Made by a program: the position numbers and the translations under genes
In this document: piece after piece, positions 1 to 64,000 of the stretch
How positions within the stretch are numbered: the stretch's first letter is position 1
How the letters are laid out: the number at the start of each line of letters is the position of its first letter
Assembly: GCA_964440935.1 (NCBI GenBank)
Contig: CAYTTY010000014.1
Span: 12,311-76,310, forward strand
Source of the DNA: an uncultured Ignavibacteria bacterium
GTDB taxonomy: Bacteria; Zixibacteria; MSB-5A5; WJJR01
DNA: 64,000 nucleotides
Reading direction: 5' to 3'
The notes under the pieces: generated by a model
Database searches by the model: none
Told to the model about the DNA's origin: nothing
Seen by the model: only the letters and a program-made list of their open reading frames with translations

Positions 1-788
1 TTGACAATATCAACTTCCGCATCGGCAAGGGCGCCGCACTGCAATCCGAGTTCCTGCTGGCACGACTGGAACAGCAGCGGTCGGAATTGGTGATGGAGCA
101 GGCGCGGCAAGATGTGTTGGGAGCGCGGGCCTTATTGGTTTCACTGTGGGAGCAACCGGCAGATGACACGCCGGTCACGGTGTCGGCAAAGGAGGAGCCG
201 GAGTTCGCTCGTCTGGTGGAGCGCCTCGCCGACGTTCACAACCCAATCGATTCGACGCGGGGCGTGATGCAGTTGCGTACGGAGTCGGCGCGCGTGCAGG
301 CCGAGCAATCGCTCGCCACCGTGCAGGCGCGCCCGTCGATCACGGTAAGCGGCGGAATCAAACGAGCGCAGGCGGCGAAGGCCAACTCATTTGTCCTCGG
401 TGTGGGTTTGCCGCTTCCGATCTTCCATCGCAATCAGGGAGAACGCCAAGGCCTGGCTGCGCAACAGCGGTCTCTGGACTTCGAGATGGCGCGTGCACGC
501 CAGGAGAGCGGTGCGGCCATCGCCAGCGGCACGATCACGTTGCGGCAACTGATACAACGGCACCATACGCTTGACTCGGCTTTGTTGCCCACCGCCGCCG
601 ACGCGTACGAGACGTTGCAATCGGCGTACGAAGCCGGCCGTGTCCCCTACACCCAATTGCTCGAAGCGGAACGTTCGCTCAACGAGCTTCGCTTTGAACA
701 CGCCGATCTGTTGCTGGATATCCATCGGCAGATCATTGCACTCGAACGCGTCACGGGAATCACACTGCGAGTCGATGAGGAGTTGTAA
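1..788 (+). CDS. Outer-membrane efflux factor (TolC/CzcC family), C-terminal part; the 5' end lies outside the window
   Basis: Frame 3 is open from base 3 (DNINFRIGKGAALQSEF...) to TAA at 786-788. The sequence is TolC-like and helical-repeat rich. CzcB/CzcA-type genes follow directly on the same strand. Confidence 0.7.
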   Translation, partial: DNINFRIGKGAALQSEFLLARLEQQRSELVMEQARQDVLGARALLVSLWEQPADDTPVTVSAKEEPEFARLVERLADVHNPIDSTRGVMQLRTESARVQAEQSLATVQARPSITVSGGIKRAQAAKANSFVLGVGLPLPIFHRNQGERQGLAAQQRSLDFEMARARQESGAAIASGTITLRQLIQRHHTLDSALLPTAADAYETLQSAYEAGRVPYTQLLEAERSLNELRFEHADLLLDIHRQIIALERVTGITLRVDEEL

Positions 789-792
789 CGAT

Positions 793-1782
793 ATGAGCAA
801 GCGATTATTGATGATCCCCATACTCACACTTGTGCTGTGCGTCTCGGTGTTGGTATTCGCACAGGACCCGCACGAGCATGATGGCGATCACGACCATGCG
901 TCGGAGAATCCTGCCGAGCACGCGGGTGAACCGGCGGGTGTCCACGACGAGCATGCCTCGGAGTTTGTGCAATTGTCGCCGGTGGATATGCAGGACTTTG
1001 GCGTGGTGATGGACACCGCCGGGCCCGGGGTTATCCGGAATGAAATCGTGGTGCCGGGTGAAGTGGCGGTCAATGGCGACCGCATCGCCCACATCGTGCC
1101 GCGCTTCATTGGCGTGGTGAAAGAGGTGCACAAGCGGATCGGCGATCGGGTCCACACCGGAGACGTTCTGGCGGTTGTCGAGAGTAACGAGGGATTGACC
1201 CCCTACAATGTGACCGCGCTGATGGACGGCACCGTGATTGACAAGAAGATCAATGTCGGCGAAGTCCATCAGGGAGATATTCCGGCCTACATCATCGCCG
1301 ATCTCGACACCGTGTGGATCAATCTCAGATTGTATCAGATGCATCTGGCCGACGTGTCCGTCGGGCAGGAGGCGGCGATTACGGCCGACCATGGTGTCGG
1401 GTACGAACACGGTACCGTTTCGTACGTGGCGCCGGTCGTGGACGAGCACACCCGCACGGCGACGGCCCGGGTGGTCCTCGCGAATCCATCGGGTCACTGG
1501 CGTCCCGGGCTGTTGGTGGAGGGACGCATCGCGACCGGAGCGTACGCGGCTGACGTCGTTGTGCCGAAAACGGCGATTTTCCATATGGAGGATTCCGAGG
1601 TGGTGTTTGTGTGGAGCCCGGAGGGATTCCACGCGCAGTCGGTCAAACTCGGCCGCAGCAATCACTCCAATGTTGAAATCATCAATGGACTCCAGCCGGG
1701 GCAAGTATACGCGGCCCGCGGCGGATTCACCATCAAGGCCGAAATGCAGAAGGGTTCATTCGGCAGCGGCCACGCGCACTAA
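793..1782 (+). CDS. czcB: RND efflux periplasmic adaptor (HlyD/CzcB family) with a His/Asp-rich N-terminal segment
   Basis: ATG at 793 starts a signal-like MSKRLLMIPILTLVLCVSVLVFA, followed by DPHEHDGDHDH...HDEH. The rest is a beta-barrel/lipoyl-type adaptor sequence. The gene sits between the OMF and the RND pump. Confidence 0.85.
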   Translation: MSKRLLMIPILTLVLCVSVLVFAQDPHEHDGDHDHASENPAEHAGEPAGVHDEHASEFVQLSPVDMQDFGVVMDTAGPGVIRNEIVVPGEVAVNGDRIAHIVPRFIGVVKEVHKRIGDRVHTGDVLAVVESNEGLTPYNVTALMDGTVIDKKINVGEVHQGDIPAYIIADLDTVWINLRLYQMHLADVSVGQEAAITADHGVGYEHGTVSYVAPVVDEHTRTATARVVLANPSGHWRPGLLVEGRIATGAYAADVVVPKTAIFHMEDSEVVFVWSPEGFHAQSVKLGRSNHSNVEIINGLQPGQVYAARGGFTIKAEMQKGSFGSGHAH

Positions 1783-1797
1783 TTGGGAGGTTGTTCT

Positions 1798-4700
1798 ATG
1801 TTTACCAAACTGACCGATTTTGCGCTCCGCAATCGGTTGCTGATATGCGTTCTCGGGGTTCTCGTTCTGGTGGGGGGATACTACAGCTACAACCGCCTGC
1901 CGATTGACGCGTTCCCCGATGTGTCACCGAATCTGGTGCAGGTGTTCACGGTGACCGAGGGATTGGCGCCCGAAGAAATCGAGAAATACGTGACCTATCC
2001 GGTCGAGACCGCGATGAACGGTTTACCGGGTGTCACCAATATCCGCTCGGTGTCGAACTTTGGACTGTCGGTCGTCAATATTTACTTCGAAGACGACATG
2101 GACATCTACTTCACCCGCCGGCTGGTGGGCGAACGACTTCAGGAAGCGCGAGAGCAAATACCGGAGGGATTCGGCGAGCCGGAGATGGGACCGATCTCGA
2201 CCGGCATGGGGCTGATCCTGTTCTACTACCTGGAAGACACCACCGGCACATACAGTCTCGAAGAGTTACGCAGTATCCAGGACTGGGTCGTAAAGTTCAA
2301 TCTGCAGACCGTTCCCGGGGTCACAGAGGTTCTCGGAATCGGCGGATACGAGAAACAGTTTCACGTCATTCTCCATCCGGAGCAGCTTCTGAAGTACGAT
2401 ATCTCACTTCAGGAGCTCACCGAGACGATCGTTGCCAACAATCTCAACGTGGGCGCGCAGTTTCTGGAGCGTAATGCGGAGGAGTTCATCGTCCGCTCGA
2501 TCGGTCTGGTCACCACGCTCGAGGACATCGAGAAGATCGTTGTCAAGACGGAGAAGGGGACACCGATCTTTCTCGGGCAGGTCGCGACGATCAAGATCGG
2601 CGGGGCGATCCGGCGCGGGTTGCAGACACGCAATGGCGTCGAGGAGGTCGTCTCCGGCCAGGTGGTGAAGCTGTACGGAACCAATTCGTCGACCGTGATC
2701 GGACGTGTCGAACAGAAACTGGCGGAGATCAACAAGATCCTTCCGGATGGCATCCGGATCGTTCCCTACTACGAACAGAAGAGCCTGGTGGAAGCAGCAG
2801 TGGCGACCGTGACGAATGCACTGCTGATGGGCATCTTCCTCGTTGCGCTGGTGCTCTTGTTGTTTATGGGCGGTATTCGTCCGAGTGTTGTAGTGGCAGT
2901 GGCCATTCCGTTTTCGGTCTTGTTTGCCGCTATACTCATGCGCCGCATCGATCTTTCGGCCAACCTGATGTCCCTGGGGGGGCTGGCCATCGCCATCGGA
3001 ATATTGGTAGATGGCACGATCGTCATTGTCGAGAACATCGAGCGCAAGCTGCGCGAGGCGGATCCAGCGGAAGCCAAACTCCATGTGATTGCGCGCGCTT
3101 GCGGGGACGTCGGGCGCCCGATCATCTTCGCGATTTCTATCATTATTGTCGTGTTCATCCCATTGTTCACGCTGCAGGGGGTTGAGGGGAAAACGTTTCG
3201 ACCGCTGGCCTACACCGTGGCCTTCGCAATGATCGGGTCGTTGCTGTTCGCCATTTTTCTGGCACCCGTGCTGTCGTCGCTGCTGATGCGGCGTTCACGC
3301 GGTGGCGCGACGGGGCGGGGCGCCGGGGAGCACGGTCTGCTCAAGTGGCTGTTGATCCCTTACCGTCCCGTGATCCGCTTCTTCGTTGCGCGCCGTTGGC
3401 TGGCGGTGCTGGTGGCCATCGTACTGCTGGCGGTCGGCGGAGCGATCTTTCCACTGCTGGGTTCTGAATTCACACCGGCGCTGCAGGAGGGAACGATTGT
3501 TCTACGGCTGACGATGGCGCCATCGATTGCACTGACCGAGTCGGCGCGGACGGCGCAGATTGTGGAGCGGCGATTGATGGCGATCGACGAGATCACCGGC
3601 GTGGTGACCCGGATTGGGCGCGGCGAGGTGGGGGCTCACACTGATCCGGTGAACAGCGCCGAGATGTACATCCAATTGGCCGACGAGGAGCAGTGGACAC
3701 ACGCCACATCGCAGGAGAACCTGCAGGTCTACATCCGCGAGGAGTTGGGCGAGATTCCGGGCGTGCAAATGAACTTCACACAGCCGATCGAGATGACGGT
3801 TGATGAACTGCTGGAAGGGATTAAGGCCGAGTTGGCGATCAAGCTGTTCGGTGACGATTTGGAGATTCTCAAACAGCGCGCCGACCGCATCGCCGAAGTG
3901 GTCGGAGGCGTCCGAGGCGCTGCCGACGTGCAGGTCGATCAGATTACCGGGACGCCCCAACTGCTGATCCGCGTGGACCGGGAGGCGATTGCGCGGTATG
4001 GCATCAACGTCGAGGATGTGCAGACCACCATTCGCGCCGCGGTGGGCGGCGCCACGGCCGGACAACTGTTCGAAGGAATCCGGCGCTACGACATTCTCGT
4101 GCGGTATCACGCCGAACATCGCAGTACTCCCGATCAGATCGGCGATATTCTGGTGAAGGCGCCGTCGGGTGCGTGGGTGCCCTTGAGCCAGTTGGTCGTG
4201 ATGCGGGAGATCATCGGGCCGCGTCAGATCACGCGTGAGAACAACCAGCGGTTCATCACGGTGCAGTGTAACGTGGTCGAACGCGATATCGGCTCCTTCG
4301 TTGAAGAGGCACAGGCCGCGATCGAGGAGCAGGTGGACCTGCCGCCGGGCTACCTCGTCACGTGGGGCGGGCAGTTCCGTCTCCAGCAGGAAGCGAACAA
4401 GCGCTTTGCCGTGGTCATTCCGGCGACGCTGCTGCTGGTGTTTTTGATGTTGTATTCCAGTTTCAACTCGCTGAAGAACTCTCTGTTGATTCTCCTCAAC
4501 ATTCCATTGGCATTGGTCGGCGGTGTCGTTGGGTTGTGGCTGACCGGCGAAAACCTATCGGTCCCGGCATCGGTGGGGTTCATTGCCCTGTTCGGCATTG
4601 CCTTGGAGAACGGCATGGTATTGGTGACGTACTTGAATCAGTTGGTGCGCGATGGACAGTCGTACGACGATGCCTCGGTCGCGGGTGCATCGTTGCGGTT

Positions 4701-4920
4701 GCGCGCGGTGCTGATGACGGCGATGACAACGGGTCTCGGTCTGACACCGCTGATCTTCTCAAGCGGCGTCGGCAGCGAAGTGCAGCGGCCGCTGGCGATT
4801 GTTGTGGTCGGTGGACTGATCACCTCGACCATTCTGACGCTGCTGGTGATTCCGTCGATCTACCGCTGGTTTGCCAAGTATCCGGAGGCCGTGGTGGTGC
4901 AGGAACAACGTAAGGAGTAG
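1798..4920 (+). CDS. czcA: Heavy-metal efflux RND transporter, CzcA/CusA family
   Basis: About 1040 aa with 12-TM RND architecture and typical CzcA N-terminus (RNRLLICVLGVLVLVGGYYSYNRLPIDAFPDVSPN). GGGAGG RBS at 1785-1790 precedes ATG 1798. Confidence 0.95.
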   Translation: MFTKLTDFALRNRLLICVLGVLVLVGGYYSYNRLPIDAFPDVSPNLVQVFTVTEGLAPEEIEKYVTYPVETAMNGLPGVTNIRSVSNFGLSVVNIYFEDDMDIYFTRRLVGERLQEAREQIPEGFGEPEMGPISTGMGLILFYYLEDTTGTYSLEELRSIQDWVVKFNLQTVPGVTEVLGIGGYEKQFHVILHPEQLLKYDISLQELTETIVANNLNVGAQFLERNAEEFIVRSIGLVTTLEDIEKIVVKTEKGTPIFLGQVATIKIGGAIRRGLQTRNGVEEVVSGQVVKLYGTNSSTVIGRVEQKLAEINKILPDGIRIVPYYEQKSLVEAAVATVTNALLMGIFLVALVLLLFMGGIRPSVVVAVAIPFSVLFAAILMRRIDLSANLMSLGGLAIAIGILVDGTIVIVENIERKLREADPAEAKLHVIARACGDVGRPIIFAISIIIVVFIPLFTLQGVEGKTFRPLAYTVAFAMIGSLLFAIFLAPVLSSLLMRRSRGGATGRGAGEHGLLKWLLIPYRPVIRFFVARRWLAVLVAIVLLAVGGAIFPLLGSEFTPALQEGTIVLRLTMAPSIALTESARTAQIVERRLMAIDEITGVVTRIGRGEVGAHTDPVNSAEMYIQLADEEQWTHATSQENLQVYIREELGEIPGVQMNFTQPIEMTVDELLEGIKAELAIKLFGDDLEILKQRADRIAEVVGGVRGAADVQVDQITGTPQLLIRVDREAIARYGINVEDVQTTIRAAVGGATAGQLFEGIRRYDILVRYHAEHRSTPDQIGDILVKAPSGAWVPLSQLVVMREIIGPRQITRENNQRFITVQCNVVERDIGSFVEEAQAAIEEQVDLPPGYLVTWGGQFRLQQEANKRFAVVIPATLLLVFLMLYSSFNSLKNSLLILLNIPLALVGGVVGLWLTGENLSVPASVGFIALFGIALENGMVLVTYLNQLVRDGQSYDDASVAGASLRLRAVLMTAMTTGLGLTPLIFSSGVGSEVQRPLAIVVVGGLITSTILTLLVIPSIYRWFAKYPEAVVVQEQRKE

Positions 4921-4924
4921 GCAC

Positions 4925-5266
4925 ATGAAAGCGATCGCTGCGTTCATCAAACCGCACAAACTGGGCGATGTCACGCTGGCGCTGCATGGACTGGACGGTT
5001 CGACCGGGATGACGGTCACCGACGTGCGCGGATTCGGCAGAACGCGCGCCCGGGGGTCCGAGGATATCATCACCGATGATGTCGCAGATTTTGTCCGTAA
5101 GACTCGAATCGACATTGTCTGCAGCGACCCGATGGTTGAGACTATTGTGGAGACGATTCAACGGCATGCGCATACCGGCGCGCACGGCGATGGCAAGATC
5201 TTTGTTTGGGACGTTGCACACGCAGTCCGCATTCGGACCAGTGAGACCGGCGACGACGCCATATAG
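4925..5266 (+). CDS. PII (GlnB/GlnK)-like signal protein with a divergent T-loop, embedded in the metal-efflux operon
   Basis: 113 aa, MKAIAAFIKPHKLGDV...GMTVTDVRGFGR...GDGKIFVWDV aligns along its whole length with GlnB. The T-loop reads GFGRTRARGSEDIITDDVADFVRK and lacks the canonical Tyr51 context. Confidence 0.8.
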   Translation: MKAIAAFIKPHKLGDVTLALHGLDGSTGMTVTDVRGFGRTRARGSEDIITDDVADFVRKTRIDIVCSDPMVETIVETIQRHAHTGAHGDGKIFVWDVAHAVRIRTSETGDDAI

Positions 5267-5298
5267 GAGATCGCGATGCCAGGCGCTCGCCAACCGGG

Positions 5299-6207
5299 GT
5301 GGAGACCGTGAGCAGTACGCATACACACGGTGACTCATCCCCGCGATGGGACAGGGCATTCGCCATTGGGATTGCTCTCAATGTAGCCTTTGTGGTCATT
5401 GAGGTGGTCTACGGACTGGCGGCGAACTCTTCGGCATTGCTGGCCGATGCCGGTCACAATGCCAGCGATGTTCTTAGTTTGGTGTTTGCGTGGGCGGCGA
5501 TCTGGGTTTCCACCAAAAAGCCGTCTGGCCGGTACACCTACGGGCTCCGTCGGACAACAATCCTGGCATCGATTCTCAACGGTCTGCTCATCCTGGTGGC
5601 GGTGGGATTCATCGTTTGGGACGCTGTGGAGAAGCTGTACCGTCCGGCGCCGGTCGCGGGAACGACCGTAATCTTTGTGGCGGCTGTCGGTGTGGTGGTC
5701 AATTCGATCACGGCGCTGATGTTCATGCGTGGGCAGAAACACGATCTCAACATCCAAGGGGCGTTTTTGCACATGGCAGCCGACGCCGCGGTCTCGCTTG
5801 GTGTCGTCGTCGCGGGTGTGATCATCTATTACGCGAATGCCCACTGGGTCGATCCGGTGGTCAGCTTTGTGATCGTCGTTGTGATTCTCTACGGCACATG
5901 GGGACTCCTGCGGGATTCGGTGGATTTGGCGCTGGATGCTGTTCCCAGGCAGGTTGATATCGACGATGTGCGACGGTATCTCGATAGCCATTCGGACATC
6001 GCCAGTTTCCATGACCTGCATATATGGGCCATGAGCACAACCGAGACAGCGCTCACGGTCCACGTGGTTCTCTCCACTGAGACACATGAGACCATCGTCT
6101 TTGCCATTCGGGATGAACTGCGCCGGCGTTTTGGGATCGGCCATACGACATTGCAGGTGGAGCGTCGGGAGGATTGCGAGAACCGCTGCGACGGGTGTGG
6201 TCCGTAG
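5299..6207 (+). CDS. czcD: Cation diffusion facilitator (CzcD/ZitB-type) metal transporter
   Basis: 302 aa with six TM segments. CDF signature region ...ANSSALLADAGHNASDVLS... and HMAADAAVSLGVV are present. The C-terminal cytoplasmic domain has a Cys/His tail. Confidence 0.9.
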   Translation: METVSSTHTHGDSSPRWDRAFAIGIALNVAFVVIEVVYGLAANSSALLADAGHNASDVLSLVFAWAAIWVSTKKPSGRYTYGLRRTTILASILNGLLILVAVGFIVWDAVEKLYRPAPVAGTTVIFVAAVGVVVNSITALMFMRGQKHDLNIQGAFLHMAADAAVSLGVVVAGVIIYYANAHWVDPVVSFVIVVVILYGTWGLLRDSVDLALDAVPRQVDIDDVRRYLDSHSDIASFHDLHIWAMSTTETALTVHVVLSTETHETIVFAIRDELRRRFGIGHTTLQVERREDCENRCDGCGP

Positions 6208-6250
6208 GGTGGCCGTCAGCGGACCAACGCTTGAGAGCAGGACGGGTTTG

Positions 6251-7105
6251 CTATTTCTCTGGCCGCGCGATAATGGTAAGTCCGGGGGACAGTTTGCGGC
6301 CCGTTAGAGTGCTGGCGAGAAGCGATACCTGGTAATACATTGCCGTTACCTTCGATGGGTGGTTCTTCCCTGGCTCGCGCAAATAGGTTTCTTCGATCGC
6401 AAATCCGGTGCGCTCCAACAAGCGGGTGATGCCGGCAAAACTGTAGTTGAATTTCGCGTCGCCGAAACGGTCGGCCGAAATGGACTGGCCGAGTAGCCGC
6501 ATGAGGTTGAAGGTCGGTGGGCGGTTGGTGACGCGCATGATCAGCCGGCCGCCGGGCGCGATGCGTTGCCGCATCTTTTCAAGCATCGGGGCCGGTTCTT
6601 GGATGTAGTAGAAACTGTCAATGGCCGAGACGATGTCGAACGTCTGGCCGGCCGGGATGTCGTCGATGCGCGTGTACGCAGGATAGCCGCGTTCGGCCAG
6701 GCGATTGCGCAAGCGGTCGACCAGTTCCACGACGGTCACAGCGGCGCCGCGTTTGGCAAACAGTTCCACGTAGTGCCCATACGCCGGGCCGATGTCGAGG
6801 ACTGTTGTCTGCTCCGGCGGTTTGCCCAGATGTGACAGGGCCAGATTGATCAGATGTTCGAAGAATCCGAGACGGGCGTGACGGAACTTCTCTTCCTGTT
6901 TCTCGGATGTATAGCTGGCCACGTTGAAATGCGTGCGTACGGTATCATCGGCGTAGTTGGCCAGGCGCATGTAGGTGCCGCAGGAGGTACATTTGACAAC
7001 GGTGTCGTGGACGTTGCCGTGCTCGACGTATAGAGGGATATCGGAGATGTGCTCAAGCGTGTGGCCTTGACAGGCCGCGCAGACGATGTCCGGAGTGACC
7101 GTCAT
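6251..7105 (-). CDS. Class I SAM-dependent methyltransferase with an N-terminal Cys4 zinc-ribbon
   Basis: CAACQGH...CTSCGT at the N-terminus, followed by the VLDIGPAYGHY motif I and a Methyltransf_11/23-like core. Confidence 0.75.
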   Translation of the reverse strand: MTVTPDIVCAACQGHTLEHISDIPLYVEHGNVHDTVVKCTSCGTYMRLANYADDTVRTHFNVASYTSEKQEEKFRHARLGFFEHLINLALSHLGKPPEQTTVLDIGPAYGHYVELFAKRGAAVTVVELVDRLRNRLAERGYPAYTRIDDIPAGQTFDIVSAIDSFYYIQEPAPMLEKMRQRIAPGGRLIMRVTNRPPTFNLMRLLGQSISADRFGDAKFNYSFAGITRLLERTGFAIEETYLREPGKNHPSKVTAMYYQVSLLASTLTGRKLSPGLTIIARPEK

Positions 7106-7113
7106 GTGGCTCT

Positions 7114-8454
7114 TTAGGTGGATGACGATTCGCTGCCGTTGGCCGTTGCGCCGACCGATTCGACGCGCCGTGCACGGAGCAGACGGGTCCGGCGTTTCTC
7201 TCGCGAGGCGACTTCGAGACGGATCCCATCGATGTCGACGTGATCACCCGGTTTTGGTAGACGATCGAGCACTGCGCCGACCAGCCCACCGATGGTATCA
7301 GCGCGATCGGTCGGAAGTTCGGCTTCAAATTGTTCGTTGAAGTCGACGACCGAGAAGCCGCCGACAACGAGGGCGGACCCATCGGGCATCAGCCGAAATC
7401 CTTCGGACTCCATGTCGTACTCGTCTTGAATTTCCCCAACGATTTCTTCGAGAATGTCTTCAAGCGTCAAGAGGCCGGCGGTGCCGCCGAATTCGTCGAG
7501 GACAATGGCGAGGTGCACATGCTCTGCCTGGAAACGGTTCAGCACCTGTGCGATCGGCATCGAATCGGGGACAAACATCGGCTGGCGAATGATATCGTGG
7601 AGAACCACCGGGGAGTTTTCCAACAGCAGATGAATGATATCTTTCGTGTAGAGAATTCCTCTGATTTGATCGATGGACTCTTCAAACACCGGGTAGCGCG
7701 AGTAGCCTTCCTGACGGATCAACTGCATGACCTTAGTAAAATTATCGGTGATGTCGATGGCGGCAATATCGGGGCGTGGCGTCATGACTTGACGGGCGAG
7801 CGTATCGGAGAAGTCGAGGGCCTGGTGAATCAGATCATGCTCGGTCGGATCAATCGACCCGTGCAGCCGTCCTTCGAGGACCAGGTGCCGGATCTCCTGA
7901 TCTGAGACCGACAGTTCGTCGTCACTGGTCTTTACACCGAGCAGCCGCGTGAGTCCGCGGGAAACCGTGGTCAACAAGATGACCAACGGGTGTCCGATCT
8001 TGGCGATGACATTGATCGGGCGGGCGACCGCGAGGGCGAAGCGGTCGGGACGCGCCAACGCGAAGTATTTCGGAACCAGTTCGCCGACGACCAACGATGC
8101 AAAAGCGATCGCGGCGACCACGATTGCGATGGCAATGCCTTGCGACCAATCCCGGATGCCCGGGATGGGGATCTCAGCAATAGTCGGTGCAAGGACGCGG
8201 ACGATGGTTGCACCGGAGACGACCGAGGCGAGCGTTCCCACCAGCGTGACGCCAACCTGGACGGTCGCCAGGAAGCGGTCAGGCGCGTCTTTGAGCTTTT
8301 TCAGGACTTGTCCTGCACGGCCCCGTTTGACGGCGAGTTCATTGACCCGGGTTCGCCGCACGGCGATCAGCGCCGCCTCGGCGCCGGCGAAGAAGCCATT
8401 GAGCAAAATGAGGGCGCCGATCAGGAGGATTTCAAAGATGATACTGGTCAGCAC
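7114..8454 (-). CDS. Hemolysin-family protein (CNNM/DUF21 membrane domain, CBS pair, CorC_HlyC domain)
   Basis: 446 aa. The N-terminal FFAGAEAALIAV DUF21 motif, tandem CBS region and C-terminal CorC/HlyC-like domain are all present. Confidence 0.9.
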   Translation of the reverse strand: MLTSIIFEILLIGALILLNGFFAGAEAALIAVRRTRVNELAVKRGRAGQVLKKLKDAPDRFLATVQVGVTLVGTLASVVSGATIVRVLAPTIAEIPIPGIRDWSQGIAIAIVVAAIAFASLVVGELVPKYFALARPDRFALAVARPINVIAKIGHPLVILLTTVSRGLTRLLGVKTSDDELSVSDQEIRHLVLEGRLHGSIDPTEHDLIHQALDFSDTLARQVMTPRPDIAAIDITDNFTKVMQLIRQEGYSRYPVFEESIDQIRGILYTKDIIHLLLENSPVVLHDIIRQPMFVPDSMPIAQVLNRFQAEHVHLAIVLDEFGGTAGLLTLEDILEEIVGEIQDEYDMESEGFRLMPDGSALVVGGFSVVDFNEQFEAELPTDRADTIGGLVGAVLDRLPKPGDHVDIDGIRLEVASREKRRTRLLRARRVESVGATANGSESSST

Positions 8455-8606
8455 GCCGGACCTCCGGCGTACATGTCACCACGGCGGCACATCTCACAAC
8501 GGGAGGCAGCCCAAATGTGTCGTAATCGACTAGATGGAGGTTCGTTATCGTCCACGAGTTCAATCATCCAAGCGTGCCCAAAACACCTTCGGCAGTATAC
8601 CACAAT

Positions 8607-9458
8607 TTAGCGAGAATAGGCGAGGTTCTCAAGGCGCGCGATACGTTCCTCGACCGGCGGGTGGGTGGCAAACAGCTTGGCAAACGACTGGCGTGTCAGC
8701 GGATTCATGATAAACATGTGGGCGGTGGCCCGGTTGGCATTCAGCGGCTGCCGCTGGACGCCATTGTGGAGCTTGCGCAGTGCACTGGCCAGAGAGAGCG
8801 GGTGCCCGCTGATTTTGGCGCCGGTGGCATCGGCGGCAAACTCACGAGCGCGGGAGATCGCCATCTGGATGAACATCGCGGCAATCGGGGCGACGATGGC
8901 CATGACGAGTAACCCGATGAGACTACCGCCGCCGTTGCGGTCGCGTCCGCCGTACCCGCCAAACATCGCACCCCAGTAGGCCATATTGGCCAGCATCGAG
9001 ATTGCACCGGCCACAGTGGCGGCGACCGACTGAATCAGAATATCCCGGTTTTTGACATGTGCCAGCTCATGCGCAATGACGCCATCAAGCTCATCCGAAG
9101 ACAGCAAGTCCAAAATCCCCTCCGTGAACGCCACGACGGCATTCTTGGGATTGCGGCCCGTGGCGAAGGCGTTGGGTGACGATGTTGGGATGATGTAGAC
9201 CCTCGGCATTGGCAAACCGGCCTGTTGCGCCTGGGTGCGGACCTGCCGCACCAGATTGGGCGCCTCCGCCTCGGTCACCTTCTTCGCCCGGTACATGCGG
9301 AGAACGACTTTGTCGGAGAACCAATAGGAAAATGCGTTCATGAGGATGGCAAATCCGAAAGCGATCACCATTCCCCGTTGGCCACCGATTATCTGACCGG
9401 CAAAGATGAACAGCACGGTCAGCATGGTCAGCAGCATCAGTGTCTTCAAGCGATTCAT
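8607..9458 (-). CDS. htpX: Zinc metalloprotease HtpX
   Basis: 283 aa with TM segments, the [10 protein letters not shown] zincin motif and a typical HtpX C-terminus ([11 protein letters not shown]). Confidence 0.95.
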
Positions 9459-9724
9459 CGAGCCTTTCCTCCCGGACCCCGTGGTCCGACTGTAGTGCGG
9501 TGCGATTCAATATATCACCGTGCACCATCATCCGATCTGATTATACGCCGTTCGGGCTGCGGTGTTTTACGATCTGGGCCGGATGGGGTGCGATTTCACG
9601 TGTCCCTCAAAGAGTCTAGTTGATTGTTTGGCAGTGGTTTACCGGGCAGGGGGCGCTGGTCGCTGTGCCTGGCAGGGGCGCGGTGAGAAAGTCGAAAGGA
9701 TGTGCTCAATTGAGCTGAGCGACT

Positions 9725-9985
9725 AATGCGATTGTCAGAAGAACTGTCCGATTCCAGCGTGCCCGTCATGCGCCCGCGCGTGACGGCTATCTCCCGTACC
9801 GACAAGGCGTCACCCGAGGGCGGGTGACGCCACGTATGAAGGGACCGTCGCATGGCCGTCCCGCTTGCTGTGAGCATGGTCGAACGGGCCATGCTGCACG
9901 GGCACTTCGGCTTACTCAGTGTAAACGAGGCGCCCGTGCTCCATCGCCCGCTCAATCGGAGGACAATTCTGGCAATCGCTATAAC
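9725..9985. repeat. Family-A TIR element, copy A1 (about 260 bp)
   Basis: Left end is GCGATTGTCAGAAGAACTGTCCGA and right end is AATTCTGGCAATCGCTATA, which are inverted. The interior shares the hairpin GCATGGCCGTCCCGCTTGC.GTGAGCATGGTCGAACGGGCCATGC with copy A2, and the GTCACGCG/GTCACCCG hairpins with A8. Confidence 0.8.
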
Positions 9986-10102
9986 CAACAGATACCCATT
10001 CACGGATTCCCGCACTGACCGACATAAATAAAGAGCACCTATCCGAATCCTGAATCAGTCAGTCGGTGCGGTGCCCGTGGATCATTTGTCAGCGAGTCAC
10101 CA

Positions 10103-12955
10103 ATGACGGATATGAGCTCATCCCCGATGCCGGCCGACAGGACGGCAATGCTGAATGTCGATCAATTGCGCATGATCGTTGAACAGCTTCCGGCGGTGCT
10201 GTGGACGACCGACCGTGAGTTGCGTTTCACGTCATCGTTTGGAGCAGGATTGGCGCAGCTTGGCCTGAAGCCGGGTCAAGTGGTGGGAGTGACTCTGCAG
10301 AAATTCTTCCAGATCGATGATCCGGCGTATGTTGTTTTGGCTGCTCATCGGCGAGTTCTCACCGGCGAGAGTGTGTCGTTTGAGGTCGAGTGGGTGGGCA
10401 ATTCATACGACGTGCACGTCGAACCGCTCCGCAACGACGCCGGAGAGATTGTCGGCTGCATCGGTATCGCCCTCGATGTGACGGACCGTTTTCGTGCCGA
10501 GCAGGCGCTGCATCAGCGAATGGAGGCGGAGACGGTCGCGCTCGAGATTTCGCGCCTGTTTGCGGGAACGCAATGGACGGATATCGGCTCGGTGCTCAAT
10601 TCCGCGCTGGAACGAATCGGCGTATATCTCGGAGCCGACCACGTGGACATCGCATTGGCATCGCCCGACGGGCGATTATACCAGGTTCTTCACCGGTGGG
10701 ACGATCCCGAGATCGGATCCCTCGACGTTCCGGACATCATCCCCGCTGAGACGATTGACTGGGTGCTTCGTCAGGTGACGATCAACCGGTACCTCGTGGT
10801 TCCCGACGTGACTAAACTGCCCCCGACCGACCAATGCGAGGTTCCCGAATTCGTCCGCCGTGCACAGTCGTCTGCGTGGGTTGGTATTCGGAATGAGGGA
10901 CGGGTCATTGGCAAGGTGGCCATCATGTGGCGACGGCAGACAATGGAGCTGACCGATGCCCAGATCGCACCACTGATTGTACTGGCCGATATCATCGCGA
11001 CGGTGATACACCGACAATCCATTGAACAACGACTGCACGAATCGCGCCGACAATTGTCGGCACTGATGAGCAATCTGCCCGGCATGGCCTATCGCTGCGG
11101 CAATGATCGCAATTGGACGATTGAATTTGTCAGCGACGGATGTCGGGATCTAACCGGGTATGCGGCTGATGAGTTAATCGGCAACCGGGTGGTCAGCTAT
11201 GCCGCACTCATCGTTCCCGAGGACCGCGACATGGTGTGGCGGGAGGTGCAGGCGAGCGTCGACAGCCAGACGCCGTTTCGGATCGTTTATCGCATCGCTG
11301 ACCGTAAGGGAACCGTCAAATGGGTTTGGGAACAGGGGATCGCCATCTACGATAGCGATGGGTCGGTCATTGCACTCGAGGGATTCATTTGCGACATCAG
11401 CGAGCGCAAGCGCGCCGAGATCGAACGTCAGAAGTTTGTCTCCCTCGTGGAGAACAGCGGCGACGGTGTGATCATGTGCTCGCTGGACGGGCGGACGCTG
11501 TACATGAATCCGGCGGCGCGGGCTCTGCTGGGCATCCCGCGCCAGTCCGATATTTCGCGGCGCAGCATGGTGGAGTGGTATTGTGACCATCGCGGCGGGG
11601 ACCACCCCGAGGCGCATTTGGTCGAAGCGAAGCGGACAGGCCAATGGGTCGGGGAGGTAGCACTCAAACATCAGGATACCGGCGAGGCGATTCCGGTGCG
11701 CCAGAATGTCTTCCTGGTGAGGCAAAACGATGACGAACCGCTGTGTATTGCGGTACTGCTTCACGATCTGCGCGAAGAGAAGCACGCCGACGAGTTGCTG
11801 ATGCGCGCCAAACGGCTCGAAACGGCAGGCCAACTCGCCGGCCAGATTGCGCATGATTTCAATAACTTGCTGGGACCCTTGGTGGCGTATCCGAACCTGA
11901 TACGGTCGCGCATCAATGACATGTCGGCAAATGAGGACATGTTGCGCGACATGGAAGAGGCGGCCAAACGCATTGCCGAAATCAACCAGGAATTGCTGAC
12001 CTTAGGACGCCGTGGCCACTACAACATACAGGCCTTGGATATCAATCAACTGATTGGGCGGACATTGCGTGCAACCACGATACCGGAGCACGTCAACGTT
12101 ATAAGAGAACTGAAGGGCTGTCTGGCGCCGGTGCTGGGTGGCGGTGCCCAGTTGATCCGGGCGTTGTCGAACATCATCGTGAACTCGTGCGATGCGATGC
12201 CACGCGGCGGGACACTCACTGTGCGCACGTCGGAATGCCGTCTCGATGGAAAACATCTTCGCGGACGAACCGTACCGGCGGGCAAGTATGTGCGCATCGA
12301 TATTGCCGACAGCGGACACGGGATTCCGAGCGAAATTATTGATCGCGTGTTTGACCCGTTTTTCACCACGCGCAAGGCCGACAAGGGGCGTGGTTCGGGT
12401 CTCGGATTAGCGGTCGTCTACTCGGTGATCGAGGATCATGAAGGGTATGTCGATGTGACATCAACGCCGGGTGTTGGCACCACCTTCAGTATCTACCTGC
12501 CGGTCTCTGAAGACGCTGCCGAGTCATCCGCCCACTCGGACAGAGTTCCCCGGGGACATGGTGAGCGCGTGCTGGTTGTCGACGATGATTTGATGCAATT
12601 GCGGATTGTTGAACGGATGTTGCACGAATTGGATTACGATGTTACCACGGTGGACAGCGGCGAAGCGGCGGTGGAGATGGCGCGACACGGTGCTTACGAC
12701 CTTCTGCTGCTCGATATGCAAATGAATGGCATCGACGGCGCTGAAACGTTTCGTCAGATCCGGCGTTACAATCCGCGTCAACGGGCCGTGATCGTGTCGG
12801 GATATGCGGGTACCGAGCGCGTGGCATCAGCACTGGCTGCAGGGGCCTCCGGCTTGATTCAGAAGCCGGTGGATGTCGCGTCGTTGGCGCGAATGATGAA
12901 GCAGGCGTTGAGTGGTACCGTGGCGGCAAGTGCTCAGTCCACGGACGCGCGATAG
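10103..12955 (+). CDS. Hybrid sensor histidine kinase (PAS/GAF/PAS-PAS, HisKA, HATPase_c, receiver)
   Basis: 950 aa. It has an H-box (IAHDFNNLL), an ATPase G-boxes region (DSGHGIP...GSGLGLA) and a C-terminal REC domain (VLVVDDD...LLLLDMQMNGIDG). Confidence 0.9.
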   Translation: MTDMSSSPMPADRTAMLNVDQLRMIVEQLPAVLWTTDRELRFTSSFGAGLAQLGLKPGQVVGVTLQKFFQIDDPAYVVLAAHRRVLTGESVSFEVEWVGNSYDVHVEPLRNDAGEIVGCIGIALDVTDRFRAEQALHQRMEAETVALEISRLFAGTQWTDIGSVLNSALERIGVYLGADHVDIALASPDGRLYQVLHRWDDPEIGSLDVPDIIPAETIDWVLRQVTINRYLVVPDVTKLPPTDQCEVPEFVRRAQSSAWVGIRNEGRVIGKVAIMWRRQTMELTDAQIAPLIVLADIIATVIHRQSIEQRLHESRRQLSALMSNLPGMAYRCGNDRNWTIEFVSDGCRDLTGYAADELIGNRVVSYAALIVPEDRDMVWREVQASVDSQTPFRIVYRIADRKGTVKWVWEQGIAIYDSDGSVIALEGFICDISERKRAEIERQKFVSLVENSGDGVIMCSLDGRTLYMNPAARALLGIPRQSDISRRSMVEWYCDHRGGDHPEAHLVEAKRTGQWVGEVALKHQDTGEAIPVRQNVFLVRQNDDEPLCIAVLLHDLREEKHADELLMRAKRLETAGQLAGQIAHDFNNLLGPLVAYPNLIRSRINDMSANEDMLRDMEEAAKRIAEINQELLTLGRRGHYNIQALDINQLIGRTLRATTIPEHVNVIRELKGCLAPVLGGGAQLIRALSNIIVNSCDAMPRGGTLTVRTSECRLDGKHLRGRTVPAGKYVRIDIADSGHGIPSEIIDRVFDPFFTTRKADKGRGSGLGLAVVYSVIEDHEGYVDVTSTPGVGTTFSIYLPVSEDAAESSAHSDRVPRGHGERVLVVDDDLMQLRIVERMLHELDYDVTTVDSGEAAVEMARHGAYDLLLLDMQMNGIDGAETFRQIRRYNPRQRAVIVSGYAGTERVASALAAGASGLIQKPVDVASLARMMKQALSGTVAASAQSTDAR

Positions 12956-12971
12956 TGGTGTGAGATTTGAC

Positions 12972-13001
12972 GAAAACCGTTGATGACCATAAACGGTTTT
13001 C
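12972..13001 (+). terminator. Hairpin with T-tract downstream of the hybrid kinase
   Basis: GAAAACCGTT-gatgaccata-AACGGTTTTC lies 17 nt after the stop codon. The loop sequence also resembles the start of repeat family C. Confidence 0.45.
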
Positions 13002-13026
13002 AATAGGCTAATTTAACATGTTTATC

Positions 13027-13078
13027 CACCCGGCTGAAGCCGAGTGTCAAAGTACATGACGCCGGCTTGAAGCGGGCT
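13027..13078. repeat. Family-F two-hairpin unit, copy 1
   Basis: CACCCGGCTGAAGCCGAGTG-tcaaag..catga-GCCGGCTTGAAGCGGGCT. The same unit occurs at 43459-43510 and inverted at 23012-23062. Confidence 0.75.
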
Positions 13079-13257
13079 TTGTGCTGTTATAGCAATGAAG
13101 TGATGCCTGGTCAGGGAATTGATGACCGTCACGCAAAAACGCGTGACGGCACTTTGGGACGAGCGGGGCGGCCCGTTCTACGACATAGGGCGGCGGCGCC
13201 CCCACGCCGGTTGGGACGCCGCCTGACTGGCCCTGCCACTATGGGCGCGAACAAGAT

Positions 13258-13926
13258 TTACAAACGCAATCGAAGCCCGAACTGAAGGCGTCCGGACGAG
13301 ACGCCGACATCGTCGTAGAGATCGTACTCGCGGCCGTCGATTACCCGATGATCGAACCGGCCGAAGAGAAATCCCACTTCGCCAAAGATCGCAGCGCGTC
13401 GGCTGATGAAACGGTCGATGCCGAAGCCTAATCCGAACGACGGGCCGACGTAGCCGTTGTCGTCGTCATCGTAATAGGGCGAATAGCGATCGGTGTAACG
13501 TTCGTTGAGGGCGATTGCCCCGACCGATGCTTTGCCGTAGGGCTGCCAGGGATTGCGATATCCGGTCTTGAACGCGTACTTCAATCCAAGTTGGACATGA
13601 CCGAAATCGACCGGTCCGATCGGCGTCAAGTGTTCTGATGCGCCGCCTTCGAGGTATAATGCCAGGTCGCGATCCAAGCCGATTGCCGCACCAAGAAAGA
13701 ACATGCCGTCGGAGTCCAACTCGCGCAGAAAGTCGTAGTCACGGTCTTTGATTTCGTAGCCCTGTCCGCCGAAGCCGGCGTAGAGTTGAAAGCCGCGTTG
13801 GGTGTTGTCGCGTCCGGGATCGCGCAAGTCGCGATGCCGGATGCGTGCGTCGGCCGATGTGGCGATCATCAGGAGTACTGCAAGGCCGATAAATCCGATT
13901 CCCCATCTCCGAGTTGACGACTTCAT
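13258..13926 (-). CDS. Small outer-membrane beta-barrel protein (OmpW/opacity-like porin family)
   Basis: Signal peptide MKSSTRRWGIGFIGLAVLLMIATSADA, alternating beta-strand pattern with Gly/aromatic residues, and a C-terminal ...LQFGLRLRL. Confidence 0.6.
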   Translation of the reverse strand: MKSSTRRWGIGFIGLAVLLMIATSADARIRHRDLRDPGRDNTQRGFQLYAGFGGQGYEIKDRDYDFLRELDSDGMFFLGAAIGLDRDLALYLEGGASEHLTPIGPVDFGHVQLGLKYAFKTGYRNPWQPYGKASVGAIALNERYTDRYSPYYDDDDNGYVGPSFGLGFGIDRFISRRAAIFGEVGFLFGRFDHRVIDGREYDLYDDVGVSSGRLQFGLRLRL

Positions 13927-14337
13927 TTCTCTGTCTCCATCAAAGTGTATTGAACCAGCCTTCTCCGTCTGTTGTCCGGTCGCGTCACCGGCGGCCGTAC
14001 ATACGCAATGGCAAGGGGCGTGCCGGGCCGTGGAAATTGTTGTGGAATAACAAGTTTAATTGTGGCTTGAGAATTTTGGAACTGAAGGAGGCACGGGAAT
14101 TGGATGCCGATCATGTAAGTGTGCACAAAAATGAGTCGTGGATCTCTTTCGAGTGTCTTGGCAGACCCCAAGAATTGCGAACATACGCAGACGACATTGT
14201 CTTGGGGAGGCCCGTGTGGAAGAGCTGTCCGTGCAGAAAATGATCGCCAAGCCCCCTTAACTTCTATGAAGTGTCGGCGAGGGGCCGTATTAAAAAGTGG
14301 ATTGCAAGATATACGCCCCAGATGGCTGCGGCCGTCT

Positions 14338-14372
14338 GGCCCCCCGGGGCTTCGTGCCCCGGGGACTTTTTT
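14338..14372 (+). terminator. Strong intrinsic terminator in a low-GC spacer
   Basis: CCCCGGGGC-ttcgt-GCCCCGGGG is followed by TTTTTT. It ends 2 nt before the ATG of the NYN-like ORF. Confidence 0.6.
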
Positions 14373-14374
14373 AT

Positions 14375-14638
14375 ATGGCAATGACTCGGGTAGCTTTCTT
14401 CATCGATGGATTCAATCTGTATCACGCTATGATCGGTGATGCAGAATTGCTCAAAACCAAGTGGTTAGACCTCTCCAAGCTCGGTCAGTCACTGCTTTCG
14501 CGGGACCAAGAACTCGTCGGTGTCTATTACTTTACGGCGTATCCACCTTGGGATGCCAACAAACAGAAACGCCACATGACCTATGAGAGGTCTTTGATCG
14601 ATTATCCGCAGTTGCAATTTCGGATATTCCTTGCGTAA
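14375..14638 (+). pseudogene. NYN/LabA-like domain fragment (N-terminal about 85 aa only)
   Basis: MAMTRVAFFIDGFNLYH... is the typical NYN N-terminal acidic motif. The ORF stops far short of a full NYN domain and has no room for its own promoter. G+C is visibly lower than in the flanks. Confidence 0.5.
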
Positions 14639-14673
14639 CTAAGTTACTACTCAACATCGTGTATGAGGGAACG

Positions 14674-15387
14674 ATGAGATTATTGTACGTTGACGAGTCA
14701 GAATCCAATAATCGAGTTACGATGGTCGGAATCTCGATTTCGGAGTCGAGCTGGCGACAGTTTTTCGATCGTCTCTTGGCTTTCAGAAAACAAATTGCAA
14801 TTCAATTCGGGATTAAGTTGAGAGATGAATGGCATGCTCGAGATATTTGGAGGAATTCTGGTATAGTATTTGACCGAAAGCTGGGATTCGATCATGCAAA
14901 GCGAAGACAGTTCTTTCGCACCGTGGCTCTCTTCGCGAGGAATTCACCAGAAATAGAGATATTTGTTACATCGCTTCCACGCCCAAATTCGCTTGAAAGA
15001 GCTTGGAGTCGTCTGATCCAGCGATTCGAAAACGACCTTTCCAGGCGGTCAGAAAGAGGCGTCGTCGTTGCAGATGGTGGTCACGATTACACGTATCGCA
15101 AGGTATCCCGTAAGATGATGGCCTTCAATCCGATTCCCAGCAGAATTCACCAAGGTCAATCCCTGAACTCACCCGTACTGAGCATTATCGAGGATCCTTT
15201 CTTTAGGGATTCACACGACTCCTACCTTATTCAACTCGTCGACGTCATCTGCTGGCTGTGTAGGGTCCGACACGACGCAACGAATACACAGCGACATTGG
15301 GGAATCAATGAGATATACAAGGCTCTGAAGCCAGTACTGAAACTGCAGGCATCAAAACACGACCCGTATGGATTTGTCCTAAAATGA
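14674..15387 (+). CDS. DUF3800 domain protein
   Basis: MRLLYVDESE... is the hallmark N-terminal DES motif of DUF3800. The GAGGGA RBS is at 14665-14670. The gene is AT-rich relative to its neighbours. Confidence 0.7.
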   Translation: MRLLYVDESESNNRVTMVGISISESSWRQFFDRLLAFRKQIAIQFGIKLRDEWHARDIWRNSGIVFDRKLGFDHAKRRQFFRTVALFARNSPEIEIFVTSLPRPNSLERAWSRLIQRFENDLSRRSERGVVVADGGHDYTYRKVSRKMMAFNPIPSRIHQGQSLNSPVLSIIEDPFFRDSHDSYLIQLVDVICWLCRVRHDATNTQRHWGINEIYKALKPVLKLQASKHDPYGFVLK

Positions 15388-15389
15388 AG

Positions 15390-15417
15390 GCCCCCATCTC
15401 ATTGCTGAGATGGGGGC
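15390..15417 (+). terminator. Hairpin terminator after the DUF3800 gene
   Basis: GCCCCCATCTCA-ttgc-TGAGATGGGGGC begins 3 nt after the stop codon. The downstream T-tract is weak. Confidence 0.45.
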
Positions 15418-15658
15418 AATTCCTCTCCAGCCAGAGGCCGAGCCAGAAGGCTCGGTGTGGCTGCACTCATTGTACGTGTACGATCTAAATGCATTTGGGC
15501 TATATCCGCCAATACCCATCTCTTACGACCGCAGGGAATAGCAGTGCGGCAATGATAGTTGAAGTCGATTACTGCCGCTGTCGCTACTCTTCGTCAGTTT
15601 CCACATGAGGGACTCACGGGGACCCCAATGCCAAAACAAGAGTGAATTTGTAATTGAG

Positions 15659-16402
15659 TCATTCTGTCCCGATCCCCGGTGACGTCAGATACATCATCCC
15701 CGTGGGGGCGGGTTGGCCGCCGGCGGGTTCGATTGTGACGAGGAATTCGGGCATTTCCTCTTCTTCGATTTCATCGAGCATGATCATCGCGCTGCCATCC
15801 TCGTTGACGGTGAAAGTGCCGACACTGGTCGGCTGACCGTCGCGCATGACCCAGAGTTGATACTCCATGCCTTCGGGGTTTTCGGGGAGCGCATACATGA
15901 AGACCACGGCTTCACCGCGCATCGGATCAACCACCACTTTGCCGAACGCCTGTTCATTGGGACCGACACCTTCGAGGTCGGCGAAGGACATTCCCGGCAT
16001 GCTCAGCAGGTTGGTCACATCCTGCGTTTCAACCAGTTCGCGGCGCAGATTGTCGGCTTCACGTGCAGCGTTTTGATATTGGAAGAACATGATCACGGCG
16101 GCCGCGACGGCGGCTCCGGTGACCAACCAAGTCAGGTTGATGCGCGTGGCCGGCCGGGATGATGTACCGGATTTGCTGCGCGCCTCAATCGACGACATCA
16201 CATTGGATTTCATGTGTGCCGGGGGATCGTGTTGCGGCACATCCCTGGCGAGGTTGGCGCAGACATCGTCGAGTTCCTTCAGCCGTTGCGCGCACTCCGG
16301 GCAGTTGGTGGCGAGATGCACCTCGACATCGCGATGCTCCCCGGTCGTGAGTGTGCCGAGCACATACGATTCGAGCAGTTGGTAGGCGTCGTTGTGGGTC
16401 AT
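15659..16402 (-). CDS. Anti-sigma factor (zf-HC2 N-terminus, one TM segment, RskA-like periplasmic domain)
   Basis: H...CPECAQRL motif, a central TM segment (WLVTGAAVAAAVIMFF) and a C-terminal ...YQLWVMRDG...TIEPAGG RskA-like domain. The start overlaps the sigma-gene stop by 4 nt (ATGA). Confidence 0.85.
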   Translation of the reverse strand: MTHNDAYQLLESYVLGTLTTGEHRDVEVHLATNCPECAQRLKELDDVCANLARDVPQHDPPAHMKSNVMSSIEARSKSGTSSRPATRINLTWLVTGAAVAAAVIMFFQYQNAAREADNLRRELVETQDVTNLLSMPGMSFADLEGVGPNEQAFGKVVVDPMRGEAVVFMYALPENPEGMEYQLWVMRDGQPTSVGTFTVNEDGSAMIMLDEIEEEEMPEFLVTIEPAGGQPAPTGMMYLTSPGIGTE

Positions 16403-17067
16403 GAGTCCGACTCCCGGTGACCCTGCATGTGGTCGCGCAAGGCCGACATGGCATTGCGAATCCGGGTTTTGACTGTACCCAGCGGAATCTGGAGCCGTTC
16501 GGCGATACCGCTGTGCGACAGTCCTTCAAAATAAGCCAAGTCGATGACATCCCGATGGTCTTTGTTCAGTACCGATAAGGCATTGCCGACTGCCTGGCTT
16601 TGCTCCTGCTCGATCACCGCGTCCTCCTGCGGGGTGGAGGCGTTGTGTCCGGGATTATCGTGTCCATTTTGCAATTCCACTTCCTTGCTGCGAGCCGAAT
16701 AGCCACAGGAGCGGGTTTTATCGATGGCGAGGCGCCGGGCGATGGCGACCATCCAGCCGAGGGGGGTTCCGCGCGAGCGGTCGAAGGTGGCGGCCTGGTC
16801 CCAGATGCGCACAAAGGCATCCTGCGTAACCTCTTCGGCGTCAGTGACATCACCCACGATCCGACGGATCAGGCTGTACAGCAATCGAGAATGACGGTCG
16901 TACAGCATGCCCAAGGCGGCCTCATCGCGGTCGCGAATCAGCTCGAGCAGGACCGCATCGGCTGCGGCGTCGGAATCAGTCACCCGGTACTCCGGACGGG
17001 CCGTATCAGTGCCACCACTGCGTGGATACGAAGTCTCATCAGCATGTGGATTCACCCGAACTGACAA
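16399..17067 (-). CDS. ECF-type RNA polymerase sigma-70 family factor (start codon uncertain)
   Basis: Region 2 (LYDRHSRLLYSLIRRIV...DAFVRIW) and region 4 (IDLAYFEGLSHSGIAERLQIPLGTVKTRI) are present. The longest ORF starts at TTG, and an internal GTG is an alternative start. Confidence 0.9.
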   Translation of the reverse strand: MSVRVNPHADETSYPRSGGTDTARPEYRVTDSDAAADAVLLELIRDRDEAALGMLYDRHSRLLYSLIRRIVGDVTDAEEVTQDAFVRIWDQAATFDRSRGTPLGWMVAIARRLAIDKTRSCGYSARSKEVELQNGHDNPGHNASTPQEDAVIEQEQSQAVGNALSVLNKDHRDVIDLAYFEGLSHSGIAERLQIPLGTVKTRIRNAMSALRDHMQGHRESDS

Positions 17068-17202
17068 TCTACCGGTATTCTCCTGACAGATTCAAGGGGT
17101 GGGATGGGGGGCGAGAGACTGGAATTGGCCAACGTCGATGCGTATAATCAGACCAGGTTGAGGAGATGATGATGACGTAGTAGACGATAAGCAGCCGGGA
17201 CA

Positions 17203-17292
17203 ACCCCGGGGGGTGCCCCTAACGCCACAGGCGGGGGCTGAGACAACACCCCTAGAACCTGATCTGGATCACGCCAGCGTAGGGAACGGGTT
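17203..17292 (+). promoter_or_regulatory. TPP (THI-box) riboswitch aptamer
   Basis: GGGGUGCCC...GGGGCUGAGA..ACACCC..GAACCUGAUCUGGAUCACGCCAGCGUAGGGAA matches the conserved THI-element core (CUGAGA, ACCUGAUCUGGAU.A.GCCAGCG.AGGGAA). It lies about 90 nt upstream of the first gene of the thiamine cluster. Confidence 0.9.
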
Positions 17293-17383
17293 TTTGAGAT
17301 ACACAGCACGTTTTGAAGGGCCGTTCCGCAGTGGTGGAGCGGTCCGTTGCTTTTGGGATGAGGTCCCGTGAAAGGAGTCAACG

Positions 17384-18469
17384 ATGGAACAGGCAACGGC
17401 ACAGAAGGCACAACTTCCTGATATCGGTAAGGTCTCCGAATCGGTATTCAACGAGGTGATACTGCCGCATCTCGGACGGAACCGACCGGAGGTGGTGGTC
17501 GGGCCGCAGAACGGCGTCGACGTCGGTGTGGTCGATATCGGCCACGGACAAGTGATGGTGTCGACCACCGATCCGGTGTTTATCGTGCCGCCGTACGGTT
17601 GGGAACGGTCGGCGTGGTTTGCGATCCACATTCTCGCCTCCGACGCGTGCACGTCGGGGCTGGCGCCGAATTATATTACCATCGATTTGAATCTGCCGAT
17701 GAGCATCACCCGCGACGAATTGGAAACGATGTGGCAGACGATGCATCGCGAATGCGACAAGATCGGCATGGCGGTGGTGACCGGACACACCGGTCGGTAC
17801 CAGGGATGCGATTACCCGATGGTCGGCGGTGCGACGGTGATTTGTATCGGCCCGGAGGACAAATATGTGACGCCAACAATGGCGAAGCCGGGCGACCGGG
17901 TGATTATCACCAAGGGCGCCGCCATTGAAGCGACCGGTTTGTTTGCCGTCACCTTTCCCAAGCAGGTGGCCGACGCATACGGCGAGAAGCTGGCCAAAGA
18001 CGCCGAAGAGGTGTTCTGGCAGATGACGACGGTCGATGATGCCATGACTGCAGTGCAAGTCGGTGTGCGCGATGACGGCGTCACGGCGATGCACGATGCC
18101 ACCGAATGTGGTGTGTGGGGTGGACTGTCGGAAGTGGCGCAAGCCTCGCAAGTTGGAATGAGAATCGAGAAGGGTGAGATCGTGGTGCAGGAGCCGGTGC
18201 AGAAAGTGTGTGAGATGTACGAAATCGATCCGTTCACGGCGATCAGTGAAGGCACTCTGATTATTACCTGCCGGCCGAATAAAGCGTCCGACGTGGTGAA
18301 ACGCCTGAACGATAAGGGTATTGCCGCAACGCAAGTCGGCGAAGTGGTCGACCCTTCGGAAGGACGGAAGTATTATGAGAATGGCGTCGCACATGACCTG
18401 GTGCATCCGCAGGTGGATCCATTTTGGGCGGCGTATGGCAAGGCAATGAGTGAGGCGGCGGGGTCGTGA
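17384..18469 (+). CDS. AIR-synthase-related (PurM/ThiL/HypE/SelD superfamily) protein of unknown specific function
   Basis: 361 aa. An AIRS N-domain (GVDVGVVDIG...MVSTTDP) and an AIRS_C-like domain are present. It lacks the HypE C-terminal Cys and the SelD N-terminal Cys/Sec motifs. AAAGGAG RBS precedes the start. It is the first gene after the TPP riboswitch. Confidence 0.7.
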   Translation: MEQATAQKAQLPDIGKVSESVFNEVILPHLGRNRPEVVVGPQNGVDVGVVDIGHGQVMVSTTDPVFIVPPYGWERSAWFAIHILASDACTSGLAPNYITIDLNLPMSITRDELETMWQTMHRECDKIGMAVVTGHTGRYQGCDYPMVGGATVICIGPEDKYVTPTMAKPGDRVIITKGAAIEATGLFAVTFPKQVADAYGEKLAKDAEEVFWQMTTVDDAMTAVQVGVRDDGVTAMHDATECGVWGGLSEVAQASQVGMRIEKGEIVVQEPVQKVCEMYEIDPFTAISEGTLIITCRPNKASDVVKRLNDKGIAATQVGEVVDPSEGRKYYENGVAHDLVHPQVDPFWAAYGKAMSEAAGS

Positions 18470-18606
18470 GTGTGTGTCGCGGGCGTGTGCGGCATGACCG
18501 TCGACACATCCGCCCTACGGTTTGAGCCCCCCATTCGGCTGACATTGTGACGGTTGCGGGCGTGTTCAACACGCCCCTACCGATATTATCGAATGGATAA
18601 AATCGT

Positions 18607-19308
18607 ATGAATGAATCGATTGTTCAAAGAATGCGGAAATCCGCCGAGCCGATTTGGGCGGCGGTGTTGGCGCATCCGTTTGTGCAGGGGATCGGTGATG
18701 GGTCGCTGTCGCAGGATCGGTTTGAATTTTATCTGAAGCAGGATTATGCGTACCTGATCGATTTCGGGCGCGTGCTGGCCATCGCGGCGGCGAAGGGCGA
18801 AACGCTCAAGGACATGCAAACGCTTTCGGCACTGGTAGAGAGTACGCTGCATTCGGAAATGGAATTGCATCGCCGCACCTGTGCCGATTATGGGATTTCG
18901 GCGGAGCAGTTGCAGCAGACTGTTCCGGGATTAATCACGACATCGTACACCAGTTTTCTGCTGCGGGCCTGTTATGAAGGCGATTTCAGTGATGTGCTGG
19001 CGGTGCTGTTGCCGTGTGCTGCGGGGTATTGTGAAATTGCGGCGCATCTGAAAGAACAGGGGCTGCCCGATCACAAGCATTACCGGGATTGGATCGAGAC
19101 GTATACGGCACCGGAAATGGTTGAAGTGACGAACTGGATTCAGGATCGTCTGGATGAATTGGGCGCGGGTGCGCCGGAGGATCGGTTCCAGCGATGGATG
19201 CGTCGGTACGAAAACAGCACGCGGTTTGAACTGATGTTCTTTGATATGAGCTGGCGCAAAGAACTGTGGCCCGATCCGATTCCGGATACCTCGGGGGTGG
19301 TGACATGA
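18607..19308 (+). CDS. tenA: Thiaminase II / aminopyrimidine aminohydrolase TenA
   Basis: 233 aa, HPFVQGIGDGSLSQDRFEFYLKQDYAYL... is a typical TenA/PqqC-like fold sequence. Confidence 0.9.
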   Translation: MNESIVQRMRKSAEPIWAAVLAHPFVQGIGDGSLSQDRFEFYLKQDYAYLIDFGRVLAIAAAKGETLKDMQTLSALVESTLHSEMELHRRTCADYGISAEQLQQTVPGLITTSYTSFLLRACYEGDFSDVLAVLLPCAAGYCEIAAHLKEQGLPDHKHYRDWIETYTAPEMVEVTNWIQDRLDELGAGAPEDRFQRWMRRYENSTRFELMFFDMSWRKELWPDPIPDTSGVVT

Positions 19309-19967
19309 CGACGCAACCCGATCCACGACGCTGGGGGTTGTATGCGATCACCGATGAATCGTTGTCGCGCAGCCGGACACATGTCGAGATTGCCCAGGCG
19401 GTGATAGCGGGCGGGGCCGATGTGGTGCAGTTGCGCGACAAGACCACGTGGGGACGGCGTCTGTATGACACAGCGGGACGCATTCGTGAATTGACCACCG
19501 ACGCCGGGCGTGCATTTGTCATGAATGATCGTGTCGATATCGGGATGGCGGTCGCTGCCGATGGTGTGCATGTCGGTGTCGATGATCTGCCGGCGGAAGC
19601 GGCACGGCGGCTCATCGGGCCGGATCGCATTCTGGGGCTATCGGCGCGCAATCTGGACGAAGCGATACATGCCGAAGCGCAGGGCGCCGATTACATCGGC
19701 TTTGGTCCGATCTTCGAAGCGCGCAAAACGAAACCCGATACGGTCGATCCCACGGGGTTGGACGGATTGAAACAGGTGTGTGAGAGGGTGCAATGCCCTG
19801 TTATTGCGATTGGTGGGATTACGCTCGACAATGCTGCCGATGTGATTCGCGCAGGGGCCGATGGTGTGGCGGTAATATCGGCTATCGTAGCGGCCGATGA
19901 CATTGCGGCCACGACGCGCGAGTTCACAGAGCGGATTGCGCAGGCGAGGGAGAGTGTGGCGCGGTGA
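19305..19967 (+). CDS. thiE: Thiamine-phosphate synthase ThiE
   Basis: LYAITDE...VVQLRDK...VMNDRVDI...GVHVG...GFGPIF...IGGI motifs are present. The start overlaps the tenA stop (ATGA). Confidence 0.92.
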   Translation: MTTQPDPRRWGLYAITDESLSRSRTHVEIAQAVIAGGADVVQLRDKTTWGRRLYDTAGRIRELTTDAGRAFVMNDRVDIGMAVAADGVHVGVDDLPAEAARRLIGPDRILGLSARNLDEAIHAEAQGADYIGFGPIFEARKTKPDTVDPTGLDGLKQVCERVQCPVIAIGGITLDNAADVIRAGADGVAVISAIVAADDIAATTREFTERIAQARESVAR

Positions 19968-20992
19968 GCGAACGCGATCCGACAGTCGCCGAGATCGGCG
20001 AGTTTGGTTTGATCGATCGCATTCGGATGATTTGCGGGACCGAGACGTCGCCGGACATGCTGTTAGGCATCGGCGATGACACGGCGGTCATACGGCTCGA
20101 CGACCATCGCGCCATGGTTGCCACCTGCGATATTCAAGTCGAAGATGTTCATTTTCAATGGGAGACCATCACGCCGTATCAACTCGGCCGCCGCAGCATG
20201 GCGGTCAATCTGAGTGATATTGCGTCAATGGGGGCGGCGCCGTCGTATGCGTTGACATCGTTGGCGATGCCATCATCGCTGCCCGCCGCGCACTTCGATA
20301 AGATGTTTGCCGGCATGAACGATGAAGTGCGCGAGGTTGGGGCATATCTGGTCGGCGGCAATCTGGCGCGTTCGAGCGAACGGTTGGTCGTCGATGTGTT
20401 CATGTGGGGGATTGTCGATCCGGCGCAGATGCTGACCCGGTCCGGTGCGCAGGTCGGCGATATGGTGTATGTGACCGGAGCGCTGGGGTCGTCGACAGCC
20501 GGGCTCGATGTGCTGTTGCGGTATGGGCCGTCGTGTGCGGATGAGTATGCCGAAGTGGTGCGTGCGCATCTGGAGCCCCGCGCACGCGTGCGTGAAGGAC
20601 AAACCATTGCCGGGTCAGGCCTGGCCACGTCGATGATTGATGTCAGCGACGGGTTGGCGGCTGATATCGGCCACATTTGCGACAGCAGTCAGGTCGGTGT
20701 GGAAATCGACGAGGCACAAATCCCGTTTGACGCGGTGTTGTTCAAGATTGCACGCAACGCCGAGCGTGATCTGCGGGAATATACCCTTTATGGCGGCGAG
20801 GACTACGAACTGCTGTTTACCGTTCGTAGCACAGATGCAGAAGCGATGGAGCGCCTGGCGCAGGAGACGGGTTTTGCGTTGCGGCAAATCGGGCGTGTCG
20901 TCGCGGCGAGTGATGGACGCACACTGATTGACCCGCAGGGAACACGTCATGCGCTTGATCCAAAAGGATGGGATCATTTTCGAGTGGTGTGA
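19964..20992 (+). CDS. thiL: Thiamine-monophosphate kinase ThiL
   Basis: IGEFGLIDRI...LGIGDDTAVI...CDIQVEDVHF is the canonical ThiL N-terminus, followed by an AIRS_C domain. The GTG start overlaps the thiE stop. Confidence 0.9.
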   Translation: MSERDPTVAEIGEFGLIDRIRMICGTETSPDMLLGIGDDTAVIRLDDHRAMVATCDIQVEDVHFQWETITPYQLGRRSMAVNLSDIASMGAAPSYALTSLAMPSSLPAAHFDKMFAGMNDEVREVGAYLVGGNLARSSERLVVDVFMWGIVDPAQMLTRSGAQVGDMVYVTGALGSSTAGLDVLLRYGPSCADEYAEVVRAHLEPRARVREGQTIAGSGLATSMIDVSDGLAADIGHICDSSQVGVEIDEAQIPFDAVLFKIARNAERDLREYTLYGGEDYELLFTVRSTDAEAMERLAQETGFALRQIGRVVAASDGRTLIDPQGTRHALDPKGWDHFRVV

Positions 20993-21026
20993 GGAAATCG
21001 TAATATTCCCACGCACAACGCATGTG

Positions 21027-21228
21027 GGTGGCCCGGACCTTGGGGTGTGTTGAAAATGGTGATTCAATGCTGAGCACATGCAGTAGGGGCGTATTGAATA
21101 CGCCCTCTGTGCGTAATCGGTATGGGAACGGGGCGTACTCAGTACGCCCCTACAGATGATCGTTTTCTCGATGCGTGATGTGATCAGTTCCTGGACTTGT
21201 TCAACACACCTTAAGGTCCGGGGCACCC
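21027..21228. repeat. Family-B TIR element, copy B1, located inside the thi operon
   Basis: GGCCCGGACCTTGGGGTGTGTTGAAAA ... TTGTTCAACACACCTTAAGGTCCGGGGC form the inverted termini. The interior carries the hairpins GGGGCGTATTGAATACGCCC and GGGGCGTACTCAGTACGCCCC. Confidence 0.8.
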
Positions 21229-21277
21229 GACACCCGAAATGGCAATGACACGAGTTTGACGCAACAAAGGATGGATC

Positions 21278-22105
21278 ATGAATAGAGCACTCACGATTGC
21301 CGGGTCGGATTGCAGCGGGGGCGCCGGCATTCAGGCGGATTTGAAAACATTTATGGCGTTCGGCGTGTATGGCATGTCGGCGATTACATCGGTGGTGGCA
21401 GAAAACACGGTCGGTGTGCAACAAGTGCATGATCTGCCGGTTGATCTGATTGTCGAACAGATCAAGAGTTGTGTATCCGATATCGGTACCGATGCCGTGA
21501 AGATCGGCATGCTGTCGAATCCGGCGATTGTCGAGGCGGTGGCGGCGGCGATTGACGAGCACCAACTGCCGAATGTCGTGGTCGATCCGGTGATGGTTGC
21601 CAAGAGCGGCGATGCATTACTGAACGAAGAAGCGCGCACGACAATCACAGAGAAGCTGCTGCCGAAGGCGTTTGTCATCACGCCCAACAAGCACGAAGCG
21701 GAAACGCTGCTGGACCGCAAGCTGTGGACATTGGAAGACATGAAGATCGCGGCGAAGGAGTTGGCCGAGTTGGGTTGCCAATGGGTGGTGGTGAAGGGCG
21801 GACACATGACCGACGAATCACAGGCGATCGACGTCGTGTACGACGGCCAGTTCGTGCACACGCTGCCGGCGCCGTTTATCGATACCCAAAACACGCACGG
21901 TACCGGCTGCACGTTTTCCTCGGCGATCGCGGCGTCGCTGGCCAAAGGTGTTCCTCCGTTGGAAGCGATCGGACAGGCAAAGGGGTACATCACCCGCGCC
22001 ATCAAGGAAAGCGTCTCCCTGGGCAAGGGCCACGGCCCGACGAATCATCTGACCGGTGTGGAGAGTGAGTGGTTTGTCGTGCCGCAGGATGTGCGGAAAG
22101 GGTGA
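21278..22105 (+). CDS. thiD: Hydroxymethylpyrimidine/phosphomethylpyrimidine kinase ThiD
   Basis: LTIAGSDCSGGAGIQADLKTF...VKIGML...GTGCTFSSAIA is the canonical ThiD sequence. Confidence 0.95.
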   Translation: MNRALTIAGSDCSGGAGIQADLKTFMAFGVYGMSAITSVVAENTVGVQQVHDLPVDLIVEQIKSCVSDIGTDAVKIGMLSNPAIVEAVAAAIDEHQLPNVVVDPVMVAKSGDALLNEEARTTITEKLLPKAFVITPNKHEAETLLDRKLWTLEDMKIAAKELAELGCQWVVVKGGHMTDESQAIDVVYDGQFVHTLPAPFIDTQNTHGTGCTFSSAIAASLAKGVPPLEAIGQAKGYITRAIKESVSLGKGHGPTNHLTGVESEWFVVPQDVRKG

Positions 22106-22124
22106 TCGGTCGCTCTTGGGTTGC

Positions 22125-22262
22125 ACTGTAGGGGTGTATTGCATACGCCCCCTGTGCGTCACCGCAACCGAGAGAGGGCGTACTCAGAGCGCCGTTTGGA
22201 GGTAGTCTTGTCGATTTACAAGATGATGGTGTCTCAGATTTTTTCAACACACTCTCCAGCCA
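22125..22262. repeat. Partial family-B element (right half only)
   Basis: It contains GTAGGGGTGTATTGCATACGCCCCC and GGGCGTACTCAGAGCGCC hairpins and a single terminal TTTTTTCAACACAC. No matching left terminus is present. Confidence 0.6.
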
Positions 22263-22276
22263 GGTGATAGCGACTC

Positions 22277-22888
22277 TCAACACCCACCAAACCGTTTCGA
22301 CGGTTTACCACTCACTCGATCCGCCACACCAATATCAATCAACCGTTTCAACAGCACCGCCCCGCCGCACTGTTCCGACACCGCCACCTCCGAGAAGCGC
22401 CCATCGACAATGTATTTTCCACACGTGTAATGATTCGAGAAACTCCACAGGTACGGCGACAACACCTCGGGATGATGCACCCGATACCCGAAGCCATTGT
22501 ACATCTCCAATCGGTACAACGTCCCCGGCACCAACCAGTCGGTCCACTCGTACAGTCGCGCATACACCAACGCATCGAACGCGCTGTGCTCCCACACAAA
22601 CGGTGGGCGAAACTCTTCCGGACGGCCCGCCGGGTGATTCTGTGTCCGATTAGTCAATGGGTCGCCGTTGTGCAGGTGACGATCGAATCGCAGCGACGCT
22701 TCCAGGCTGTGGATGATCCCGGTTACATACCACGGCACACCCAATGGTTTCGACACGAGTTCATACCGCTTACGATTGCGTACAATCGCTGCCGCCACAC
22801 ACGCTACGTCATCCAGACGCTCCACGCGAATCACGCACGTCTCAAACAACCGCGCGTATTCATGCCGCAACGCTTTGGTCAATCGCAT
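22277..22888 (-). CDS. Lysozyme-family protein (COG5526-like)
   Basis: GVPWYVTGIIHSLEAS...HLHNGDPL..RT...PAGRP...YNGFGYR.HHPEVLSPYLWS.SNHY..GKY..DG matches the family as I recall it. The longer ORF start at 22948 runs into a repeat hairpin, so ATG 22888 is preferred. Confidence 0.5.
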   Translation of the reverse strand: MRLTKALRHEYARLFETCVIRVERLDDVACVAAAIVRNRKRYELVSKPLGVPWYVTGIIHSLEASLRFDRHLHNGDPLTNRTQNHPAGRPEEFRPPFVWEHSAFDALVYARLYEWTDWLVPGTLYRLEMYNGFGYRVHHPEVLSPYLWSFSNHYTCGKYIVDGRFSEVAVSEQCGGAVLLKRLIDIGVADRVSGKPSKRFGGC

Positions 22889-23011
22889 GTCGAGGAATCG
22901 AATTCGTGGCCCTGATGGGGCTTTATCCATCAGGGCCTGCATAACCACGTTGGAGTTGTTGAGATTGCTCGGTGTTGTACCACCCGATGGAAAGAGCGTA
23001 CCTGAACACAG

Positions 23012-23062
23012 AGTCCGCTTCAGCGGACTTCCCGCAGTTTAACACCTGGCTTCAGCCAGGTG
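23012..23062. repeat. Family-F two-hairpin unit, copy 2 (inverted)
   Basis: AGTCCGCTTCAGCGGACT...CACCTGGCTTCAGCCAGGTG, followed by an AACCGTTTCAACGGTT hairpin. Confidence 0.7.
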
Positions 23063-23140
23063 CCGAAGACACCATTATCCCCAAAACCGTTTCAACGGTT
23101 TCCCACTACTCACGCCGAGCTGGGGCTCGACGGTCTAATA

Positions 23141-24022
23141 CTAACCCAACACGGTCTTCGCCATCTCCCATCCCGCCGCCGTTGATCGCTTAATCGAATG
23201 TGACGAGAAATCCAGCGTGTCGCCCAATGGCTCTGCCGGTTCAATGACATGACACCGATAATACCGATACGGCCGCCCATCACGTTTCCGCAGAATCACT
23301 CCCACTTGTTCCGCCTGTCCAACCAGATTGTTGATCCGCAAGAACTCGCGCAGATCGGTCACGAAGATTTCATTAAGGGCAATGTCGAGCAGCGCACGAC
23401 GAGCGATGTCAATAATGTTGCGTGGCGGCTCATCGAGCGGCGATGGTTGTCGTGGACTGCAGTTGATGATTACGACGTCATCGGGATTGAAATCCAAGAC
23501 ATCAGCCAGCGGACTGATATTCCGTAAACCGCCGTCAACCATCTGTGGCCATTCGGGCGACACATCGAGCGGCGGCCACACAATCGGCATTGTGGCCGAC
23601 GCGATCACCGCGCGAATGAAGTCCGGATGTTCAGGGCTGAAAACCGCATATTCACCTGTCAACAACGACACAGCACCAACCCGAACATTGGCGGAGTACA
23701 CCGCCTCATACAGCTCATCGTGCACCAGACGCCGCAGCGGGGTGTTGTCATACACACCGCGCCGATGGCCCAAGAGCAGCTTCAGGGCGGTCCAGACATT
23801 CCATTTGCCGGTGTATACCTGATCGTTGGTGATCTGTTGCCAGATGTCATGCAGGCGCTGGTGCCGTCCGGCGCCGATCATCGCAGCATTCAACGCACCG
23901 ACTGACACACCGGCGATGACATCCCAACGGTGTCCGCAGGCGTCGCGCGCATACTGTTCGGCACCAACTTGAAACGCGCCCTTGGCGCCCCCGCCTGAAA
24001 GGACCAATGCAGTTCCGGGCAT
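23141..24022 (-). CDS. Patatin-like phospholipase
   Basis: LVLSGGGAKGAFQVG oxyanion motif, GVSVGALNA (GxSxG nucleophile) and a downstream DGG motif (MVDGGLRN). GGAGGA RBS precedes the start. Confidence 0.9.
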   Translation of the reverse strand: MPGTALVLSGGGAKGAFQVGAEQYARDACGHRWDVIAGVSVGALNAAMIGAGRHQRLHDIWQQITNDQVYTGKWNVWTALKLLLGHRRGVYDNTPLRRLVHDELYEAVYSANVRVGAVSLLTGEYAVFSPEHPDFIRAVIASATMPIVWPPLDVSPEWPQMVDGGLRNISPLADVLDFNPDDVVIINCSPRQPSPLDEPPRNIIDIARRALLDIALNEIFVTDLREFLRINNLVGQAEQVGVILRKRDGRPYRYYRCHVIEPAEPLGDTLDFSSHSIKRSTAAGWEMAKTVLG

Positions 24023-24169
24023 GATGGATATCCTCCATCATGCCCGGTGGTGAGCGTTTCACCCCCTTCTATGGGTTGAGGCGATTGGTTGATAGAAGGT
24101 TTGCGCTCCACAGGCCACTTGTGGTGAGCGGAGTCGAACTCTCAGGCCCGTAAAACTCTCACACTTTAG

Positions 24170-24345
24170 AGTGATTGTCAGAATTATTTTCCGTTTGGAT
24201 TTCTATACTCTGTCATCCCCGTCGGCCGTGGCGGACCGAGACAGTGTCGTAATTGCTTGTTTACGAAGACAATGGATTCCCGCTTTCGCGGGAATGACAG
24301 CGAATGTTACCTTGGCAATCGGAAATCTATTCTGACAACCGCTCT
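24170..24345. mobile_element. Family-A TIR element, copy A3, carrying a nested family-D element (24210-24300)
   Basis: Ends are GTGATTGTCAGAATTATTTTCCGTTTGG ... GGAAATCTATTCTGACAACCGCT. The interior is CTGTCATCCCCG...CGGGAATGACAG. The right terminus overlaps the last codons and the stop of the truncated OMP gene. Confidence 0.75.
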
Positions 24346-24677
24346 AAACGAGGAAGTGACAGGTTGTTATCGATCGGCATGGGCAACGCCAGCGCCTGAA
24401 TATCATTGGAGAATCCGGGATCAGAGGAGAACGCATGACGCAGTGAACGGGAGTTGTGTGTGTACGACATGTGCATGCCGTTAAACGCCCACAGTCCGAC
24501 TGTCCCCGGGCTGTACAACGCCGGCATCGAGGAGGTCGATGCCCCACCGGCGTGTCCCATTCCCCATACGCGTGCGGTGGGGGATGTTTCGGTCATCCAT
24601 TGAGTGACGGACTGGGCGAAAGAGGACTTTGCCAGGAAGAGCAGGAGCAACCCTGCGAGAATGGCCGTCTTGCGCAT
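24327..24677 (-). pseudogene. Truncated fourth copy of the outer-membrane paralog family (N-terminal 116 codons)
   Basis: The signal peptide, the SPTARVWGMGHAGGAS motif and ...NDIQALAL align with the 24743-25846 paralog. The reading frame then runs into repeat A3 (...ERLSE*). About 30 nt of the 5' leader is nearly identical to that of the next paralog. Confidence 0.7.
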
Positions 24678-24742
24678 GCAATCTCCAATCCGCTGCCGAA
24701 TTAAAAGTAGGTACCACGCGAAATCGGCTCAAGCAGAGCCAG

Positions 24743-25846
24743 TTATGGTTCATTGCTCCACAGACGCTGGATATTGCTCAACCCCACCGTCCACTCCTTC
24801 ACCGACCACCCACCTAAACCATTCGGTGCGGTGTCGGGATGGCGAAACTGGGCCGTCTCGTACCGCAGATCGATGTGGTTCAAAACGGTCGTTAGAAAAC
24901 TGGATGTGTGAATATCGAGCACCTGCCGCACCCATCTCTGGAAATTCCCGGCATCGATGGCGAACCCCGACGTTCCCCAATCTCCGGCCGGCTCGCAATA
25001 GTACGCATAATCTTCCTGACGGTCACCCCAACGGTAAGCGAAAGAGCCTGCCAGCAGCACTTCCCAACCGACGCGACGATGTTTGGCTACACTGCATCCA
25101 TACCGCGATATGCCCTCGTAATTATCAACAACATGCTCAACACTCAGCGCAGGCAGGGATTGCCAAAACACATCCACACGATACGACCAACCGGTGGCTT
25201 CTGATTCAATGTAGTGAAATGCCCCATACGTCACACTCGGCGACGCCACAATTCCAAATAGACTCGGCGGTTCATCGACAATTTCGTAGCGCTCCAGCAT
25301 ATGCATGAGCCGGGCGCGAATCGCTGCGCCTCCATTAGAGCGCGCAAACCTGAGACCAGAATCGAAATACCGTCCGTTATCACTCTCGGTATATCCAGCC
25401 CCCAGTTCCAACCCAATGTCCAAACCGATGCCGATCGTCCAATCCGAGTACTCATCGCCGACCAACGAGCCCTGACGATTCACAAATCCAACTGCGAAGA
25501 GCGGCATCACGCGCCTTAACTCTTCGGGCAGATGCAGTGACACAGCCTGAATGTCGTTGTGGTAACCATGCGTCTCATCTGCCCCGTCCCGGAGAGACTC
25601 CCAATTGTGTGTTTGGCTGATTCCGACCGTGTTGAACGCCCAGATGCCCACCGCGCCGCCATTGTGTAATGGCGGCAGCGATGATATGGTCGACGCCGTC
25701 CCCGAATGGCCCATTGCCCAAAAACGTGCGGTCGGTGACAGTCCGCCCATCCAGGTTATGGGGACGGGGACATTATCGGCAAAAACAGTCGAGGGGGTGG
25801 CGGCGCAGAGTAGTGCGACCCCGGCGAGAATTCTGACGATGCGCAT
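24743..25846 (-). CDS. Outer-membrane beta-barrel protein, paralog 1 (PorV/FadL-like N-terminal motif; uncharacterised family)
   Basis: Signal peptide, then WMGGLSPTARFWAMGHSGTAS. The conserved C-terminal block is LNHIDLRYETAQFRHPDTAPNGLGGWSVKEW. Confidence 0.65.
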   Translation of the reverse strand: MRIVRILAGVALLCAATPSTVFADNVPVPITWMGGLSPTARFWAMGHSGTASTISSLPPLHNGGAVGIWAFNTVGISQTHNWESLRDGADETHGYHNDIQAVSLHLPEELRRVMPLFAVGFVNRQGSLVGDEYSDWTIGIGLDIGLELGAGYTESDNGRYFDSGLRFARSNGGAAIRARLMHMLERYEIVDEPPSLFGIVASPSVTYGAFHYIESEATGWSYRVDVFWQSLPALSVEHVVDNYEGISRYGCSVAKHRRVGWEVLLAGSFAYRWGDRQEDYAYYCEPAGDWGTSGFAIDAGNFQRWVRQVLDIHTSSFLTTVLNHIDLRYETAQFRHPDTAPNGLGGWSVKEWTVGLSNIQRLWSNEP

Positions 25847-25924
25847 GCAGTCTCCAATCCGCTGCCGAATTGAATATACTGCTTATACACCGCCCTGCGG
25901 AGTGGGACGTGATGATTTTTCAAA

Positions 25925-27091
25925 TCAGAACCGCGTCACTCCGGTTAACCCCAGACGCCACTCCCGCACCGAAACCTGCCCCAAACCGGGCGGCGCGATG
26001 TCGGGATTCTGAAACGATGCTGTTTCATACCGTGCATCGAGACGGTTCAAAATCCATGTCAGCGCATCCGATGTTTTAAAGCCGAGCAGATGCCGCGCCC
26101 AACGCTGGGCATTGCCGATGTCGACCGCGTAGCCTTGAGTCGACCAGTCGGGCGTGATAACAGTGTTCCTGTCACTGTCAAAGAATGTGCCATACGGTGG
26201 CCGCGTCCGTCCATTCCCCAGCCGCATGGCCACAACACCCAACAGATCGACCTCCCAGCCTTCGCCTCGCTGCGAACCATCGCGATCCCGCGCATACTCC
26301 ACAGTGAGCAATTGAAGATCACGGTATGTGGAGACAAAACCAAAGGAGTACCCGTCTTTGTCTCGGTGGTGCTTCGTACTGCTTCCGTAGGCGGCGGTTA
26401 TGTCGAACTCGATATCACCAAACGTCGGCATGCGATCAATGAATCCCCACTCGTGGAGTGTGTGCAGCGTCCGCATTCGCACGAGGTAGCCCATCGTAGC
26501 AATCCGATCAGTCGATGGATACTCTCGCACAATGAAATCGTCATCCGATTTGTCGTACTCGTAGCGCGTATCAACATCATCGACAGTGAAGCCGAGACCA
26601 AAATCAATACCAACATTAAGCCCCAATCCGGCGCCATAAGTGTCGATCGACCGCGTACGCGTGACCAAATAGCGGTCGTCGAATATGTCGATTTCCGCAC
26701 TGGGTCCGACCCGGTACCGCCCGGAACTGTACAAAAACCCCATAGAGAGCCGTGGGGGACGATCCATGTTCGTCGGCAAATAGCTGGCACTGACTCCGTA
26801 GACGGAGTTTTCCAGATCGTAGCTGACACCTCCGCCGGGTCCGCCCCGTTCCCAATTGTGCATCGAATACGCCGTCCCCGACATCGCCCAGGTGCCGATG
26901 CTGCCGGGATTGCGCAGCGATGGTACACGATCGTCTGTAGCAATCGACGTAAAGCCCATCCCGAACGAGCGCGCCGTCGGGTTACCGTCGATCCACACAC
27001 TGGGAATGGTGAGGCGAAGGTCCTGTGCGACGGCTTGGCTTGCACTCAGTGCCACCACGGCCGCCAGTATGATACCCGCTCTCCAGTTCAT
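25925..27091 (-). CDS. Outer-membrane beta-barrel protein, paralog 2
   Basis: ATG 27091 gives the signal peptide MNWRAGIILAAVVALSASQAVA, followed by NPTARSFGMGFTSIA. The C-terminal block is LNRLDARYETASFQNPDIAPPGLGQVSVREW, and the terminal residue is F. The 530-aa ORF in the supplied track is an upstream artefact. Confidence 0.65.
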   Translation of the reverse strand: MNWRAGIILAAVVALSASQAVAQDLRLTIPSVWIDGNPTARSFGMGFTSIATDDRVPSLRNPGSIGTWAMSGTAYSMHNWERGGPGGGVSYDLENSVYGVSASYLPTNMDRPPRLSMGFLYSSGRYRVGPSAEIDIFDDRYLVTRTRSIDTYGAGLGLNVGIDFGLGFTVDDVDTRYEYDKSDDDFIVREYPSTDRIATMGYLVRMRTLHTLHEWGFIDRMPTFGDIEFDITAAYGSSTKHHRDKDGYSFGFVSTYRDLQLLTVEYARDRDGSQRGEGWEVDLLGVVAMRLGNGRTRPPYGTFFDSDRNTVITPDWSTQGYAVDIGNAQRWARHLLGFKTSDALTWILNRLDARYETASFQNPDIAPPGLGQVSVREWRLGLTGVTRF

Positions 27092-27158
27092 ACCACACCC
27101 CCGCGACTTGTCCTGCTTTACTGAGAATACAATTGCGGGGGATGTGTATTCCCTAGAA

Positions 27159-28307
27159 TCACCGTGAGATGTTATCCCACAACTCACGCAGGCCCGAAAT
27201 CTCGAACGACCATTCACGGACACCGAGTTGATTGAAGTACCAGCGTATCCCCTCGGGAGGATCAACGGGATTCCGAAAGTCCGCCCATTCGTAGCGGACG
27301 TGAACATTCCGGAGCATCCAACCGAGTACCGATGATTCGCCCGGCCCAATCCAGTGATGCAGCCATTGCTGAAGCCCTGAGGTGTAAATGGCATGCCCTT
27401 CAGTCGCCCAATCGGGTATTGGATACACTTGCTCAAAACTGAAATACTCTGTGAACGGCCACAGCCGCTTCCCTCTGCGGAACGCATATGTCCCCAGTAC
27501 ACACACCTCCCAGCCACGGCTTTCGTTGTCGGCTGTCGGGTTGATGATGTGCTCCGCCGACAGCACGGGGAGTGACTCCATGGTCATGTTAAATCCGTAT
27601 GCGTAGCCGGTCTGCTCACCCTTGCTCAGGTGGTCGCTGGCATACGACATTATTGGATCGACTTCCCAAGCCCCAAAGTCCAGTGGACGCGGATCGAGCT
27701 TGAGCAGATCCATGATGTGTTGAACGCTCAACCGCACGCTATATGCAGCGTACCAATCGCGCACAGACTGACGATAACCATCCTCCGTCGGCTCGTCCAA
27801 ATAGTTGAGACGCAACCCGAGACCGATCTCAGCACCCAGTTGGGCACCGAGCGCAATCACCCAGTCTGAGCCTTCGGTGTCCCATGTCCAACCGTGAACC
27901 TCGCCGGGATAGAAGACGGTGCTGCTCTGTCCGCGTCGACGCAAAAGGCCAAGTGCCGCGGGGACAGGACTCCCGATACCAAGGTCGGCAGCGCTAACAC
28001 CGACGGCAAACATCGTATTCGAAATCTGATATCGTATCTCATCACGATACCGATCTGACTGATCATCCCAGGCGTGCATTCGATAGATGTTCGAGTTCAA
28101 CGCCCACAGTCCGACGCTTCCCGGGCCGAGCGGACTGGGAACGTCATGGATCGACGCCACATCGCTGAACGCCATACCAAAAGAACGTGCTGTCGGCGAT
28201 GACTCTCGCATCCAAAGCAGTGGATTGGCTTCATACGGTCCTATCGCATTCGCCGGCGCGGCCAGACCAATGACTACGAGCAAGAGAATGCCGATCGATG
28301 TCCGCAT
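27159..28307 (-). CDS. Outer-membrane beta-barrel protein, paralog 3
   Basis: ATG 28307 follows a GGGAGGTGG RBS. The signal peptide is MRTSIGILLLVVIGLAAPANA, followed by SPTARSFGMAFSDVAS. The C-terminal block is LRNVHVRYEWADFRNPVDPPEG...VREW. Confidence 0.65.
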   Translation of the reverse strand: MRTSIGILLLVVIGLAAPANAIGPYEANPLLWMRESSPTARSFGMAFSDVASIHDVPSPLGPGSVGLWALNSNIYRMHAWDDQSDRYRDEIRYQISNTMFAVGVSAADLGIGSPVPAALGLLRRRGQSSTVFYPGEVHGWTWDTEGSDWVIALGAQLGAEIGLGLRLNYLDEPTEDGYRQSVRDWYAAYSVRLSVQHIMDLLKLDPRPLDFGAWEVDPIMSYASDHLSKGEQTGYAYGFNMTMESLPVLSAEHIINPTADNESRGWEVCVLGTYAFRRGKRLWPFTEYFSFEQVYPIPDWATEGHAIYTSGLQQWLHHWIGPGESSVLGWMLRNVHVRYEWADFRNPVDPPEGIRWYFNQLGVREWSFEISGLRELWDNISR

Positions 28308-28413
28308 GCCACCTCCCAGAATATTAAATGATTCATCCCAATTACCGCTCAGATGCCTCGCTATTCCCCCACATTCCCATTGCACAATTGAAATCAATAC
28401 TAATCTTATCCTT

Positions 28414-29751
28414 ATGCGCCTGATCGAACGCATCGCCGCCGCACTCACCGCCTGGTCGGTCCGCTGGGTACCGAACTCGTTTATCATCGCCTGCCTGCTG
28501 ACACTGATCGTGTTTGCGACCGCGTTGACACTCACGTCCGCCGGCCCGCTCGACTGTGTGACCTACTGGGGCGACGGCTTCTGGGCGCTGCTGTCATTTG
28601 GCATGCAGATGTGCCTGATTATCTTCACCGGCTACATTGTCGCCGTCTCGCCGCCGCTGCGACGCGTGCTCAGCGCGATCGCGCGTATCCCCAAGGGACC
28701 GAAGTCGGCGATCCTCACGATGACGATGATCTCGCTGTTGTTGTCGTGGTTTCACTGGGGATTGTCGATGGTCGGTTCGGCATTGATGGTGCGCTTCATC
28801 GCCGCACAACGCCGCGACGTCGATTACCGGTTGCTCGTCGCGTGCGCGTATCTGGGCATGGGCTGCACCTGGCACGCCGGGCTCTCCGCGTCGGCGCCGC
28901 TGCTGGTCGCCACACCGGGGCACTTCCTCGAATCGCAAATCGGCATCATCCCGATGGGGGAAACGATCTTCGCACCGTTCAATCTGATTCTCGTCGGCAT
29001 TGTGTTCGTCTTCTTGGGCATCTTCACGCCGATGCTGCACCCGCGCCCGGAACGCACCGTCACCGTCGATCCCAAAATCCTCGAAGGCTTCGAAGACTTT
29101 CATGCACCGCCGCCACCCTCGCACCCGTCGCCATCGGAACGCTTCGAACACTCCTATCTGATGAATGCCATTCTCGGTGCAATGGGAGTGATCTGGGTCG
29201 TGTGGTACTTCGTCATCAGCAGCGGCGGGCTCACACTGAACGCGTTCAACTTTACGGTGTTGTTTTTGGGACTTTTGCTTCATCGCACTACGGCGTCATT
29301 TCTCAAAGCGGCGGGCGAAGGCGGCAATCTGATTTTCGGAATTGTGTTGCAGTTTCCGTTCTATGCCGGCATGTACGGTATCATCAAATCATCGGGGCTC
29401 ACCGAAGTGCTGTCCAACGCACTCACGACGATGGCCAGTCGTGACACCTTCCCGGCCATCGTCTACTGGTACTCCGGCATCGTGAACTACTTCGTTCCAT
29501 CGGGCGGGTCGAAATGGGCGATCGAAGCGCCGTACATCCTCGAAGCGGCCAAATCGCTCGGTGTCACCCCCGCCAAAACAGTCGTCGCCTATGCCTGGGG
29601 CGACATGGCCACCGACATCATCCAGCCCTTCTGGGCAATCCCGCTATTGTCGGTCGCCAAGCTCGATTTCAAAGATATCATGGGCTACGGCATCGTGATC
29701 TTCACGGCGTACGCGCTGCTGGTGACGGTGGCGTTTCTGCTGTTTCCGTAG
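28414..29751 (+). CDS. Short-chain fatty acid transporter (AtoE family)
   Basis: 445 aa from ATG 28414. MRLIERIAAALTAWSVRWVPNSFIIA... is polytopic and resembles AtoE/TIGR00366. The upstream part of the track ORF is antisense to paralog 3. Confidence 0.8.
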   Translation: MRLIERIAAALTAWSVRWVPNSFIIACLLTLIVFATALTLTSAGPLDCVTYWGDGFWALLSFGMQMCLIIFTGYIVAVSPPLRRVLSAIARIPKGPKSAILTMTMISLLLSWFHWGLSMVGSALMVRFIAAQRRDVDYRLLVACAYLGMGCTWHAGLSASAPLLVATPGHFLESQIGIIPMGETIFAPFNLILVGIVFVFLGIFTPMLHPRPERTVTVDPKILEGFEDFHAPPPPSHPSPSERFEHSYLMNAILGAMGVIWVVWYFVISSGGLTLNAFNFTVLFLGLLLHRTTASFLKAAGEGGNLIFGIVLQFPFYAGMYGIIKSSGLTEVLSNALTTMASRDTFPAIVYWYSGIVNYFVPSGGSKWAIEAPYILEAAKSLGVTPAKTVVAYAWGDMATDIIQPFWAIPLLSVAKLDFKDIMGYGIVIFTAYALLVTVAFLLFP

Positions 29752-29813
29752 GGGTGACTTCTGTCGCCGTTCTTTCCCGTTCTGGCGTTCCCCGGTCACC
29801 CCCCCTCGTCAAT

Positions 29814-29902
29814 CTGTCATTCCCGTGCGCCGCGGCGGAGGAATCCAATTTTTGGTTGGACTTGGGCGCTAAAATGGATCCCCGCTTGCGCGGGGATGAC
29901 AG
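29814..29902. repeat. Family-D element, copy D2
   Basis: CTGTCATTCCCGTGCGCCGCGGCGGAGGAATCC...GGATCCCCGCTTGCGCGGGGATGACAG has inverted termini CTGTCAT(T/C)CCCG/CGGG(G/A)ATGACAG. Other copies lie at 24210-24300 and 37113-37200. Confidence 0.75.
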
Positions 29903-29989
29903 CGTACGAGTCATACCCTTTTCAGAAGCTCCGCTGGCTACAACGGAGGGTGACTCAACTGCTCGACTGATCACCTGCTCCAACCGCCC

Positions 29990-30120
29990 CCTCACCCCAA
30001 CCCTCTCCCCGATGGGGAGAGGGAGCACAATTCTTGGAGTCTCAGTCTTTTAATGGATTGATACCGGCCTGTCAGTCTTGGTTCCCTCTCCCTGGAGGGA
30101 GAGGGCCAGGGTGAGGGTGA
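29990..30120. repeat. Family-E element, copy E1
   Basis: CTCACCCCAACCCTCTCCCCGATGGGGAGAGGGAG ... CCCTCTCCCTGGAGGGAGAGGGCCAGGGTGAGGGTGA forms two hairpins in inverted arrangement. A related copy lies at 33576-33645. Confidence 0.7.
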
Positions 30121-30221
30121 ATCCTTATGCATGACGTTTCCATTCAGAATCATCACGACCCGCCCCCTTGAATCCAACACCCCCACGTACATACATTGGC
30201 ACAACAGCACGGAGATAACCT

Positions 30222-31718
30222 ATGCGTACCGTATCCAACCCGAAGAAAATCCGCGAGCCGCACTTTGCGCAGAACGGTGGCTTCTATACCGATAACCCGG
30301 TCGATCTGGCCAAGGAGATCGCCGGGTTCTTCCGCAATGCCAAACGTGTCGAATTGGGTGGCACCATTGCCGGTGTGGTCTGCCCGCATGCAGGCTATGC
30401 CTATTCCGGGCAAATCGCTGCCGATGCGTACAAGCAGCTTGAGGGGCTCTCGTACGATACCGTCATCGTGATTTCCCCCTCACACCAAGTGTTCTTTCCC
30501 GGTGTGTCAGTGTACTCCGGTGGCGCGTATCGGACACCACTGGGCGACATCCCGCTCGATCTGGATTTCTGCGAGAAGCTGACGTCGGTCGACAAGTCCG
30601 TCTCACTCTCCGACATCGGCCACGACGCCTCGGGCGGCGGCTGGGAGCATTCGCTTGAGGTGCATCTGCCGTTTCTGCAAGTTGTCCTCGGCTCATTCGC
30701 GCTTGTCCCAATCGTCATGGGCGATCAGGAATTCCAGACGGCTAAAAAGCTGGGTGAGTTGATCGGACGCTACGCGAAGTTCGGCAAGACACTGGTCGTC
30801 GCATCATCGGATCTGGCCCACGGGCACAGCTACGCCGAAACCAAACAGCTCGATGAAGTCGCCGGGGCGGCGGTCAAAGCGTATGATCCGAACAGACTCT
30901 ACGACCGTTTCCGCGACCGTGGTTTCGAAGCGTGCGGCGGCGGGCCGATTACCGCGGCGATGATTGCCACGCAGATTATGGGCGCCGATTCATCGCAAGT
31001 GATCACGATGCGCAACTCCGGCGATGTCACCGGAGAAAAATCGGGGTACATTGTCGGCTATCTCTCGGCGGTCTTCTACAGTTCGACCGACACACCGAGC
31101 GCGCCCAAATACACGGGACGCAAGAAGGAATCGATCGAAGCAAAGGCGACCGCACGGTCTCCGAACCTGTCGACCGACCACGAACTCAACGACAGTGAAC
31201 GCTCATTTCTGCTGCGCACCGCACGTCGATCATTGGAGCACGCGGTCAAAGGGGCCAACAGGTCGTGCCCCGACGCGCCCACCGACAAACTGCGTGAAAA
31301 GCGCGGTGTGTTTGTAACGCTGAAGAGACGCGGGCAATTGCGTGGATGCATCGGGTATGTGCGCCCGTACAAGCCGCTCGTCGATGCCGTCTGGGAGATG
31401 GCCGAATCGGCGGCGGTGCGCGATGACCGTTTTATCCCGGTTGACGCTCGCGAAGTCGATGACATCATCATCGAAATCACCGTGCTCTCACCGTTGGAAC
31501 GCGTGACGAGCCCCGATCATGTCTTAGTCGGACGTCACGGATTATTGGTTACACGTGGCTATCAGGCGGGCGTGCTATTGCCGCAGGTCCCGATCGAAGC
31601 CGACTGGGATCGCGAGACATTTCTCGAACAGACCTGCCTGAAGGCGGGCTTGCCGCCCGACGCCTGGCAGGAACCCGACACGATTATCGAGGTGTTCACG
31701 GCCGAGGTGTTGCACTAA
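30222..31718 (+). CDS. Fusion protein: Memo-like (AmmeMemoRadiSam system protein B) N-domain with an AMMECR1 (system protein A) C-domain
   Basis: The N-terminal half has CPHAGYAYSGQIAADAY and ...SSDLAHG (Memo family). The C-terminal half has GVFVTLKRRGQLRGCIGY...LLPQV (AMMECR1). A Ser/Thr/Lys-rich linker joins them. Confidence 0.85.
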   Translation: MRTVSNPKKIREPHFAQNGGFYTDNPVDLAKEIAGFFRNAKRVELGGTIAGVVCPHAGYAYSGQIAADAYKQLEGLSYDTVIVISPSHQVFFPGVSVYSGGAYRTPLGDIPLDLDFCEKLTSVDKSVSLSDIGHDASGGGWEHSLEVHLPFLQVVLGSFALVPIVMGDQEFQTAKKLGELIGRYAKFGKTLVVASSDLAHGHSYAETKQLDEVAGAAVKAYDPNRLYDRFRDRGFEACGGGPITAAMIATQIMGADSSQVITMRNSGDVTGEKSGYIVGYLSAVFYSSTDTPSAPKYTGRKKESIEAKATARSPNLSTDHELNDSERSFLLRTARRSLEHAVKGANRSCPDAPTDKLREKRGVFVTLKRRGQLRGCIGYVRPYKPLVDAVWEMAESAAVRDDRFIPVDAREVDDIIIEITVLSPLERVTSPDHVLVGRHGLLVTRGYQAGVLLPQVPIEADWDRETFLEQTCLKAGLPPDAWQEPDTIIEVFTAEVLH

Positions 31719-32377
31719 TGGCTGTAACCGTCATCGGCCGCGTGGCGCCCGAACTCGAACGGTTCTTAAATCGCCACATTCTTGGCGTCGCCCCGCATCC
31801 CGACCACTGGCCGCCGCCCGACGACTGCGCAAGCCTGCCGGTCCCGCCGGGGTACGACGTTTCCGATGAAACCGGACCGGCGTGGGTGCTGGCGCATGAA
31901 CACATGTCGGTCTGGCATCACCGTCGTACGACACTCGGTGCGCAGGGTTACCGCTTCGCGCACAACGGCGAATTCGACTGCGGCTGGCGGCTGGCCGATG
32001 TCGCGGCGCGCTTTGTGCATGAACGTCTGAATGTCGGCTTCAATTGTGTCACGATACTGCCGCCACCGCCGGTATATCGCAGCCAATATGTGCTACCCTG
32101 GGTTACCCAACGTCTGGCCGAGCGTCTCGCTATTCCGTTCGTGCCCAACCTGTTCACGGCGGTGGCGCCATTCGCCGAACATCCCGATATCGCCCGGTAC
32201 TTGTTGGTCCCCGGCTTGAGCCTGTTCACATTTTCTCGCGAAACTGATACACAACTGAACGGTGCCTCTGTATTGTTGGTCGACTGGGCGCGTCACACCG
32301 GGCATACCCTGCGGTCGCTGGCGCAGCAACTGAAACGAAAAGGCGCAACGGTGGTGCGGTTCACCTGGTTTGATTGA
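31718..32377 (+). CDS. ComF-related phosphoribosyltransferase-like protein with a degenerate PRPP loop
   Basis: The C-terminal ASVLLVDWARHTGHTLRSLAQQLKRKGA resembles the PRTase motif VLLVDDV.TTG.T, but with D->W. No N-terminal Cys4 finger is present. The start overlaps the preceding stop (TAATG) and dprA follows. Confidence 0.4.
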   Translation: MAVTVIGRVAPELERFLNRHILGVAPHPDHWPPPDDCASLPVPPGYDVSDETGPAWVLAHEHMSVWHHRRTTLGAQGYRFAHNGEFDCGWRLADVAARFVHERLNVGFNCVTILPPPPVYRSQYVLPWVTQRLAERLAIPFVPNLFTAVAPFAEHPDIARYLLVPGLSLFTFSRETDTQLNGASVLLVDWARHTGHTLRSLAQQLKRKGATVVRFTWFD

Positions 32378-32379
32378 TT

Positions 32380-33255
32380 ATGCCGACAGCACACGATTTG
32401 ACCATACTCTACGCTCTGACGTCTGCGGTCCGTCTCGGTCCCAAGACGATGGCCGCACTTCTCCTCCATTTCCGCGATCCGGAGGGAATCTGGGAAGCGA
32501 ACATCGATGAGATCGCGCGTGCTGGCAAACTCGACAGTGCGTCCACCGGGCGGTTTGCCGAAGCACGCATGAAGTATGATGAGATCAACGCCGAACTCGA
32601 TCACATTATCGACGAGGGCACCAAAGTGGTCAGCATTCTCGATGCGCACTATCCCGAACGGCTCCGTCGTCTCGCCGATCCCCCAACCATCCTGTACCAT
32701 CGCGGCGAGTTGCCCGATCTGGAGCAGCCGGCGATTGCGGTTGTCGGCACACACAAGGCCGACAACGAGGGCATTGCCGATGCGGTCGCGTGGGGTAAGG
32801 GACTGGTTGAGCGCGGTGCGGTGGTGGTCTCGGGCCTGGCGCGCGGCATTGATGGCGGCGGTCATACCGGCGCGCTGGCGTCCGATGGCAAAACCTACGC
32901 TGTCTTAGGCAGCGGCTTTGCCAATATCTACCCACCCGAGCACCGTCAACTCGCTGAGAAGATCACCGAGAACGGCGCCCTGATCTCCGAACATCCGCCC
33001 AAGACGCCGCTCACCAAGCAGCGTCTCGTCCTGCGTAATCGAATCATCGTTGGCTTGGCCGATGCGGTGGTGGTCGTCCGTGTCCATGAGGGCACCCGCG
33101 GTTCAATGGAAGCGATTCGTCGCGCCCGCAACATCGCCATCCCGATTTTCCTCGTCGCCGCCGACACCAGCTCGGTGGCCCAGCGCGCCGTCGCCGAAGG
33201 CGCGGTCCCCATCGCTCCGGAACCCGATTTCGATCTCGTGTTGAACTATCTGTAG
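32380..33255 (+). CDS. dprA: DNA-processing protein DprA (Smf)
   Basis: YPERLRRLADPPTILYHRG...VVGTHKA...VVSGLARGIDGGGHTGAL...VLGSGFANIYP is the canonical DprA Rossmann domain. Confidence 0.92.
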   Translation: MPTAHDLTILYALTSAVRLGPKTMAALLLHFRDPEGIWEANIDEIARAGKLDSASTGRFAEARMKYDEINAELDHIIDEGTKVVSILDAHYPERLRRLADPPTILYHRGELPDLEQPAIAVVGTHKADNEGIADAVAWGKGLVERGAVVVSGLARGIDGGGHTGALASDGKTYAVLGSGFANIYPPEHRQLAEKITENGALISEHPPKTPLTKQRLVLRNRIIVGLADAVVVVRVHEGTRGSMEAIRRARNIAIPIFLVAADTSSVAQRAVAEGAVPIAPEPDFDLVLNYL

Positions 33256-33367
33256 CACTGCGGCAGCGGCGACAAGCACCGCTTCGAAGTACGCCCAAAA
33301 ACATTTTGTCATCCCGAGTCCGCCGGAGGCGGAAGGGATCCGCTTCTTGCGCCCGACCCTGCCATTA

Positions 33368-33516
33368 TCGCGATTGTCAGAAGAACTGTCCGACTCACGA
33401 GACCGTAGCATGGCCGTCCCGCTTGCCGTGAGCATGGTCGAACGGGCCATGCCGTACGGGCGAGGCGCCCGTGCTACATCGCCCGGTCAATCGGAAAACA
33501 ATTCTGACAATCGCTC
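33368..33516. repeat. Family-A TIR element, copy A2 (short form, about 150 bp)
   Basis: Termini are GCGATTGTCAGAAGAACTGTCCGA ... AACAATTCTGACAATCGCT. The core hairpin is the same as in A1. Confidence 0.8.
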
Positions 33517-33575
33517 CTCATAGAGTGACTTGCATAATTCCCCTCCGATTCCCGATCCAACCCGAAAGATATACT

Positions 33576-33645
33576 TCTCACCCCAACCCTCTCCCCGCTG
33601 AACAGCGCGGGCTTGCCCTTAACGAAGTCGAAGGGGAGAGGGAGC
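33576..33645. repeat. Family-E element, copy E2
   Basis: CTCACCCCAACCCTCTCCCC-(36 nt)-GGGGAGAGGGAG. Confidence 0.6.
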
Positions 33646-33848
33646 TAAACGTAGGGGCGCACACTTCGACTCCGCTCCGTGCAAGCAGCTGTGCAGGCGC
33701 CCGCGTGACGGGTACGGTGATCCGGCAAAGTTCTGCCCAAATCGCAGGGCCTGTCTATCGCTACGCAATGCCGGCACCGTGCCCGCACCCCCCTTGTCTA
33801 CCCACCGCCGCTTCACTACCTTGAAGGCCACACAGGAGGGTTTACAGC

Positions 33849-34058
33849 ATGGGAAAAGTGTACAAGACAATCACCCTGGTCGGCACCTCGACCAAAGACT
33901 ACGAAGATGCCATCAACAGTGCGATTAACGAAGCCGCCAAGACGTTGAAGGGCATGGCCTGGTTTGAAGTGAAAGAAATGCGCGGCGGCATCAAAGACAA
34001 CAAAGTCGCCGAGTATCAGGCGATCATTACAGTAGGATTCCTGCTGATCAACGAGTGA
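33849..34058 (+). CDS. Dodecin-family flavin-binding protein
   Basis: 69 aa, MGKVYKTITLVGTSTKDYEDAINSAINEAAKTLKGMAWFEVKEMRGGI...YQAIITVGF is a textbook dodecin pattern. AGGAGGG RBS precedes the start. Confidence 0.85.
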   Translation: MGKVYKTITLVGTSTKDYEDAINSAINEAAKTLKGMAWFEVKEMRGGIKDNKVAEYQAIITVGFLLINE

Positions 34059-35158
34059 GACACACACTCCGGATCGTTCTAATCGGGTGGACCGCGGCGG
34101 CCCTGTGGTCGTGCTCCGATGACGGTTCCACCAGTCCCGGAGCCCACGCGCGCAATTACCACATGGGCTTCGCGCTCTACCCGACCGTATTTCAGTCGGC
34201 GCTGCCGCAGCAGTATGTGATGAACTTCCGCACGCGCGCCGATCTGGTAACGGTGCATTGGGACGGGAACGTGCCGTGGCCGCTGCTGGCCCGCTGTCCC
34301 GACCTCGGCAATTGTGATCCGGGGGGCGACAGCCTGCTGATGGCAATGCAGGACAATCTGAACCAGACGGTCGAGGGGCTGCGCAATCAGACCGGCATTT
34401 TCAAACGCGATCCTGAACGGCTGGTCTACCTCGCGTTGAGCCCGCTGAATATCGACCGCGACGGCATCGTCAGCACCTACGCCGGCCTGCGCGCCACCCC
34501 GCCGGGCGCGACCTTCGCCACACCCGCCGTCACCGAGCACTATGTCCGTTTCGTTTCGTACCTGGTTGCACAGTTCGACCCCGATTACTTCTCACCGGTG
34601 ATCGAGATCAACATGTACGCCGTCAACCAGCCCGGCGATTTCCTGAATCTGATCGCCCTGGCGCAAGATGTGTACGAAGCGATCAAGACCGAACATCCAA
34701 TGTTGCCGATGGCGCCCACGATCCAGTGGGAATTCTACAAGGTGGGATGGGATACACAAGCACGGCATCCGCTGCTCGACAGTTTATCAACCAATTGGGC
34801 CCGGTTTGCCGACTTCTATGCGCTCTCAACATATCCCAACATCCAACTCGACCGCTCATCGGTCGATTCGACCTGGTACCGATTCGATCAGTACGGTCTC
34901 GACGATATCACCCAGTCGCAGTTGATGATCTCCGAATGCGGCGTTCAGCCGCTGATGCAACGTGACATGTTGCAGACACTCTCGCGTCTGCTCCAGCGTT
35001 ACAAAGGTATCGCGCTGAACTACTTCTTCCTCGAAGACATGGATCATCTCGACTTTCCGCCATCATTCAAGGATGTGGGATTGTATCACGATAAACAGTC
35101 ACCGACACTGACGCCGCATCCGGGGCTGGCCACGTGGGACAGCCTGTATGCGTTGTAG
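34055..35158 (+). CDS. Hypothetical lipoprotein, possibly a clan GH-A-like TIM-barrel hydrolase
   Basis: Lipobox-like signal (LIGWTAAALWSC). Candidate catalytic acid region (VIEINMYA) and nucleophile region (LMISECG). The GTG start overlaps the dodecin stop (GTGA). No confident family assignment can be made by eye. Confidence 0.35.
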   Translation: MRHTLRIVLIGWTAAALWSCSDDGSTSPGAHARNYHMGFALYPTVFQSALPQQYVMNFRTRADLVTVHWDGNVPWPLLARCPDLGNCDPGGDSLLMAMQDNLNQTVEGLRNQTGIFKRDPERLVYLALSPLNIDRDGIVSTYAGLRATPPGATFATPAVTEHYVRFVSYLVAQFDPDYFSPVIEINMYAVNQPGDFLNLIALAQDVYEAIKTEHPMLPMAPTIQWEFYKVGWDTQARHPLLDSLSTNWARFADFYALSTYPNIQLDRSSVDSTWYRFDQYGLDDITQSQLMISECGVQPLMQRDMLQTLSRLLQRYKGIALNYFFLEDMDHLDFPPSFKDVGLYHDKQSPTLTPHPGLATWDSLYAL

Positions 35159-35200
35159 GACAGCAGGTGGGCGCAAACAGAACCACGGGAGTTGACTGAT

Positions 35201-37045
35201 ATGAGCCTTAACCACATCATCCTGACACTCGCAATACTCATCGGCCTGTTTCTGTTTGTCCAACCGATCTGGGTGCGTTTGCAACGCATCCATCGCACGT
35301 CGAAAGGATTCACGCTCGACGATGTCCCCCGCCGCATCGGACGGTTCATCTCCGAAGTCATATTCCAAAGTAAGATCATTAAACAGCGGCCGTTTGCCGG
35401 CCTGATGCACGCGCTCGTCTTTTGGGGGTTCATCGCGTTCATTCCGGTCACTATTGACCACTTTGTCCGCGGCTACGGCGGCACGTTTCTTGGTCACGGT
35501 AGCGTTCACGCGATCATCACGACGATTGTCGCCGTCTTCGCCGTGCTGGTCATCATCGGTATCACCGGGCTCGCCTTGCGCCGTTATATCTCAAAACCGG
35601 CGGCCCTGGGAGAGGTGAAAGCCGAGTCGGGTGTGGTCGCGCTGTTCATCGAAATCCTGATGGTGACCTATCTGCTTGAACTGTATGTCTTCACCGAGCC
35701 ATCGTCGACCGCCGCACAGATCAATTGGTGGCTTCACGCGCTGACCATCTTGGCCTTTCTGGCATTGATCCCGCGCTCGAAGCACTTGCACCTGATCCTG
35801 TCACCGATAACGACATTCCTGAAAGACTTCGAGCTGGCGACGATTCGCCCGCTCGATTTCGAAAGAGAAGAATTCGGTGCCTTCAAGCTGTCCGATCTCG
35901 CTGCGCATACAGCGCTGGGTGCGTTCACCTGTGTCGAGTGCGGCCGCTGCTATGATCACTGCCCCGCCCGTGTCACCGGCAAGCTGCTCGATCCCAAACA
36001 ACTGATGCTCGATCTGCGCGACGGGTTCCTCAAAGATCCCGAACAGAACATTGTCGGCGATACGATTGCTGAGGAAATCCTCTGGCAGTGTACATCATGC
36101 GGCGCGTGTACCTATCAGTGCCCGGTCGGTATCGATCAGGTCGTGCCGATCATGGAAGCACGCCGTGGACAAACCGCCGAGGGCGCCGTCCCGCACACGT
36201 TCAATACCTTTTTCACCAATCTCGAACGCCTGCAAAACCCGTGGGCCTATCCCACACCGCAGGCGCACGAGTTTATCGAGGAAAACGAATATCCCAAATT
36301 CGACGGTCACGAATACTTGTACTGGATGGGCTGTCTCGCGCGGTTCGACATTCAATATCGCAAGTCCTCACTCGCGTTCAAGAAGATCCTCGATCAGGGC
36401 GGCGTTTCGTATGGCGTCCTTCCCGATGAACAGTGCACCGGCGATGCGGCCCGTCGCGCCGGCAATGAATACCTGTTTACTGAACTTGCGACGGCTAACG
36501 TCGAACTGTTGAATTCGGCGGGGGTGAAGAAGATCGTCGCCACCTGTCCGCACTGTGTGCGCACACTGTCGGAATACAAGGACTTCGGGCTGCATCAGGA
36601 TGTTGAGATCATTCATCACTCGCGACTAATCACCGAATTGGTCGCCGCCGGGAAGATCAATATCGACACGGACGGCGATGGCAACGTCCCGGTCTATCAT
36701 GATCCGTGTTACCTCTCACGGTATGGTCAGGACGGTGACATCGAGAATCCGCGTAAGGTCGTCGCCACCGCCCACGGCGGCACGGCCCCGAAAGAGCCCG
36801 AACGCACCGGCGACCAATCATTCTGCTGCGGTGCCGGCGGCGCGATGATCTTCGCCGAAGAAACGAAGGGAACACGCATCAACCGCGACCGCACGGAAGA
36901 GCTGCTCAACACCGGCGCCGATGACGTCGCCGTCGCCTGTCCCTTCTGCCAGATCATGATCCGCGACGCCACCGCCGATCTGGACCGGAGTGATGACGTC
37001 AAGGTGCGGGATATTGCCGAGTATGTCGCGGAGCGGATGGGGTAG
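35201..37045 (+). CDS. Membrane-anchored (Fe-S) oxidoreductase, HdrD/GlpC/DsrK-like (N-terminal TM domain, 2x[4Fe-4S], 2 CCG domains)
   Basis: About 5-6 N-terminal TM helices. Ferredoxin motifs are CVECGRCYDHCP and CTSCGACTYQCP. Cys-rich CCG-type regions are ...YWMGC..., CPHC, ...FCCGAGG..., ACPFC. Confidence 0.8.
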   Translation: MSLNHIILTLAILIGLFLFVQPIWVRLQRIHRTSKGFTLDDVPRRIGRFISEVIFQSKIIKQRPFAGLMHALVFWGFIAFIPVTIDHFVRGYGGTFLGHGSVHAIITTIVAVFAVLVIIGITGLALRRYISKPAALGEVKAESGVVALFIEILMVTYLLELYVFTEPSSTAAQINWWLHALTILAFLALIPRSKHLHLILSPITTFLKDFELATIRPLDFEREEFGAFKLSDLAAHTALGAFTCVECGRCYDHCPARVTGKLLDPKQLMLDLRDGFLKDPEQNIVGDTIAEEILWQCTSCGACTYQCPVGIDQVVPIMEARRGQTAEGAVPHTFNTFFTNLERLQNPWAYPTPQAHEFIEENEYPKFDGHEYLYWMGCLARFDIQYRKSSLAFKKILDQGGVSYGVLPDEQCTGDAARRAGNEYLFTELATANVELLNSAGVKKIVATCPHCVRTLSEYKDFGLHQDVEIIHHSRLITELVAAGKINIDTDGDGNVPVYHDPCYLSRYGQDGDIENPRKVVATAHGGTAPKEPERTGDQSFCCGAGGAMIFAEETKGTRINRDRTEELLNTGADDVAVACPFCQIMIRDATADLDRSDDVKVRDIAEYVAERMG

Positions 37046-37112
37046 CGCGATTTTGGTGGGTGCAGAGCACCCACCCTACAATGGCCGCGCAGTGGTGACT
37101 GAAAGTAACTTG

Positions 37113-37200
37113 CTGTCATTCCCGTGAAAGCGGGAATCTATTTTGTCTTTTTGCACTAAACGATAATAGGTCTGTCCGACGCTGCGGACGGGGATGACAA
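37113..37200. repeat. Family-D element, copy D3
   Basis: CTGTCATTCCCGTGAAAGCGGGAATC ... GTCCGACGCTGCGGACGGGGATGACAA. Confidence 0.7.
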
Positions 37201-37228
37201 TCCGACTCTATATAGAAATCTAACTACC

Positions 37229-37780
37229 ATGACCCACCTCGCCTTCCTCCGCGCCATCAACGTCGGCGGACGTGCCCTCGTCAAAATGGCTGACTTGAAG
37301 AAAGCATTCGACGCCGCCGGCGCAACGAACGTCCAAACCTACATCCAAAGCGGCAATGTCATCTTCGATGCCCCCGACTCTGCCACCGGACAGGCAAAAC
37401 TGGTCAAGAGCATCCAGGCCAGACTGAATAAGCTTATGGGCAAAGACGTCGACGTGATGTATCGGACACACAAAGACCTGCAACGCATGATCACAGCCGA
37501 TCCGTTCAAAAACGTCGACACCAAACAGGATCTGAAACTCTATGTCGCCTTCCTGAAGGACAAACCAAAGAAACGTCCCAAGCTCCCGCTCACAGCCGAG
37601 AAAGATGGCCTCAAAATCATCAAGATCAGTGGCAGCGACGTGTTCCTGGTCAGCTACCCGGTTGGCAAAGGCCGCTACGGCGTGCCAAATCTTTTTGTCG
37701 AGAAGGAATTTGACACACCAGCCACATCACGGAACTGGAATACGGTGCAGAAAATCGTTAAGAAGATTGCGGAGACTTAG
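37229..37780 (+). CDS. DUF1697 domain protein
   Basis: MTHLAFLRAINVGGRALVKMADLKKAF is the signature N-terminus of DUF1697. Confidence 0.8.
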   Translation: MTHLAFLRAINVGGRALVKMADLKKAFDAAGATNVQTYIQSGNVIFDAPDSATGQAKLVKSIQARLNKLMGKDVDVMYRTHKDLQRMITADPFKNVDTKQDLKLYVAFLKDKPKKRPKLPLTAEKDGLKIIKISGSDVFLVSYPVGKGRYGVPNLFVEKEFDTPATSRNWNTVQKIVKKIAET

Positions 37781-37796
37781 ATCCGTTTTGGAGACA

Positions 37797-38075
37797 CCCG
37801 GCAAATGGGCGTGTTGAAAAATCCTGAATTTCCAGCAATGCCATGCATCGACAAGAACAATACCCGGGGCGTATGGCATACGCCCTGCCCGCGTATGGGT
37901 TACGCGCAGAGGGCGTATTCAATACGCCCCTACAAAAGCACGTCATCTGCAATGACGCACGTTTTTCAACACACCCCTTGGTCCGGGTTTCACAGAAACA
38001 ATTCCCATGGCATCGAAAAGGTACTTTCTTAGAGGCGTATTTTGAGACCCGGTCCAAAGTCCGGGCCACCCAGGA
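37797..38075. repeat. Family-B element, copy B3, plus an adjacent hairpin module
   Basis: Termini are GGGCGTGTTGAAAAA ... GTTTTTCAACACACCCCTTGGTCCGGG. The interior has GGGGCGTATGGCATACGCCC and GGGCGTATTCAATACGCCCC hairpins, followed by GACCCGGTCCAAAGTCCGGGCC. Confidence 0.75.
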
Positions 38076-38113
38076 AGAATTGTGAGAGAAGAGATTCATA
38101 CGGAGGTGAACCC

Positions 38114-38410
38114 ATGCCAGCCTACTTCTTCGTCGACATTCTCGAAATTACCGACGAAAACAAAATGGAAGAGTACCGTTCAAAAGTGGTCGCGTCAGTA
38201 GAACAGTACAACGGACGCTACGTCGTCTTAGGCGGCCAGTACGAACAGGTCGAAGGCGACTGGTGCCCCAAGTTTCCGGTGATGATTGAATTCGCCGACA
38301 AGGACCAGGTGAAACGCTGGTACAATTCCGCCGAGTATCGCGAGATCAAAGACCTGCGTATTGATGGCACTCGGTCGAACGCGGTAATTCTGGAGGGATT
38401 GCCAACGTAG
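38114..38410 (+). CDS. DUF1330 domain protein
   Basis: 98 aa, MPAYFFVDILEITDENKMEEYRSKV...VMIEFADKDQVKRWYNSAEYREI is typical of DUF1330. GGAGGTG RBS precedes the start. Confidence 0.8.
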   Translation: MPAYFFVDILEITDENKMEEYRSKVVASVEQYNGRYVVLGGQYEQVEGDWCPKFPVMIEFADKDQVKRWYNSAEYREIKDLRIDGTRSNAVILEGLPT

Positions 38411-38425
38411 ATACCGTGTTCATTG

Positions 38426-38638
38426 TCAAGGTGTGGTGTTCAGATAATTGGGTTGAAATGGTCGTTGGTGGATGAGTACGGCGCGGGCGAGGACCAGCAG
38501 TCGCCTCATGCATGCACCAATGACGAGCATGTTGGGTTTGCCGTTGTCTAGCAGGCGTTCGCCGGGATGACCAGCCGGTGGACCCGGCGGCGTTTCTGGG
38601 GGCGTCGTAAGACGTTGTCCCAATAAGCAGCGGCTCAC
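38426..38638 (-). pseudogene. Remnant of an IS110-family transposase C-terminus
   Basis: ...HPGERLLDNGKPNMLVIGACMRRLLVLARAVLIHQRPF resembles the conserved IS110/IS1111 C-terminal tail (..YQRLLA.GKP.KVALVACMRKLL.ILNAML). No N-terminal DEDD domain is present and the upstream frames are broken. Confidence 0.45.
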
Positions 38639-38785
38639 TCAATACAGGGAAATTGACCGAATCTATGCCGAAGGCCATGCGTTCCTGGTAGCATTCGTTT
38701 ATATTTGGTATACGTACAGTGTCTCATTTGAGCAAGTTGCAAAGCTTGAACGGATCTCAGGTCATTGTATCACACTCGCAAGATT

Positions 38786-41068
38786 ATGCGGACAGCGCGA
38801 TACCTTCTAAATCTAACTCTCGTTGTGTTGGCGATCGTGCTTCAGTACGGTGAAGTTGACGCTCGTCGAGTAGCGACTATCGACATCGATGACACCCGAT
38901 CCTCGACATACCTCCCTTTTGAGGTTCGCAAGATCGCTGGCACAGATTGGGAGACAACGAAGCGTCCCGTCCTTCATCCGGTTAAGGTGCCAGGCGTCTA
39001 CAAGGACAGCCAGCAGACTGCCTGGATAGTGATGGTCGCAAATCCAGCGATCAATCAGGATCAACCAGCCGGTGTTCATTTCGAGGACAGAGCGAGTGGT
39101 GATCGCTTCCGTGAAGCTCCGTTTTATTACACCGCTTGCGACTTCTGCGTATCCGGTGATTGGGAACAAGGTGACCTGGTGGCGATTGTCGGTTGCTACC
39201 GTCACGATTCGGCATTTGTGCTGAAAACAGGATTGTCGGATACAACTGCGATTCGGTATCTCGCATCCGGTACAGACGGAACTGGTGATGGCGAATGGCG
39301 GCCAGGCATCCCTTTCATTGCCCAGAACGATTACGATTTCGATGGTCGAGAAGAAGCGTTCTTCCAGGTCTTTTCCGCTCGTGATCCAGGGCCACGTGTT
39401 CTGTACTGCATTGAGATCGAGACTCTCGACATTGAATGGTCACTACCGGTTGCTTCCTCTGTGAGGCCTGGCAACCTTTTCGTGTGTGGAGATACGGCTG
39501 AGCCCGCGGTCATCTTCATCTCCTATGGGCCCCAGAACAAAGTCTCCGACGTCAATTTCAATGATGAATACGGTTACGTCACCGTAGTGGACGACCAGGG
39601 TGTGATACTCCACAATCAGGAGATCTCAAGTTCTCTGGCGACTCCTGTTCTCGGAACTGCTCAGGACGGTGGTTTCTATCTGTCGCACTCTCTGCCGCTG
39701 GACAGTGGAGAGCTCCGTGATCGACACGATACATCGGGACATTGGCTTAGCTTGATTACTGCTAATTTGACTTCTGTCCGCACCGTTCCGCTTGAAAGTG
39801 ATCTTCAAGATGTCTTGTGGCTTTTTGACTACGACAAAGATGGATACTTGGACCTGCATGCATTGTCTCGCGCTGGTGACGTATTGGTCTTTGACTCAAA
39901 TTTGAGTGTACTGGCTCGCGGCTATGCGCCGAGTTTGCAGTGCCATCTGGGCCGCATTCCGCTCGAAGGATATGATGACCCGGGACACGTGTTCCACACG
40001 TGGAACGGGACAGAGGTCTATTCAGCGCAATTCAAGAAGTTGGCTCAGTACAACGAACCAGCGACGGAATATCAGCCGATGGTGGTTGATCATGCCGGGA
40101 ATGTCCGTCAATTCATGTTGACGAATTGCAATGTGTACTATCATGTCGCAATTCAACGACGTGACGTGTTTGATCTCGCGAGAATCGCCTTCTGGGAGTA
40201 TCAGACCTATGTTCTGAGTGTTTTGTCTGCGGCTGTGGTAGCGCTGATATTGGTGAATCACTATCGCCGCAAGACCCGCAAGAACCTCGTGCTCATTAGA
40301 GAACAAAAGAACGAGCTGGAGGAGGTGCACCGGCAACTTCAGGACGCCCAAGAGGCAATCATCGCGCAAGAGAAGTACACACAGGCGAAGGACATCGCCG
40401 GCGGCTTCGCTCACGAGATCCGTAACGCACTACTTCCGGCCGAGGGGGCACTCGCGCGATTGGAACGAGCTGCAGATTCAGAGGCGCGAGCACCCCTGAC
40501 ACCAGAGGAGTACACCAGGCGGGCTCAACAAGCAGTCAGTCGGGCTCTCAAACTGACCCGCCTGATATCCACCTACACGAAGCTGGAGGCGTCCAAGCAG
40601 CCGGAGCCGGTCGATCTTGACGAGGTAATCGAAGAAGTTCTGGAGGCAGACAGGACACGTATTAGTGACCAAGGCGTCACGATCGAGAAGAATCTAAGGA
40701 AAATCAGACCAATCAGGGCCAACAAGCAGCAGTTGTATCTGTGCTTTAACAACCTGTTGCTCAACAGCTTGGATGCATTGACAGGGCGCCCGGATCCGCA
40801 TATACTGATCACAGTCGACGCTGGCAGTGATGCAGTTCGTGTGACGATTCAGGACAACGGCGTCGGTATCGCGCATCAGGATCTGTCGCGTGTCTTCGAC
40901 ACGTTTTACTCCACCAAGCCGAGCTCGGGTACCGGTCTCGGACTAACGATGGTCAAGAAGATTGTCGAAATGTACGATGGCACCATCGCCATCAACAGCG
41001 AGCCCGATTACTGGACGAGAGTCGATCTTACATTCGTTGCCTGGCCAGTGAACGAACAGAAGAGGTAG
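38786..41068 (+). CDS. Sensor histidine kinase with a large extracytoplasmic FG-GAP/beta-propeller-like domain
   Basis: N-terminal TM segment, about 450-aa periplasmic region with DYDFDGREE and DYDKDGYLD calcium-loop-like motifs, a second TM segment and a coiled coil. H-box is FAHEIRNAL and the ATPase region is NLLLNSLDAL...DNGVGI...GTGLGL. G+C is lower than in the flanking genes. Confidence 0.85.
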   Translation: MRTARYLLNLTLVVLAIVLQYGEVDARRVATIDIDDTRSSTYLPFEVRKIAGTDWETTKRPVLHPVKVPGVYKDSQQTAWIVMVANPAINQDQPAGVHFEDRASGDRFREAPFYYTACDFCVSGDWEQGDLVAIVGCYRHDSAFVLKTGLSDTTAIRYLASGTDGTGDGEWRPGIPFIAQNDYDFDGREEAFFQVFSARDPGPRVLYCIEIETLDIEWSLPVASSVRPGNLFVCGDTAEPAVIFISYGPQNKVSDVNFNDEYGYVTVVDDQGVILHNQEISSSLATPVLGTAQDGGFYLSHSLPLDSGELRDRHDTSGHWLSLITANLTSVRTVPLESDLQDVLWLFDYDKDGYLDLHALSRAGDVLVFDSNLSVLARGYAPSLQCHLGRIPLEGYDDPGHVFHTWNGTEVYSAQFKKLAQYNEPATEYQPMVVDHAGNVRQFMLTNCNVYYHVAIQRRDVFDLARIAFWEYQTYVLSVLSAAVVALILVNHYRRKTRKNLVLIREQKNELEEVHRQLQDAQEAIIAQEKYTQAKDIAGGFAHEIRNALLPAEGALARLERAADSEARAPLTPEEYTRRAQQAVSRALKLTRLISTYTKLEASKQPEPVDLDEVIEEVLEADRTRISDQGVTIEKNLRKIRPIRANKQQLYLCFNNLLLNSLDALTGRPDPHILITVDAGSDAVRVTIQDNGVGIAHQDLSRVFDTFYSTKPSSGTGLGLTMVKKIVEMYDGTIAINSEPDYWTRVDLTFVAWPVNEQKR

Positions 41069-41087
41069 CATCCGTCGAGCATCTGCC

Positions 41088-42458
41088 ATGTCCGCCCAGC
41101 TCCAAGCCAAAGTTCTTGTCGTCGATGACGATCCTCATGTTCTGGAAATGCTGGAAGATCTCCTGGCAGGTGACTACTCCATCGTGCTGGCCGATTCGGG
41201 TGAGAAGGCCGTTACGGTCGCGGAAGAACATGGAGATCTGGCCGCAGTGGTCATGGATATCAAGATGGCTCCGATGGATGGACTGGTTGCGGCCCGCAAG
41301 ATTCGGGAACTCCGGCCACAAACACGGGTCATTTTCCACACGGGATATCCGGGCGAGTATGCGGAGGCAACGATTGACAAGGAAGAGAAGCCGTTCGATT
41401 ATATTGAGAAGGGCGAGTCACTTCCGCGTCTTCTAAGATCTGTTCGAAATGCTGTTGAAGCATTCGATATCCAGACTTACAACGAGCGCCTGTTTGAACT
41501 GGCCGAGAGTGAATTTGGTATTATCGGCCGCTCCCGGGCGATGCGCGACGTGTTCGAGACGATCCGAAAGGTCGCGCCCACCGATACCAAGGTGATGATC
41601 CTCGGTGAGACCGGTACCGGCAAGGAGCTGGTGGCCAAGGCTATTCACCTGCAAAGCCGGCGCCGCGACAAACGGCTTGGCATTCTCAACTGCAACCACA
41701 AGAATCCCGATTTGATCGAGTCAGAGCTGTTCGGTCATGCCAAAGGGTCGTTCACCTCGGCGACCGGTGACCGCATTGGGCTCTTTGAGTACGCCAACGG
41801 CGGAACAGTATTTCTCGATGAGATCGGTGATCTGGACATGACATCGCAGGCCAAGCTGTTGCGTGTGCTGGAGACGGGAGAATACACAAAGGTCGGCCAG
41901 CCACAGACTTACACAACCGACGTTCGGTTGATCTGCGCCACGCATCGGGACTTGGAGGAGTTGACCAGGCAGCAGCGCTTCCGCGAGGATCTTCTGTATC
42001 GGCTGAAGGGGATCACAATTACGCTTCCCTCGCTGCGCGATAGGATTGAAGACATTCCTCGTCTCGTTGACAAGTTCGTCATGGACTGCACAAGTACGAA
42101 GAGCCTTTCCCCAAAGATCTTCGACCAGAGCGCCATCAATGCCCTCTTGCATCACAACTGGCCCGGCAATGTGAGGCAACTGCAGGACCAGGTTGAGCGA
42201 CTCATGGTATTGACTGATTCAGACATCATTCTGGCTGATGATGTCGAGCAGAGCCTCCGTACGAATACTCCAGCACACTCCGAATCACAATCACTTCCCC
42301 AGCGCCTCAAGAAGCTCGAGCGCATTCTCATCATCGAAGCCTTGTCCGGCACATGTGGCAATATCGCCGCTGCGGCCAATCTGCTCGGGATTGATCGGAC
42401 GACACTACAGAAGAAGCTCAAGCTGCACGATCTTGATGCAGATTCGTTTAGGGATTGA
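41088..42458 (+). CDS. Sigma54-dependent response regulator (REC, AAA+ activator domain, Fis-type HTH; NtrC family)
   Basis: VLVVDDDPHVL...MDIKMAPMDG (REC). GETGTGKELVAKAIH, ESELFGH and GSFTSA (a variant of GAFTGA) mark the AAA+ domain. NWPGNVRQL and a C-terminal HTH (GNIAAAANLLGIDRTTLQKKL) are also present. Confidence 0.9.
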   Translation: MSAQLQAKVLVVDDDPHVLEMLEDLLAGDYSIVLADSGEKAVTVAEEHGDLAAVVMDIKMAPMDGLVAARKIRELRPQTRVIFHTGYPGEYAEATIDKEEKPFDYIEKGESLPRLLRSVRNAVEAFDIQTYNERLFELAESEFGIIGRSRAMRDVFETIRKVAPTDTKVMILGETGTGKELVAKAIHLQSRRRDKRLGILNCNHKNPDLIESELFGHAKGSFTSATGDRIGLFEYANGGTVFLDEIGDLDMTSQAKLLRVLETGEYTKVGQPQTYTTDVRLICATHRDLEELTRQQRFREDLLYRLKGITITLPSLRDRIEDIPRLVDKFVMDCTSTKSLSPKIFDQSAINALLHHNWPGNVRQLQDQVERLMVLTDSDIILADDVEQSLRTNTPAHSESQSLPQRLKKLERILIIEALSGTCGNIAAAANLLGIDRTTLQKKLKLHDLDADSFRD

Positions 42459-42598
42459 CAATCTACAGATCTGCCAAATCGTAGTGCCTCACCACGCTAT
42501 TTTATCCCCGCTGTGAGGGAGACGATCACACCTCCAGACATGCAGAAACCTATCTCGTTTCCCAAAAACGAGATAGGGCGCGGTCCTGATAGGCTAAC

Positions 42599-42615
42599 CT
42601 GGCACGGTTTTTGAA
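42599..42615 (+). promoter_or_regulatory. Candidate sigma54 (-24/-12) promoter
   Basis: CTGGCACGGTTTTTGAA compared with the consensus TGGCAC-N5-TTGC(A/T). The -24 element is perfect and the -12 reads TTGA (GC->GA). It lies 140 nt downstream of the sigma54-dependent activator gene. Confidence 0.35.
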
Positions 42616-42770
42616 GTGTCCTGCAGTGGCTGAAACATCAAGTGAGCAGGTGTACCACCTGCTCACTACGTTTGAGACAAAGCGATGCGACTACAGATAC
42701 ATCAAAAGAACCTCGCAGTCGTTGGAATAAATGTGACAAGTCGCATGCCAATCGTCGTTACACTGGTGGC

Positions 42771-42952
42771 TATAGCAATTGTCAGAAGTATTTTCCGTTT
42801 CCATTGGGGTGCCACGCCCCTTCAGGCCCGTGGTTCCACATTCGGACGATCCCAGTTCACGGGCCTAAAGGCCCGTGGCACCCGAAAGTGAGTGTCAATG
42901 AAGCGGGGTCTCGCCTCTTATCAATCGGAACGGAATTATGACAATCGCTCTA
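42771..42952. mobile_element. Family-A TIR element, copy A4 (the empty reference for the nested insertion in A5)
   Basis: Termini are TATAGCAATTGTCAGAAGTATTTTCCGTTTCC ... GGAACGGAATTATGACAATCGCTCTA. The interior hairpins are CCACG.CCCTTCAGGCCCGTGG and CACGGGCCTAAAGGCCCGTG. Confidence 0.8.
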
Positions 42953-42983
42953 ATACCAAGCACAATATGGATGAGGTATCGAA

Positions 42984-43253
42984 ATGCGTCTGAATGCACT
43001 ACTGTCCAAGACAACGCTGGGATCAGAGACATCATCGTCGTCGAGTATTGTAACGAATCAAATCAGAGCATCGCAGGTCAATCGGATGACGAATTGTATT
43101 GGGGCAGGATCACTTGGCGCATTGGTTCCGACGAATGAAATTCTGATCGCAGATACAGTCGTGTCAGATGGTTCTGCTGAAGTAGAGGTCCCTCGCCGGT
43201 CCCACCACGGCCGGTGCGATGGTGTGCCGGCGGCGGTATGTAGAGGTCGCTGA
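42984..43253 (+). CDS. Orphan 89-aa ORF (hypothetical)
   Basis: ATG is preceded by a GAGGT RBS at 7-nt spacing. A strong + strand terminator lies 23 nt after the stop. There is no recognisable family, and the composition resembles the lower-GC kinase/regulator island. Confidence 0.3.
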   Translation: MRLNALLSKTTLGSETSSSSSIVTNQIRASQVNRMTNCIGAGSLGALVPTNEILIADTVVSDGSAEVEVPRRSHHGRCDGVPAAVCRGR

Positions 43254-43275
43254 GGCCGTCTACAGCGGGGGACGT

Positions 43276-43310
43276 GGCCCGTCGGTGCCAACCGGCGGGC
43301 CCGCGTTTTT
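43276..43310 (+). terminator. Rho-independent terminator
   Basis: GGCCCGTCGGT-gcca-ACCGGCGGGCC forms an 11-bp stem with one G-U pair, followed by cgcgTTTTT. The reverse strand has no T-tract. Confidence 0.65.
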
Positions 43311-43458
43311 AGGGGGGGCGTTTCCAATTAGGGTCTGTGTGGATGTGAACGGCCTTGTTCCAAGTTGTTGGTGAGTTGTGCGTGGCCCTGATGAGAAAAG
43401 CACTCATCAGGGCCACGTTCCGTTGAAACGGTTCGGGGGAGTTCGTGCACTGTCCTCC

Positions 43459-43510
43459 ACACCCGGCTGAAGCCGGGTGTCAAAGGGCATGAAGCCCGCT
43501 GAAGCGGGCT
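43459..43510. repeat. Family-F two-hairpin unit, copy 3
   Basis: CACCCGGCTGAAGCCGGGTG-tcaaagggcatga-AGCCCGCTGAAGCGGGCT. It is flanked by GGCCCTGATG...CATCAGGGCC-type hairpins at 43382-43416 and 43586-43615. Confidence 0.75.
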
Positions 43511-43627
43511 GGCGATGCCAATACGTGATTTGCAGAGACTTCAATTCAAACGTCTCGTGGCCATCTGAATGTGCGTTACGCAAGCCCTGATGGATAAAGC
43601 CCCATCGGGGCCACTTTTTTGTGTGGT

Positions 43628-43740
43628 GTCTGTGGTGTCACCCGCCCTCGGGTGACGCTTTGCCGGTCAGGAAGATGGCCGTCACGCGAGGGCGCGTGAC
43701 GGCACGCTGGAATCACACAGCGATTCTGACAACTGCTATA
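43628..43740. repeat. Family-A half element, copy A8 (one terminus only)
   Basis: The reverse complement aligns with the left half of A1 (GTCAGAA...GATTCCAGCGTGCC.GTCA.GCGCCC.CGCGTGACGGC...GCGTCACCCGAGGGCGGGTGAC). The terminus ATTCTGACAACTGCTATA ends 6 nt before the ABC permease stop. Confidence 0.7.
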
Positions 43741-43746
43741 GGATAT

Positions 43747-45216
43747 CTACTCACTCCGCAACGCCGCCACCGGATCCAGGCGCGCGGCCCGGGTAGCGGG
43801 GTAGAGGCCGGCGGCGATGCTGACGAGGATGCCGAAGGATAAGGCGAGCAGGATCAGCCAGATGGGTAGTGTGAAGGGATCGAAGGTGGGGATGTCTTTG
43901 CTTTCGAGGAAGCGTTGAAACGCAAATGAAATGATGCGGGTGGCGATCCAGCCGCACAATATGCCGAGCGCCGATCCGACGGCGCCAATTACACCCGATT
44001 CGACGAGGAACATCCACCTCACATCGCGTTCATCGGCGCCGAGTGAACGCAAAATGCCGATCTCCTTGCGGCGTTCAACAATCGACATCACCATTGTGTT
44101 GACAATACCCAGTGCGGCGGTGACCAGCGCGATCACGCCGATCATGCCCAGCATCAAGTTGAAATAGAAATAGAAGCGTTGAATTTCCTCGAATTGTTCG
44201 GCGTAACTGAAGACGCGAAAGCCCAATGTTTCGACGGAGTCTTTAATCTGTTTAAACGGGGTCATGGGATCAACGTCGAGTGTGACCTGTGTAAATGTGC
44301 GAGCGTCCTGGCTGGACGGATCGGCAAAGAGTTGGCCACGCTGCATGATGGCCAACAGGCTGGCGGGATCGGTGCCGATGCCGAATCCACTGGATGACAG
44401 TCGTCGTGCGATCCCAAGTGGCAGATACAACGATGCGCGTCCGGAACGCCGTCCCGGTGACGCATCGACAATGCCCGAAATGACCAATGTGTCATGGCGT
44501 GTGATACGCCGGTGAAGGTATCCGTCGATGAACCGGCGCACTCCTTCATTCAGCTCCTGTTGCAAAATGCGCCGACGGTAATCGGTGTGGAATAGTGAAT
44601 CAAACCGGATGGCTTTGAGCCGTTCCCAGAAGGCCTCTGATCCATCGTGCACGATGTTGATGAGGGCACTGTCGAAACTGGCGGCTTCGGTGGAGATTAC
44701 AATCTGCTGACCGACCAACGTGTCGCCCGTGTCCAATTCGAGTTCGTCCAGCAGCCGGTCGGTGACGATCACTTCGGTTGCTGTGTCGGAGTGGAAAACC
44801 GTTCCCACTTCCACATTCGACATTAATCCGGTTTCCATCGCGTCGGTGGGAATCGCTTGCGCGCGAACTGTGAGCGTTGTGTCAAGGACCGACACGCGTA
44901 CCTCTAAGGCGTCGTACGGATACGCCAGTTGGACACCGGGAACGTTGGCGATTTCTTGGAGTGCGTATTGATCGAGCGGACGCGGCTGCGCCGTGTCGGG
45001 GGCTTTGCTGTCGCGCTGCTGGTAGACGTGCATCGTGGTGAACCAGCCGAATTCGGTGTACTGGTCGGTAATGAACTTCTGGTTGCCGGCGCCGAAGGAG
45101 AGCATGGCGACAAAGGTCGCGATGGCGATCATCACCCCGGTGATGGTCAGCACGGCCCGCAGTTTGATGCGCAGCAAATTGCCGAACGCCTGCTCGATGA
45201 GATCGCGCAGTGTCAT
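43747..45216 (-). CDS. ABC transporter permease, FtsX/MacB type with a large periplasmic domain
   Basis: N-terminal TM segment (LRAVLTITGVMIAIATFVAMLS), about 250-aa periplasmic domain and a C-terminal FtsX 3-TM bundle. Confidence 0.88.
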   Translation of the reverse strand: MTLRDLIEQAFGNLLRIKLRAVLTITGVMIAIATFVAMLSFGAGNQKFITDQYTEFGWFTTMHVYQQRDSKAPDTAQPRPLDQYALQEIANVPGVQLAYPYDALEVRVSVLDTTLTVRAQAIPTDAMETGLMSNVEVGTVFHSDTATEVIVTDRLLDELELDTGDTLVGQQIVISTEAASFDSALINIVHDGSEAFWERLKAIRFDSLFHTDYRRRILQQELNEGVRRFIDGYLHRRITRHDTLVISGIVDASPGRRSGRASLYLPLGIARRLSSSGFGIGTDPASLLAIMQRGQLFADPSSQDARTFTQVTLDVDPMTPFKQIKDSVETLGFRVFSYAEQFEEIQRFYFYFNLMLGMIGVIALVTAALGIVNTMVMSIVERRKEIGILRSLGADERDVRWMFLVESGVIGAVGSALGILCGWIATRIISFAFQRFLESKDIPTFDPFTLPIWLILLALSFGILVSIAAGLYPATRAARLDPVAALRSE

Positions 45217-45929
45217 GCCGTCTCCCGCTCGCCTTCGGCGTCGATTTTGCCGTACACCATGCGGATGGACCGTCGCGCCGTGCGACGCGCCAGGTCCAGG
45301 TCGTGGGTGACCATGATGATGGTCATCCCGTCGCGGTTGAGCGATGTGAGCAGGGCGGCGATGGATTCGGTGTTGTCGTGATCGAGATTCCCGGTGGGTT
45401 CATCGGCAAAGATGATGTCGGGTTCCTTGACCAGCGCGCGTGCGATTGCGACGCGTTGTTGCTCGCCGCCGGAGAGATCGGCCGGGCGATGGTCGGCACG
45501 GTCGGCGATACCGAGGCGGTCGAGGATCTGTTCGGCGCGTTTGCGCCGCTCGACCTTGGCCACACCATTGAACAACATCGCCGCCTCAACATTGCGCAGG
45601 GCCGTCTGGTGCGGCAGCAGGTTGAACGACTGAAAGATGATGCCAACCCGCCGCGCGCGGAATTCGGCCAGCTCACGTCGTGAAATCGCCGTCAGTGTCT
45701 GGGAGCCGATGCGAATCTCGCCGGACGTCGGTGTGTCGAGTCCGGCGAGCAGATTGAGCAGTGTCGATTTGCCCGAGCCCGATGCACCGACAACGGCGAG
45801 AAACTCACCTTGGGCGATATCGAGACTGACATCGTCGACGGCGCGGACCTCATGGGTGCCGCGCTGGTACATGCGGCTGAGGTGGGAAGCGGTGATCCAA
45901 GCGTCGGGTGACATAGCCGGCTCTTGCAT
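45213..45929 (-). CDS. ABC transporter ATP-binding protein (MacB/LolD type)
   Basis: Walker A is [12 protein letters not shown], the signature is [15 protein letters not shown] and Walker B is [12 protein letters not shown]. There is a 4-nt overlap with the permease gene. Confidence 0.95.
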
Positions 45930-46000
45930 TGACTCCGGGCCAATTCAATACGACGCATCTTTTCACACAAGTGCTTACCGCATCGATGCCGGCCTTGTTG

Positions 46001-46600
46001 TCACGGGACCGTAATGACCAAACCCTTACAGTCGTCGGTCCCCCGCCGCATATAGGCATGACGAACAGTTGAATCAAAGTACACCGAGTCGCCCGCGTTG
46101 ATCTCGCGCGGTTCCTCATCATAGAAAATCGTGAGCTGTCCGGAGATGAGGTAGAGGAACTCGATGCCTTCGTGCTCGTGGTAGTTGTGCTTCCCCGGTG
46201 GATTCGGGATTTCCTCGAAGTAGGCCAAGTAGGCGCTCAGTGCCCGTTCAACGGCTTCGTAGTCAAGACTCTCAAATCGGTACGGCACCACACCATTGCG
46301 GATCTTGCTGTCGGCCGGGAATTGAATACGGTCCTCTTTGCGGACGATGGCGAAGACGGGCCTGGGTGTCTCTGAAGTGAAGAAGAACTCCAGACCGACA
46401 CTGAAGACCATCGCCAGCCGCAGTAGAGTCGGCAGGGTGGGATACAGAAGTCCACGCTCGATCTTCGAGATCATGGCCGGAGAGAGGCCCGAGTGCTCCC
46501 CCAATTCGACCAGACCGATTTTCTTCTTAAGACGCAGTGCGCGCAACTTGGGGCCGATTTCGTACCGATTCAGCCCTTCTACCAGCGTGTCAGACAGCAT
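46001..46600 (-). CDS. XRE-family transcriptional regulator with a C-terminal cupin domain
   Basis: HTH_3 region is IGPKLRALRLKKKIGLVELGEHSGLSPAMISKIERG. The cupin_2 region is ...HEHEGIEFLYLISGQLTI...GDSVYFDS..H. Confidence 0.88.
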   Translation of the reverse strand: MLSDTLVEGLNRYEIGPKLRALRLKKKIGLVELGEHSGLSPAMISKIERGLLYPTLPTLLRLAMVFSVGLEFFFTSETPRPVFAIVRKEDRIQFPADSKIRNGVVPYRFESLDYEAVERALSAYLAYFEEIPNPPGKHNYHEHEGIEFLYLISGQLTIFYDEEPREINAGDSVYFDSTVRHAYMRRGTDDCKGLVITVP

Positions 46601-46673
46601 TTTTCAGTCTCCTTAGCATCTCAGTAAAATAGGCATCAGATCTTTTCACCGCAATCACATCATCTTTAATTTT

Positions 46674-46686
46674 ACGAAATTTTCGT
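46674..46686. promoter_or_regulatory. Perfect 13-bp palindrome in the divergent spacer (candidate XRE operator)
   Basis: ACGAAA-T-TTTCGT sits in the AT-rich spacer between the XRE-cupin gene and the DUF378 gene. Confidence 0.3.
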
Positions 46687-46773
46687 TCAACTCAATTGAC
46701 TTTTCCTCGTAAATAAGTTCAGATCAATCAAACGGGATTGATCGGAGCGAAAAGAGCCGAAGGAGGAAGAGAG

Positions 46774-46974
46774 ATGAAAGCACTTGGGATTATCACCATC
46801 GCCCTGATCGTGATCGGCGGGTTGAACTGGGGACTGGTTGGGTTCCTGAAGTTCGATCTGGTGGCCGCGGTTTTTGGGGAGATGAGTTCGGTGGCGCGGT
46901 TGGTCTACGCCTTAGTCGGGATCAGCGCCATCTATCAATTGCTGCGCATCAAGAACGTCGCCGAGGTCCAGTAG
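46774..46974 (+). CDS. DUF378 small membrane protein
   Basis: 66 aa, ALIVIGGLNWGLVGF...DLVAAVFG......R..Y.LVG.SA is the DUF378 signature. AGGAGG RBS precedes the start. Confidence 0.8.
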   Translation: MKALGIITIALIVIGGLNWGLVGFLKFDLVAAVFGEMSSVARLVYALVGISAIYQLLRIKNVAEVQ

Positions 46975-47133
46975 GGCCCGGTGCTCACACAAGACAACCA
47001 CAAACCAATGACGCGAATTGGTCGGTGTCGGTGCCGTAGGGGATTCTAAGGTGAGAGAATCGCCATTGTTATACAGCTCGCTCTTCTTCCGGCAACCCTG
47101 CGGCTCCCGGCCCGATCACAGGAGGATTGTACG

Positions 47134-48714
47134 ATGAAAAAGATTCTGCTACTCACACTGCTCGTCTTCTCGATTGGCCTTGTTGGCTGCAGCGACGATG
47201 ACGACAACCCGATCAGCATGACGAACATGGCCCAGGTGCGCGTGGCGCACTTGTCACCGGATGCTCCCAATGTGGATGTCCGGGTCAATGGTTCGCGCGT
47301 GCTACAGGATGTGCCGTTCCAGGCTGTCAGCGACTACCTCGATTTGGAAGCCGGTTCGGTCAACATTCAAGTGACTCCCGCCGGGGCGAGTGCTCCGATC
47401 GTGATTGACGCCACTGTGACGCTCAATGCGAACACGGCGTACACGGTTGCGGCGACGGGCCTGCTGAATTCCAACGATTTGTCCCCGATCGTTCTCGTTG
47501 ATGATCGCACGCCGCAGTCCGGCACAGCCCAGGTGCGTTTTGTGCACACATCGCCTGATGCGCCGGCGGTGGATGTAACGGTGTTGAACGGACCGACCCT
47601 GTTCAACAACGTGGCCTTCCGTCAGGCAGCCGACTACCTGTCGGTCAATGGTGGTACTTACAATCTGGGTGTTTCGATCGCCGCGTCCGGTACTCAGGTA
47701 CTGACTGTTAATGGTCAGACGCTGCAGGACAATACCAATTACACGATCTTTGCCATCGGTTTGGCCGGTAACGGTTCGTTGGCGGCCCTGCCGGTGGTTG
47801 ATGCATCAGTGAGTGGCTCCGCGAAGCCCGGTGTGGCGCGTGGACCGGAAGGCAAACTGCCGATCTTTCCACTGGCCCAGAAGGCTGGGTTGACGACGCT
47901 GGCGACGGCGGTGGAAGCGGCGGGTCTGCAGAAGACGTTGACGGTTGACGGTCCATTCACCGTGTTCGCTCCGACCAATGAAGCGTTTGCGGCTCTGGAT
48001 CCGGCGACGCTCGACTTCCTGCTCAACAATCCGGATGAGCTGACCAAGATCCTGCTGTACCACGTGGTTGCCGGTAAGGTGACCGCCGACCAGGTCGTGA
48101 ATCTGACCTCGGCAACAACCGTAAATGGAGCCGATGTTTCGATCACGGTCAATGGCAGCGATGTGATGGTCAATGATGCCGATGTCATCCAGACCGATGT
48201 GCTGGCGAAGAACGGTGTCGTTCACGTGATCAACAAGGTGCTGATACCACCGTCAGCATTAAACAGCTCTGCGGCCAAGCCCGCTATGGCTCAGGGGCCT
48301 GACGGCAAACTGCCGATCTTTCCACTGGCCCAGAAGGCTGGCTTGACGACGCTGGCGACGGCGGTGGAAGTGGCGGGTCTGCAGAAGACGTTGACGGTTG
48401 ACGGTCCATTCACCGTGTTCGCTCCGACCAATGAAGCGTTTGCGGCTCTGGATCCGGCGACGCTCGACTTCCTGCTCAACAATCCGGATGAGCTGACCAA
48501 GATCCTGCTGTACCACGTGGTTGCCGGTAAGGTGACCGCCGACCAGGTCGTGAATCTGACCTCGGCAACAACCGTAAATGGAGCCGATGTTTCGATCACG
48601 GTCAATGGCAGCGATGTGATGGTCAATGATGCCGATGTCATCCAGACCGATGTGATGGCGAAGAACGGTGTCGTTCACGTGATCAACAAGGTGCTCATTC
48701 CACCACAATCGTAG
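47134..48714 (+). CDS. Lipoprotein with two DUF4397 domains and two fasciclin (FAS1) domains
   Basis: The lipobox is LVFSIGLVGC. VRVAHLSPDAPNVDV and VRFVHTSPDAPAVDV mark the DUF4397 domains. Two copies of ...FTVFAPTNEAFAALD...LLYHVVAGK...NGVVHVINKVLIPP mark the FAS1 domains. Confidence 0.88.
   Translation: MKKILLLTLLVFSIGLVGCSDDDDNPISMTNMAQVRVAHLSPDAPNVDVRVNGSRVLQDVPFQAVSDYLDLEAGSVNIQVTPAGASAPIVIDATVTLNANTAYTVAATGLLNSNDLSPIVLVDDRTPQSGTAQVRFVHTSPDAPAVDVTVLNGPTLFNNVAFRQAADYLSVNGGTYNLGVSIAASGTQVLTVNGQTLQDNTNYTIFAIGLAGNGSLAALPVVDASVSGSAKPGVARGPEGKLPIFPLAQKAGLTTLATAVEAAGLQKTLTVDGPFTVFAPTNEAFAALDPATLDFLLNNPDELTKILLYHVVAGKVTADQVVNLTSATTVNGADVSITVNGSDVMVNDADVIQTDVLAKNGVVHVINKVLIPPSALNSSAAKPAMAQGPDGKLPIFPLAQKAGLTTLATAVEVAGLQKTLTVDGPFTVFAPTNEAFAALDPATLDFLLNNPDELTKILLYHVVAGKVTADQVVNLTSATTVNGADVSITVNGSDVMVNDADVIQTDVMAKNGVVHVINKVLIPPQS
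47851..48704. repeat. Direct tandem duplication, period 453 bp, nearly identical (FAS1-domain coding)
   Basis: 47851-48251 and 48304-48704 differ at only a handful of positions by eye (e.g. GCTGGGTTG/GCTGGCTTG, GAAGCGGCG/GAAGTGGCG, GTGCTGGCG/GTGATGGCG). Confidence 0.9.
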
Positions 48715-48917
48715 AACGCGGTGTCGGACGTGTGGGGTCACAAGGATGTGACCCCTATCGCCGGCGCCACGGTAACGATGACCAACAGGGGCCTACCCCG
48801 TTCATCCTGTCCACGGAGCACACTTACATAATGAGGCGTTGAGACAGCGAATGAGCGCGGAGGCCCCGATCGGTTTTTTGGTTTACCGAACAGATTCGAT
48901 GATTAATACCTTCTGCC

Positions 48918-49424
48918 ATGCAAAACTCCGCCATCGAAGCGACATCGAATCGCAACAAGGGCCTCCTCGGACTGGTGGGCTTTCTTGCGCTGACAATTGC
49001 CGTGGAGATTGTCGCCGGGTTGGCGACCAGTTCATCGGTGCAGACGTGGTATCCGTCGCTGAAGAAAGCGCCGTGGACGCCGCCGGGCTGGGTGTTCGGC
49101 CCGGTGTGGACGGTCTTGTATGTGATGATGGCGGTAGCGGCGTGGCGCGTGTGGCGTTACCGGAAGGATGACAACCGCGTGCCGCAGGCGCTACGTTTGT
49201 TCTACGTCCAACTCACGTTGAATTTTCTCTGGTCGGTTCTTTTCTTTGGTCTGCAGTTACCATTGGCCGGGTTGATCGACATCATCCTACTGCTGACTGC
49301 AATTGTTCTTACGACCATCGCTTTCGGTCGGATCGACCGCGGGGCGGCCTGGCTGATGATACCGTATGCGCTGTGGGTGACGTATGCGACGACGCTCAAT
49401 GCGGCGATTTGGTGGTTGAACTGA
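48918..49424 (+). CDS. tspO: TspO/MBR family tryptophan-rich sensory protein
   Basis: WYPSLKKAPWTPPGWVFGPVWTVLYVMMAVAAW...LNFLWS.LFF... is the canonical TspO sequence with 5 TM segments. Confidence 0.92.
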   Translation: MQNSAIEATSNRNKGLLGLVGFLALTIAVEIVAGLATSSSVQTWYPSLKKAPWTPPGWVFGPVWTVLYVMMAVAAWRVWRYRKDDNRVPQALRLFYVQLTLNFLWSVLFFGLQLPLAGLIDIILLLTAIVLTTIAFGRIDRGAAWLMIPYALWVTYATTLNAAIWWLN

Positions 49425-49684
49425 ACACTGCGAGTGCGAGATGTCGATTCGTCTGGGGTGCGTTTGTATCAATACCGCATTGCCGCGGCCTGACCGCACA
49501 TGCCGGTTGAAGAGTGCAACACCGGAATGAATCCTGGCGTTGGGCCAGCAGAATCTGACTCGTCTCGCCGACGTTCTGCGGTGGAATGCCGACCACGATG
49601 TCGTTGTGTTTCGTGTATCCGTGGCAATCACTGACGACCGGTTGATTCGCCGTTTCAACAGGGACACACTCCGCACATTGGTTC

Positions 49685-50024
49685 TATAGAGCGATGGTCA
49701 GAAGTATTTTCCGTTTCCATTGGGGTGCCACGGGCCTTCAGGGGGGTGTTGAAAAACCTGCTGACTAACATCACCTCAGACTGGGGAGGGCGAGGCTCCC
49801 GCCGAGCCGCCGCGTGGAACATGCCGTTGCGGCTCGCCGGGAGGCTCGCCCTCCCGAAGGCTCTGATTCTCGGGGGTTTTTCAACACGGGCCTTCAGGCC
49901 CGTGGTTCCACATTCGGACGATCCCAGTTCACGGGGCTAAAGGCCCGTGGCACCCGAAAGTGAGTGTCAATGAAGCGGGGTCTCGCCTCTTCTCAATCGG
50001 AACGGAATTCTGACAATCGCTATA
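49685..50024. mobile_element. Family-A TIR element, copy A5, carrying a nested family-B element (about 49737-49890)
   Basis: It has the same termini and interior as A4, plus about 150 extra bp bounded by GGTGTTGAAAAAC/GTTTTTCAACAC. GGGCCTTCAGG occurs on both sides of the insert but only once in A4. The right terminus ...CGCTATA supplies the TAG stop of the oxidoreductase gene. Confidence 0.85.
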
Positions 50025-50991
50025 AGTGTTTGGCGAGTGCATTGGCGGCGGCGATGCCGGAGACGTGGGCGCCCTCGATCTCGTTGCCGCGAAATCCATC
50101 GCCGGCGAACGCCAGCAATCCAGGCGATTCCACCAATTCGAACTGCCGGGGATGTTTTGTGATTGCCTGCGAGTAGCGCCAGCGATGAACCTGTACATCG
50201 GTGTACTCCTGACCGATCCATTTGGACGCTGCGTTGAGCAAAGTCTTTGCGACATCATTGGGATCGGTCTCCCAATGCGTATTGCTGAACACTGGTCCGG
50301 CGTGGATGGTGATGGCCGTTTCCGCCGATGAGAGTCCCTTCTTGCGATTGTCGGCGATCCATTGAATGGGTTCATCTCCCAGCCACAGTCCTCCCGGCGG
50401 TGGAATATTCGATTCGCCCGGGATTGTCACAAGTACCGCGATGCACCGATCGTATGCGATTGTTTCGAGCAATGTGCGACGTTCGGAATCGAGCGATACC
50501 TGTCCGTTGTCGAGGAGAGCCAATGACTGCGGTATGGGTGGTGTCAGCAGAATGCTGCGGGCGAAAATCGATTCGCCGTCTTTCGAGCGCACGGTTACGA
50601 TGTCGTTGTCGAAGGAGACTGATTCCACGTGCCATGAGGTGTGCACATCGAGATCATGGGCCATGTGCTTCGGGATCGAGTGCATTCCATTGATCGCATA
50701 GTAGTAATCGCCTCCCCGGTGAAAGCGTGTGCTCAACGGTCCACACGATTTGACGAGCTTTTTATCGCGCCACTCATCGACGGTGCAAATCATGTCCGGG
50801 CCCTGGACGGGGATCACCTGAGCGCCGTGATCGCAGAGGGCATTGCCCAAGCGGCGGGTGGCCATGCGACCGCCAACGCTCCGACCTTTGTCGAGCACGA
50901 TGTGTGGAATTTTCAGTTCTTTCAGCCGGCGGGCTGCCGATAGACCGGCGATGCCGGCTCCGATGATTATGCAATGGCTCGGGTCAGCCAT
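50020..50991 (-). CDS. NAD(P)/FAD-dependent oxidoreductase (amine-oxidase/renalase-like)
   Basis: The dinucleotide-binding motif is CIIIGAGIAGLSAARRLKE, with a C-terminal ...FAGDGF.G..IEGA flavin motif. ATG 50991 is preferred over the longer ORF. Confidence 0.85.
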   Translation of the reverse strand: MADPSHCIIIGAGIAGLSAARRLKELKIPHIVLDKGRSVGGRMATRRLGNALCDHGAQVIPVQGPDMICTVDEWRDKKLVKSCGPLSTRFHRGGDYYYAINGMHSIPKHMAHDLDVHTSWHVESVSFDNDIVTVRSKDGESIFARSILLTPPIPQSLALLDNGQVSLDSERRTLLETIAYDRCIAVLVTIPGESNIPPPGGLWLGDEPIQWIADNRKKGLSSAETAITIHAGPVFSNTHWETDPNDVAKTLLNAASKWIGQEYTDVQVHRWRYSQAITKHPRQFELVESPGLLAFAGDGFRGNEIEGAHVSGIAAANALAKHL

Positions 50992-51255
50992 GGATGATTG
51001 GCTCTTTTCTGCGGGTCGAAAATGCTCTCTCGCCAAAATGGCTCCATGTTAAATGGGGAAATGAATTCAAAACGCAAGAAGGAAATCATCGGGTTTTGTC
51101 AATAAATGCCGTATGGCACACCAGCCTGATGGCTGCTGAGCGGGGGATGCCGCTCTTGGCGAGGTATTTGAAATCAGGATCAACTTTGTATCTAATTGGC
51201 AGGCCCCCTGTGGGGGCAAAGCCGTTAAGGCACCGCCGAGACTGGCGGGAGTGAC

Positions 51256-51654
51256 GTGCGATCAATAGGATGTATTATCGTCGTGGGAATCACGGCCCTG
51301 TTGTTTGTGGCTTATGCCAATGCAGACAACAGCGTCGCCCAATGTGGAAGTTTGAAAGGCGAGATGAAGAGGAAGGTCGAGGGTAGGGCCGAAAGGGAGA
51401 CCGACACGGCGATCGACGATGCAGTCGATGAGGGTTTCGACAAGGCCACCGACAGTCAGGGTGATGACACGTACAATCAGGAATTGAGTCAGAAACGGGC
51501 CGCGGTGGTGAACGCGCACCTCTGCAACAAGTACGGCATCGCTCCGGATCGGCTCGATACCACGCGCTTGGGCGAAAGCAAGCCTGTCGACTCGAACGAT
51601 ACGCCCGAGGGCCGGACAGAATAACCGTCGGGTGGAATTGGTGATGCTGGGTTA
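51256..51654 (+). pseudogene. Decayed OmpA-family gene (half an OmpA_C domain with a terminal frameshift)
   Basis: ...TDSQGDDTYNQELSQKRAAVVNAHL...GIAPDRLDTTRLGESKPVDSNDTPEGR matches the second half of an OmpA_C domain. The expected ..QNNRRVELV ending is present only in another frame (up to TAG 51652-51654). The first half of the domain is missing. Confidence 0.6.
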
Positions 51655-51659
51655 GAACT

Positions 51660-51996
51660 GAATGTCAGAATTCCGTTCCGTTTGAGAAAGCGCGACGGTG
51701 GGTTTGCTTTGCACGAACGCTGGGGCGCCACGGGCCTTGAGGGGGAGCGTTGAAGAAGGCGCTACATTGTTGAGAACATGCATTTGCAGGGGAGGGTTGT
51801 TTACACTGAGCGAAGCCGAAGTGAATACGCCCCTTTCGCGTAAACCGTTGCGGGTGCGGGCGTACTCAGTACGCCCCTACGAATGATTGTCTCGTCAACA
51901 TGCGTTCGGACTGCAACTCAGGCCTTGTCAACACACCCCCTTGAGGCCTGTGCCACGCTCGTACAAACGGACAATACTTATGACAACCGCTATAGA
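51660..51996. mobile_element. Family-A element, copy A6, with a nested family-B element that contains a family-C fragment
   Basis: The left terminus is degenerate (AATGTCAGAATTCCGTTCCG) and the right terminus is CTTATGACAACCGCTATAG. The B-type ends are GCCACGGGCCTTGAGGGGGAGCGTTGAAGAA / CTTGTCAACACACCCCCTTGAGGCC. The interior GTTTACACTGAGCGAAGCCGAAGTGAATACGCCC matches family C. Confidence 0.7.
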
Positions 51997-52062
51997 GCTG
52001 ATCTGAATTCTCAGCCTAAGACAAGCCGGTGGCGATGTCTACGCCACCGGCTTACGTCGATT

Positions 52063-52299
52063 CTACCCCTTCAGGTCCTTCAAGGCGGCCCCGAAGTTGA
52101 TGTGGTACGGGGTGTTGCCGATGAGGAGTGCAGGGACCGACTCGATCCCGGCCTCCTCGGCCTCACCCAGGCGGTCCTTTTGATTGCCCAGGTGGACGAT
52201 TTCGACGTCGAAACGCGACTTGTCGAGCGCGTCGACGACGGTTTGCTCGGCGGATACACAGACAGGGCATCCGGCGTGGTAGAATGTGGCTTTGGTCAT
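52063..52299 (-). CDS. Small thioredoxin-fold protein (glutaredoxin/Thioredoxin_3-like, CPVC motif)
   Basis: 78 aa, MTKATFYHAGCPVC...IESVPALLI. AGGAGG RBS precedes the start. Confidence 0.75.
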   Translation of the reverse strand: MTKATFYHAGCPVCVSAEQTVVDALDKSRFDVEIVHLGNQKDRLGEAEEAGIESVPALLIGNTPYHINFGAALKDLKG

Positions 52300-52314
52300 G
52301 GGTCGTGCCTCCTT

Positions 52315-52391
52315 TCATATAGTATCGACTCGCTACTATATAGCCGAAACGAAATCGCTTGTCAAGGTGATTTCGAGTCGATATTATATGC
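52315..52391. promoter_or_regulatory. 18-bp imperfect inverted repeat in a divergent promoter spacer (candidate MarR operator pair)
   Basis: TCATATAGTATCGACTCG (52315-52332) and CGAGTCGATATTATATGC (52374-52391) match at 16 of 18 positions. The right arm overlaps the MarR start codon. Confidence 0.4.
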
Positions 52392-52969
52392 ACATGAACC
52401 GGAATGCCGTTGCCGATCTGTTTGAACGTCTCAGCAACCTGTTTGGCGCGGCCGACCGCGGGATCGCCCACGAGCACGGGCTCAAGCAGGTGCAATTGGA
52501 CGCGTTGCGCTACCTGGCGCGGTGCAATCGTTACAGCGATACGCCGGCGGCGCTGGCGGAGTTCCTGGGGTTGACCAAGGGGACCGTCTCACAAACGGTT
52601 GCCGTACTCGAGTCGAAGGGGTTGTTGACGCGCCGCGCTGACGCGCGTGATGGACGCAAAGTTCATCTGGCTCTGACCGCGGCGGGGCGGCGGATTGCGC
52701 GCGCGCAACTGGACCGCGGACTGCTGGCACGAGCGGTTGCATCGATGAATGGCCCCGATGCACGAGTCTTTGAAGAGTCACTCCGCGAGTTGATGCGAGC
52801 GAGCCAGCGGCGGAATGATGCGGTTGCATTCGGAGTGTGCTATTCGTGCCGATTCTTCCGCCGTCGCGCACTTGGAGATCGTCACCAATGCGGATTGACC
52901 TTGGAGCCGTTGAGTGATCGCGAAAGCCAACTGATCTGCCGTGAGCACGAGGACCCCGTGGAGGATTGA
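52388..52969 (+). CDS. MarR-family transcriptional regulator with a Cys-rich C-terminal extension
   Basis: The winged HTH is LAEFLGLTKGTVSQTVAVLESKGLLTRRADARDGRKVHLALT. The C-terminal extension is GVCYSCRFF...HQCG...ICREH. Confidence 0.85.
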   Translation: MHMNRNAVADLFERLSNLFGAADRGIAHEHGLKQVQLDALRYLARCNRYSDTPAALAEFLGLTKGTVSQTVAVLESKGLLTRRADARDGRKVHLALTAAGRRIARAQLDRGLLARAVASMNGPDARVFEESLRELMRASQRRNDAVAFGVCYSCRFFRRRALGDRHQCGLTLEPLSDRESQLICREHEDPVED

Positions 52970-52971
52970 CA

Positions 52972-53325
52972 ATGGCGGTCAAACTGAAACGTGTGTACGA
53001 GCCACCGTCGCACACAGACGGCTTTCGGGTGTTGGTTGACCGCTTGTGGCCGCGCGGTGTGTCGAAAGAAAAGGCGCGGATCGATCTCTGGCTGAAAGAG
53101 GCGGCGCCGTCGCCGGAACTACGCAAATGGTTCTGCCACGATCCGAACAAATGGACCGAATTTCGCAAGGGTTACCTGGCGCAGTTGAAAGACAACAAAG
53201 CAGCGACTGATGAAATTGTGGCCGTGGCGAAAAGGCGGACCGTCACGCTGGTGTATGCCGCCGCCGACACCGAGCACACGCATGCAAAGGTGTTGAAGGA
53301 GTATTTACAGCGGCGGTTACGGTGA
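52972..53325 (+). CDS. DUF488 domain protein
   Basis: KLKRVYEPPSHTDGFRVLVDRLWPRGVSKEKARIDLWLKEAAPSPELRKWF is the DUF488 signature. Confidence 0.85.
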   Translation: MAVKLKRVYEPPSHTDGFRVLVDRLWPRGVSKEKARIDLWLKEAAPSPELRKWFCHDPNKWTEFRKGYLAQLKDNKAATDEIVAVAKRRTVTLVYAAADTEHTHAKVLKEYLQRRLR

Positions 53326-53433
53326 GTGATTTTCGTTCAGCGATTTCATCCACCACCGGGAGTGCCATTTCGCGATAGTGAGGGCATACGCAGTACGCCC
53401 CTCCGTGTGAACGCTCTACGATTGAATTACAGA

Positions 53434-54738
53434 CTAGCGGTCCGTCACGAGTTTAACGTCGAAGCCGCGGTCGCGCAGGCGGTCGAGGGCCCATTTGGCG
53501 TGGGCAGCGCCCTCGGTTTCGATGATCACGTCGACACGCGTCCAGCCGAAGTTCAGATATTGGTTGTGGCGGGTGTGTGACAACTCGACGATGTTGAGTT
53601 TGAGTTGGGCAAAGGCTTTGGTGATTTCGCTGAGGAAGCCGGGAATGTCGCGGCCGGTGAATTGCAGATGCGTGCGACGCGATTCGAGAGCGAGGCCGCG
53701 TTGCAAAGCGTTGGAGAGTGCTGATATGTCGAGATTACCGCCGCTGGTAATGATGAGGAACGATTTGTCTTTATAGAACTCGGGAGCGCCAGCCACCATT
53801 TTGGAGACAGCCGCCAAGCCAACGGCACCCGCGCCTTCCACCACCACTCGTCCATCTTCAATCAACTTCACAATTGCTGTTGCAATCGCGTTCTCCGACA
53901 CCGTGACGATATCGTCGACGACTTCATTCATGATCGGCAACGTCAGCGAACCAACCTGCGCGACGGCGACACCATCGGCGAGGGTCGGTTCGCCTTTGAT
54001 GCGCACGGGTTGTGCCTGACCGCGTGCGGCCGAGAGGCTGGGCACGAGTTCGGGTTCGACGGCGATGATCTTTGTGTCGGGCCATCGGTCTTTCAGCACC
54101 GTTCCCAACCCGGCGATCAGTCCGCCGCCGCCGACCGGGATTAACGCGTAGTCGGGGGACGCTTCATCGGATTTCTTGAATTGTTCTTCGAGTTCCAAGC
54201 CAATGGTGCCCTGCCCGGCAATCACGCGCGGATCGTTGAAGGCATGGACATACGCGTAGCCTTTGGCGTCGGCAAACTCAGTCGCCAGTTTTTGCGTCGC
54301 GTCGTAGTTCTCGCCGCCCATATGAATGTTTGACGTATACAATCCAATCGTGGCTTTCTTTGTGACCGGTGTGTTGTCGGGCATGAAGATGTGGCACGGG
54401 TGACCGTAATGGTAGCTGGCCACCGCGAGACCGAGGCCGTGATTGCCGGCCGACGCGGCCACAAAGGTGCGATTGGCATCCTCGTCGTGACCGCAGGCGA
54501 CGGCGTTGGTGGCGCCGCGCATTTTGAAAGACCCGCCGCGCTGGATGTTCTCGAATTTGATGAATAACCGTTCACAACCAAGTCGCAACTCCAGCCGCGC
54601 TGAACGACGGAGGGGGGTGGTGAACACGTATTCGTAATCGTTGAAGCGATTGCGAATACGTTGGTTAGCGGCTTCGATCTCGCGCAGGAGTGTCGGCCGG
54701 TCGATGGTGGTGGGTTGAGAGTCGGACATTTCAGTCAT
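53434..54738 (-). CDS. ilvA: Threonine ammonia-lyase (threonine dehydratase), PLP-dependent with a C-terminal ACT-like domain
   Basis: FENIQRGGSFKMRGA (PLP lysine region), ASAGNHG and GGGGLIAG are present, with a C-terminal regulatory domain of about 90 aa. Confidence 0.88.
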   Translation of the reverse strand: MTEMSDSQPTTIDRPTLLREIEAANQRIRNRFNDYEYVFTTPLRRSARLELRLGCERLFIKFENIQRGGSFKMRGATNAVACGHDEDANRTFVAASAGNHGLGLAVASYHYGHPCHIFMPDNTPVTKKATIGLYTSNIHMGGENYDATQKLATEFADAKGYAYVHAFNDPRVIAGQGTIGLELEEQFKKSDEASPDYALIPVGGGGLIAGLGTVLKDRWPDTKIIAVEPELVPSLSAARGQAQPVRIKGEPTLADGVAVAQVGSLTLPIMNEVVDDIVTVSENAIATAIVKLIEDGRVVVEGAGAVGLAAVSKMVAGAPEFYKDKSFLIITSGGNLDISALSNALQRGLALESRRTHLQFTGRDIPGFLSEITKAFAQLKLNIVELSHTRHNQYLNFGWTRVDVIIETEGAAHAKWALDRLRDRGFDVKLVTDR

Positions 54739-54756
54739 CCGTCGCGAAGCGGGTTT

Positions 54757-55386
54757 CTAATGTTCACGTCTCAGGATGGACAGGTATTTGCGCCAGGGGC
54801 CAACGTTGTCATCATACTGCAGCGCCATCGTGCGCACAATCTGCATGATGTGATTGAGATCATGCACCGCCCAGGTGGAGAGCAATTCGCGCAGAGTGAC
54901 AGTCCCGAACTCCGGGTGGATGCCGCTCTTCTCCAGGTGGTCGTTCGATAAGGGCAACCGTTTGAGGATTTCGATATTCTGTGCGCGAAGCTCCGCAAAG
55001 GTGGTGAGGAGTTGATCGATGGATTGTCCTTCGCTGTCTGTCTGTTGGGCAAAGCGGTCGAATGGCTCGAACGGGCGGCTCTCGCCATGTTCGAGGATAA
55101 TCCGTGCGCGGGGAATCCAGTCGGTGCGTTCGCCGTGGATCAGGTGGCCGATGACATCATATGGCGAGAACGTGCCGTGGCCGAGATGGGCATGAATCCA
55201 GACATGGTCCAACCCGCCAAGTAGCGCCCGCAAGGTCTCTGGCGTACGGCTCAGTATAGCGATGACCTGTTCGGTGTTGTATTCGATCATAAGCACGTTG
55301 GTCGAGAATTCGTCCTGATCAGCCTGAATATAGGGGAATTTCCCGCCGAAAGCGAAATCCACTGACCGAGTGGAGTTCGTATACAC
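54757..55386 (-). CDS. DinB-family protein (start possibly at 55290)
   Basis: The His triad context is ...HAHLGHG...GHLIHGE...AVHDLNHIMQI, with a four-helix DinB_2-like pattern. Confidence 0.75.
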   Translation of the reverse strand: MYTNSTRSVDFAFGGKFPYIQADQDEFSTNVLMIEYNTEQVIAILSRTPETLRALLGGLDHVWIHAHLGHGTFSPYDVIGHLIHGERTDWIPRARIILEHGESRPFEPFDRFAQQTDSEGQSIDQLLTTFAELRAQNIEILKRLPLSNDHLEKSGIHPEFGTVTLRELLSTWAVHDLNHIMQIVRTMALQYDDNVGPWRKYLSILRREH

Positions 55387-55521
55387 AGGTACTCGGGCGA
55401 TGTACGGCCCGTTCGGAGGGTACCCCCCCTCAAACAGATGTTTCAGGCGGAAACGGCCAAACGGGGCGTTTGACCGTCAACGCCGAAGTGTAGGTGATCA
55501 TTCAATGGAAGGAGTCAAACC

Positions 55522-55935
55522 ATGCGAACGGCATCAATCACTCTCAGCGGACTCGCGATGGCATTGCTGTCAGTCGGCGTCACTGTTGTGACCGGCGATG
55601 CACAGGGACCCAATGCGCGTCTTAGCTTGTGGGCTGACTGTGAATATTTCAAGTCGGTCGTGACACCGGCAACATTCAGCCCGGACGCGGGAAATTTCGA
55701 TGAGTTGTATGTCAATCCGAATGGCTATCAGGACGGCGTGAATTTGATCTCCGAATCGAAGCCGGGCGATGTTGATTACAACGGCGGCCGTTGGCACAGT
55801 AATGTGCTGAAAGACGGGGTCGACCCGGACAAGTATTCCGATGCGTGTAGTGTGGACGAGTTGGATCTTGATGATTTCGCGTCGACCGATGAGTACTTTG
55901 AATGTCCGGTCCTGCCACGCCGTGGCAATCGCTAA
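55522..55935 (+). CDS. Secreted hypothetical protein
   Basis: Signal peptide MRTASITLSGLAMALLSVGVTVVTGDA, 4 Cys residues and no family recognisable by eye. GGAAGGAG RBS precedes the start. Confidence 0.5.
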   Translation: MRTASITLSGLAMALLSVGVTVVTGDAQGPNARLSLWADCEYFKSVVTPATFSPDAGNFDELYVNPNGYQDGVNLISESKPGDVDYNGGRWHSNVLKDGVDPDKYSDACSVDELDLDDFASTDEYFECPVLPRRGNR

Positions 55936-56068
55936 TCTCCTGACAACTCGTTGATAATAAACGGGTTCCCGCAAGAGCGGGGGCCCGGTTGTTTGTTCGG
56001 GAACAGTTGTCTCCGGGGAGCAGTTGTCACACATTAAATGCGAAGCTCTATTCCGGAGAGGAGACGTT

Positions 56069-56842
56069 ATGCGGTGGGATCAGTTAATGCGTGGAGTGTT
56101 TACGATGGTGATGGTGTTGGTTGTCATCGGGTGGGCGGCAACAGCATCGGCGGATACGACGGCGGTCGATACAGTGGCCGATCCGCTGGAGCCGTTGCAG
56201 CCGCAGCTTGATGCTCGTAAGGCAAGCTTCATGGAACGTGCGCCACAAGAAACCATCGATCTGTATGAAGGTGCGATCGATGATCTGGGTGAATCGGGCA
56301 TTCTGGATCGCGCTCTCAATGTAGGAGATACGGTCCCGGAGTTCGCGCTCCCGAGTGCCACCGGCGATACGGTGACACTCGCCTCTTTGATCGAGGACGG
56401 CCCGGTCGTGGTCACGTGGTACCGCGGCGGGTGGTGACCCTACTGCAATGCCACGCTGGTAGCGTGGAAGGATGCCGTGCCGTTGGTGGAGAAAGCCGGA
56501 GCGCAACTCGTGGCCATCAGTCCCGAGCTACCGGACAATTCTCTGACGATGAAAGAGAAACATGAGTTACCGTTCACTGTACTGAGTGATCCCGACAATC
56601 GGGTAGCACGTGAATTCAATATCGTCTACACCCTGCCGGAGGGTGTTAAGACGTCATTTAGCAACTTCTTTTCGCTCTCCGAGTACTACGGAAACGAAAG
56701 CGGCGAACTTCCCCTTGCGGTGACCTACATCATCGATGAGAATCGCGTGATTCGGTATGCGTTCGTGAATGCCGATTACAAGAAGCGAGCGGAGCCAGCG
56801 GAGGTGATTGCGGAGTTGGAGAAGATGGGGAGTGGCGATTGA
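56069..56842 (+). CDS. Peroxiredoxin-like (AhpC/TSA, PRX_like2-type) thiol oxidoreductase with in-frame UGA at 56435-56437, a candidate selenocysteine (UxxC)
   Basis: Two track ORFs (56024-56437 and 56477-56842) are in the same frame and are separated only by TGA. Read-through gives VVTWYRGGW-U-PYCN, exactly where family members carry WCPYC. A stem-loop follows the UGA. The start at 56069 has a signal peptide and a GGAGAGGAG RBS. Confidence 0.7.
56445..56475 (+). promoter_or_regulatory. Candidate bacterial SECIS stem-loop
   Basis: GCA-aug-CCACGC-UGGUA-GCGUGG-aagga-UGC. The apical loop contains GGU and lies about 20-24 nt downstream of the UGA. Confidence 0.45.
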
Positions 56843-56869
56843 TGCGTTCTGACTATTCGGTCGAAGTTT

Positions 56870-56914
56870 CCCACCCTACCAGTTCTCGACTTCGTGGAGA
56901 ACTGGTAGGGTGGG
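56870..56914. terminator. 18-bp perfect hairpin between convergent genes (bidirectional terminator candidate)
   Basis: CCCACCCTACCAGTTCTC-gacttcgtg-GAGAACTGGTAGGGTGGG, preceded by TTT on the + strand. Confidence 0.5.
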
Positions 56915-56942
56915 GCACCCCGCATGGATCTTCATAAACTCA

Positions 56943-58214
56943 CTATCCATCGCGGCGGTTCAGAAGGAACACACCAATACCGAAGGCGACAGCGCCGATG
57001 GCGATTAACAAGCCGGCGATGGGGAGTAGTTCGGGAGTGGTGTAGCCGCGCCAGATCGATGCTTCGAAGCCGAGAATGCTCCACTTGACCGGGCTGATAT
57101 GGCTGACGGTTTGCATCCATCCGGGCAAGACTACCAATGGGATCATGCCGCCGCCGGTCATTGACGACAGCAACAGGACCGACCAACTGGCGCCGGCGAC
57201 CGCCTGCTCGGACCGTCCCATGGCGCTGACCATCATCATCAAGCCGACGAAACAGATCGACGCCGCGACCAGTGCGATTGCCAGCCCGGTGTAATTCATC
57301 ACGCGTACGCCGAGTGTCACTTGTCCAAACACAATCAAGAACGCGCAGACCACAATCGATGCAGTGAAACAGGCAAGCCCTTTACCGGCGAGGACATGGG
57401 CGCGGCTCATGGGTGCGAGACGGAGTCGCAAGAATGTCCCGCGGGTTCGTTCCTGCACAATGGTCATGGCAAAAGTGGCGGTGACGCCGATCAGCGCCCA
57501 GATCATCGCCTGCGGAAACGAAATCTCATAGGCGGAGCGTGGTCCTTCGCGGTTGACCTGAACATCGGTGACCGTGATCGGCGGTGATCCGAACGGGGAT
57601 GCCTCGGTCAACATGGATGAGTCGAATTGCGTCGATAGACCTTCCAATCCCGTAAACAGATTCGACAACACGTCGCGTTGTTGCGGGGTGAGATCACTGG
57701 CGGTATCGAGGGCAGACTTGCCTTTGGATACCCAGTCCTGCGTCACCTTGGGATCCTTGAATTGCTTTTGAAGGACGGTGAAATACGCCTGCGTGATCAA
57801 GCCTTTGAGGTAGCCAGCTTCCGCTTGGCGCGACGGATCGATGCCGATCGTCAATTCCAGACCACCACCGGGTGTGAATGTTTGTGCGTCATCATCCGCA
57901 GTTGGCGTGATCTGGACATGGCCGACCAGCCGTCCCTTTGCCACACGCTCACGCGCCGAATCGGCGGGCATGCGTCGTACGGTGAGCGACAGGGAACTGT
58001 CGAGTTGTGCGATCAGATCACGTGAGAATTCCGAAGCGACCTCATCGGTGACGACGATCCTCATCGTACCACCACCACCACCGCCACTGCCGGAGAATAC
58101 CGAACCGAAGAACAGGCCCATAATCAATGGGAAGCCGAGCACCCAAAACAGACTGACCTTATCGCGCCACAACAGACGCAGGTCCTTTTGGGCCATGATC
58201 GCGATCAGTCTCAT
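56943..58214 (-). CDS. ABC-2 type transporter permease
   Basis: 423 aa with an N-terminal TM segment, a large extracytoplasmic loop and a C-terminal 5-TM ABC2_membrane region. Confidence 0.85.
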   Translation of the reverse strand: MRLIAIMAQKDLRLLWRDKVSLFWVLGFPLIMGLFFGSVFSGSGGGGGGTMRIVVTDEVASEFSRDLIAQLDSSLSLTVRRMPADSARERVAKGRLVGHVQITPTADDDAQTFTPGGGLELTIGIDPSRQAEAGYLKGLITQAYFTVLQKQFKDPKVTQDWVSKGKSALDTASDLTPQQRDVLSNLFTGLEGLSTQFDSSMLTEASPFGSPPITVTDVQVNREGPRSAYEISFPQAMIWALIGVTATFAMTIVQERTRGTFLRLRLAPMSRAHVLAGKGLACFTASIVVCAFLIVFGQVTLGVRVMNYTGLAIALVAASICFVGLMMMVSAMGRSEQAVAGASWSVLLLSSMTGGGMIPLVVLPGWMQTVSHISPVKWSILGFEASIWRGYTTPELLPIAGLLIAIGAVAFGIGVFLLNRRDG

Positions 58215-59104
58215 TTGTCCCTCAGGCTGCGTCCGGTGAGATTCAAAAAGACCGATTCCAGATCGGCCTGATCGACACGCAATTGCTGAAACCGAATGCC
58301 CAGCCCGGCGAGGCGTGATATCTCTTCGAGTGGACGCGATGTTTGGATGCGCAAGGTCAAGCCATCCAGTTCACCGGGCAGTTTATCGGCATTCGCAGGT
58401 GGTTCGGACAACTCGGCATGGATAACCGATTCGCCGCCGTGATCGCGGATCAGTGCATCGACCGTATCAAGTGCGAGGATCTGTCCGTGGTCGATGATGG
58501 CGACACGATCGCAGAGGCGCTGTGCTTCTTCCATGTAGTGTGTCGTGTAGACGACCGTCTTTCCCGCTGATTTGATTCGCTCAATGCGTTCAAAGATCAA
58601 ATTGCGCGACTGGGGATCGACACCAACCGTCGGTTCATCCAGAAGCAGAACGGGTGGATCGTGTACGATGGCGCATGCCAGATTCAGCCGTCGCTGCATC
58701 CCGCCGGAGAAGGTCTTGGCTCGGTCGTTACGCCGATCGGTGAGGCCGGCCAATTCGAGGCAATAGTCGATCCGATCCGACAGATGGTTGCCGCTGAGTC
58801 CGTAGAGTTTTCCGAAGAAGTCTAGGTTTTCGGCGGCTGTCAGGTCATCATACAGTGCGAGTGATTGCGGGGCATTGCCGAGTTTATTGCGTACGTCGCT
58901 GCGTGTGGGATCATCGACACCGTCAATCGAAATCGTGCCGCTGTCGGGGCGCAGAATGCCGACGAGCATGTTGATGGTCGTTGTCTTGCCGGCGCCGTTG
59001 GGGCCGAGTAAACCCAACGTTTCGCCCGCTGCGATGTCGAGACTGACACCGTCGACGGCAAGAAGGGTGCCGTATGACTTCTTCAGTTCGTGCGCCGAGA
59101 CCAT
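58211..59104 (-). CDS. ABC transporter ATP-binding protein (DrrA/CcmA-like)
   Basis: Walker A is GPNGAGKTTT, the signature is FSGGMQRRLNLACAI and Walker B is LLLDEPTVGVD. There is a 4-nt overlap with the permease gene. Confidence 0.95.
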   Translation of the reverse strand: MVSAHELKKSYGTLLAVDGVSLDIAAGETLGLLGPNGAGKTTTINMLVGILRPDSGTISIDGVDDPTRSDVRNKLGNAPQSLALYDDLTAAENLDFFGKLYGLSGNHLSDRIDYCLELAGLTDRRNDRAKTFSGGMQRRLNLACAIVHDPPVLLLDEPTVGVDPQSRNLIFERIERIKSAGKTVVYTTHYMEEAQRLCDRVAIIDHGQILALDTVDALIRDHGGESVIHAELSEPPANADKLPGELDGLTLRIQTSRPLEEISRLAGLGIRFQQLRVDQADLESVFLNLTGRSLRDK

Positions 59105-59153
59105 TGGCTAGTTGTACGAATTCTCCGGATTGGTGTATCGTGTTTCAGGCGTC

Positions 59154-60797
59154 CTAGTGCGCGTACTCCGCGTCAATCGTGTCGCTCGTCCATTGCGGCA
59201 CGAGGAACTGCTCGGGTCGTGCCCCGACGACCGTCTTTTGCCATGATTCCGGGTAGCCGCGTTCCCGTGGCCGTCCGGTGGAGTCCTTCACGTAACCGTC
59301 GTTGTACTTGCAAATCAAGAACTCGCCAAGCTCTTTGTAGCGTTCGAGCGCACCGTTGGCCTGGCTGATCGAGTAGTCGGTCAGGTATTCGCGGGCCAAC
59401 TCGGGATTGGTTTCGGCGAGGGTGACCGCTGCTTCTTCGATCACCGGCTGCAATTCGAGCAGCTTGCCTTCGTATTCCGATTGCACCTTTTGGATGTCTT
59501 CTTTCATATACGAGTATTTGAGGTTCGCGAAGTTGGCGACGAAATTGTAGACCCAAAAGGCCGACTCCCACGAGAACTCCTGCAAATTGCCGACGGTGTA
59601 GGCCTCGGGGATATCGGTGATGCCGCAATAGAGCGGCGTGTAACACGAGAAGTATGTATCATCCAGGCCATACCAGAAGATGCCGCCGACATGATCCGCC
59701 ATCCACGACCGTGACTGGGAAATGAATGAAAACGCCGTCTGCTGTGTGGAGATCGGGCGTTCCCACATGTATGTGACGCTGTCGATCGTCCAGTCCATCG
59801 GGCGCCAACGGTTGGGGGTTCCGTACGGGCCGGCGTCGACACCGACGGTCATGTCATACGGCGTACCCTCGTAGTGGTCGCGCATGATGTCCATGACGTC
59901 TTTCACGCTCAATTTCTTATCGGGCGTTATCCAAAGGGGGTACGGCTCGGCCGCTTCGACACCACGGTGGTAGTCGGGAGAGAGGTTGAGCGACGGTGCG
60001 GCGCGACGGAACATGCTCCAGACGCGTGTGCCCGCATAACGTGAATTTTCCGGTGTGCGCGGGCAGTAGGCATCGCAGAAGCGGAATGGTTCGCTGGACT
60101 CGACGTCGTAGTAGCCCTTTTCGATCGCCAGCGTTTTGACGTTTTCGGAATAGAGGCAGTTGTCCGGATCGTCGAGTGGGAATTCGCCGATGCGGGCCTT
60201 GTTGGCGTGTCCGCTGACGTTACCATCGGGAACACGCAGCGCAACCCAGGCTGCGCCCTTCCCACCCGGCCCGGGTCCGATCATTTCCATGTACCAGACT
60301 TCATTTGGGTCGGCGATGGAGAACGATTCACCGGTACTGCGATACCCATACTCCTGAACGAGACCGTCCATGACGGTGATGGCCTCACGAGCGGTTTTGG
60401 TGCGTTGCAATGCAAGCAGCATCAGATCCCAGTAGCCAAGCATACCATCAGGATTGTGCAGTTCTTCACGGCCGCCGAAAGTGGTTTCGCCGATGGCGAG
60501 CTGGTGCTCGTTCATCAGGCCGACAACAGAATATGTGTGCGGCACCTGGGCGATCTTGCCGCGCACCTCGCCGCGCCAACTGGTGATTTCAATCGAGTCG
60601 CCCGGCTCATGATCGGCGGCGGGATGATATTCCAAGTGCGGGTGGAATTCACCGTCGCAGGTGTAGGTGACCATGGTGGACCCATCGGACGATGCCGACT
60701 TGGTGACCATGAAATTGGTGCAGGCGAATGCCGGTGTCGTGACCAGGCAGATCGCGACTGCAACGAGTGTGATCAGAAAGGCTGTGCCGTGACGCAT
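59154..60797 (-). CDS. C69-family dipeptidase
   Basis: The signal peptide ends ...PAFA, directly followed by the catalytic CTNFMV..., which is typical of N-terminal-nucleophile Peptidase_C69. Confidence 0.88.
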   Translation of the reverse strand: MRHGTAFLITLVAVAICLVTTPAFACTNFMVTKSASSDGSTMVTYTCDGEFHPHLEYHPAADHEPGDSIEITSWRGEVRGKIAQVPHTYSVVGLMNEHQLAIGETTFGGREELHNPDGMLGYWDLMLLALQRTKTAREAITVMDGLVQEYGYRSTGESFSIADPNEVWYMEMIGPGPGGKGAAWVALRVPDGNVSGHANKARIGEFPLDDPDNCLYSENVKTLAIEKGYYDVESSEPFRFCDAYCPRTPENSRYAGTRVWSMFRRAAPSLNLSPDYHRGVEAAEPYPLWITPDKKLSVKDVMDIMRDHYEGTPYDMTVGVDAGPYGTPNRWRPMDWTIDSVTYMWERPISTQQTAFSFISQSRSWMADHVGGIFWYGLDDTYFSCYTPLYCGITDIPEAYTVGNLQEFSWESAFWVYNFVANFANLKYSYMKEDIQKVQSEYEGKLLELQPVIEEAAVTLAETNPELAREYLTDYSISQANGALERYKELGEFLICKYNDGYVKDSTGRPRERGYPESWQKTVVGARPEQFLVPQWTSDTIDAEYAH

Positions 60798-60917
60798 GGG
60801 GGACCTCCATGGAGTGCTGTGTTGTCTCGTTCATGGGTAATGTGATGGGTGCGTGAATTCCAATGGGAAAGCGACAGGCGGTGGGGGTTGTGACAGGTTG
60901 TCTGTAGTTTCGGTGGG

Positions 60918-61140
60918 TGGAAAACCGTTGATGGTCATCAATGATCTACAGAGAGAGATTGGCATCCGATGATTGTCGCGCCTGGTGACAGCGACCACCC
61001 AGTGAACCGAATACAAGGTAACGTGCTCACTTTGGGGTCGGGGCCTGTTGTTTACACTGAACGAAGCCGAAGTGAATACGCCCTTTCACCGCTGCGGGTT
61101 ACGTGCCGTGGGCGTCTGCCATACGCCGCTACGATTGCTT
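60918..61140. repeat. Family-C element, copy C1 (about 220 bp)
   Basis: It aligns by eye across its full length, with high but imperfect identity, to the reverse complement of 62405-62620 (...ATGGTCATCAA.GATC.ACA.AGAGAGATTGGC...GTTTACACTGA.CGAAGCCGAAGTGAATACGCCCTTTCACCGC.GCGGGTT.CGTGCCGTGGGCGT...). Confidence 0.8.
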
Positions 61141-61162
61141 GTGTTCGTAAATTCGACTTCGG

Positions 61163-61951
61163 TTAAATCAACCCACTGCCGAGGCCTGCGGCGATCAGTA
61201 CCAAAAGTACTCCGGTTAAGGTCTGCACGCGGCTGATCGTGATCTTGTGCAGGAACCGTTTGCCGATCAGGACACCGGTGAAAGCGGCGATGATTCCGGT
61301 CAGAATGAGTGGCCATTGATTTCCGGCGAATGGACCAAGTGCTCCGCCGAGGAAGAACATCACGGCATAGATCGTGATGCGGGCCAGATCGACCAAAAAC
61401 CCGATGGCGGCATTGGTCCCCACAAACGCGGTCGCGGGAATGCCTACTTTGGCCAGAAATGCTGAGCGGAGTGCCCCCTGATGACCGGAGAGGCCGCCAA
61501 AGAAGCCTGACAATACACCGCCGAATGAGAGATAGCGTTGATCGATGGTGAACTCACGAAGGTGCGGAAGGAGTTCGAAGAACGCGAAGGCGAGCATCAG
61601 GACAGCCATGATCACCTTGAGCGGAGTGATGACGGCCGTGTGAGGACCCAATGAGTATTGTGCCCATTGACCGAGTTGCGATACATAGCCCAGCGTGGCC
61701 GCTCCGACAAATGCGGCCAGAATCGCGGGGACGCCAAAGCGCCAGACAATTCCCCGATCAGCATACTGTCCGACCACGAGGACCTTGAAGAGACTGTTCG
61801 CACCGTGCACAACGGCGGTTGATGCGACAGCAATGTCCACCGGCAGGAATATCGCAAAGACCGGCATCAGTAATGTGCCGAGACCGAAGCCGGAGTACAG
61901 CGTCAGTCCGGAAACCAGCAGTGCAGCGATGGCGATGAGGAGAAAGTCCAT
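61163..61951 (-). CDS. Sulfite exporter TauE/SafE family membrane protein
   Basis: 262 aa, about 8 TM segments, Gly-rich repeated halves (..GGLSG.QGALRSAFL..). Confidence 0.85.
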   Translation of the reverse strand: MDFLLIAIAALLVSGLTLYSGFGLGTLLMPVFAIFLPVDIAVASTAVVHGANSLFKVLVVGQYADRGIVWRFGVPAILAAFVGAATLGYVSQLGQWAQYSLGPHTAVITPLKVIMAVLMLAFAFFELLPHLREFTIDQRYLSFGGVLSGFFGGLSGHQGALRSAFLAKVGIPATAFVGTNAAIGFLVDLARITIYAVMFFLGGALGPFAGNQWPLILTGIIAAFTGVLIGKRFLHKITISRVQTLTGVLLVLIAAGLGSGLI

Positions 61952-62048
61952 AAAATCGACCCAGAGACCGGTGCGTGTGCTCTATATACTGACTGTCACA
62001 CCATGGGTCGAGTGTAAATGCCGCAGGGCAAGTACGGGACTGTTCTGT

Positions 62049-62715
62049 TATAGCGATTGTCGGATGTCCTGTCCGATTGAGAAGAAGTGAGGTTTGGTCT
62101 ACTTGCATATTCACGTTCGGGTGCCACGGGGCTTTAGGGGCGTGTTGAAATACCCAGAAGGTCCTCGCGTAGGTGCGGCTCTTAGCCGCACCGCTCCGGC
62201 TAAGAGCCGCACCTACACGAGGTTATGATTGTCTCATGCAGTTACATCATCTGGTCCGGAGTCAACACACGACTTTCTCAACAGGTCCCTTTAGGCCCGT
62301 GAATCGGGACCGTGTGAACGTGGAACCACGGGCCTAAAGGTCATCAACTATTCCACTGGACATCCCAGTTCCGCGAAGGTTGAGACCAGTTGGGTGTGCG
62401 TTACACCATCACTCGTAGCGGAGTGTTGCATACGCCCACGGCACGCAACCCGCGGCGGTGAAAGGGCGTATTCACTTCGGCTTCGCTCAGTGTAAACAAT
62501 AGGCCCCGACCCCAAAATGAGCACGTCATCTTCGCATTCGGCCGACTGGCTGGTCGCTGTCGCGATGCGCGAGAATCATGGGAGGCCAATCTCTCTATGT
62601 GGATCGTTGATGACCATAAGGCCCGTGGCCCGGGGATTGTGCCGACGCGGACACACGGGCCTGAAGCCCCGTGGTACCCCGATCCAAACGGACAAGAGTT
62701 CTGACAATCGCTCTA
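62049..62715. mobile_element. Composite family-A element, copy A7 (about 670 bp), containing a family-B element and inverted family-C copy C2 (62405-62620)
   Basis: The A termini are TATAGCGATTGTCGGATG ... GTTCTGACAATCGCTCTA. Internally, GCCACGGGGCTTTAGGGGCGTGTTGAAA...GAGTCAACACAC...CCCTTTAGGCCCGTG is B-like, and C2 follows. Confidence 0.75.
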
Positions 62716-62752
62716 AGATCCCGACGCTGTAACGCGCAAACCCCATCACGTC

Positions 62753-64000
62753 TCACCAATTAATTTTCTGGAGGGTATCGAGCAACTCGCGGGGAACGGG
62801 GGACCATTGGGATGGTGGTACGAGGGTGGCGTATTGGTCGAGCAGTTGGCGTGCCCGGCCGTAGTTGCCCAAGTCGAACTCGACACCAGCCAGATTCACA
62901 TACGGTGACGGATCGGTTGGATTGGCGTTGACGGCGCGTCGCCAAACAGTCTGGGCTTCACGTTTGCGGTCCAAGCGCAGGTAACAGCCGCCGAGGATAT
63001 TGAGATAGTCGGAATTCGATGGCATCGCTTTCGCTGCTTTCTCCAGGTGCGGGAGCGCGTCAAGGGGGCGCTGAAGGTAAAGAAAAATCGAGCCCAACAC
63101 AAATGACCGCACGGGATCATCCGGATCATTGGCCAGCGACCACTCGGCGTGTGGCAGCGCCTCCTGGTACCGTTGTTGGCGCATCAACGTGAGCGACAGG
63201 CTATAGCGGGCAACGTCGTACGTGGAATCGCGCCGGTAGATGCGTTGGTACCAGTCGATGGCATCGTCGACGCGGTCAAGCTTGTAGTAGGCGTTGGCGA
63301 TATTGGCCATGTAGCGCAGATTGTCGGAGTACTCCAGCGCGGCTTTGAAGTGTTTGATTTCGCCTAAGCGACGGTCGTTAATGCGGTGGTAGATCGCCAT
63401 GATTTCGTGGCCGTAGGCGGCACGCGACGGGTCCAATTCCAGGAGCGCCTTAAAGCGTTGTTCTTCGGATTCGGCGCGTGCACCGACGGCCAGCCATAGC
63501 CCCAGCGAGACAACAGCCGTGGTTGCCGCCGCGCGACGAATTGATGACGAGTTGAGTTGCGCCAGCCACAACGCGAGCGCGACCAGTGCCGGAGTGGCGA
63601 AGATGGTCATGAGGTCCCAATCGCGTGCCCAGCCGAGCTTGGGATCGATCAGGATCGATCCGAGCAACATGGGGATGATGGCCAACGCCCAGAAGATGTG
63701 TTCATCGCGGTGAGCGGATGAGGATTCAGTTCCGTCATCGCGAGATGGCTGAAAGCGTGATGTGGTAATGAGTATCAGCACGGCCGCAACAACTGCTGCG
63801 GGGACCAACAACATCCACTGATTGATGAAGTCAACGAAGTGCGCCAGGGAGAGGATGCTGTACGGGTTGTCCGCGCTGGGAAGTAGCGGCATGATGAAAT
63901 GCCCCGCTTCAACACCGATTCCGCCGACTTGCTGGCGATTGATGTCCCAGGCGAGGAAGGCGGTCAAGGCGGCAATCAGAACAGGAAATGAAACGAGCGC
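62753..64000 (-). CDS. Polytopic membrane protein with a C-terminal TPR-repeat domain; the N-terminus lies outside the window
   Basis: The reading frame stays open to base 64000. Several TM helices are followed by at least 6 TPR-like repeats (..YYKLDRVDDAIDWYQR.., ..QQRYQEALPHAEW.., ..GNYGRARQLLDQY..). Confidence 0.7.
   Translation of the reverse strand, partial: ALVSFPVLIAALTAFLAWDINRQQVGGIGVEAGHFIMPLLPSADNPYSILSLAHFVDFINQWMLLVPAAVVAAVLILITTSRFQPSRDDGTESSSAHRDEHIFWALAIIPMLLGSILIDPKLGWARDWDLMTIFATPALVALALWLAQLNSSSIRRAAATTAVVSLGLWLAVGARAESEEQRFKALLELDPSRAAYGHEIMAIYHRINDRRLGEIKHFKAALEYSDNLRYMANIANAYYKLDRVDDAIDWYQRIYRRDSTYDVARYSLSLTLMRQQRYQEALPHAEWSLANDPDDPVRSFVLGSIFLYLQRPLDALPHLEKAAKAMPSNSDYLNILGGCYLRLDRKREAQTVWRRAVNANPTDPSPYVNLAGVEFDLGNYGRARQLLDQYATLVPPSQWSPVPRELLDTLQKINW

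Follow-up and report, generated by a model that had tools for sequence, protein, structure and literature searches.

REP dimers have been reported in three other species within host palindromes of the types TATAG.., GGG..GCTTGAAAAACC.. and CCGSSCC(n3-4)GGSSCGG (PMC3733652), the second of which is also written GGG..GCTT-GAAAAACC. These three palindromes resemble family A, the termini of family B and the target hairpin of the locus analyzed here, a 64,000-nt stretch of DNA (the window) from a member of the Zixibacteria, which are not among the eight phyla listed in that study (PMC3733652). However, in the window all three kinds co-occur and nest, and the hosts, being associated with target duplications, behave as transposons and not merely as "target palindromes". 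A further likeness is to the REPIN/RAYT system (Bertels & Rainey 2011, PMC3116915), in which two inverted REP hairpins and a spacer form one long hairpin; the copies found here are likewise intergenic and multi-copy. In contrast to that system, there is no RAYT gene within the window and most REP dimers are cargo in TIR elements instead of free REPINs.

In enterobacterial BIMEs, Y and Z PUs alternate in tandem and are joined by defined linkers. The window shares with them the intergenic mosaics of palindromic units, the small module set and the spurious ORFs, but its mosaic appears to have arisen as elements with TIRs inserted into one another and duplicated their targets, and its modules differ from the enterobacterial ones, as had been proposed by the initial annotation of this DNA. 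HUH/Y1 transposition, as carried out by IS200/IS605 and RAYT enzymes, is not known to generate direct target duplications of this kind. REP-targeting insertion sequences (IS1397, ISKpn1, ISPa11, ISPpu9/10) use a hairpin as target, as do B and C; those known are members of the IS3 or IS110 family and create duplications of 0-4 bp, whereas that of B and C comprises 8 bp. The Correia elements of Neisseria (CREE/NEMIS) are, like A, TA-flanked MITEs, with a length of about 100-160 bp and a TIR that begins with TATAG, and to our knowledge no cognate transposase has been identified for them. Neisseria spacers, too, are interleaved mosaics, made of Correia elements, dRS3 (CGTC-1) and other repeats, but the hosts and interiors of Correia elements are unrelated to those of A. 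When aligned with one Correia variant, the A TIR agreed at 18 of 27 positions, a weak similarity picked post hoc that was equalled by 37 of 5,000 shuffles, and the other three variants scored poorly. Like IS630/Tc1/mariner-derived MITEs such as RUP and Nezha, A is TA-flanked, and two conserved blocks are present in its TIR of about 27-30 nt. Such a TIR would suit a bipartite HTH transposase like that of ISY100, for which a 24-bp TIR suffices for transposition.

The spacers of this Zixibacteria segment are crowded with small non-coding mobile elements, one inside another. The repeat set is a known kind of bacterial repeat DNA that is unusually dense, and it does not represent a new kind of system. 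Motif searches and self-BLAST located all six families named in the initial annotation where it had placed them, and far above the chance level estimated from dinucleotide-preserving shuffles: the A motif had 8 matches with at most 2 mismatches (0.00 expected), the B motif 6 exact matches (0.11 expected), the D motif 5 matches (0.52 expected) and the E motif 4 matches (0.13 expected). Copies are diverged, with 72-96% identity in self-BLAST, and both families and copies exceed those listed initially. The additional families are hairpins of the types GCCGTCACGCG..CGCGTGACGGC, GGCCCTGATG..CATCAGGGCC and AAACCGTT..AACGGTTT. Modules cover 3,799 nt, or 33% of the window's non-coding DNA (11.4 kb), and overlap coding sequence by 48 nt only. 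They occupy 15 of the 23 spacers of at least 150 bp and none of the 16 shorter ones, in agreement with the view that a small shared set of hairpin and TIR modules makes up most long spacers. Among 40 perfect hairpins whose stems are 8 bp or longer, 31 are located in the non-coding part, which represents 19% of the window.

Family A is best read, from its sequence, as a TA-flanked MITE. The eight copies originally counted are refined here to seven full or nearly full elements and one half element with 14 recognizable termini in the window:
A1, 9724-9983, unstranded: 260-bp TA-flanked MITE (both TIRs found, flanks read).
A2, 24167-24346, unstranded: 180-bp MITE, host of D1 (inverted repeat I3, TIRs).
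A3, 33366-33518, unstranded: 153-bp MITE, deletion variant of the A1 type (self-BLAST, TIRs).
A4, 42771-42952, unstranded: 182-bp MITE without guest (DNA fold, z = -6.0).
A5, 43632-43740, unstranded: half element with one TIR and an A1-type left half.
A6, 49687-50024, unstranded: 338-bp MITE, A4 plus the B4 insertion.
A7, 51662-51994, unstranded: MITE with truncated left TIR, host of B5.
A8, 62049-62715, unstranded: 667-bp MITE hosting B6 and C2, each in an internal hairpin of its own.

All 14 termini have the form Y-TA-TAG...CTA-TA-R, and the elements are bounded by inverted repeats of the type TA|TAGCGATTGTCAGAA-nnnn-GTTCCG; this TIR is bipartite and about 27-30 nt long. The interior of A1 contains GCCGTCAC-type hairpins and a loop-expanded hairpin. 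In self-BLAST, 43732-43632 of A5 is 85% identical to 9732-9833 of A1, and the end of A5 lies 6 nt from the stop codon of an FtsX-family gene. An amine-oxidase gene on the minus strand (50020-51036) takes its stop codon from the terminal TA|TAG of A6; the C-terminus of this protein was compared with its ortholog in the MAG Bin_224, to which the source genome is close, the latter being of Zixibacteria and not of an enterobacterium-like or planctomycete type. Around the amine-oxidase gene the two genomes have different A copies, and this comparison recovered no clean empty site for A, so that a TA target duplication is inseparable from a TATAG terminus.

Families B and C are best interpreted as MITEs that enter a CACGGGCC-TNNA-GGCCCGTG hairpin at its loop and duplicate 8 bp of this target. 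The window holds six B copies, five full and one partial, consistent with the initial count of at least six, and two C copies plus a shared internal fragment:
B1, 21044-21210, unstranded: MITE with TIR GG(N)GTGTTGAAAA (inverted repeats I4 and I16).
B2, 22128-22253, unstranded: partial B, right half, downstream of thiD (self-BLAST).
B3, 37808-37975, unstranded: MITE with a REP dimer inside (inverted repeats I8 and I19).
B4, 49743-49887, unstranded: MITE with a GGGAGGGCGAGGCTCCC hairpin, flanked by a direct CCTTCAGG duplication (z = -9.5).
B5, 51745-51937, unstranded: MITE flanked by an exact CCTTGAGG duplication (self-BLAST).
B6, 62139-62285, unstranded: MITE with a GTAGGTGCGGCTCTTAGCCGCACC dimer and flanks GCTTTAGG and CCTTTAGG (20-bp stem, z = -8.4).
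C1, 60925-61150, plus strand: C element with truncated right end (self-BLAST).
C2, 62341-62622, minus strand: 282-bp C element with TIR TCATCAAC(T/G)AT (inverted repeat I10).

Evidence for insertion comes from the pair A4 and A6. Self-BLAST aligned 42813-42953 to 49885-50025 with 95.7% identity, and A6 differs from A4 by a single 156-nt gap, the remainder being about 96% identical. A4, which contains two intact target hairpins (42814-42833 and 42858-42877), is, as judged from this alignment, the empty site and A6 the filled site for a B insertion. The duplication made by B and C at the target hairpins is 8 bp long, CCTNNAGG. It is direct and exact around B4 and B5, whereas 7 of 8 positions are retained around B6 and 6 of 8 around C2, which occupies the same hairpin position in the second hairpin of A8 (flanks CCTAAAGG and CCATAAGG). 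No clear duplication was seen at B1, which lies in a decayed target hairpin (21026-21228), at B3 or at the Bin_224 copy L064, and the flanks of another Bin_224 copy, L037, are inverted and not direct. B copies of Bin_224 likewise lie within hairpin loops, one of them in an F-type hairpin, and the central non-palindromic dinucleotide is direct in four clear cases and inverted in one. The nesting seen in the window, with D1 in A2, B4 in A6, B5 in A7, and B6 and C2 in A8, bears out the proposed hierarchy in which A hosts B and D. The two C copies match over 215 bp (60931-61144 against 62617-62403, 86.5%), with a partial match at 51796-51890. The reported partial third copy, and with it the notion of a C fragment inside B, is not retained: this segment is a loop-expanded REP dimer that forms the interior of B5 and is common to the C elements, and it does not comprise C transposon ends; of the two copies described as full, C1 is right-truncated.

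The explanation that we favor, with a probability of about three in four, is that the spacers consist of non-autonomous mobile elements, belonging to several families, which have inserted into one another in layers. A would most likely move by cut-and-paste into TA dinucleotides, using a Tc1/IS630-type transposase that may be supplied in trans. A in turn bears the short GC-rich hairpins that are kin to the free-standing F hairpins, and B and C, with inverted ends of their own, would integrate exactly at the dyad of these targets. The 8-bp duplication suggests a DDE-type enzyme that cuts a palindromic target with a stagger of 8 bp. As a last layer, B and C carry head-to-head GTAG-tagged REP dimers and D is itself a TGTC-tagged REP dimer; these dimers probably spread in a REPIN-like manner by a Y1 (RAYT-type) enzyme or by a passive ride in their hosts. 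Elements would pile up as Russian dolls because insertion into the hairpin loop of an existing element is harmless to the cell, and they would accumulate in spacers containing gene 3' ends, leaving promoter-only (divergent) spacers mostly clean. The initial annotation had suggested a search for a RAYT/TnpA-REP gene; neither a RAYT nor any transposase gene was found in the window, neither was present between or beside A termini in about 170 loci or 3.0 Mb, and the loci searched contained no autonomous partner for A, B or C. The enzymes invoked above are thus putative throughout.

The remaining modules are REP-type units and free hairpins. The D, E and F copies number three, two and three, as initially reported, with one additional E variant:
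D1, 24210-24300, unstranded: TGTC-tagged REP hairpins, head-to-head dimer.
D2, 29814-29902, unstranded: REP dimer as D1 (z = -5.1).
D3, 37113-37199, unstranded: REP dimer as D1 (z = -4.2).
E1, 30001-30023, unstranded: CCCTCTCCCC-GAT-GGGGAGAGGG hairpin (variant at 30084-30105).
E2, 33587-33642, unstranded: E1 arms separated by 36 nt instead of the 3-nt loop.
F1, 13027-13078, plus strand: paired hairpins CACCCGGC-TGAA-GCCGGGTG and AGCCCGC-TGAA-GCGGGCT, of the B/C target hairpin type.
F2, 43460-43510, plus strand: F-type paired hairpins (self-BLAST, as for F1 and F3).
F3, 23012-23098, minus strand: F-type paired hairpins plus a AAACCGTT..AACGGTTT hairpin.

Among the GGGCGTA..TACGCCC (GCGTA-type) hairpins, 8 of 9 have a GTAG tag on one side only, and these hairpins are paired head to head in dimers with the tags facing outward, an example being the dimer inside B1 (21083-21153, z = -8.0). 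The hairpins carried inside B and C are thus best read as GTAG-tagged REP dimers, and they resemble the GTAG superfamily with its 24 families (Di Nocera, De Gregorio & Rocco 2013, PMC3733652) in tag and dimer layout. D resembles the CGTC superfamily (Neisseria dRS3 and Rickettsia RPE-6 = CGTC-1; PMC3733652). Its unit, CTGTC-ATTCCCGC-GAAA-GCGGGAAT-CCA, comprises a TGTC tag, a stem of 8 bp that begins with AT, a loop of 4 nt and a terminal CCA, with units arranged head to head as dimers. D thus appears to be a dimer of CGTC/TGTC-tagged REPs similar in type to dRS3 of Neisseria, and it fits the published CGTC-1 definition (PMC3733652). Some modules are therefore truly REP-type. The initial annotation had read the whole as BIME-like; as a pure REP/BIME system, all modules would be REP-type palindromes in BIME-like mosaics, spread by a RAYT (TnpA-REP) tyrosine transposase. 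This reading, which we consider unlikely, accounts for the REPIN-like dimers of GTAG-tagged hairpins, for D and for the intergenic location with its bias to gene 3' ends, and "TIRYT" RAYT-like genes with long flanking TIRs (Di Nocera et al.) show that TIR families could belong to Y1 enzymes. However, the published TIRYT motif GGGGWSAS is not matched by the B TIR, the window has no Y1 gene, and the elements are nested and do not form tandem arrays in which two REP types alternate at fixed linkers, so that the BIME likeness holds for appearance but not for architecture. The long TIRs with variable cargo in A, B and C, together with the 8-bp direct duplications of B and C, point to MITE-type transposition rather than REP/RAYT spread.

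The placement and folding of the elements are also what would be expected of host-functional cis elements, namely conserved RNA or DNA structures such as terminators, mRNA stabilizers or protein-binding sites, placed by selection and not mobile DNA. All elements form long hairpins when folded (z-scores of -2.4 to -9.5), all but one of the 15 occupied spacers include the 3' end of a gene according to module coverage and gene map, only one of four divergent spacers is occupied, A6 supplies a stop codon, and the co-option of REPs and MITEs is known (PMC3733652). Nevertheless, such a role as the origin of the repeats seems very improbable: Rfam contained no matching family, apart from an unrelated TPP riboswitch, terminator-like and promoter-like sites in the window showed no enrichment relative to shuffles, and a T tract is missing from most hairpins. 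Moreover, termini stay while interiors turn over between related genomes, and in different phyla the cargo found between these termini is unrelated.

This turnover is apparent in Bin_224, a fragmented MAG of which a sample was used to count copies outside the window. At the orthologous site of A1, the first 12 nt of the left TIR are kept, with the same mutated start as in the window, and the interior is different. Across 56 kb from twelve other Bin_224 contigs, further copies were found of B, D, the GCGTA-type REP, the GTGCGG hairpin and the loop-expansion motif, and none of these was detected in about 2.4 Mb of other genomes. The extended A TIR is more widespread, occurring 12 times in Bin_224, more than 30 times in several Desulfobacterales MAGs, 13 times in the Olavius Delta3 and Delta1 symbionts and 7 times in marine "Proteobacteria" MAGs. 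In an independent assembly (Logan, run SRR7048227), four contigs were each 100% identical to the window, and all eight contig ends lie within repeat elements; for instance, L276 starts within A3 and L274 extends from C1 into A8. Because of the recurrence in Bin_224 and the identity of the Logan junctions, the two objections considered initially, that modules are confined to the window or that the spacers are mis-assembled, do not hold, with the Logan contigs covering the edges of nested spacers and not their full span. Chimeric joins or collapsed repeats, which the breaks of both the Bin_224 and Logan assemblies at these repeats, a sign that they are hard to assemble, and the lack of independent support for the internal order of nested spacers might suggest, are the least credible explanation, given that Logan contigs run from unique DNA into elements on both sides with these junctions reproduced at 100% identity, that they include all of D3 (L276) and B2 (L197), that Bin_224, at about 80-85% nucleotide identity, shows the same families, the same nesting (D in A, B within hairpins) and the syntenic remnant of an A element, and that copies are too diverged for collapsed repeats.

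Elements with the A TIR outside the window are 60-340 bp long and have unrelated interiors, the shortest form being represented by a 60-bp "bare" A at the Bin_224 locus L022. Finally, the three peptides that the initial annotation had quoted as products of spurious ORFs generated by the repeats are all encoded where it had located them.

In the window, which belongs to an uncultivated phylum, new families of MITEs and REP-type hairpins are densely packed and nested in the intergenic spacers as a mosaic; all are elements of known kinds. Family A is a TA-flanked MITE, B and C are MITEs sited in hairpin loops, D is a dimer of TGTC-tagged REPs, and E and F are hairpins; numbered names (A1, B1 and so on) denote individual copies. 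Repeated, dispersed and diverged copies, terminal inverted repeats (TIRs) and nesting are directly visible. Relative to dinucleotide-preserving shuffles, the seed motifs of A (8 matches versus 0.00 expected), B (6 versus 0.11), D (5 versus 0.52) and E (4 versus 0.13) are in large excess in the window, and its self-BLAST recovered the C pair at 60931-61144 and 62617-62403 (86.5% identity), three copies of F, and two A copies that are 95.7% identical across 141 bp. The six families and their nested hierarchy, as described in an initial annotation, are thus real and lie where it had placed them; the description was accurate and slightly conservative, and the spurious peptides that it quoted are encoded exactly in the repeats. 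With a relaxed profile, 14 A termini were identified, corresponding to seven complete or nearly complete elements (A1 to A4 and A6 to A8) and a half element, A5. There are six copies of B, two of C plus a shared internal fragment, three of D, and two of E plus a variant, and several hairpin families absent from the initial list are also present. The nested spacers are the following:

42459-43746, nested spacer
49425-50019, nested spacer
51625-52285, nested spacer
61952-62752, nested spacer

The gene map, which is based on ORFs, codon-position GC and Pfam, is that of an ordinary chromosomal segment encoding an RND pump, histidine kinases, thiamine genes, ABC transporters and a C69 peptidase, and it contains no transposase. 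Compared with this map, the modules amount to 3.8 kb, a 33% share of the non-coding DNA (11.4 kb), and overlap coding sequence by 48 nt only. They occur in 15 of the 23 spacers of at least 150 bp and in none of the 16 shorter ones. The non-coding 19% of the window holds 31 of the 40 perfect hairpins with a stem of at least 8 bp, and every element folds as a long hairpin (z-scores of -2.4 to -9.5). All but one of the 15 occupied spacers include a gene 3' end, and one of the four divergent spacers is occupied. This distribution is consistent with purifying selection that protects promoters from disruption, and likewise with a role of the hairpin loops of resident elements as safe landing sites. 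The idea that the elements serve as terminators or promoters was rejected, as consensus scans showed no enrichment of terminator-like or promoter-like sites.

Judged by two proteins and synteny, the closest genome is Bin_224, a Candidatus Zixiibacteriota MAG (WJJR01); a planctomycete origin, which the hairpin types had at first suggested, was rejected on these grounds. The C69 peptidase is 95% identical to its Bin_224 copy, followed by those of other Zixibacteria at ~65-74%; the amine oxidase shares 80% identity with its Bin_224 ortholog, and the Bin_224 contig L008 is syntenic with 6260-12983 of the window at 78-85% nucleotide identity. Twelve Bin_224 contigs (56 kb) hold A termini, B, D, GCGTA-type hairpins, the GTAGGTGCGGCTCTTAGCCG hairpin and the loop-expansion motif, and essentially none of this set was found in ~2.4 Mb of loci of unrelated genomes or in loci of four more distant Zixibacteria. 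A scan of genome contigs with the 15-mer GGTGCCACGGGCCTT was too unspecific, giving chance matches across many phyla, and its loci were reused only as random background. Independent assembly data are available from Logan (run SRR7048227), where exact-protein look-ups with four proteins led to four contigs that are 100% identical to positions 21161-22933, 33467-37927, 48666-49726 and 61086-62123 of the window; the same look-up with the 950-aa histidine kinase gave no record. All eight contig ends lie inside repeats (B1, an H hairpin, A3, B3, the tandem duplication of a fasciclin gene, A6, C1 and A8), the behaviour expected of a de Bruijn assembler when it reaches multi-copy repeats. These contigs corroborate the unique-to-repeat junctions as well as D3 and B2 in full; the inner order of the largest nested spacers rests on the window assembly, with independent support at the unique-to-repeat junctions. 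The possibility that the modules are confined to the window, as a product of chimeric assembly or repeat collapse, is contradicted by the Bin_224 copies and by the identical Logan junctions. The same repeats are the reason why short-read MAGs of this lineage are in pieces of 3-15 kb, and they should be masked in gene calling and comparative analysis of Zixibacteria MAGs.

The insertion of B and C can be read from the hairpins in which they are found. An A4-type element holds two copies of the palindrome CACGGGCC-TNNA-GGCCCGTG, and the free-standing F hairpins (CACCCGGC-TGAA-GCCGGGTG and AGCCCGC-TGAA-GCGGGCT) have the same design. The ends of B are GG(N)GTGTTGAAAAA ... TTTTTCAACAC(N)CC. A4 represents the empty site and A6 the same element filled by B4: A6 equals A4 plus one block of 156 nt, which consists of B4 and a second copy of the loop region. 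The sequences concerned are:

Termini of the B or C layer, search form: GGNGTGTTGAAAAA or TCATCAACNAT
Hairpin target for B, stem and loop: CACGGGCCTTCAGGCCCGTG
Octamer expected once in the intact hairpin of an empty B/C site: CCTNNAGG
B4 flanks: CCTTCAGG on both sides, direct repeat
B5 flanks: CCTTGAGG on both sides, direct repeat
B6 flanks: GCTTTAGG and CCTTTAGG, direct repeat
B1 flanks: CCTTGGGG and CCTTAAGG, direct repeat, decayed
C2, ends TCATCAAC(T/G)AT, same position in the second A8 hairpin: flanks CCTAAAGG and CCATAAGG

The B copies of Bin_224 likewise sit in hairpin loops, one of them in an F-type hairpin. Because the duplicated octamer is nearly palindromic, its orientation was judged from the two non-palindromic central bases, which are direct in four clear cases (B4, B5, B6 and L008-427 of Bin_224) and inverted in one (the B copy L037), the rest having decayed. 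From this orientation it was concluded that B and C integrate at the hairpin dyad by means of an 8-bp staggered cut. Both families have the MITE features of TIRs and an 8-bp duplication, together with an empty and a filled site, and this pair of sites is unusually clear for a hairpin-dyad MITE with an 8-bp duplication. With its GG..TGTTG.AAA ends and 8-bp duplication, B might be regarded as an IS6/IS26-like derivative, which is not claimed here. At 12965-13000, the window aligns with a Bin_224 hairpin, GAAAACCGTT-TCA-ACGGTTTCC (L008, ~735-760), and has an additional GATGACCATAA in the loop. A 14-nt sequence there, GTTGATGACCATAA, matches C2 exactly over its right end and flank, and a past insertion of C may have left this footprint or stub.

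One end of the A copies reads Y-TA-TAGCGATTGTCAGAA-nnnn-(G/T)T(T/C)CCG (IS630-type search form, TATAGCGATTGTCAGAA), and the other is its inverted form, which is somewhat more diverged. Seven to eight copies with TIRs are present in the window and hundreds elsewhere. The flank pattern Y-TA-TAG...CTA-TA-R occurs in every copy and is compatible with a TA duplication; no clean empty site was found among the orthologous Bin_224 loci, where sites were already occupied in the ancestor or are rearranged. At the A1 site, the left terminus is retained in Bin_224 over its first 12 nt, with the mutations that it already had (TAATGCGATTGT), and a different hairpin module comes next. The insertion thus predates the divergence of the two genomes, after which its interior was replaced. 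The two genomes also differ in the elements they carry: at the amine-oxidase locus, Bin_224 has an upstream A copy that the window lacks, whereas the window has the downstream A6 that Bin_224 lacks. The stop codon TAG of the amine oxidase (50020-50025) is the terminal TAG of A6, and the protein ends in ...AKHL* in the window and in ...AKHLRS* in Bin_224, which is two residues longer. About one third of the non-coding DNA in this region is mobile-element debris, which gives rise to spurious ORFs and in one case to the stop codon of a gene.

Many of these elements carry hairpins as cargo. GGGCGTA-loop-TACGCCC hairpins lie inside B1, B2, B3 and B5; where two adjoin (B1, B3 and B5) they form pairs with the tags outward, and the B2 copy is partial. 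Eight of the nine hairpins of this type in the window have a one-sided GTAG, and GTAG-tagged dimers are found in B1, B3, B5 and C, with further copies on other Bin_224 contigs. D is a head-to-head dimer, with the tags outward in all three copies. The units and positions are:

Hairpins with GTAG at one end only: 18559, 21086, 21132, 22131, 37912, 51859, 61111, 62420
D1, right unit, general design of D: CTGTC-ATTCCCGC-GAAA-GCGGGAAT-CCA
D2, right unit: CTGTC-ATCCCCGC-GCAA-GCGGGGAT-CCA
D3, left unit: one G-T pair, CTA tail

The cargo of B6 is a GTAGGTGCGGCTCTTAGCCGCACC dimer with a 20-bp stem, and that of B4 is a GGGAGGGCGAGGCTCCC...GGGAGCCTCGCCCTCCC hairpin that recurs in loci of more distant Zixibacteria. 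This hairpin, GGGAGGGCGAGGCTCCTGCCGAGCC...GGCTCGGCAGGAGCCTCGCCCTCCC, has five copies in L204 (21.6 kb) and two in L205 (11.7 kb), both loci of other MAGs with the C69 peptidase, and thus constitutes a separate, more widely spread repeat family. B had initially been described as hosting C fragments; the sequence shared with B5 is there, and corresponds to a module common to C and B5, a REP dimer whose loop is expanded (TTCACTTCGGCTTCGCTCAGTGTAAAC). The same loop insert is present in A1 and A3, within a different hairpin. E2 has the arms of E1, but 36 nt between them instead of the 3-nt loop. An isolated long inverted repeat at 56847-56937, with an 18-bp perfect stem at 56870-56914 and GTAGGGTGGG motifs, may be another GTAG-type REP class, and the hairpin GGTGGGTGCAGAGCACCCACC-CTAC at 37055-37079 is related to it.

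In BIMEs, REP or PU units form tandem clusters in which their orientation alternates, and the linkers between them come from a few fixed motifs. The initial designation of the spacers as BIME-like holds only in a loose sense. The GCGTA hairpins fit the BIME unit (a REP palindrome of 20-40 bp with a GTAG-type tag), but A, B and C are TIR elements of 140-670 bp, and it is the architecture that excludes membership: the modules are nested rather than head-to-tail or alternating, and the composition of the spacers differs each time. The closest description is that of Di Nocera et al. 2013 (PMC3733652), which sets out the GTAG- and CGTC-tagged REP superfamilies. GTAG-tagged REPs are short GC-rich stem-loops flanked on a single side by an unpaired GTAG (PMC3733652), and the eight GCGTA hairpins agree with this definition. 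The superfamily is also marked by high genome-wide copy numbers, often as head-to-head dimers; the copies covered here are those of the window and of Bin_224 contigs. CGTC-1 REPs (dRS3/RPE-6 type) have a CGTC/TGTC tag, an 8-bp stem beginning with AT, a 4-nt loop and a CCA tail, and form mostly head-to-head dimers (PMC3733652), each of which is a feature of D, apart from the deviating D3 left unit. REP dimers were also reported inside palindromes, namely, TATAGGA... in Anabaena variabilis, GGGaaGCTT-GAAAaACC...GGTaTTTCgAAGC-gCCC in Halothiobacillus neapolitanus, and CCGSSCC(n3-4)GGSSCGG in Thermomicrobium roseum (PMC3733652). The first is reminiscent of A, the second of the B termini and the third of the target hairpin, and all three layers coexist in the window, where the target duplications indicate that such "host palindromes" are transposons themselves.

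Family A extends beyond the lineage. An exact 17-mer search with its terminus, covering species-representative genomes, gave at least 83 stretches, a sampling that would miss elements with diverged ends, and the second block GTTCCG was present in 67 among the matches listed. The loci with both blocks belong to Bin_224, several Desulfobacteraceae/Desulfobacterales MAGs, the Olavius Delta3 and Delta1 symbionts, and marine "Proteobacteria" MAGs; a metagenome scan with an extended A pattern added 88 loci. Outside the window, A-type elements measure 60-410 bp, in addition to one 814-bp copy filled with other repeats, and have the same termini and unrelated interiors. In Desulfobacteraceae ALSabin.42 (L033, L006 and L083), A-type MITEs measure ~183-214 bp and contain a GTAG-tagged REP dimer of their own, GTAGGGGAGGGG-TTTAT-CCCCTCCC ... 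GGGCGGGGATAAACCCCGCCC-CTAC, and more than 20 contigs of this MAG terminate ~120-140 nt into an A-type MITE. The ~30-nt terminus, nearly unchanged in two phyla cohabiting anoxic marine sediments, points to horizontal spread of a transposase.

The enzyme itself was sought in several ways. No transposase ORF lies between or beside A termini among the listed 83 and 88 loci, and a loose TIR-pair search of the 3.0 Mb fetched revealed no A TIR pairs 850-1,700 bp apart; an autonomous IS of the IS630/Tc1-mariner type, with A TIRs and a DDE transposase, is thus absent from these data. A search for partner TIRs up to several kb away gave no autonomous element either, candidate TIR pairs of 814-1,121 bp were negative, and plasmid and viral contig collections contained no match. 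A is hence a MITE family common to two phyla of anoxic-sediment bacteria whose autonomous partner was not found; MITEs are short non-coding elements with TIRs, multiple dispersed copies and a target-site duplication, of which A has the TIRs and the copies, and B and C the duplication as well. Literature searches on the A terminus sequence and on Zixibacteria repeats returned nothing relevant, and the large MITE survey PMC11602168 makes no mention of these elements. As to Correia elements (CREE), A lacks their 26-bp inverted repeat; its terminus matches the best Correia variant in a one-gap alignment at 18 of 27 positions, a score equalled by 37 of 5,000 shuffles, and other variants did no better than shuffles. 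This likeness is weak and post hoc, and A was not filed as a Correia element.

A may move by Tc1/IS630-type cut-and-paste into TA, as suggested by its TA flanks, by a two-block terminus of ~27-30 nt that would suit a bipartite HTH domain, and by the example of ISY100, for which ends of 24 bp suffice. B and C would be moved by a DDE enzyme that recognises palindromes or hairpins as targets. Dimers of the GTAG hairpins could be REPIN-like and perhaps RAYT-dependent. In REPIN/RAYT systems, cognate REPs flank a single-copy gene for the RAYT, a Y1 HUH transposase, and no Y1_Tnp is present among the window ORFs. D belongs to the CGTC class, which has no known transposase (PMC3733652). A broader and rather unlikely reading, to which we would assign a probability of roughly 0.15, is that A belongs to a widespread cross-phylum class of "orphan" TA-flanked palindromes (in Zixibacteria, Desulfobacterales including gutless-worm symbionts, and perhaps distantly the Neisseria Correia elements) whose mobilising enzyme is encoded in no copy, and that the hairpins it carries serve a second system specific for hairpin dyads, that of B and C with its stagger of 8 bp, as a landing pad that extends itself. 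On this reading, the insertions would not be independent of one another, and the mosaic would amount to an ecosystem of several coupled elements. Two points are of some interest, the integration at hairpin dyads with a duplication of 8 bp and the "orphan" terminus of A that crosses phyla; neither alters current concepts of bacterial repeat DNA.

Several other features of the window were noted. Its GC content drops at 14000-16000 to 0.50, as compared with ~0.58 elsewhere; this segment, which may represent a foreign island of small size, holds small ORFs lacking annotation and a DUF3800 gene (14659-15387). On the minus strand, 24743-28535 contains three large ORFs of 367, 530 and 458 aa without a Pfam match, the last of which overlaps the annotated start of a short-chain fatty acid transporter ORF on the opposite strand. 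The fasciclin/DUF4397 gene at 47134-48714 contains a 431-bp tandem duplication (47821-48251 and 48274-48704, 96.8% identity), by which a fasciclin domain was probably doubled, recently and in frame; the Logan contig L275 begins inside this duplication. The sole Rfam match is a TPP riboswitch unrelated to the repeats (RF00059, 71.7 bits; 17199-17303, plus strand), upstream of an AIR-synthase-related gene (17384-18469) that is followed by a second such gene (19964-20992) and by thiD (21278-22105). Together these look like a thiamine-related cluster, in which thiD is bracketed by two B elements.

What the first reader, a model, noticed from the sequence alone, without database searches (positions are those of the whole stretch)
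49685..50024. Filled-site versus empty-site pair shows one repeat family inserting into the hairpin loop of another
A4 (42771-42952) and A5 (49685-50024) are the same TIR element: CTATAGCGATTGTCAGAAGTATTTTCCGTTTCC at one end and its inverse at the other. A5 carries about 150 extra bp bounded by their own inverted termini, GGTGTTGAAAAAC...GTTTTTCAACAC (family B). The hairpin-loop sequence GGGCCTTCAGG occurs once in A4 but on both sides of the insert in A5. A similar CCTT.AGG flank occurs around the B-type inserts in A6 (CCTTGAGG) and around B1 (CCTTGGGG/CCTTAAGG), and a CTTTAGG flank occurs in A7. This looks like target-site duplication and hairpin-targeted insertion of a non-autonomous element. 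No transposase is present in the window apart from an IS110 tail.
Basis: seen in the sequence. Interest (0 to 1): 0.72.

Follow-up and report, generated by a model that had tools for sequence, protein, structure and literature searches.

The report
IS1182-type MITE inside a hairpin loop
A 152-bp non-autonomous transposon, whose ends match insertion sequences of the IS1182 family, sits exactly in the four-base loop of a small DNA hairpin inside another repeat; this fits the known tendency of IS1182-family elements to target hairpins, so it is a clean example, not a new kind of system.

Summary
A4 and A5 are the same element, and A5 carries 156 extra bases at the hairpin CCACGGGCC-TTCA-GGCCCGTGG.

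1. The insert (family B) has identifiable partners. Its termini (core GTGTTGAAAAAC) are those of IS1182-family insertion sequences such as ISCfr1. The same short element occurs in more than ten phyla.
2. The target-site duplication is most likely 4 bp, equal to the hairpin tetraloop (TTCA, TTGA, TTTA, GCAA, CGAA). The 8-11 bp repeat "CCTT.AGG" is then the 4-bp duplication plus G-rich element tips that mimic the stem-closing pairs. Of 112 relatives, 51 have an exact 4-bp direct repeat at the same offset, against 1.7% in the control. A trap-captured IS1182 member also makes 4-bp repeats.
3. The hairpin is an independent REP-like module nested in A, so the nesting has three layers.

Hairpin targeting by IS1182 members (IS1272) is published. 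Loop-only duplication was proposed there as one possible outcome. A related Zixibacteria contig lacks both A5 and A6 at the syntenic sites. No transposase lies in the window. Whether A4 was never occupied or lost its B remains open.

The parts
49685..50024 (+). A5: family-A element (ends TATAG(AG)CGATGGTCAGAAG... / ...TTCTGACAATCGCTATA) carrying the nested hairpins and B
   Evidence: (D3, D6, D8)
49728..49736 (+). left arm CCACGGGCC of the target hairpin (H2a)
   Evidence: the reconstructed empty site folds at -12.2 kcal/mol, z = -5.2
49737..49740 (+). TTCA, left copy of the 4-bp target-site duplication (the hairpin tetraloop)
49741..49892 (+). B element: 152-bp IS1182-type MITE. Left tip GGGGG, core repeat GTGTTGAAAAAC 49746-49757, interior long hairpin GGGAGGGCGAGGCTCCCGCCGAGCCGC...GCGGCTCGCCGGGAGGCTCGCCCTCCC, core repeat GTTTTTCAACAC 49876-49887, right tip GGGCC.
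49893..49896 (+). TTCA, right copy of the target-site duplication
49897..49905 (+). right arm GGCCCGTGG of hairpin H2a
49930..49949 (+). second, unoccupied H2 hairpin of A5 (CACGGGGCTAAAGGCCCGTG), inverted relative to H2a
42771..42952 (+). A4: the same A subfamily without B. Hairpin H2a at 42812-42833 (CCACGCCCCTTCAGGCCCGTGG, two mismatches in the stem); H2b at 42858-42877.
21044..21210 (+). B1: B copy in the loop of hairpin CCCGGACC-TTAA-GGTCCGGG. Decayed duplication TTGG (21040-43) / TTAA (21211-14); tips GGT / ACC.
   Evidence: empty site -18.1 kcal/mol, z = -6.9
37807..37976 (+). B3: B copy with perfect core repeats. The right flank is the GGTCCGGG arm; the left flank has decayed and no duplication is recognisable.
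22128..22251 (+). partial B: interior hairpins plus the right end TTTTTTCAACAC only, downstream of thiD
   Evidence: (D2, D10)
51741..51940 (+). B copy inside A6 (about 51651-51996). Tips GGGGGA / ACCCCC. TTGA duplicated at 51737-40 and 51941-44 in hairpin CCACGGGCC...GGCCTGTG.
62137..62289 (+). B copy inside A7 (62044-62717, inverted relative to A4). Tips GGGGC / GTCCC. TTTA duplicated at 62133-36 and 62290-93. It occupies the hairpin that corresponds to the empty H2b of A4.
   Evidence: (I8, I18)
62339..62615 (+). family C element (ends GGTCATCAACTATTCC / GGATCGTTGATGACC) in the loop of the other H2 hairpin of A7, flanked by TAAA / ATAA
   Evidence: (I1, I2)

Best explanation
B is a miniature, transposase-less derivative (MITE) of an IS1182-family insertion sequence. 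An IS1182-type DDE transposase encoded elsewhere, not in this window, would bind the conserved core GTGTTGAAAAAC in each terminal inverted repeat. It would cut a few bases outside the core and join the two ends to target DNA with a 4-bp stagger.

In this Zixibacteria lineage the target is the tip of a GC-rich hairpin (probably extruded as a cruciform or exposed on single-stranded DNA), so the 4-nt loop is what gets duplicated. In A5 this happened in hairpin H2a, a REP-like unit nested in a family-A element. The result is CCACGGGCC-TTCA-[B]-TTCA-GGCCCGTGG.

Shown: the identity of the termini, the 4-bp duplication, the loop position, and the recurrence. Inferred: supply of the transposase in trans, recognition of structure rather than sequence, and the order of events.
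For: - Ends. Two plasmid IS elements whose transposases carry DUF772 + DDE_Tnp_1_6 + DDE_Tnp_1 domains have the same ends. ISCfr1, a Sulfitobacter IS1182 and a Clostridium IS1182 have (C/G)TGTTGAAAAA-type ends.
- Distribution. The pattern GTGTTGAAAAA-N112-142-TTTTTCAACAC gave at least 117 loci in more than ten phyla by record title, where about 1 is expected.
- Duplication length. 51 of 112 of those elements have an exact 4-bp direct repeat 4 nt outside the core, against 1.7% in the control. Many are non-palindromic: GGCT, GGTC, TTAG, CTAA. ISCfr1 has GGCC|...|GGCC and the Sulfitobacter IS has GGCT|...|GGCT. ISPse1, an IS1182-family element captured in a trap plasmid, makes a 4-bp repeat (PMC3281130).
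- Loop position. Eight of the nine complete copies in Zixibacteria-labelled DNA lie in a hairpin tetraloop that equals the 4-bp repeat, with the same tip length on both sides: A5, A6, A7 and B1 in the window, plus L026, L064, L107 and L117. B3 is the exception. The reconstructed empty sites of A5, A6, A7, B1, L064 and L107 fold as hairpins with a 4-nt loop.
- Non-randomness. Such loops make up 22 of 64,000 positions.
- Literature. IS1272 (IS1182 family) inserts into hairpins (PMC4923244, PMC5678879). The second paper lists duplication of the loop alone as one possible outcome.
Against: - No IS1182 transposase is in the window or in the Zixibacteria loci fetched, so no partner was found in this lineage.
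- In A5 the right tip is GGGCC, not the inverted-repeat-symmetric CCCCC. This gives a 14-nt direct repeat, longer than a 4-bp duplication predicts.
- No orthologous site with the hairpin but without B was found. The A4/A5 pair is paralogous.
- Across all phyla the hairpin signal at reconstructed targets is weak: spanning pairs 7.3 against 5.5, p = 0.002, with no difference in folding energy. Some lineages clearly use YTAR sites without a hairpin.
- IS1272 itself deletes the stem-loop and makes no duplication.
Confidence: 0.8

Rival explanations
1. One reading: the element duplicates 8-11 bp (CCTT.AGG or GGGCCTTCAGG) on insertion, as ISL3, IS1595, IS256 or IS4-type transposases do, and B begins only at GGTGTTG.
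For: Exact 11-nt (in fact 14-nt) direct repeat in A5, 8-nt in A6, 7-nt in A7 and L064.
Against: - The repeat length would have to differ in every copy (6, 7, 8, 11).
- With an 11-bp duplication the two ends of B in A5 become asymmetric (3 nt against 0 nt outside the core).
- Family-wide the repeat is 4 bp.
- The extra matches are always C's to the left of the loop and G's to the right of it, as expected from G-run tips lying beside C-G closing pairs.
Confidence: 0.1
2. Reversed polarity: A4 is not a never-occupied site. It is a copy that lost B by deletion between the CAC of the left arm (GCCAC|GGGCC) and the CAC at the right end of B (CAACAC|GCCCC), or it was gene-converted by a B junction.
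For: The A4 hairpin reads CCAC-GCCCC-TTCA-GGCCCGTGG. Its two adjacent G-to-C changes weaken the stem (-5.2 against -12.2 kcal/mol). GCCCC is exactly the right tip predicted from the left tip GGGGC seen in A7. Conversely, the right tip of A5 has the sequence of an intact arm (GGGCC).
Against: The expectation was formed after seeing the data. Two substitutions could be chance. Other H2 hairpins, in the window and in metagenome contigs, are intact and unoccupied, so virgin sites clearly exist.
Confidence: 0.3
3. The hairpin arms are simply the outer part of a long terminal inverted repeat of B. There is then no hairpin targeting, and 'empty' hairpins are solo remnants.
For: Arms are inverted repeats by nature. 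In Proteobacteria the flanks beyond the 4-bp repeat are also conserved (GTCCGCTTTG...CAAAGCGGAC).
Against: - The arms differ between B copies: CCACGGGCC, CCCGGACC, CCCCGGGC, CTTCCCGC.
- A non-palindromic direct repeat separates the arms from the element.
- H2 hairpins are common without B.
Confidence: 0.05
4. The region is a structured RNA or regulatory element whose nested stems are conserved for function, not mobile DNA.
For: Very stable nested hairpins in a position between convergent genes (TspO and an oxidase), where terminators are expected.
Against: - No Rfam family matches in the window or in 15 related loci.
- The interiors of B copies cannot be aligned with each other while the ends are conserved.
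- The ends match transposase-bearing IS elements.
- A syntenic relative lacks the whole block.
Confidence: 0.03

Closest known systems
IS1182 family insertion sequences (ISCfr1, ISPse1, IS1272) and their MITEs
   Same: Terminal inverted repeat core (C/G)TGTTGAAAAA(G/C)T; 4-bp direct repeat; and, for IS1272, insertion into hairpins and inverted-repeat structures.
   Different: B has no transposase. IS1272 replaces or truncates the stem-loop and leaves no duplication, whereas here the stem is kept and the tetraloop is duplicated. The tips (GGG..) and hosts (Zixibacteria) differ.
IS1397 / ISKpn1 (IS3 family) insertion into the loop of REP/PU palindromes of enterobacteria (recalled from memory, not checked here)
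   Same: A mobile element landing in the loop of an interspersed extragenic palindrome, with a short duplication.
   Different: Different transposase family and ends (TG...CA). Those are full-length IS elements, not MITEs.
IS110/IS1111-type elements that target REP sequences (IS621, ISPpu10; recalled from memory)
   Same: REP-like hairpins used as landing sites.
   Different: Those elements lack terminal inverted repeats of this kind and lack a 4-bp duplication. No IS110 gene was found in the window.
REPINs / BIMEs (REP doublets and mosaic intergenic elements)
   Same: The target H2 hairpins occur as inverted doublets and as modules of mosaic intergenic repeats.
   Different: RAYT association was not tested. 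B itself is a repeat-ended DDE-type element, not a REP.

Membership tests
IS1182-family MITE | Terminal inverted repeats matching the ends of IS1182-family insertion sequences | tested here: met
   B core GTGTTGAAAAAC compared with ISCfr1 GATTCTGTTGAAAAAGTAGC, Sinorhizobium IS GATAGTGTTGAAAAAGTCAGG, Sulfitobacter GATTTCGTTGAAAAA and Clostridium GGGCGTGGTGAAAAACT. All of these flank DUF772 + DDE_Tnp_1_6 transposase genes.
IS1182-family MITE | 4-bp target-site duplication | tested here: met
   TTCA/TTCA (A5), TTGA/TTGA (A6), TTTA/TTTA (A7), at symmetric distance from the core. 51 of 112 relatives have one, against 1.7% in the control. ISPse1 repeat = 4 bp (PMC3281130). A longer duplication in A5 cannot be excluded.
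IS1182-family MITE | Small, no transposase gene, several copies per genome | tested here: met
   152-200 bp. Five complete copies plus one partial copy in 64 kb. tblastn with two IS1182 transposases finds nothing in the window.
IS1182-family MITE | A cognate autonomous IS1182 element in the same genome or lineage | not testable with these tools
None is present in the window or in the Zixibacteria loci L026, L064, L107, L117 and L247 (one search covered the first four).
IS1182-family MITE | Presence/absence polymorphism of B alone at an orthologous site | tested here: inconclusive
   Only paralogous pairs exist for B: A4 against A5, and A4 H2b against A7. The syntenic contig L248 lacks the whole A5 and A6 blocks, not B alone.
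IS1272-type hairpin-targeting transposition | The target is an inverted repeat or stem-loop | tested here: met
   Eight of nine complete Zixibacteria-lineage copies lie in hairpin tetraloops.
IS1272-type hairpin-targeting transposition | The stem-loop is removed or truncated and no duplication is made | tested here: not met
   Both arms are retained and the loop is duplicated. This corresponds to the alternative 'pathway c' in PMC5678879.
IS3-family REP-loop insertion (IS1397/ISKpn1) | IS3-type ends and transposase | tested here: not met
   The ends match IS1182 elements.
REP/REPIN (for the target hairpin H2) | Short GC-rich palindrome, interspersed, often in inverted doublets | tested here: met
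   Five H2 units in the window. Doublets in L130 and L200, without A or B.
REP/REPIN (for the target hairpin H2) | An associated RAYT (Y1) transposase flanked by the REP | not tested
   None was noticed in the window. The genome is not available.

The most novel reading that the evidence does not exclude
IS1182-family transposases may be structure-directed integrases across many phyla. They would join their ends across the tip of an extruded hairpin, so that the tetraloop becomes the 4-bp duplication. On this reading the loop-duplicating mode seen here is the common mode and the stem-loop replacement of IS1272 is a derived variant. That would make REP-like palindromes the main landing pads of a very widespread MITE family, and a general route to nested intergenic repeats.
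Probability: 0.3. Interest if true: 0.5.

Novelty: new member of a known kind. Interest (0 to 1): 0.3.

Why it matters
The window gives an unusually clean natural record of three layers of nesting: a family-A element, then a REP-like hairpin, then an IS1182-type MITE. It also shows that in this lineage the IS1182-type machinery places its 4-bp staggered cut exactly across a hairpin tetraloop.

This supports, with sequence data, a transposition outcome that had only been drawn as a possibility for IS1272. It may also help explain why published accounts of IS1182-family insertions range from 4-bp repeats (ISPse1) to none (IS1272): annotators can count stem bases as part of the repeat. That last point is my inference.

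The conserved 11-12 bp core found across more than ten phyla is a practical signature for annotating these MITEs, which are currently not in Rfam and are usually left unannotated. The case does not reveal a new kind of system.

Tried and rejected
- Rfam on the window and on 15 related loci: nothing for A, B or the hairpins.
- Full-text search for the terminal sequence: only unrelated primers.
- Pairs of B ends 0.3-4 kb apart, as candidate autonomous copies: the one in the window (21047-22250) encloses thiD, a housekeeping gene, and those in other loci were independent MITEs or chance sites.
- Metagenome scan with GGGTGCCACGNNNCTTNAGG: too loose. About 110 of 120 loci were chance hits in coding DNA, and only about 8 carried real H2 hairpins, all unoccupied.
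- BLAST of A4, of the family-C element and of A5's B against plasmids: no useful match.
- Exact look-up of the TspO protein: only a 1-kb Logan contig, identical to the window and ending inside A5.
- Family-wide test for hairpins at reconstructed targets: weak. Mismatched-partner and random 40-mer controls fold almost as well in these GC-rich genomes. I therefore claim hairpin-loop targeting firmly only for the Zixibacteria-lineage copies.
- Considered from memory and rejected on the end sequences and repeat length: IS5/IS903, IS256, ISL3, IS630 and Tn3-type MITEs.

Full report
**Observation.** A4 (42771-42952) and A5 (49685-50024) are the same element. They align over their whole length with a single 156-nt gap. 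Identity is 91% over the left 56 nt and 96% over the right 141 nt (families D8 and D5). The extra DNA in A5 lies at the hairpin CCACGGGCC-TTCA-GGCCCGTGG. GGGCCTTCAGG occurs at 49732-49742 and 49888-49898, and the direct repeat actually extends to 14 nt, CACGGGCCTTCAGG. The insert is bounded by GGTGTTGAAAAAC and its complement. This 13-mer, with up to 2 mismatches, occurs 9 times in the window against 1.24 expected.

**What B is.** About one is expected by chance (596 Gb x 31 spacings / 4^22). The record titles name more than ten phyla: Alpha-, Beta- and Gammaproteobacteria, Desulfobacterales, Acidobacteriota, Chloroflexota, Veillonellaceae/Selenomonadaceae, Bacteroidota/Ignavibacteria, Planctomycetes, Zixibacteria and others. 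Interiors are conserved only within a lineage, whereas the ends are conserved everywhere. That is the signature of a MITE family tied to one transposase family.

A BLAST of a Mesorhizobium copy against annotated plasmids led to two full-length elements with the same ends around a transposase gene:
- Paraburkholderia pBN1: ...CGATTCTGTTGAAAAAGTCG, a 471-aa transposase, then CGACTTTTTCAACAGAATCG.
- A Sinorhizobium element annotated 'IS1182 family transposase': GATAGTGTTGAAAAAGTCAGGCTTGAA ... TTCAAGCCTGACTTCTTCAACACTATC.

Both proteins carry DUF772 + DDE_Tnp_1_6 + DDE_Tnp_1. Named IS1182 members show the same ends: ISCfr1 (GATTCTGTTGAAAAAGTAGC), a Sulfitobacter IS1182 (GATTTCGTTGAAAAA) and a Clostridium IS1182 (GGGCGTGGTGAAAAACT). 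B is therefore an IS1182-family MITE. No IS1182 transposase is encoded in the window or in the loci held at that point (tblastn).

**Length of the duplication.** For 112 of the collected elements I looked for direct repeats at symmetric distances outside the core. Fifty-one have an exact 4-bp direct repeat starting 4 nt outside GTGTTG, against 1.7% when left and right flanks of different elements are paired. Many of these repeats are non-palindromic (GGCT, GGTC, GCCC, TTAG, CTAA), so they are true duplications. ISCfr1 is flanked by GGCC/GGCC and the Sulfitobacter IS by GGCT/GGCT. ISPse1, an IS1182-family element captured experimentally in a trap plasmid, is listed with a 4-bp direct repeat (PMC3281130).

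In the window lineage the 4 nt are the hairpin tetraloop, and the distance from core to loop is the same on both sides of each copy:

| Copy | Distance core to loop | Repeat (left/right) |
|---|---|---|
| B1 | 3 nt | TTGG/TTAA (decayed) |
| L026 | 4 nt | CGAA/CGAA |
| L064 | 4 nt | TTCA/TTCA |
| L107 | 4 nt | GCAA/GCAA |
| L117 | 4 nt | TTCA/TTCA |
| A5 | 5 nt | TTCA/TTCA |
| A7 | 5 nt | TTTA/TTTA |
| A6 | 6 nt | TTGA/TTGA |

The 'CC' to the left of the loop and the 'GG' to the right of it appear on both sides because the element tips are G-runs (GGGGG...CCCCC) placed next to C-G closing pairs of the stem.

A5 is the one copy where this is not fully satisfying. Its right tip is GGGCC instead of the symmetric CCCCC, which produces the 14-nt repeat. 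Possible causes are correction of the quasi-palindrome against the right arm, gene conversion from an unoccupied copy, or an unusual 9-bp stagger with loss of the tip. I cannot decide between them.

**Hairpin targeting.** For A5, A6, A7, B1, L064 and L107, removing B and one copy of the 4 nt restores a hairpin with a 4-nt loop. Examples: A5 -12.2 kcal/mol (z = -5.2), B1 -18.1 (z = -6.9), L064 -12.4, L107 -11.8. Only 22 of 64,000 window positions are tetraloops closed by 7 or more Watson-Crick pairs, and 108 are closed by 5 or more. All four complete, interpretable B copies in the window sit in such loops, as do four copies in other Zixibacteria-labelled contigs. The stems differ (CCACGGGCC, CCCGGACC, CCCCGGGC, CTTCCCGC), so structure rather than a shared sequence seems to be recognised.

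Across all phyla the signal is weak. Pairs spanning the site average 7.3 against 5.5 in random 40-mers (p = 0.002), with no difference in folding energy. Some lineages clearly use YTAR sites without a hairpin. In Proteobacteria the flanks beyond the repeat resemble a common palindrome (GTCCGCTTTG-NNNN-CAAAGCGGAC), which may be the same phenomenon.

**Nesting.** The target hairpin (H2) is not intrinsic to family A. H2 units occur singly or as inverted doublets in metagenome contigs without A ends or B. The structure is therefore A, then a REP-like H2 doublet, then B, then the interior hairpins of B. A7 is inverted relative to A4. Its B occupies the hairpin that is empty in A4 (H2b, 42858-42877), which gives a second paralogous empty/filled pair (I8 and I18). 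The other H2 hairpin of A7 holds a third element, family C (62339-62615, ends GGTCATCAAC...), flanked by TAAA/ATAA.

**Comparative evidence.** The oxidase next to A5 has 83% and 80% identical homologues, the first named 'candidate division Zixibacteria'. The 80% homologue lies on a syntenic contig (gene X, oxidase, TspO; L248). There the oxidase-TspO spacer is 49 bp instead of 595 bp, and the spacer between gene X and the oxidase is about 118 bp instead of about 1,018 bp. Both A5 and A6 are therefore absent. Conversely, the WJJR01 assembly has an A copy upstream of the oxidase that the window and L248 lack. The A-type blocks are thus lineage-specific insertions. A site carrying the hairpin but lacking only B was not found.

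**Polarity.** The A4 hairpin reads CCAC-GCCCC-TTCA-GGCCCGTGG. The two adjacent changes weaken the stem (-5.2 kcal/mol). GCCCC is what the right tip of a B with left tip GGGGC (as in A7) would be. A4 could therefore be a copy that lost B by deletion between CAC microhomologies, or one that was converted by a B junction. This idea came after seeing the data, and I give it about 0.3.

**Comparison with what is known.** IS1272 (IS1182 family) inserts into hairpins and terminators, with loss of part or all of the stem-loop and without duplication (PMC4923244, PMC5678879). Both papers cite the IS review of Siguier et al. 2015 for the statement that some IS1182 members target palindromes. PMC5678879 draws, as an alternative outcome, attack at the 5' ends of the loops that would duplicate the loop only. 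The window shows that outcome. The case is a new member of a known kind (an IS1182-type MITE in Zixibacteria) with a target geometry that differs from IS1272. No new kind of system is involved.

**Verdict.** The feature is real and well explained, and it is of modest interest (0.3).

Noticed in passing
window 62339-62615 and 60931-61144: A third repeat family (C; ends GGTCATCAAC(T/G)AT(T/C)CAC...) is inserted in an H2 hairpin loop inside A7, flanked by TAAA/ATAA. A second, inverted partial copy lies on the other side of a TauE/SafE exporter gene (61163-61951), so the gene is bracketed by 214-bp inverted repeats at 84-89% identity. No partner was found in plasmids.
   Followed up: partly
window 9719-9985, 24166-24348, 33361-33520, 42771-42952, 43451-43742, 49685-50024, 51651-51996, 62044-62717: Family A has conserved bipartite ends of about 35 bp (TATAGCGATTGTCAGAAnnnnnTGTCCGATTG) but different interiors in different copies. 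The flanks are compatible with a TA duplication. Its transposase family was not identified.
   Followed up: partly
window 42812-42833: The 'empty' hairpin of A4 has two adjacent stem mismatches (GCCCC instead of GGGCC). These match the predicted right tip of a B element, so this may be a footprint of a lost B.
   Followed up: partly
window 18554-18586, 21083-21168, 22128-22213, 37866-37948, 51813-51895, 53378-53410, 61106-61138: Another hairpin family (GGGGCGTAYTSARTACGCCCC, often in pairs) forms the interior of several B and C copies and also occurs alone. The same unit is inside a B copy of Zixibacteria MAG WJJR01 (L107).
   Followed up: no
L002-L118 (Proteobacteria loci): In Alpha-, Beta- and Gammaproteobacteria the IS1182-type MITEs are flanked, outside the 4-bp repeat, by halves of a widespread palindrome (GTCCGCTTTG-NNNN-CAAAGCGGAC). 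This suggests the same REP-centre targeting in those groups.
   Followed up: partly
window 17199-17303: A TPP riboswitch (Rfam RF00059, 71.7 bits) lies in a thiamine gene neighbourhood. thiD is at 21278-22105 and is flanked by B1 and a partial B.
   Followed up: no
window 47821-48120 and 48274-48573: A 300-nt direct repeat at 96% identity lies inside the fasciclin/DUF4397 gene (47134-48714). It is a recent internal domain duplication.
   Followed up: no
window 56024-56842: An AhpC/TSA peroxiredoxin is split into two ORFs (56024-56437 and 56477-56842), followed by a 44-nt inverted repeat at 56847-56937. This could be a frameshift, a pseudogene or an assembly error.
   Followed up: no
whole window: The source is probably a Zixibacteria genome: the best named homologues of the oxidase are 'candidate division Zixibacteria', and the same A+B architecture is present in MAG WJJR01.
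   Followed up: partly
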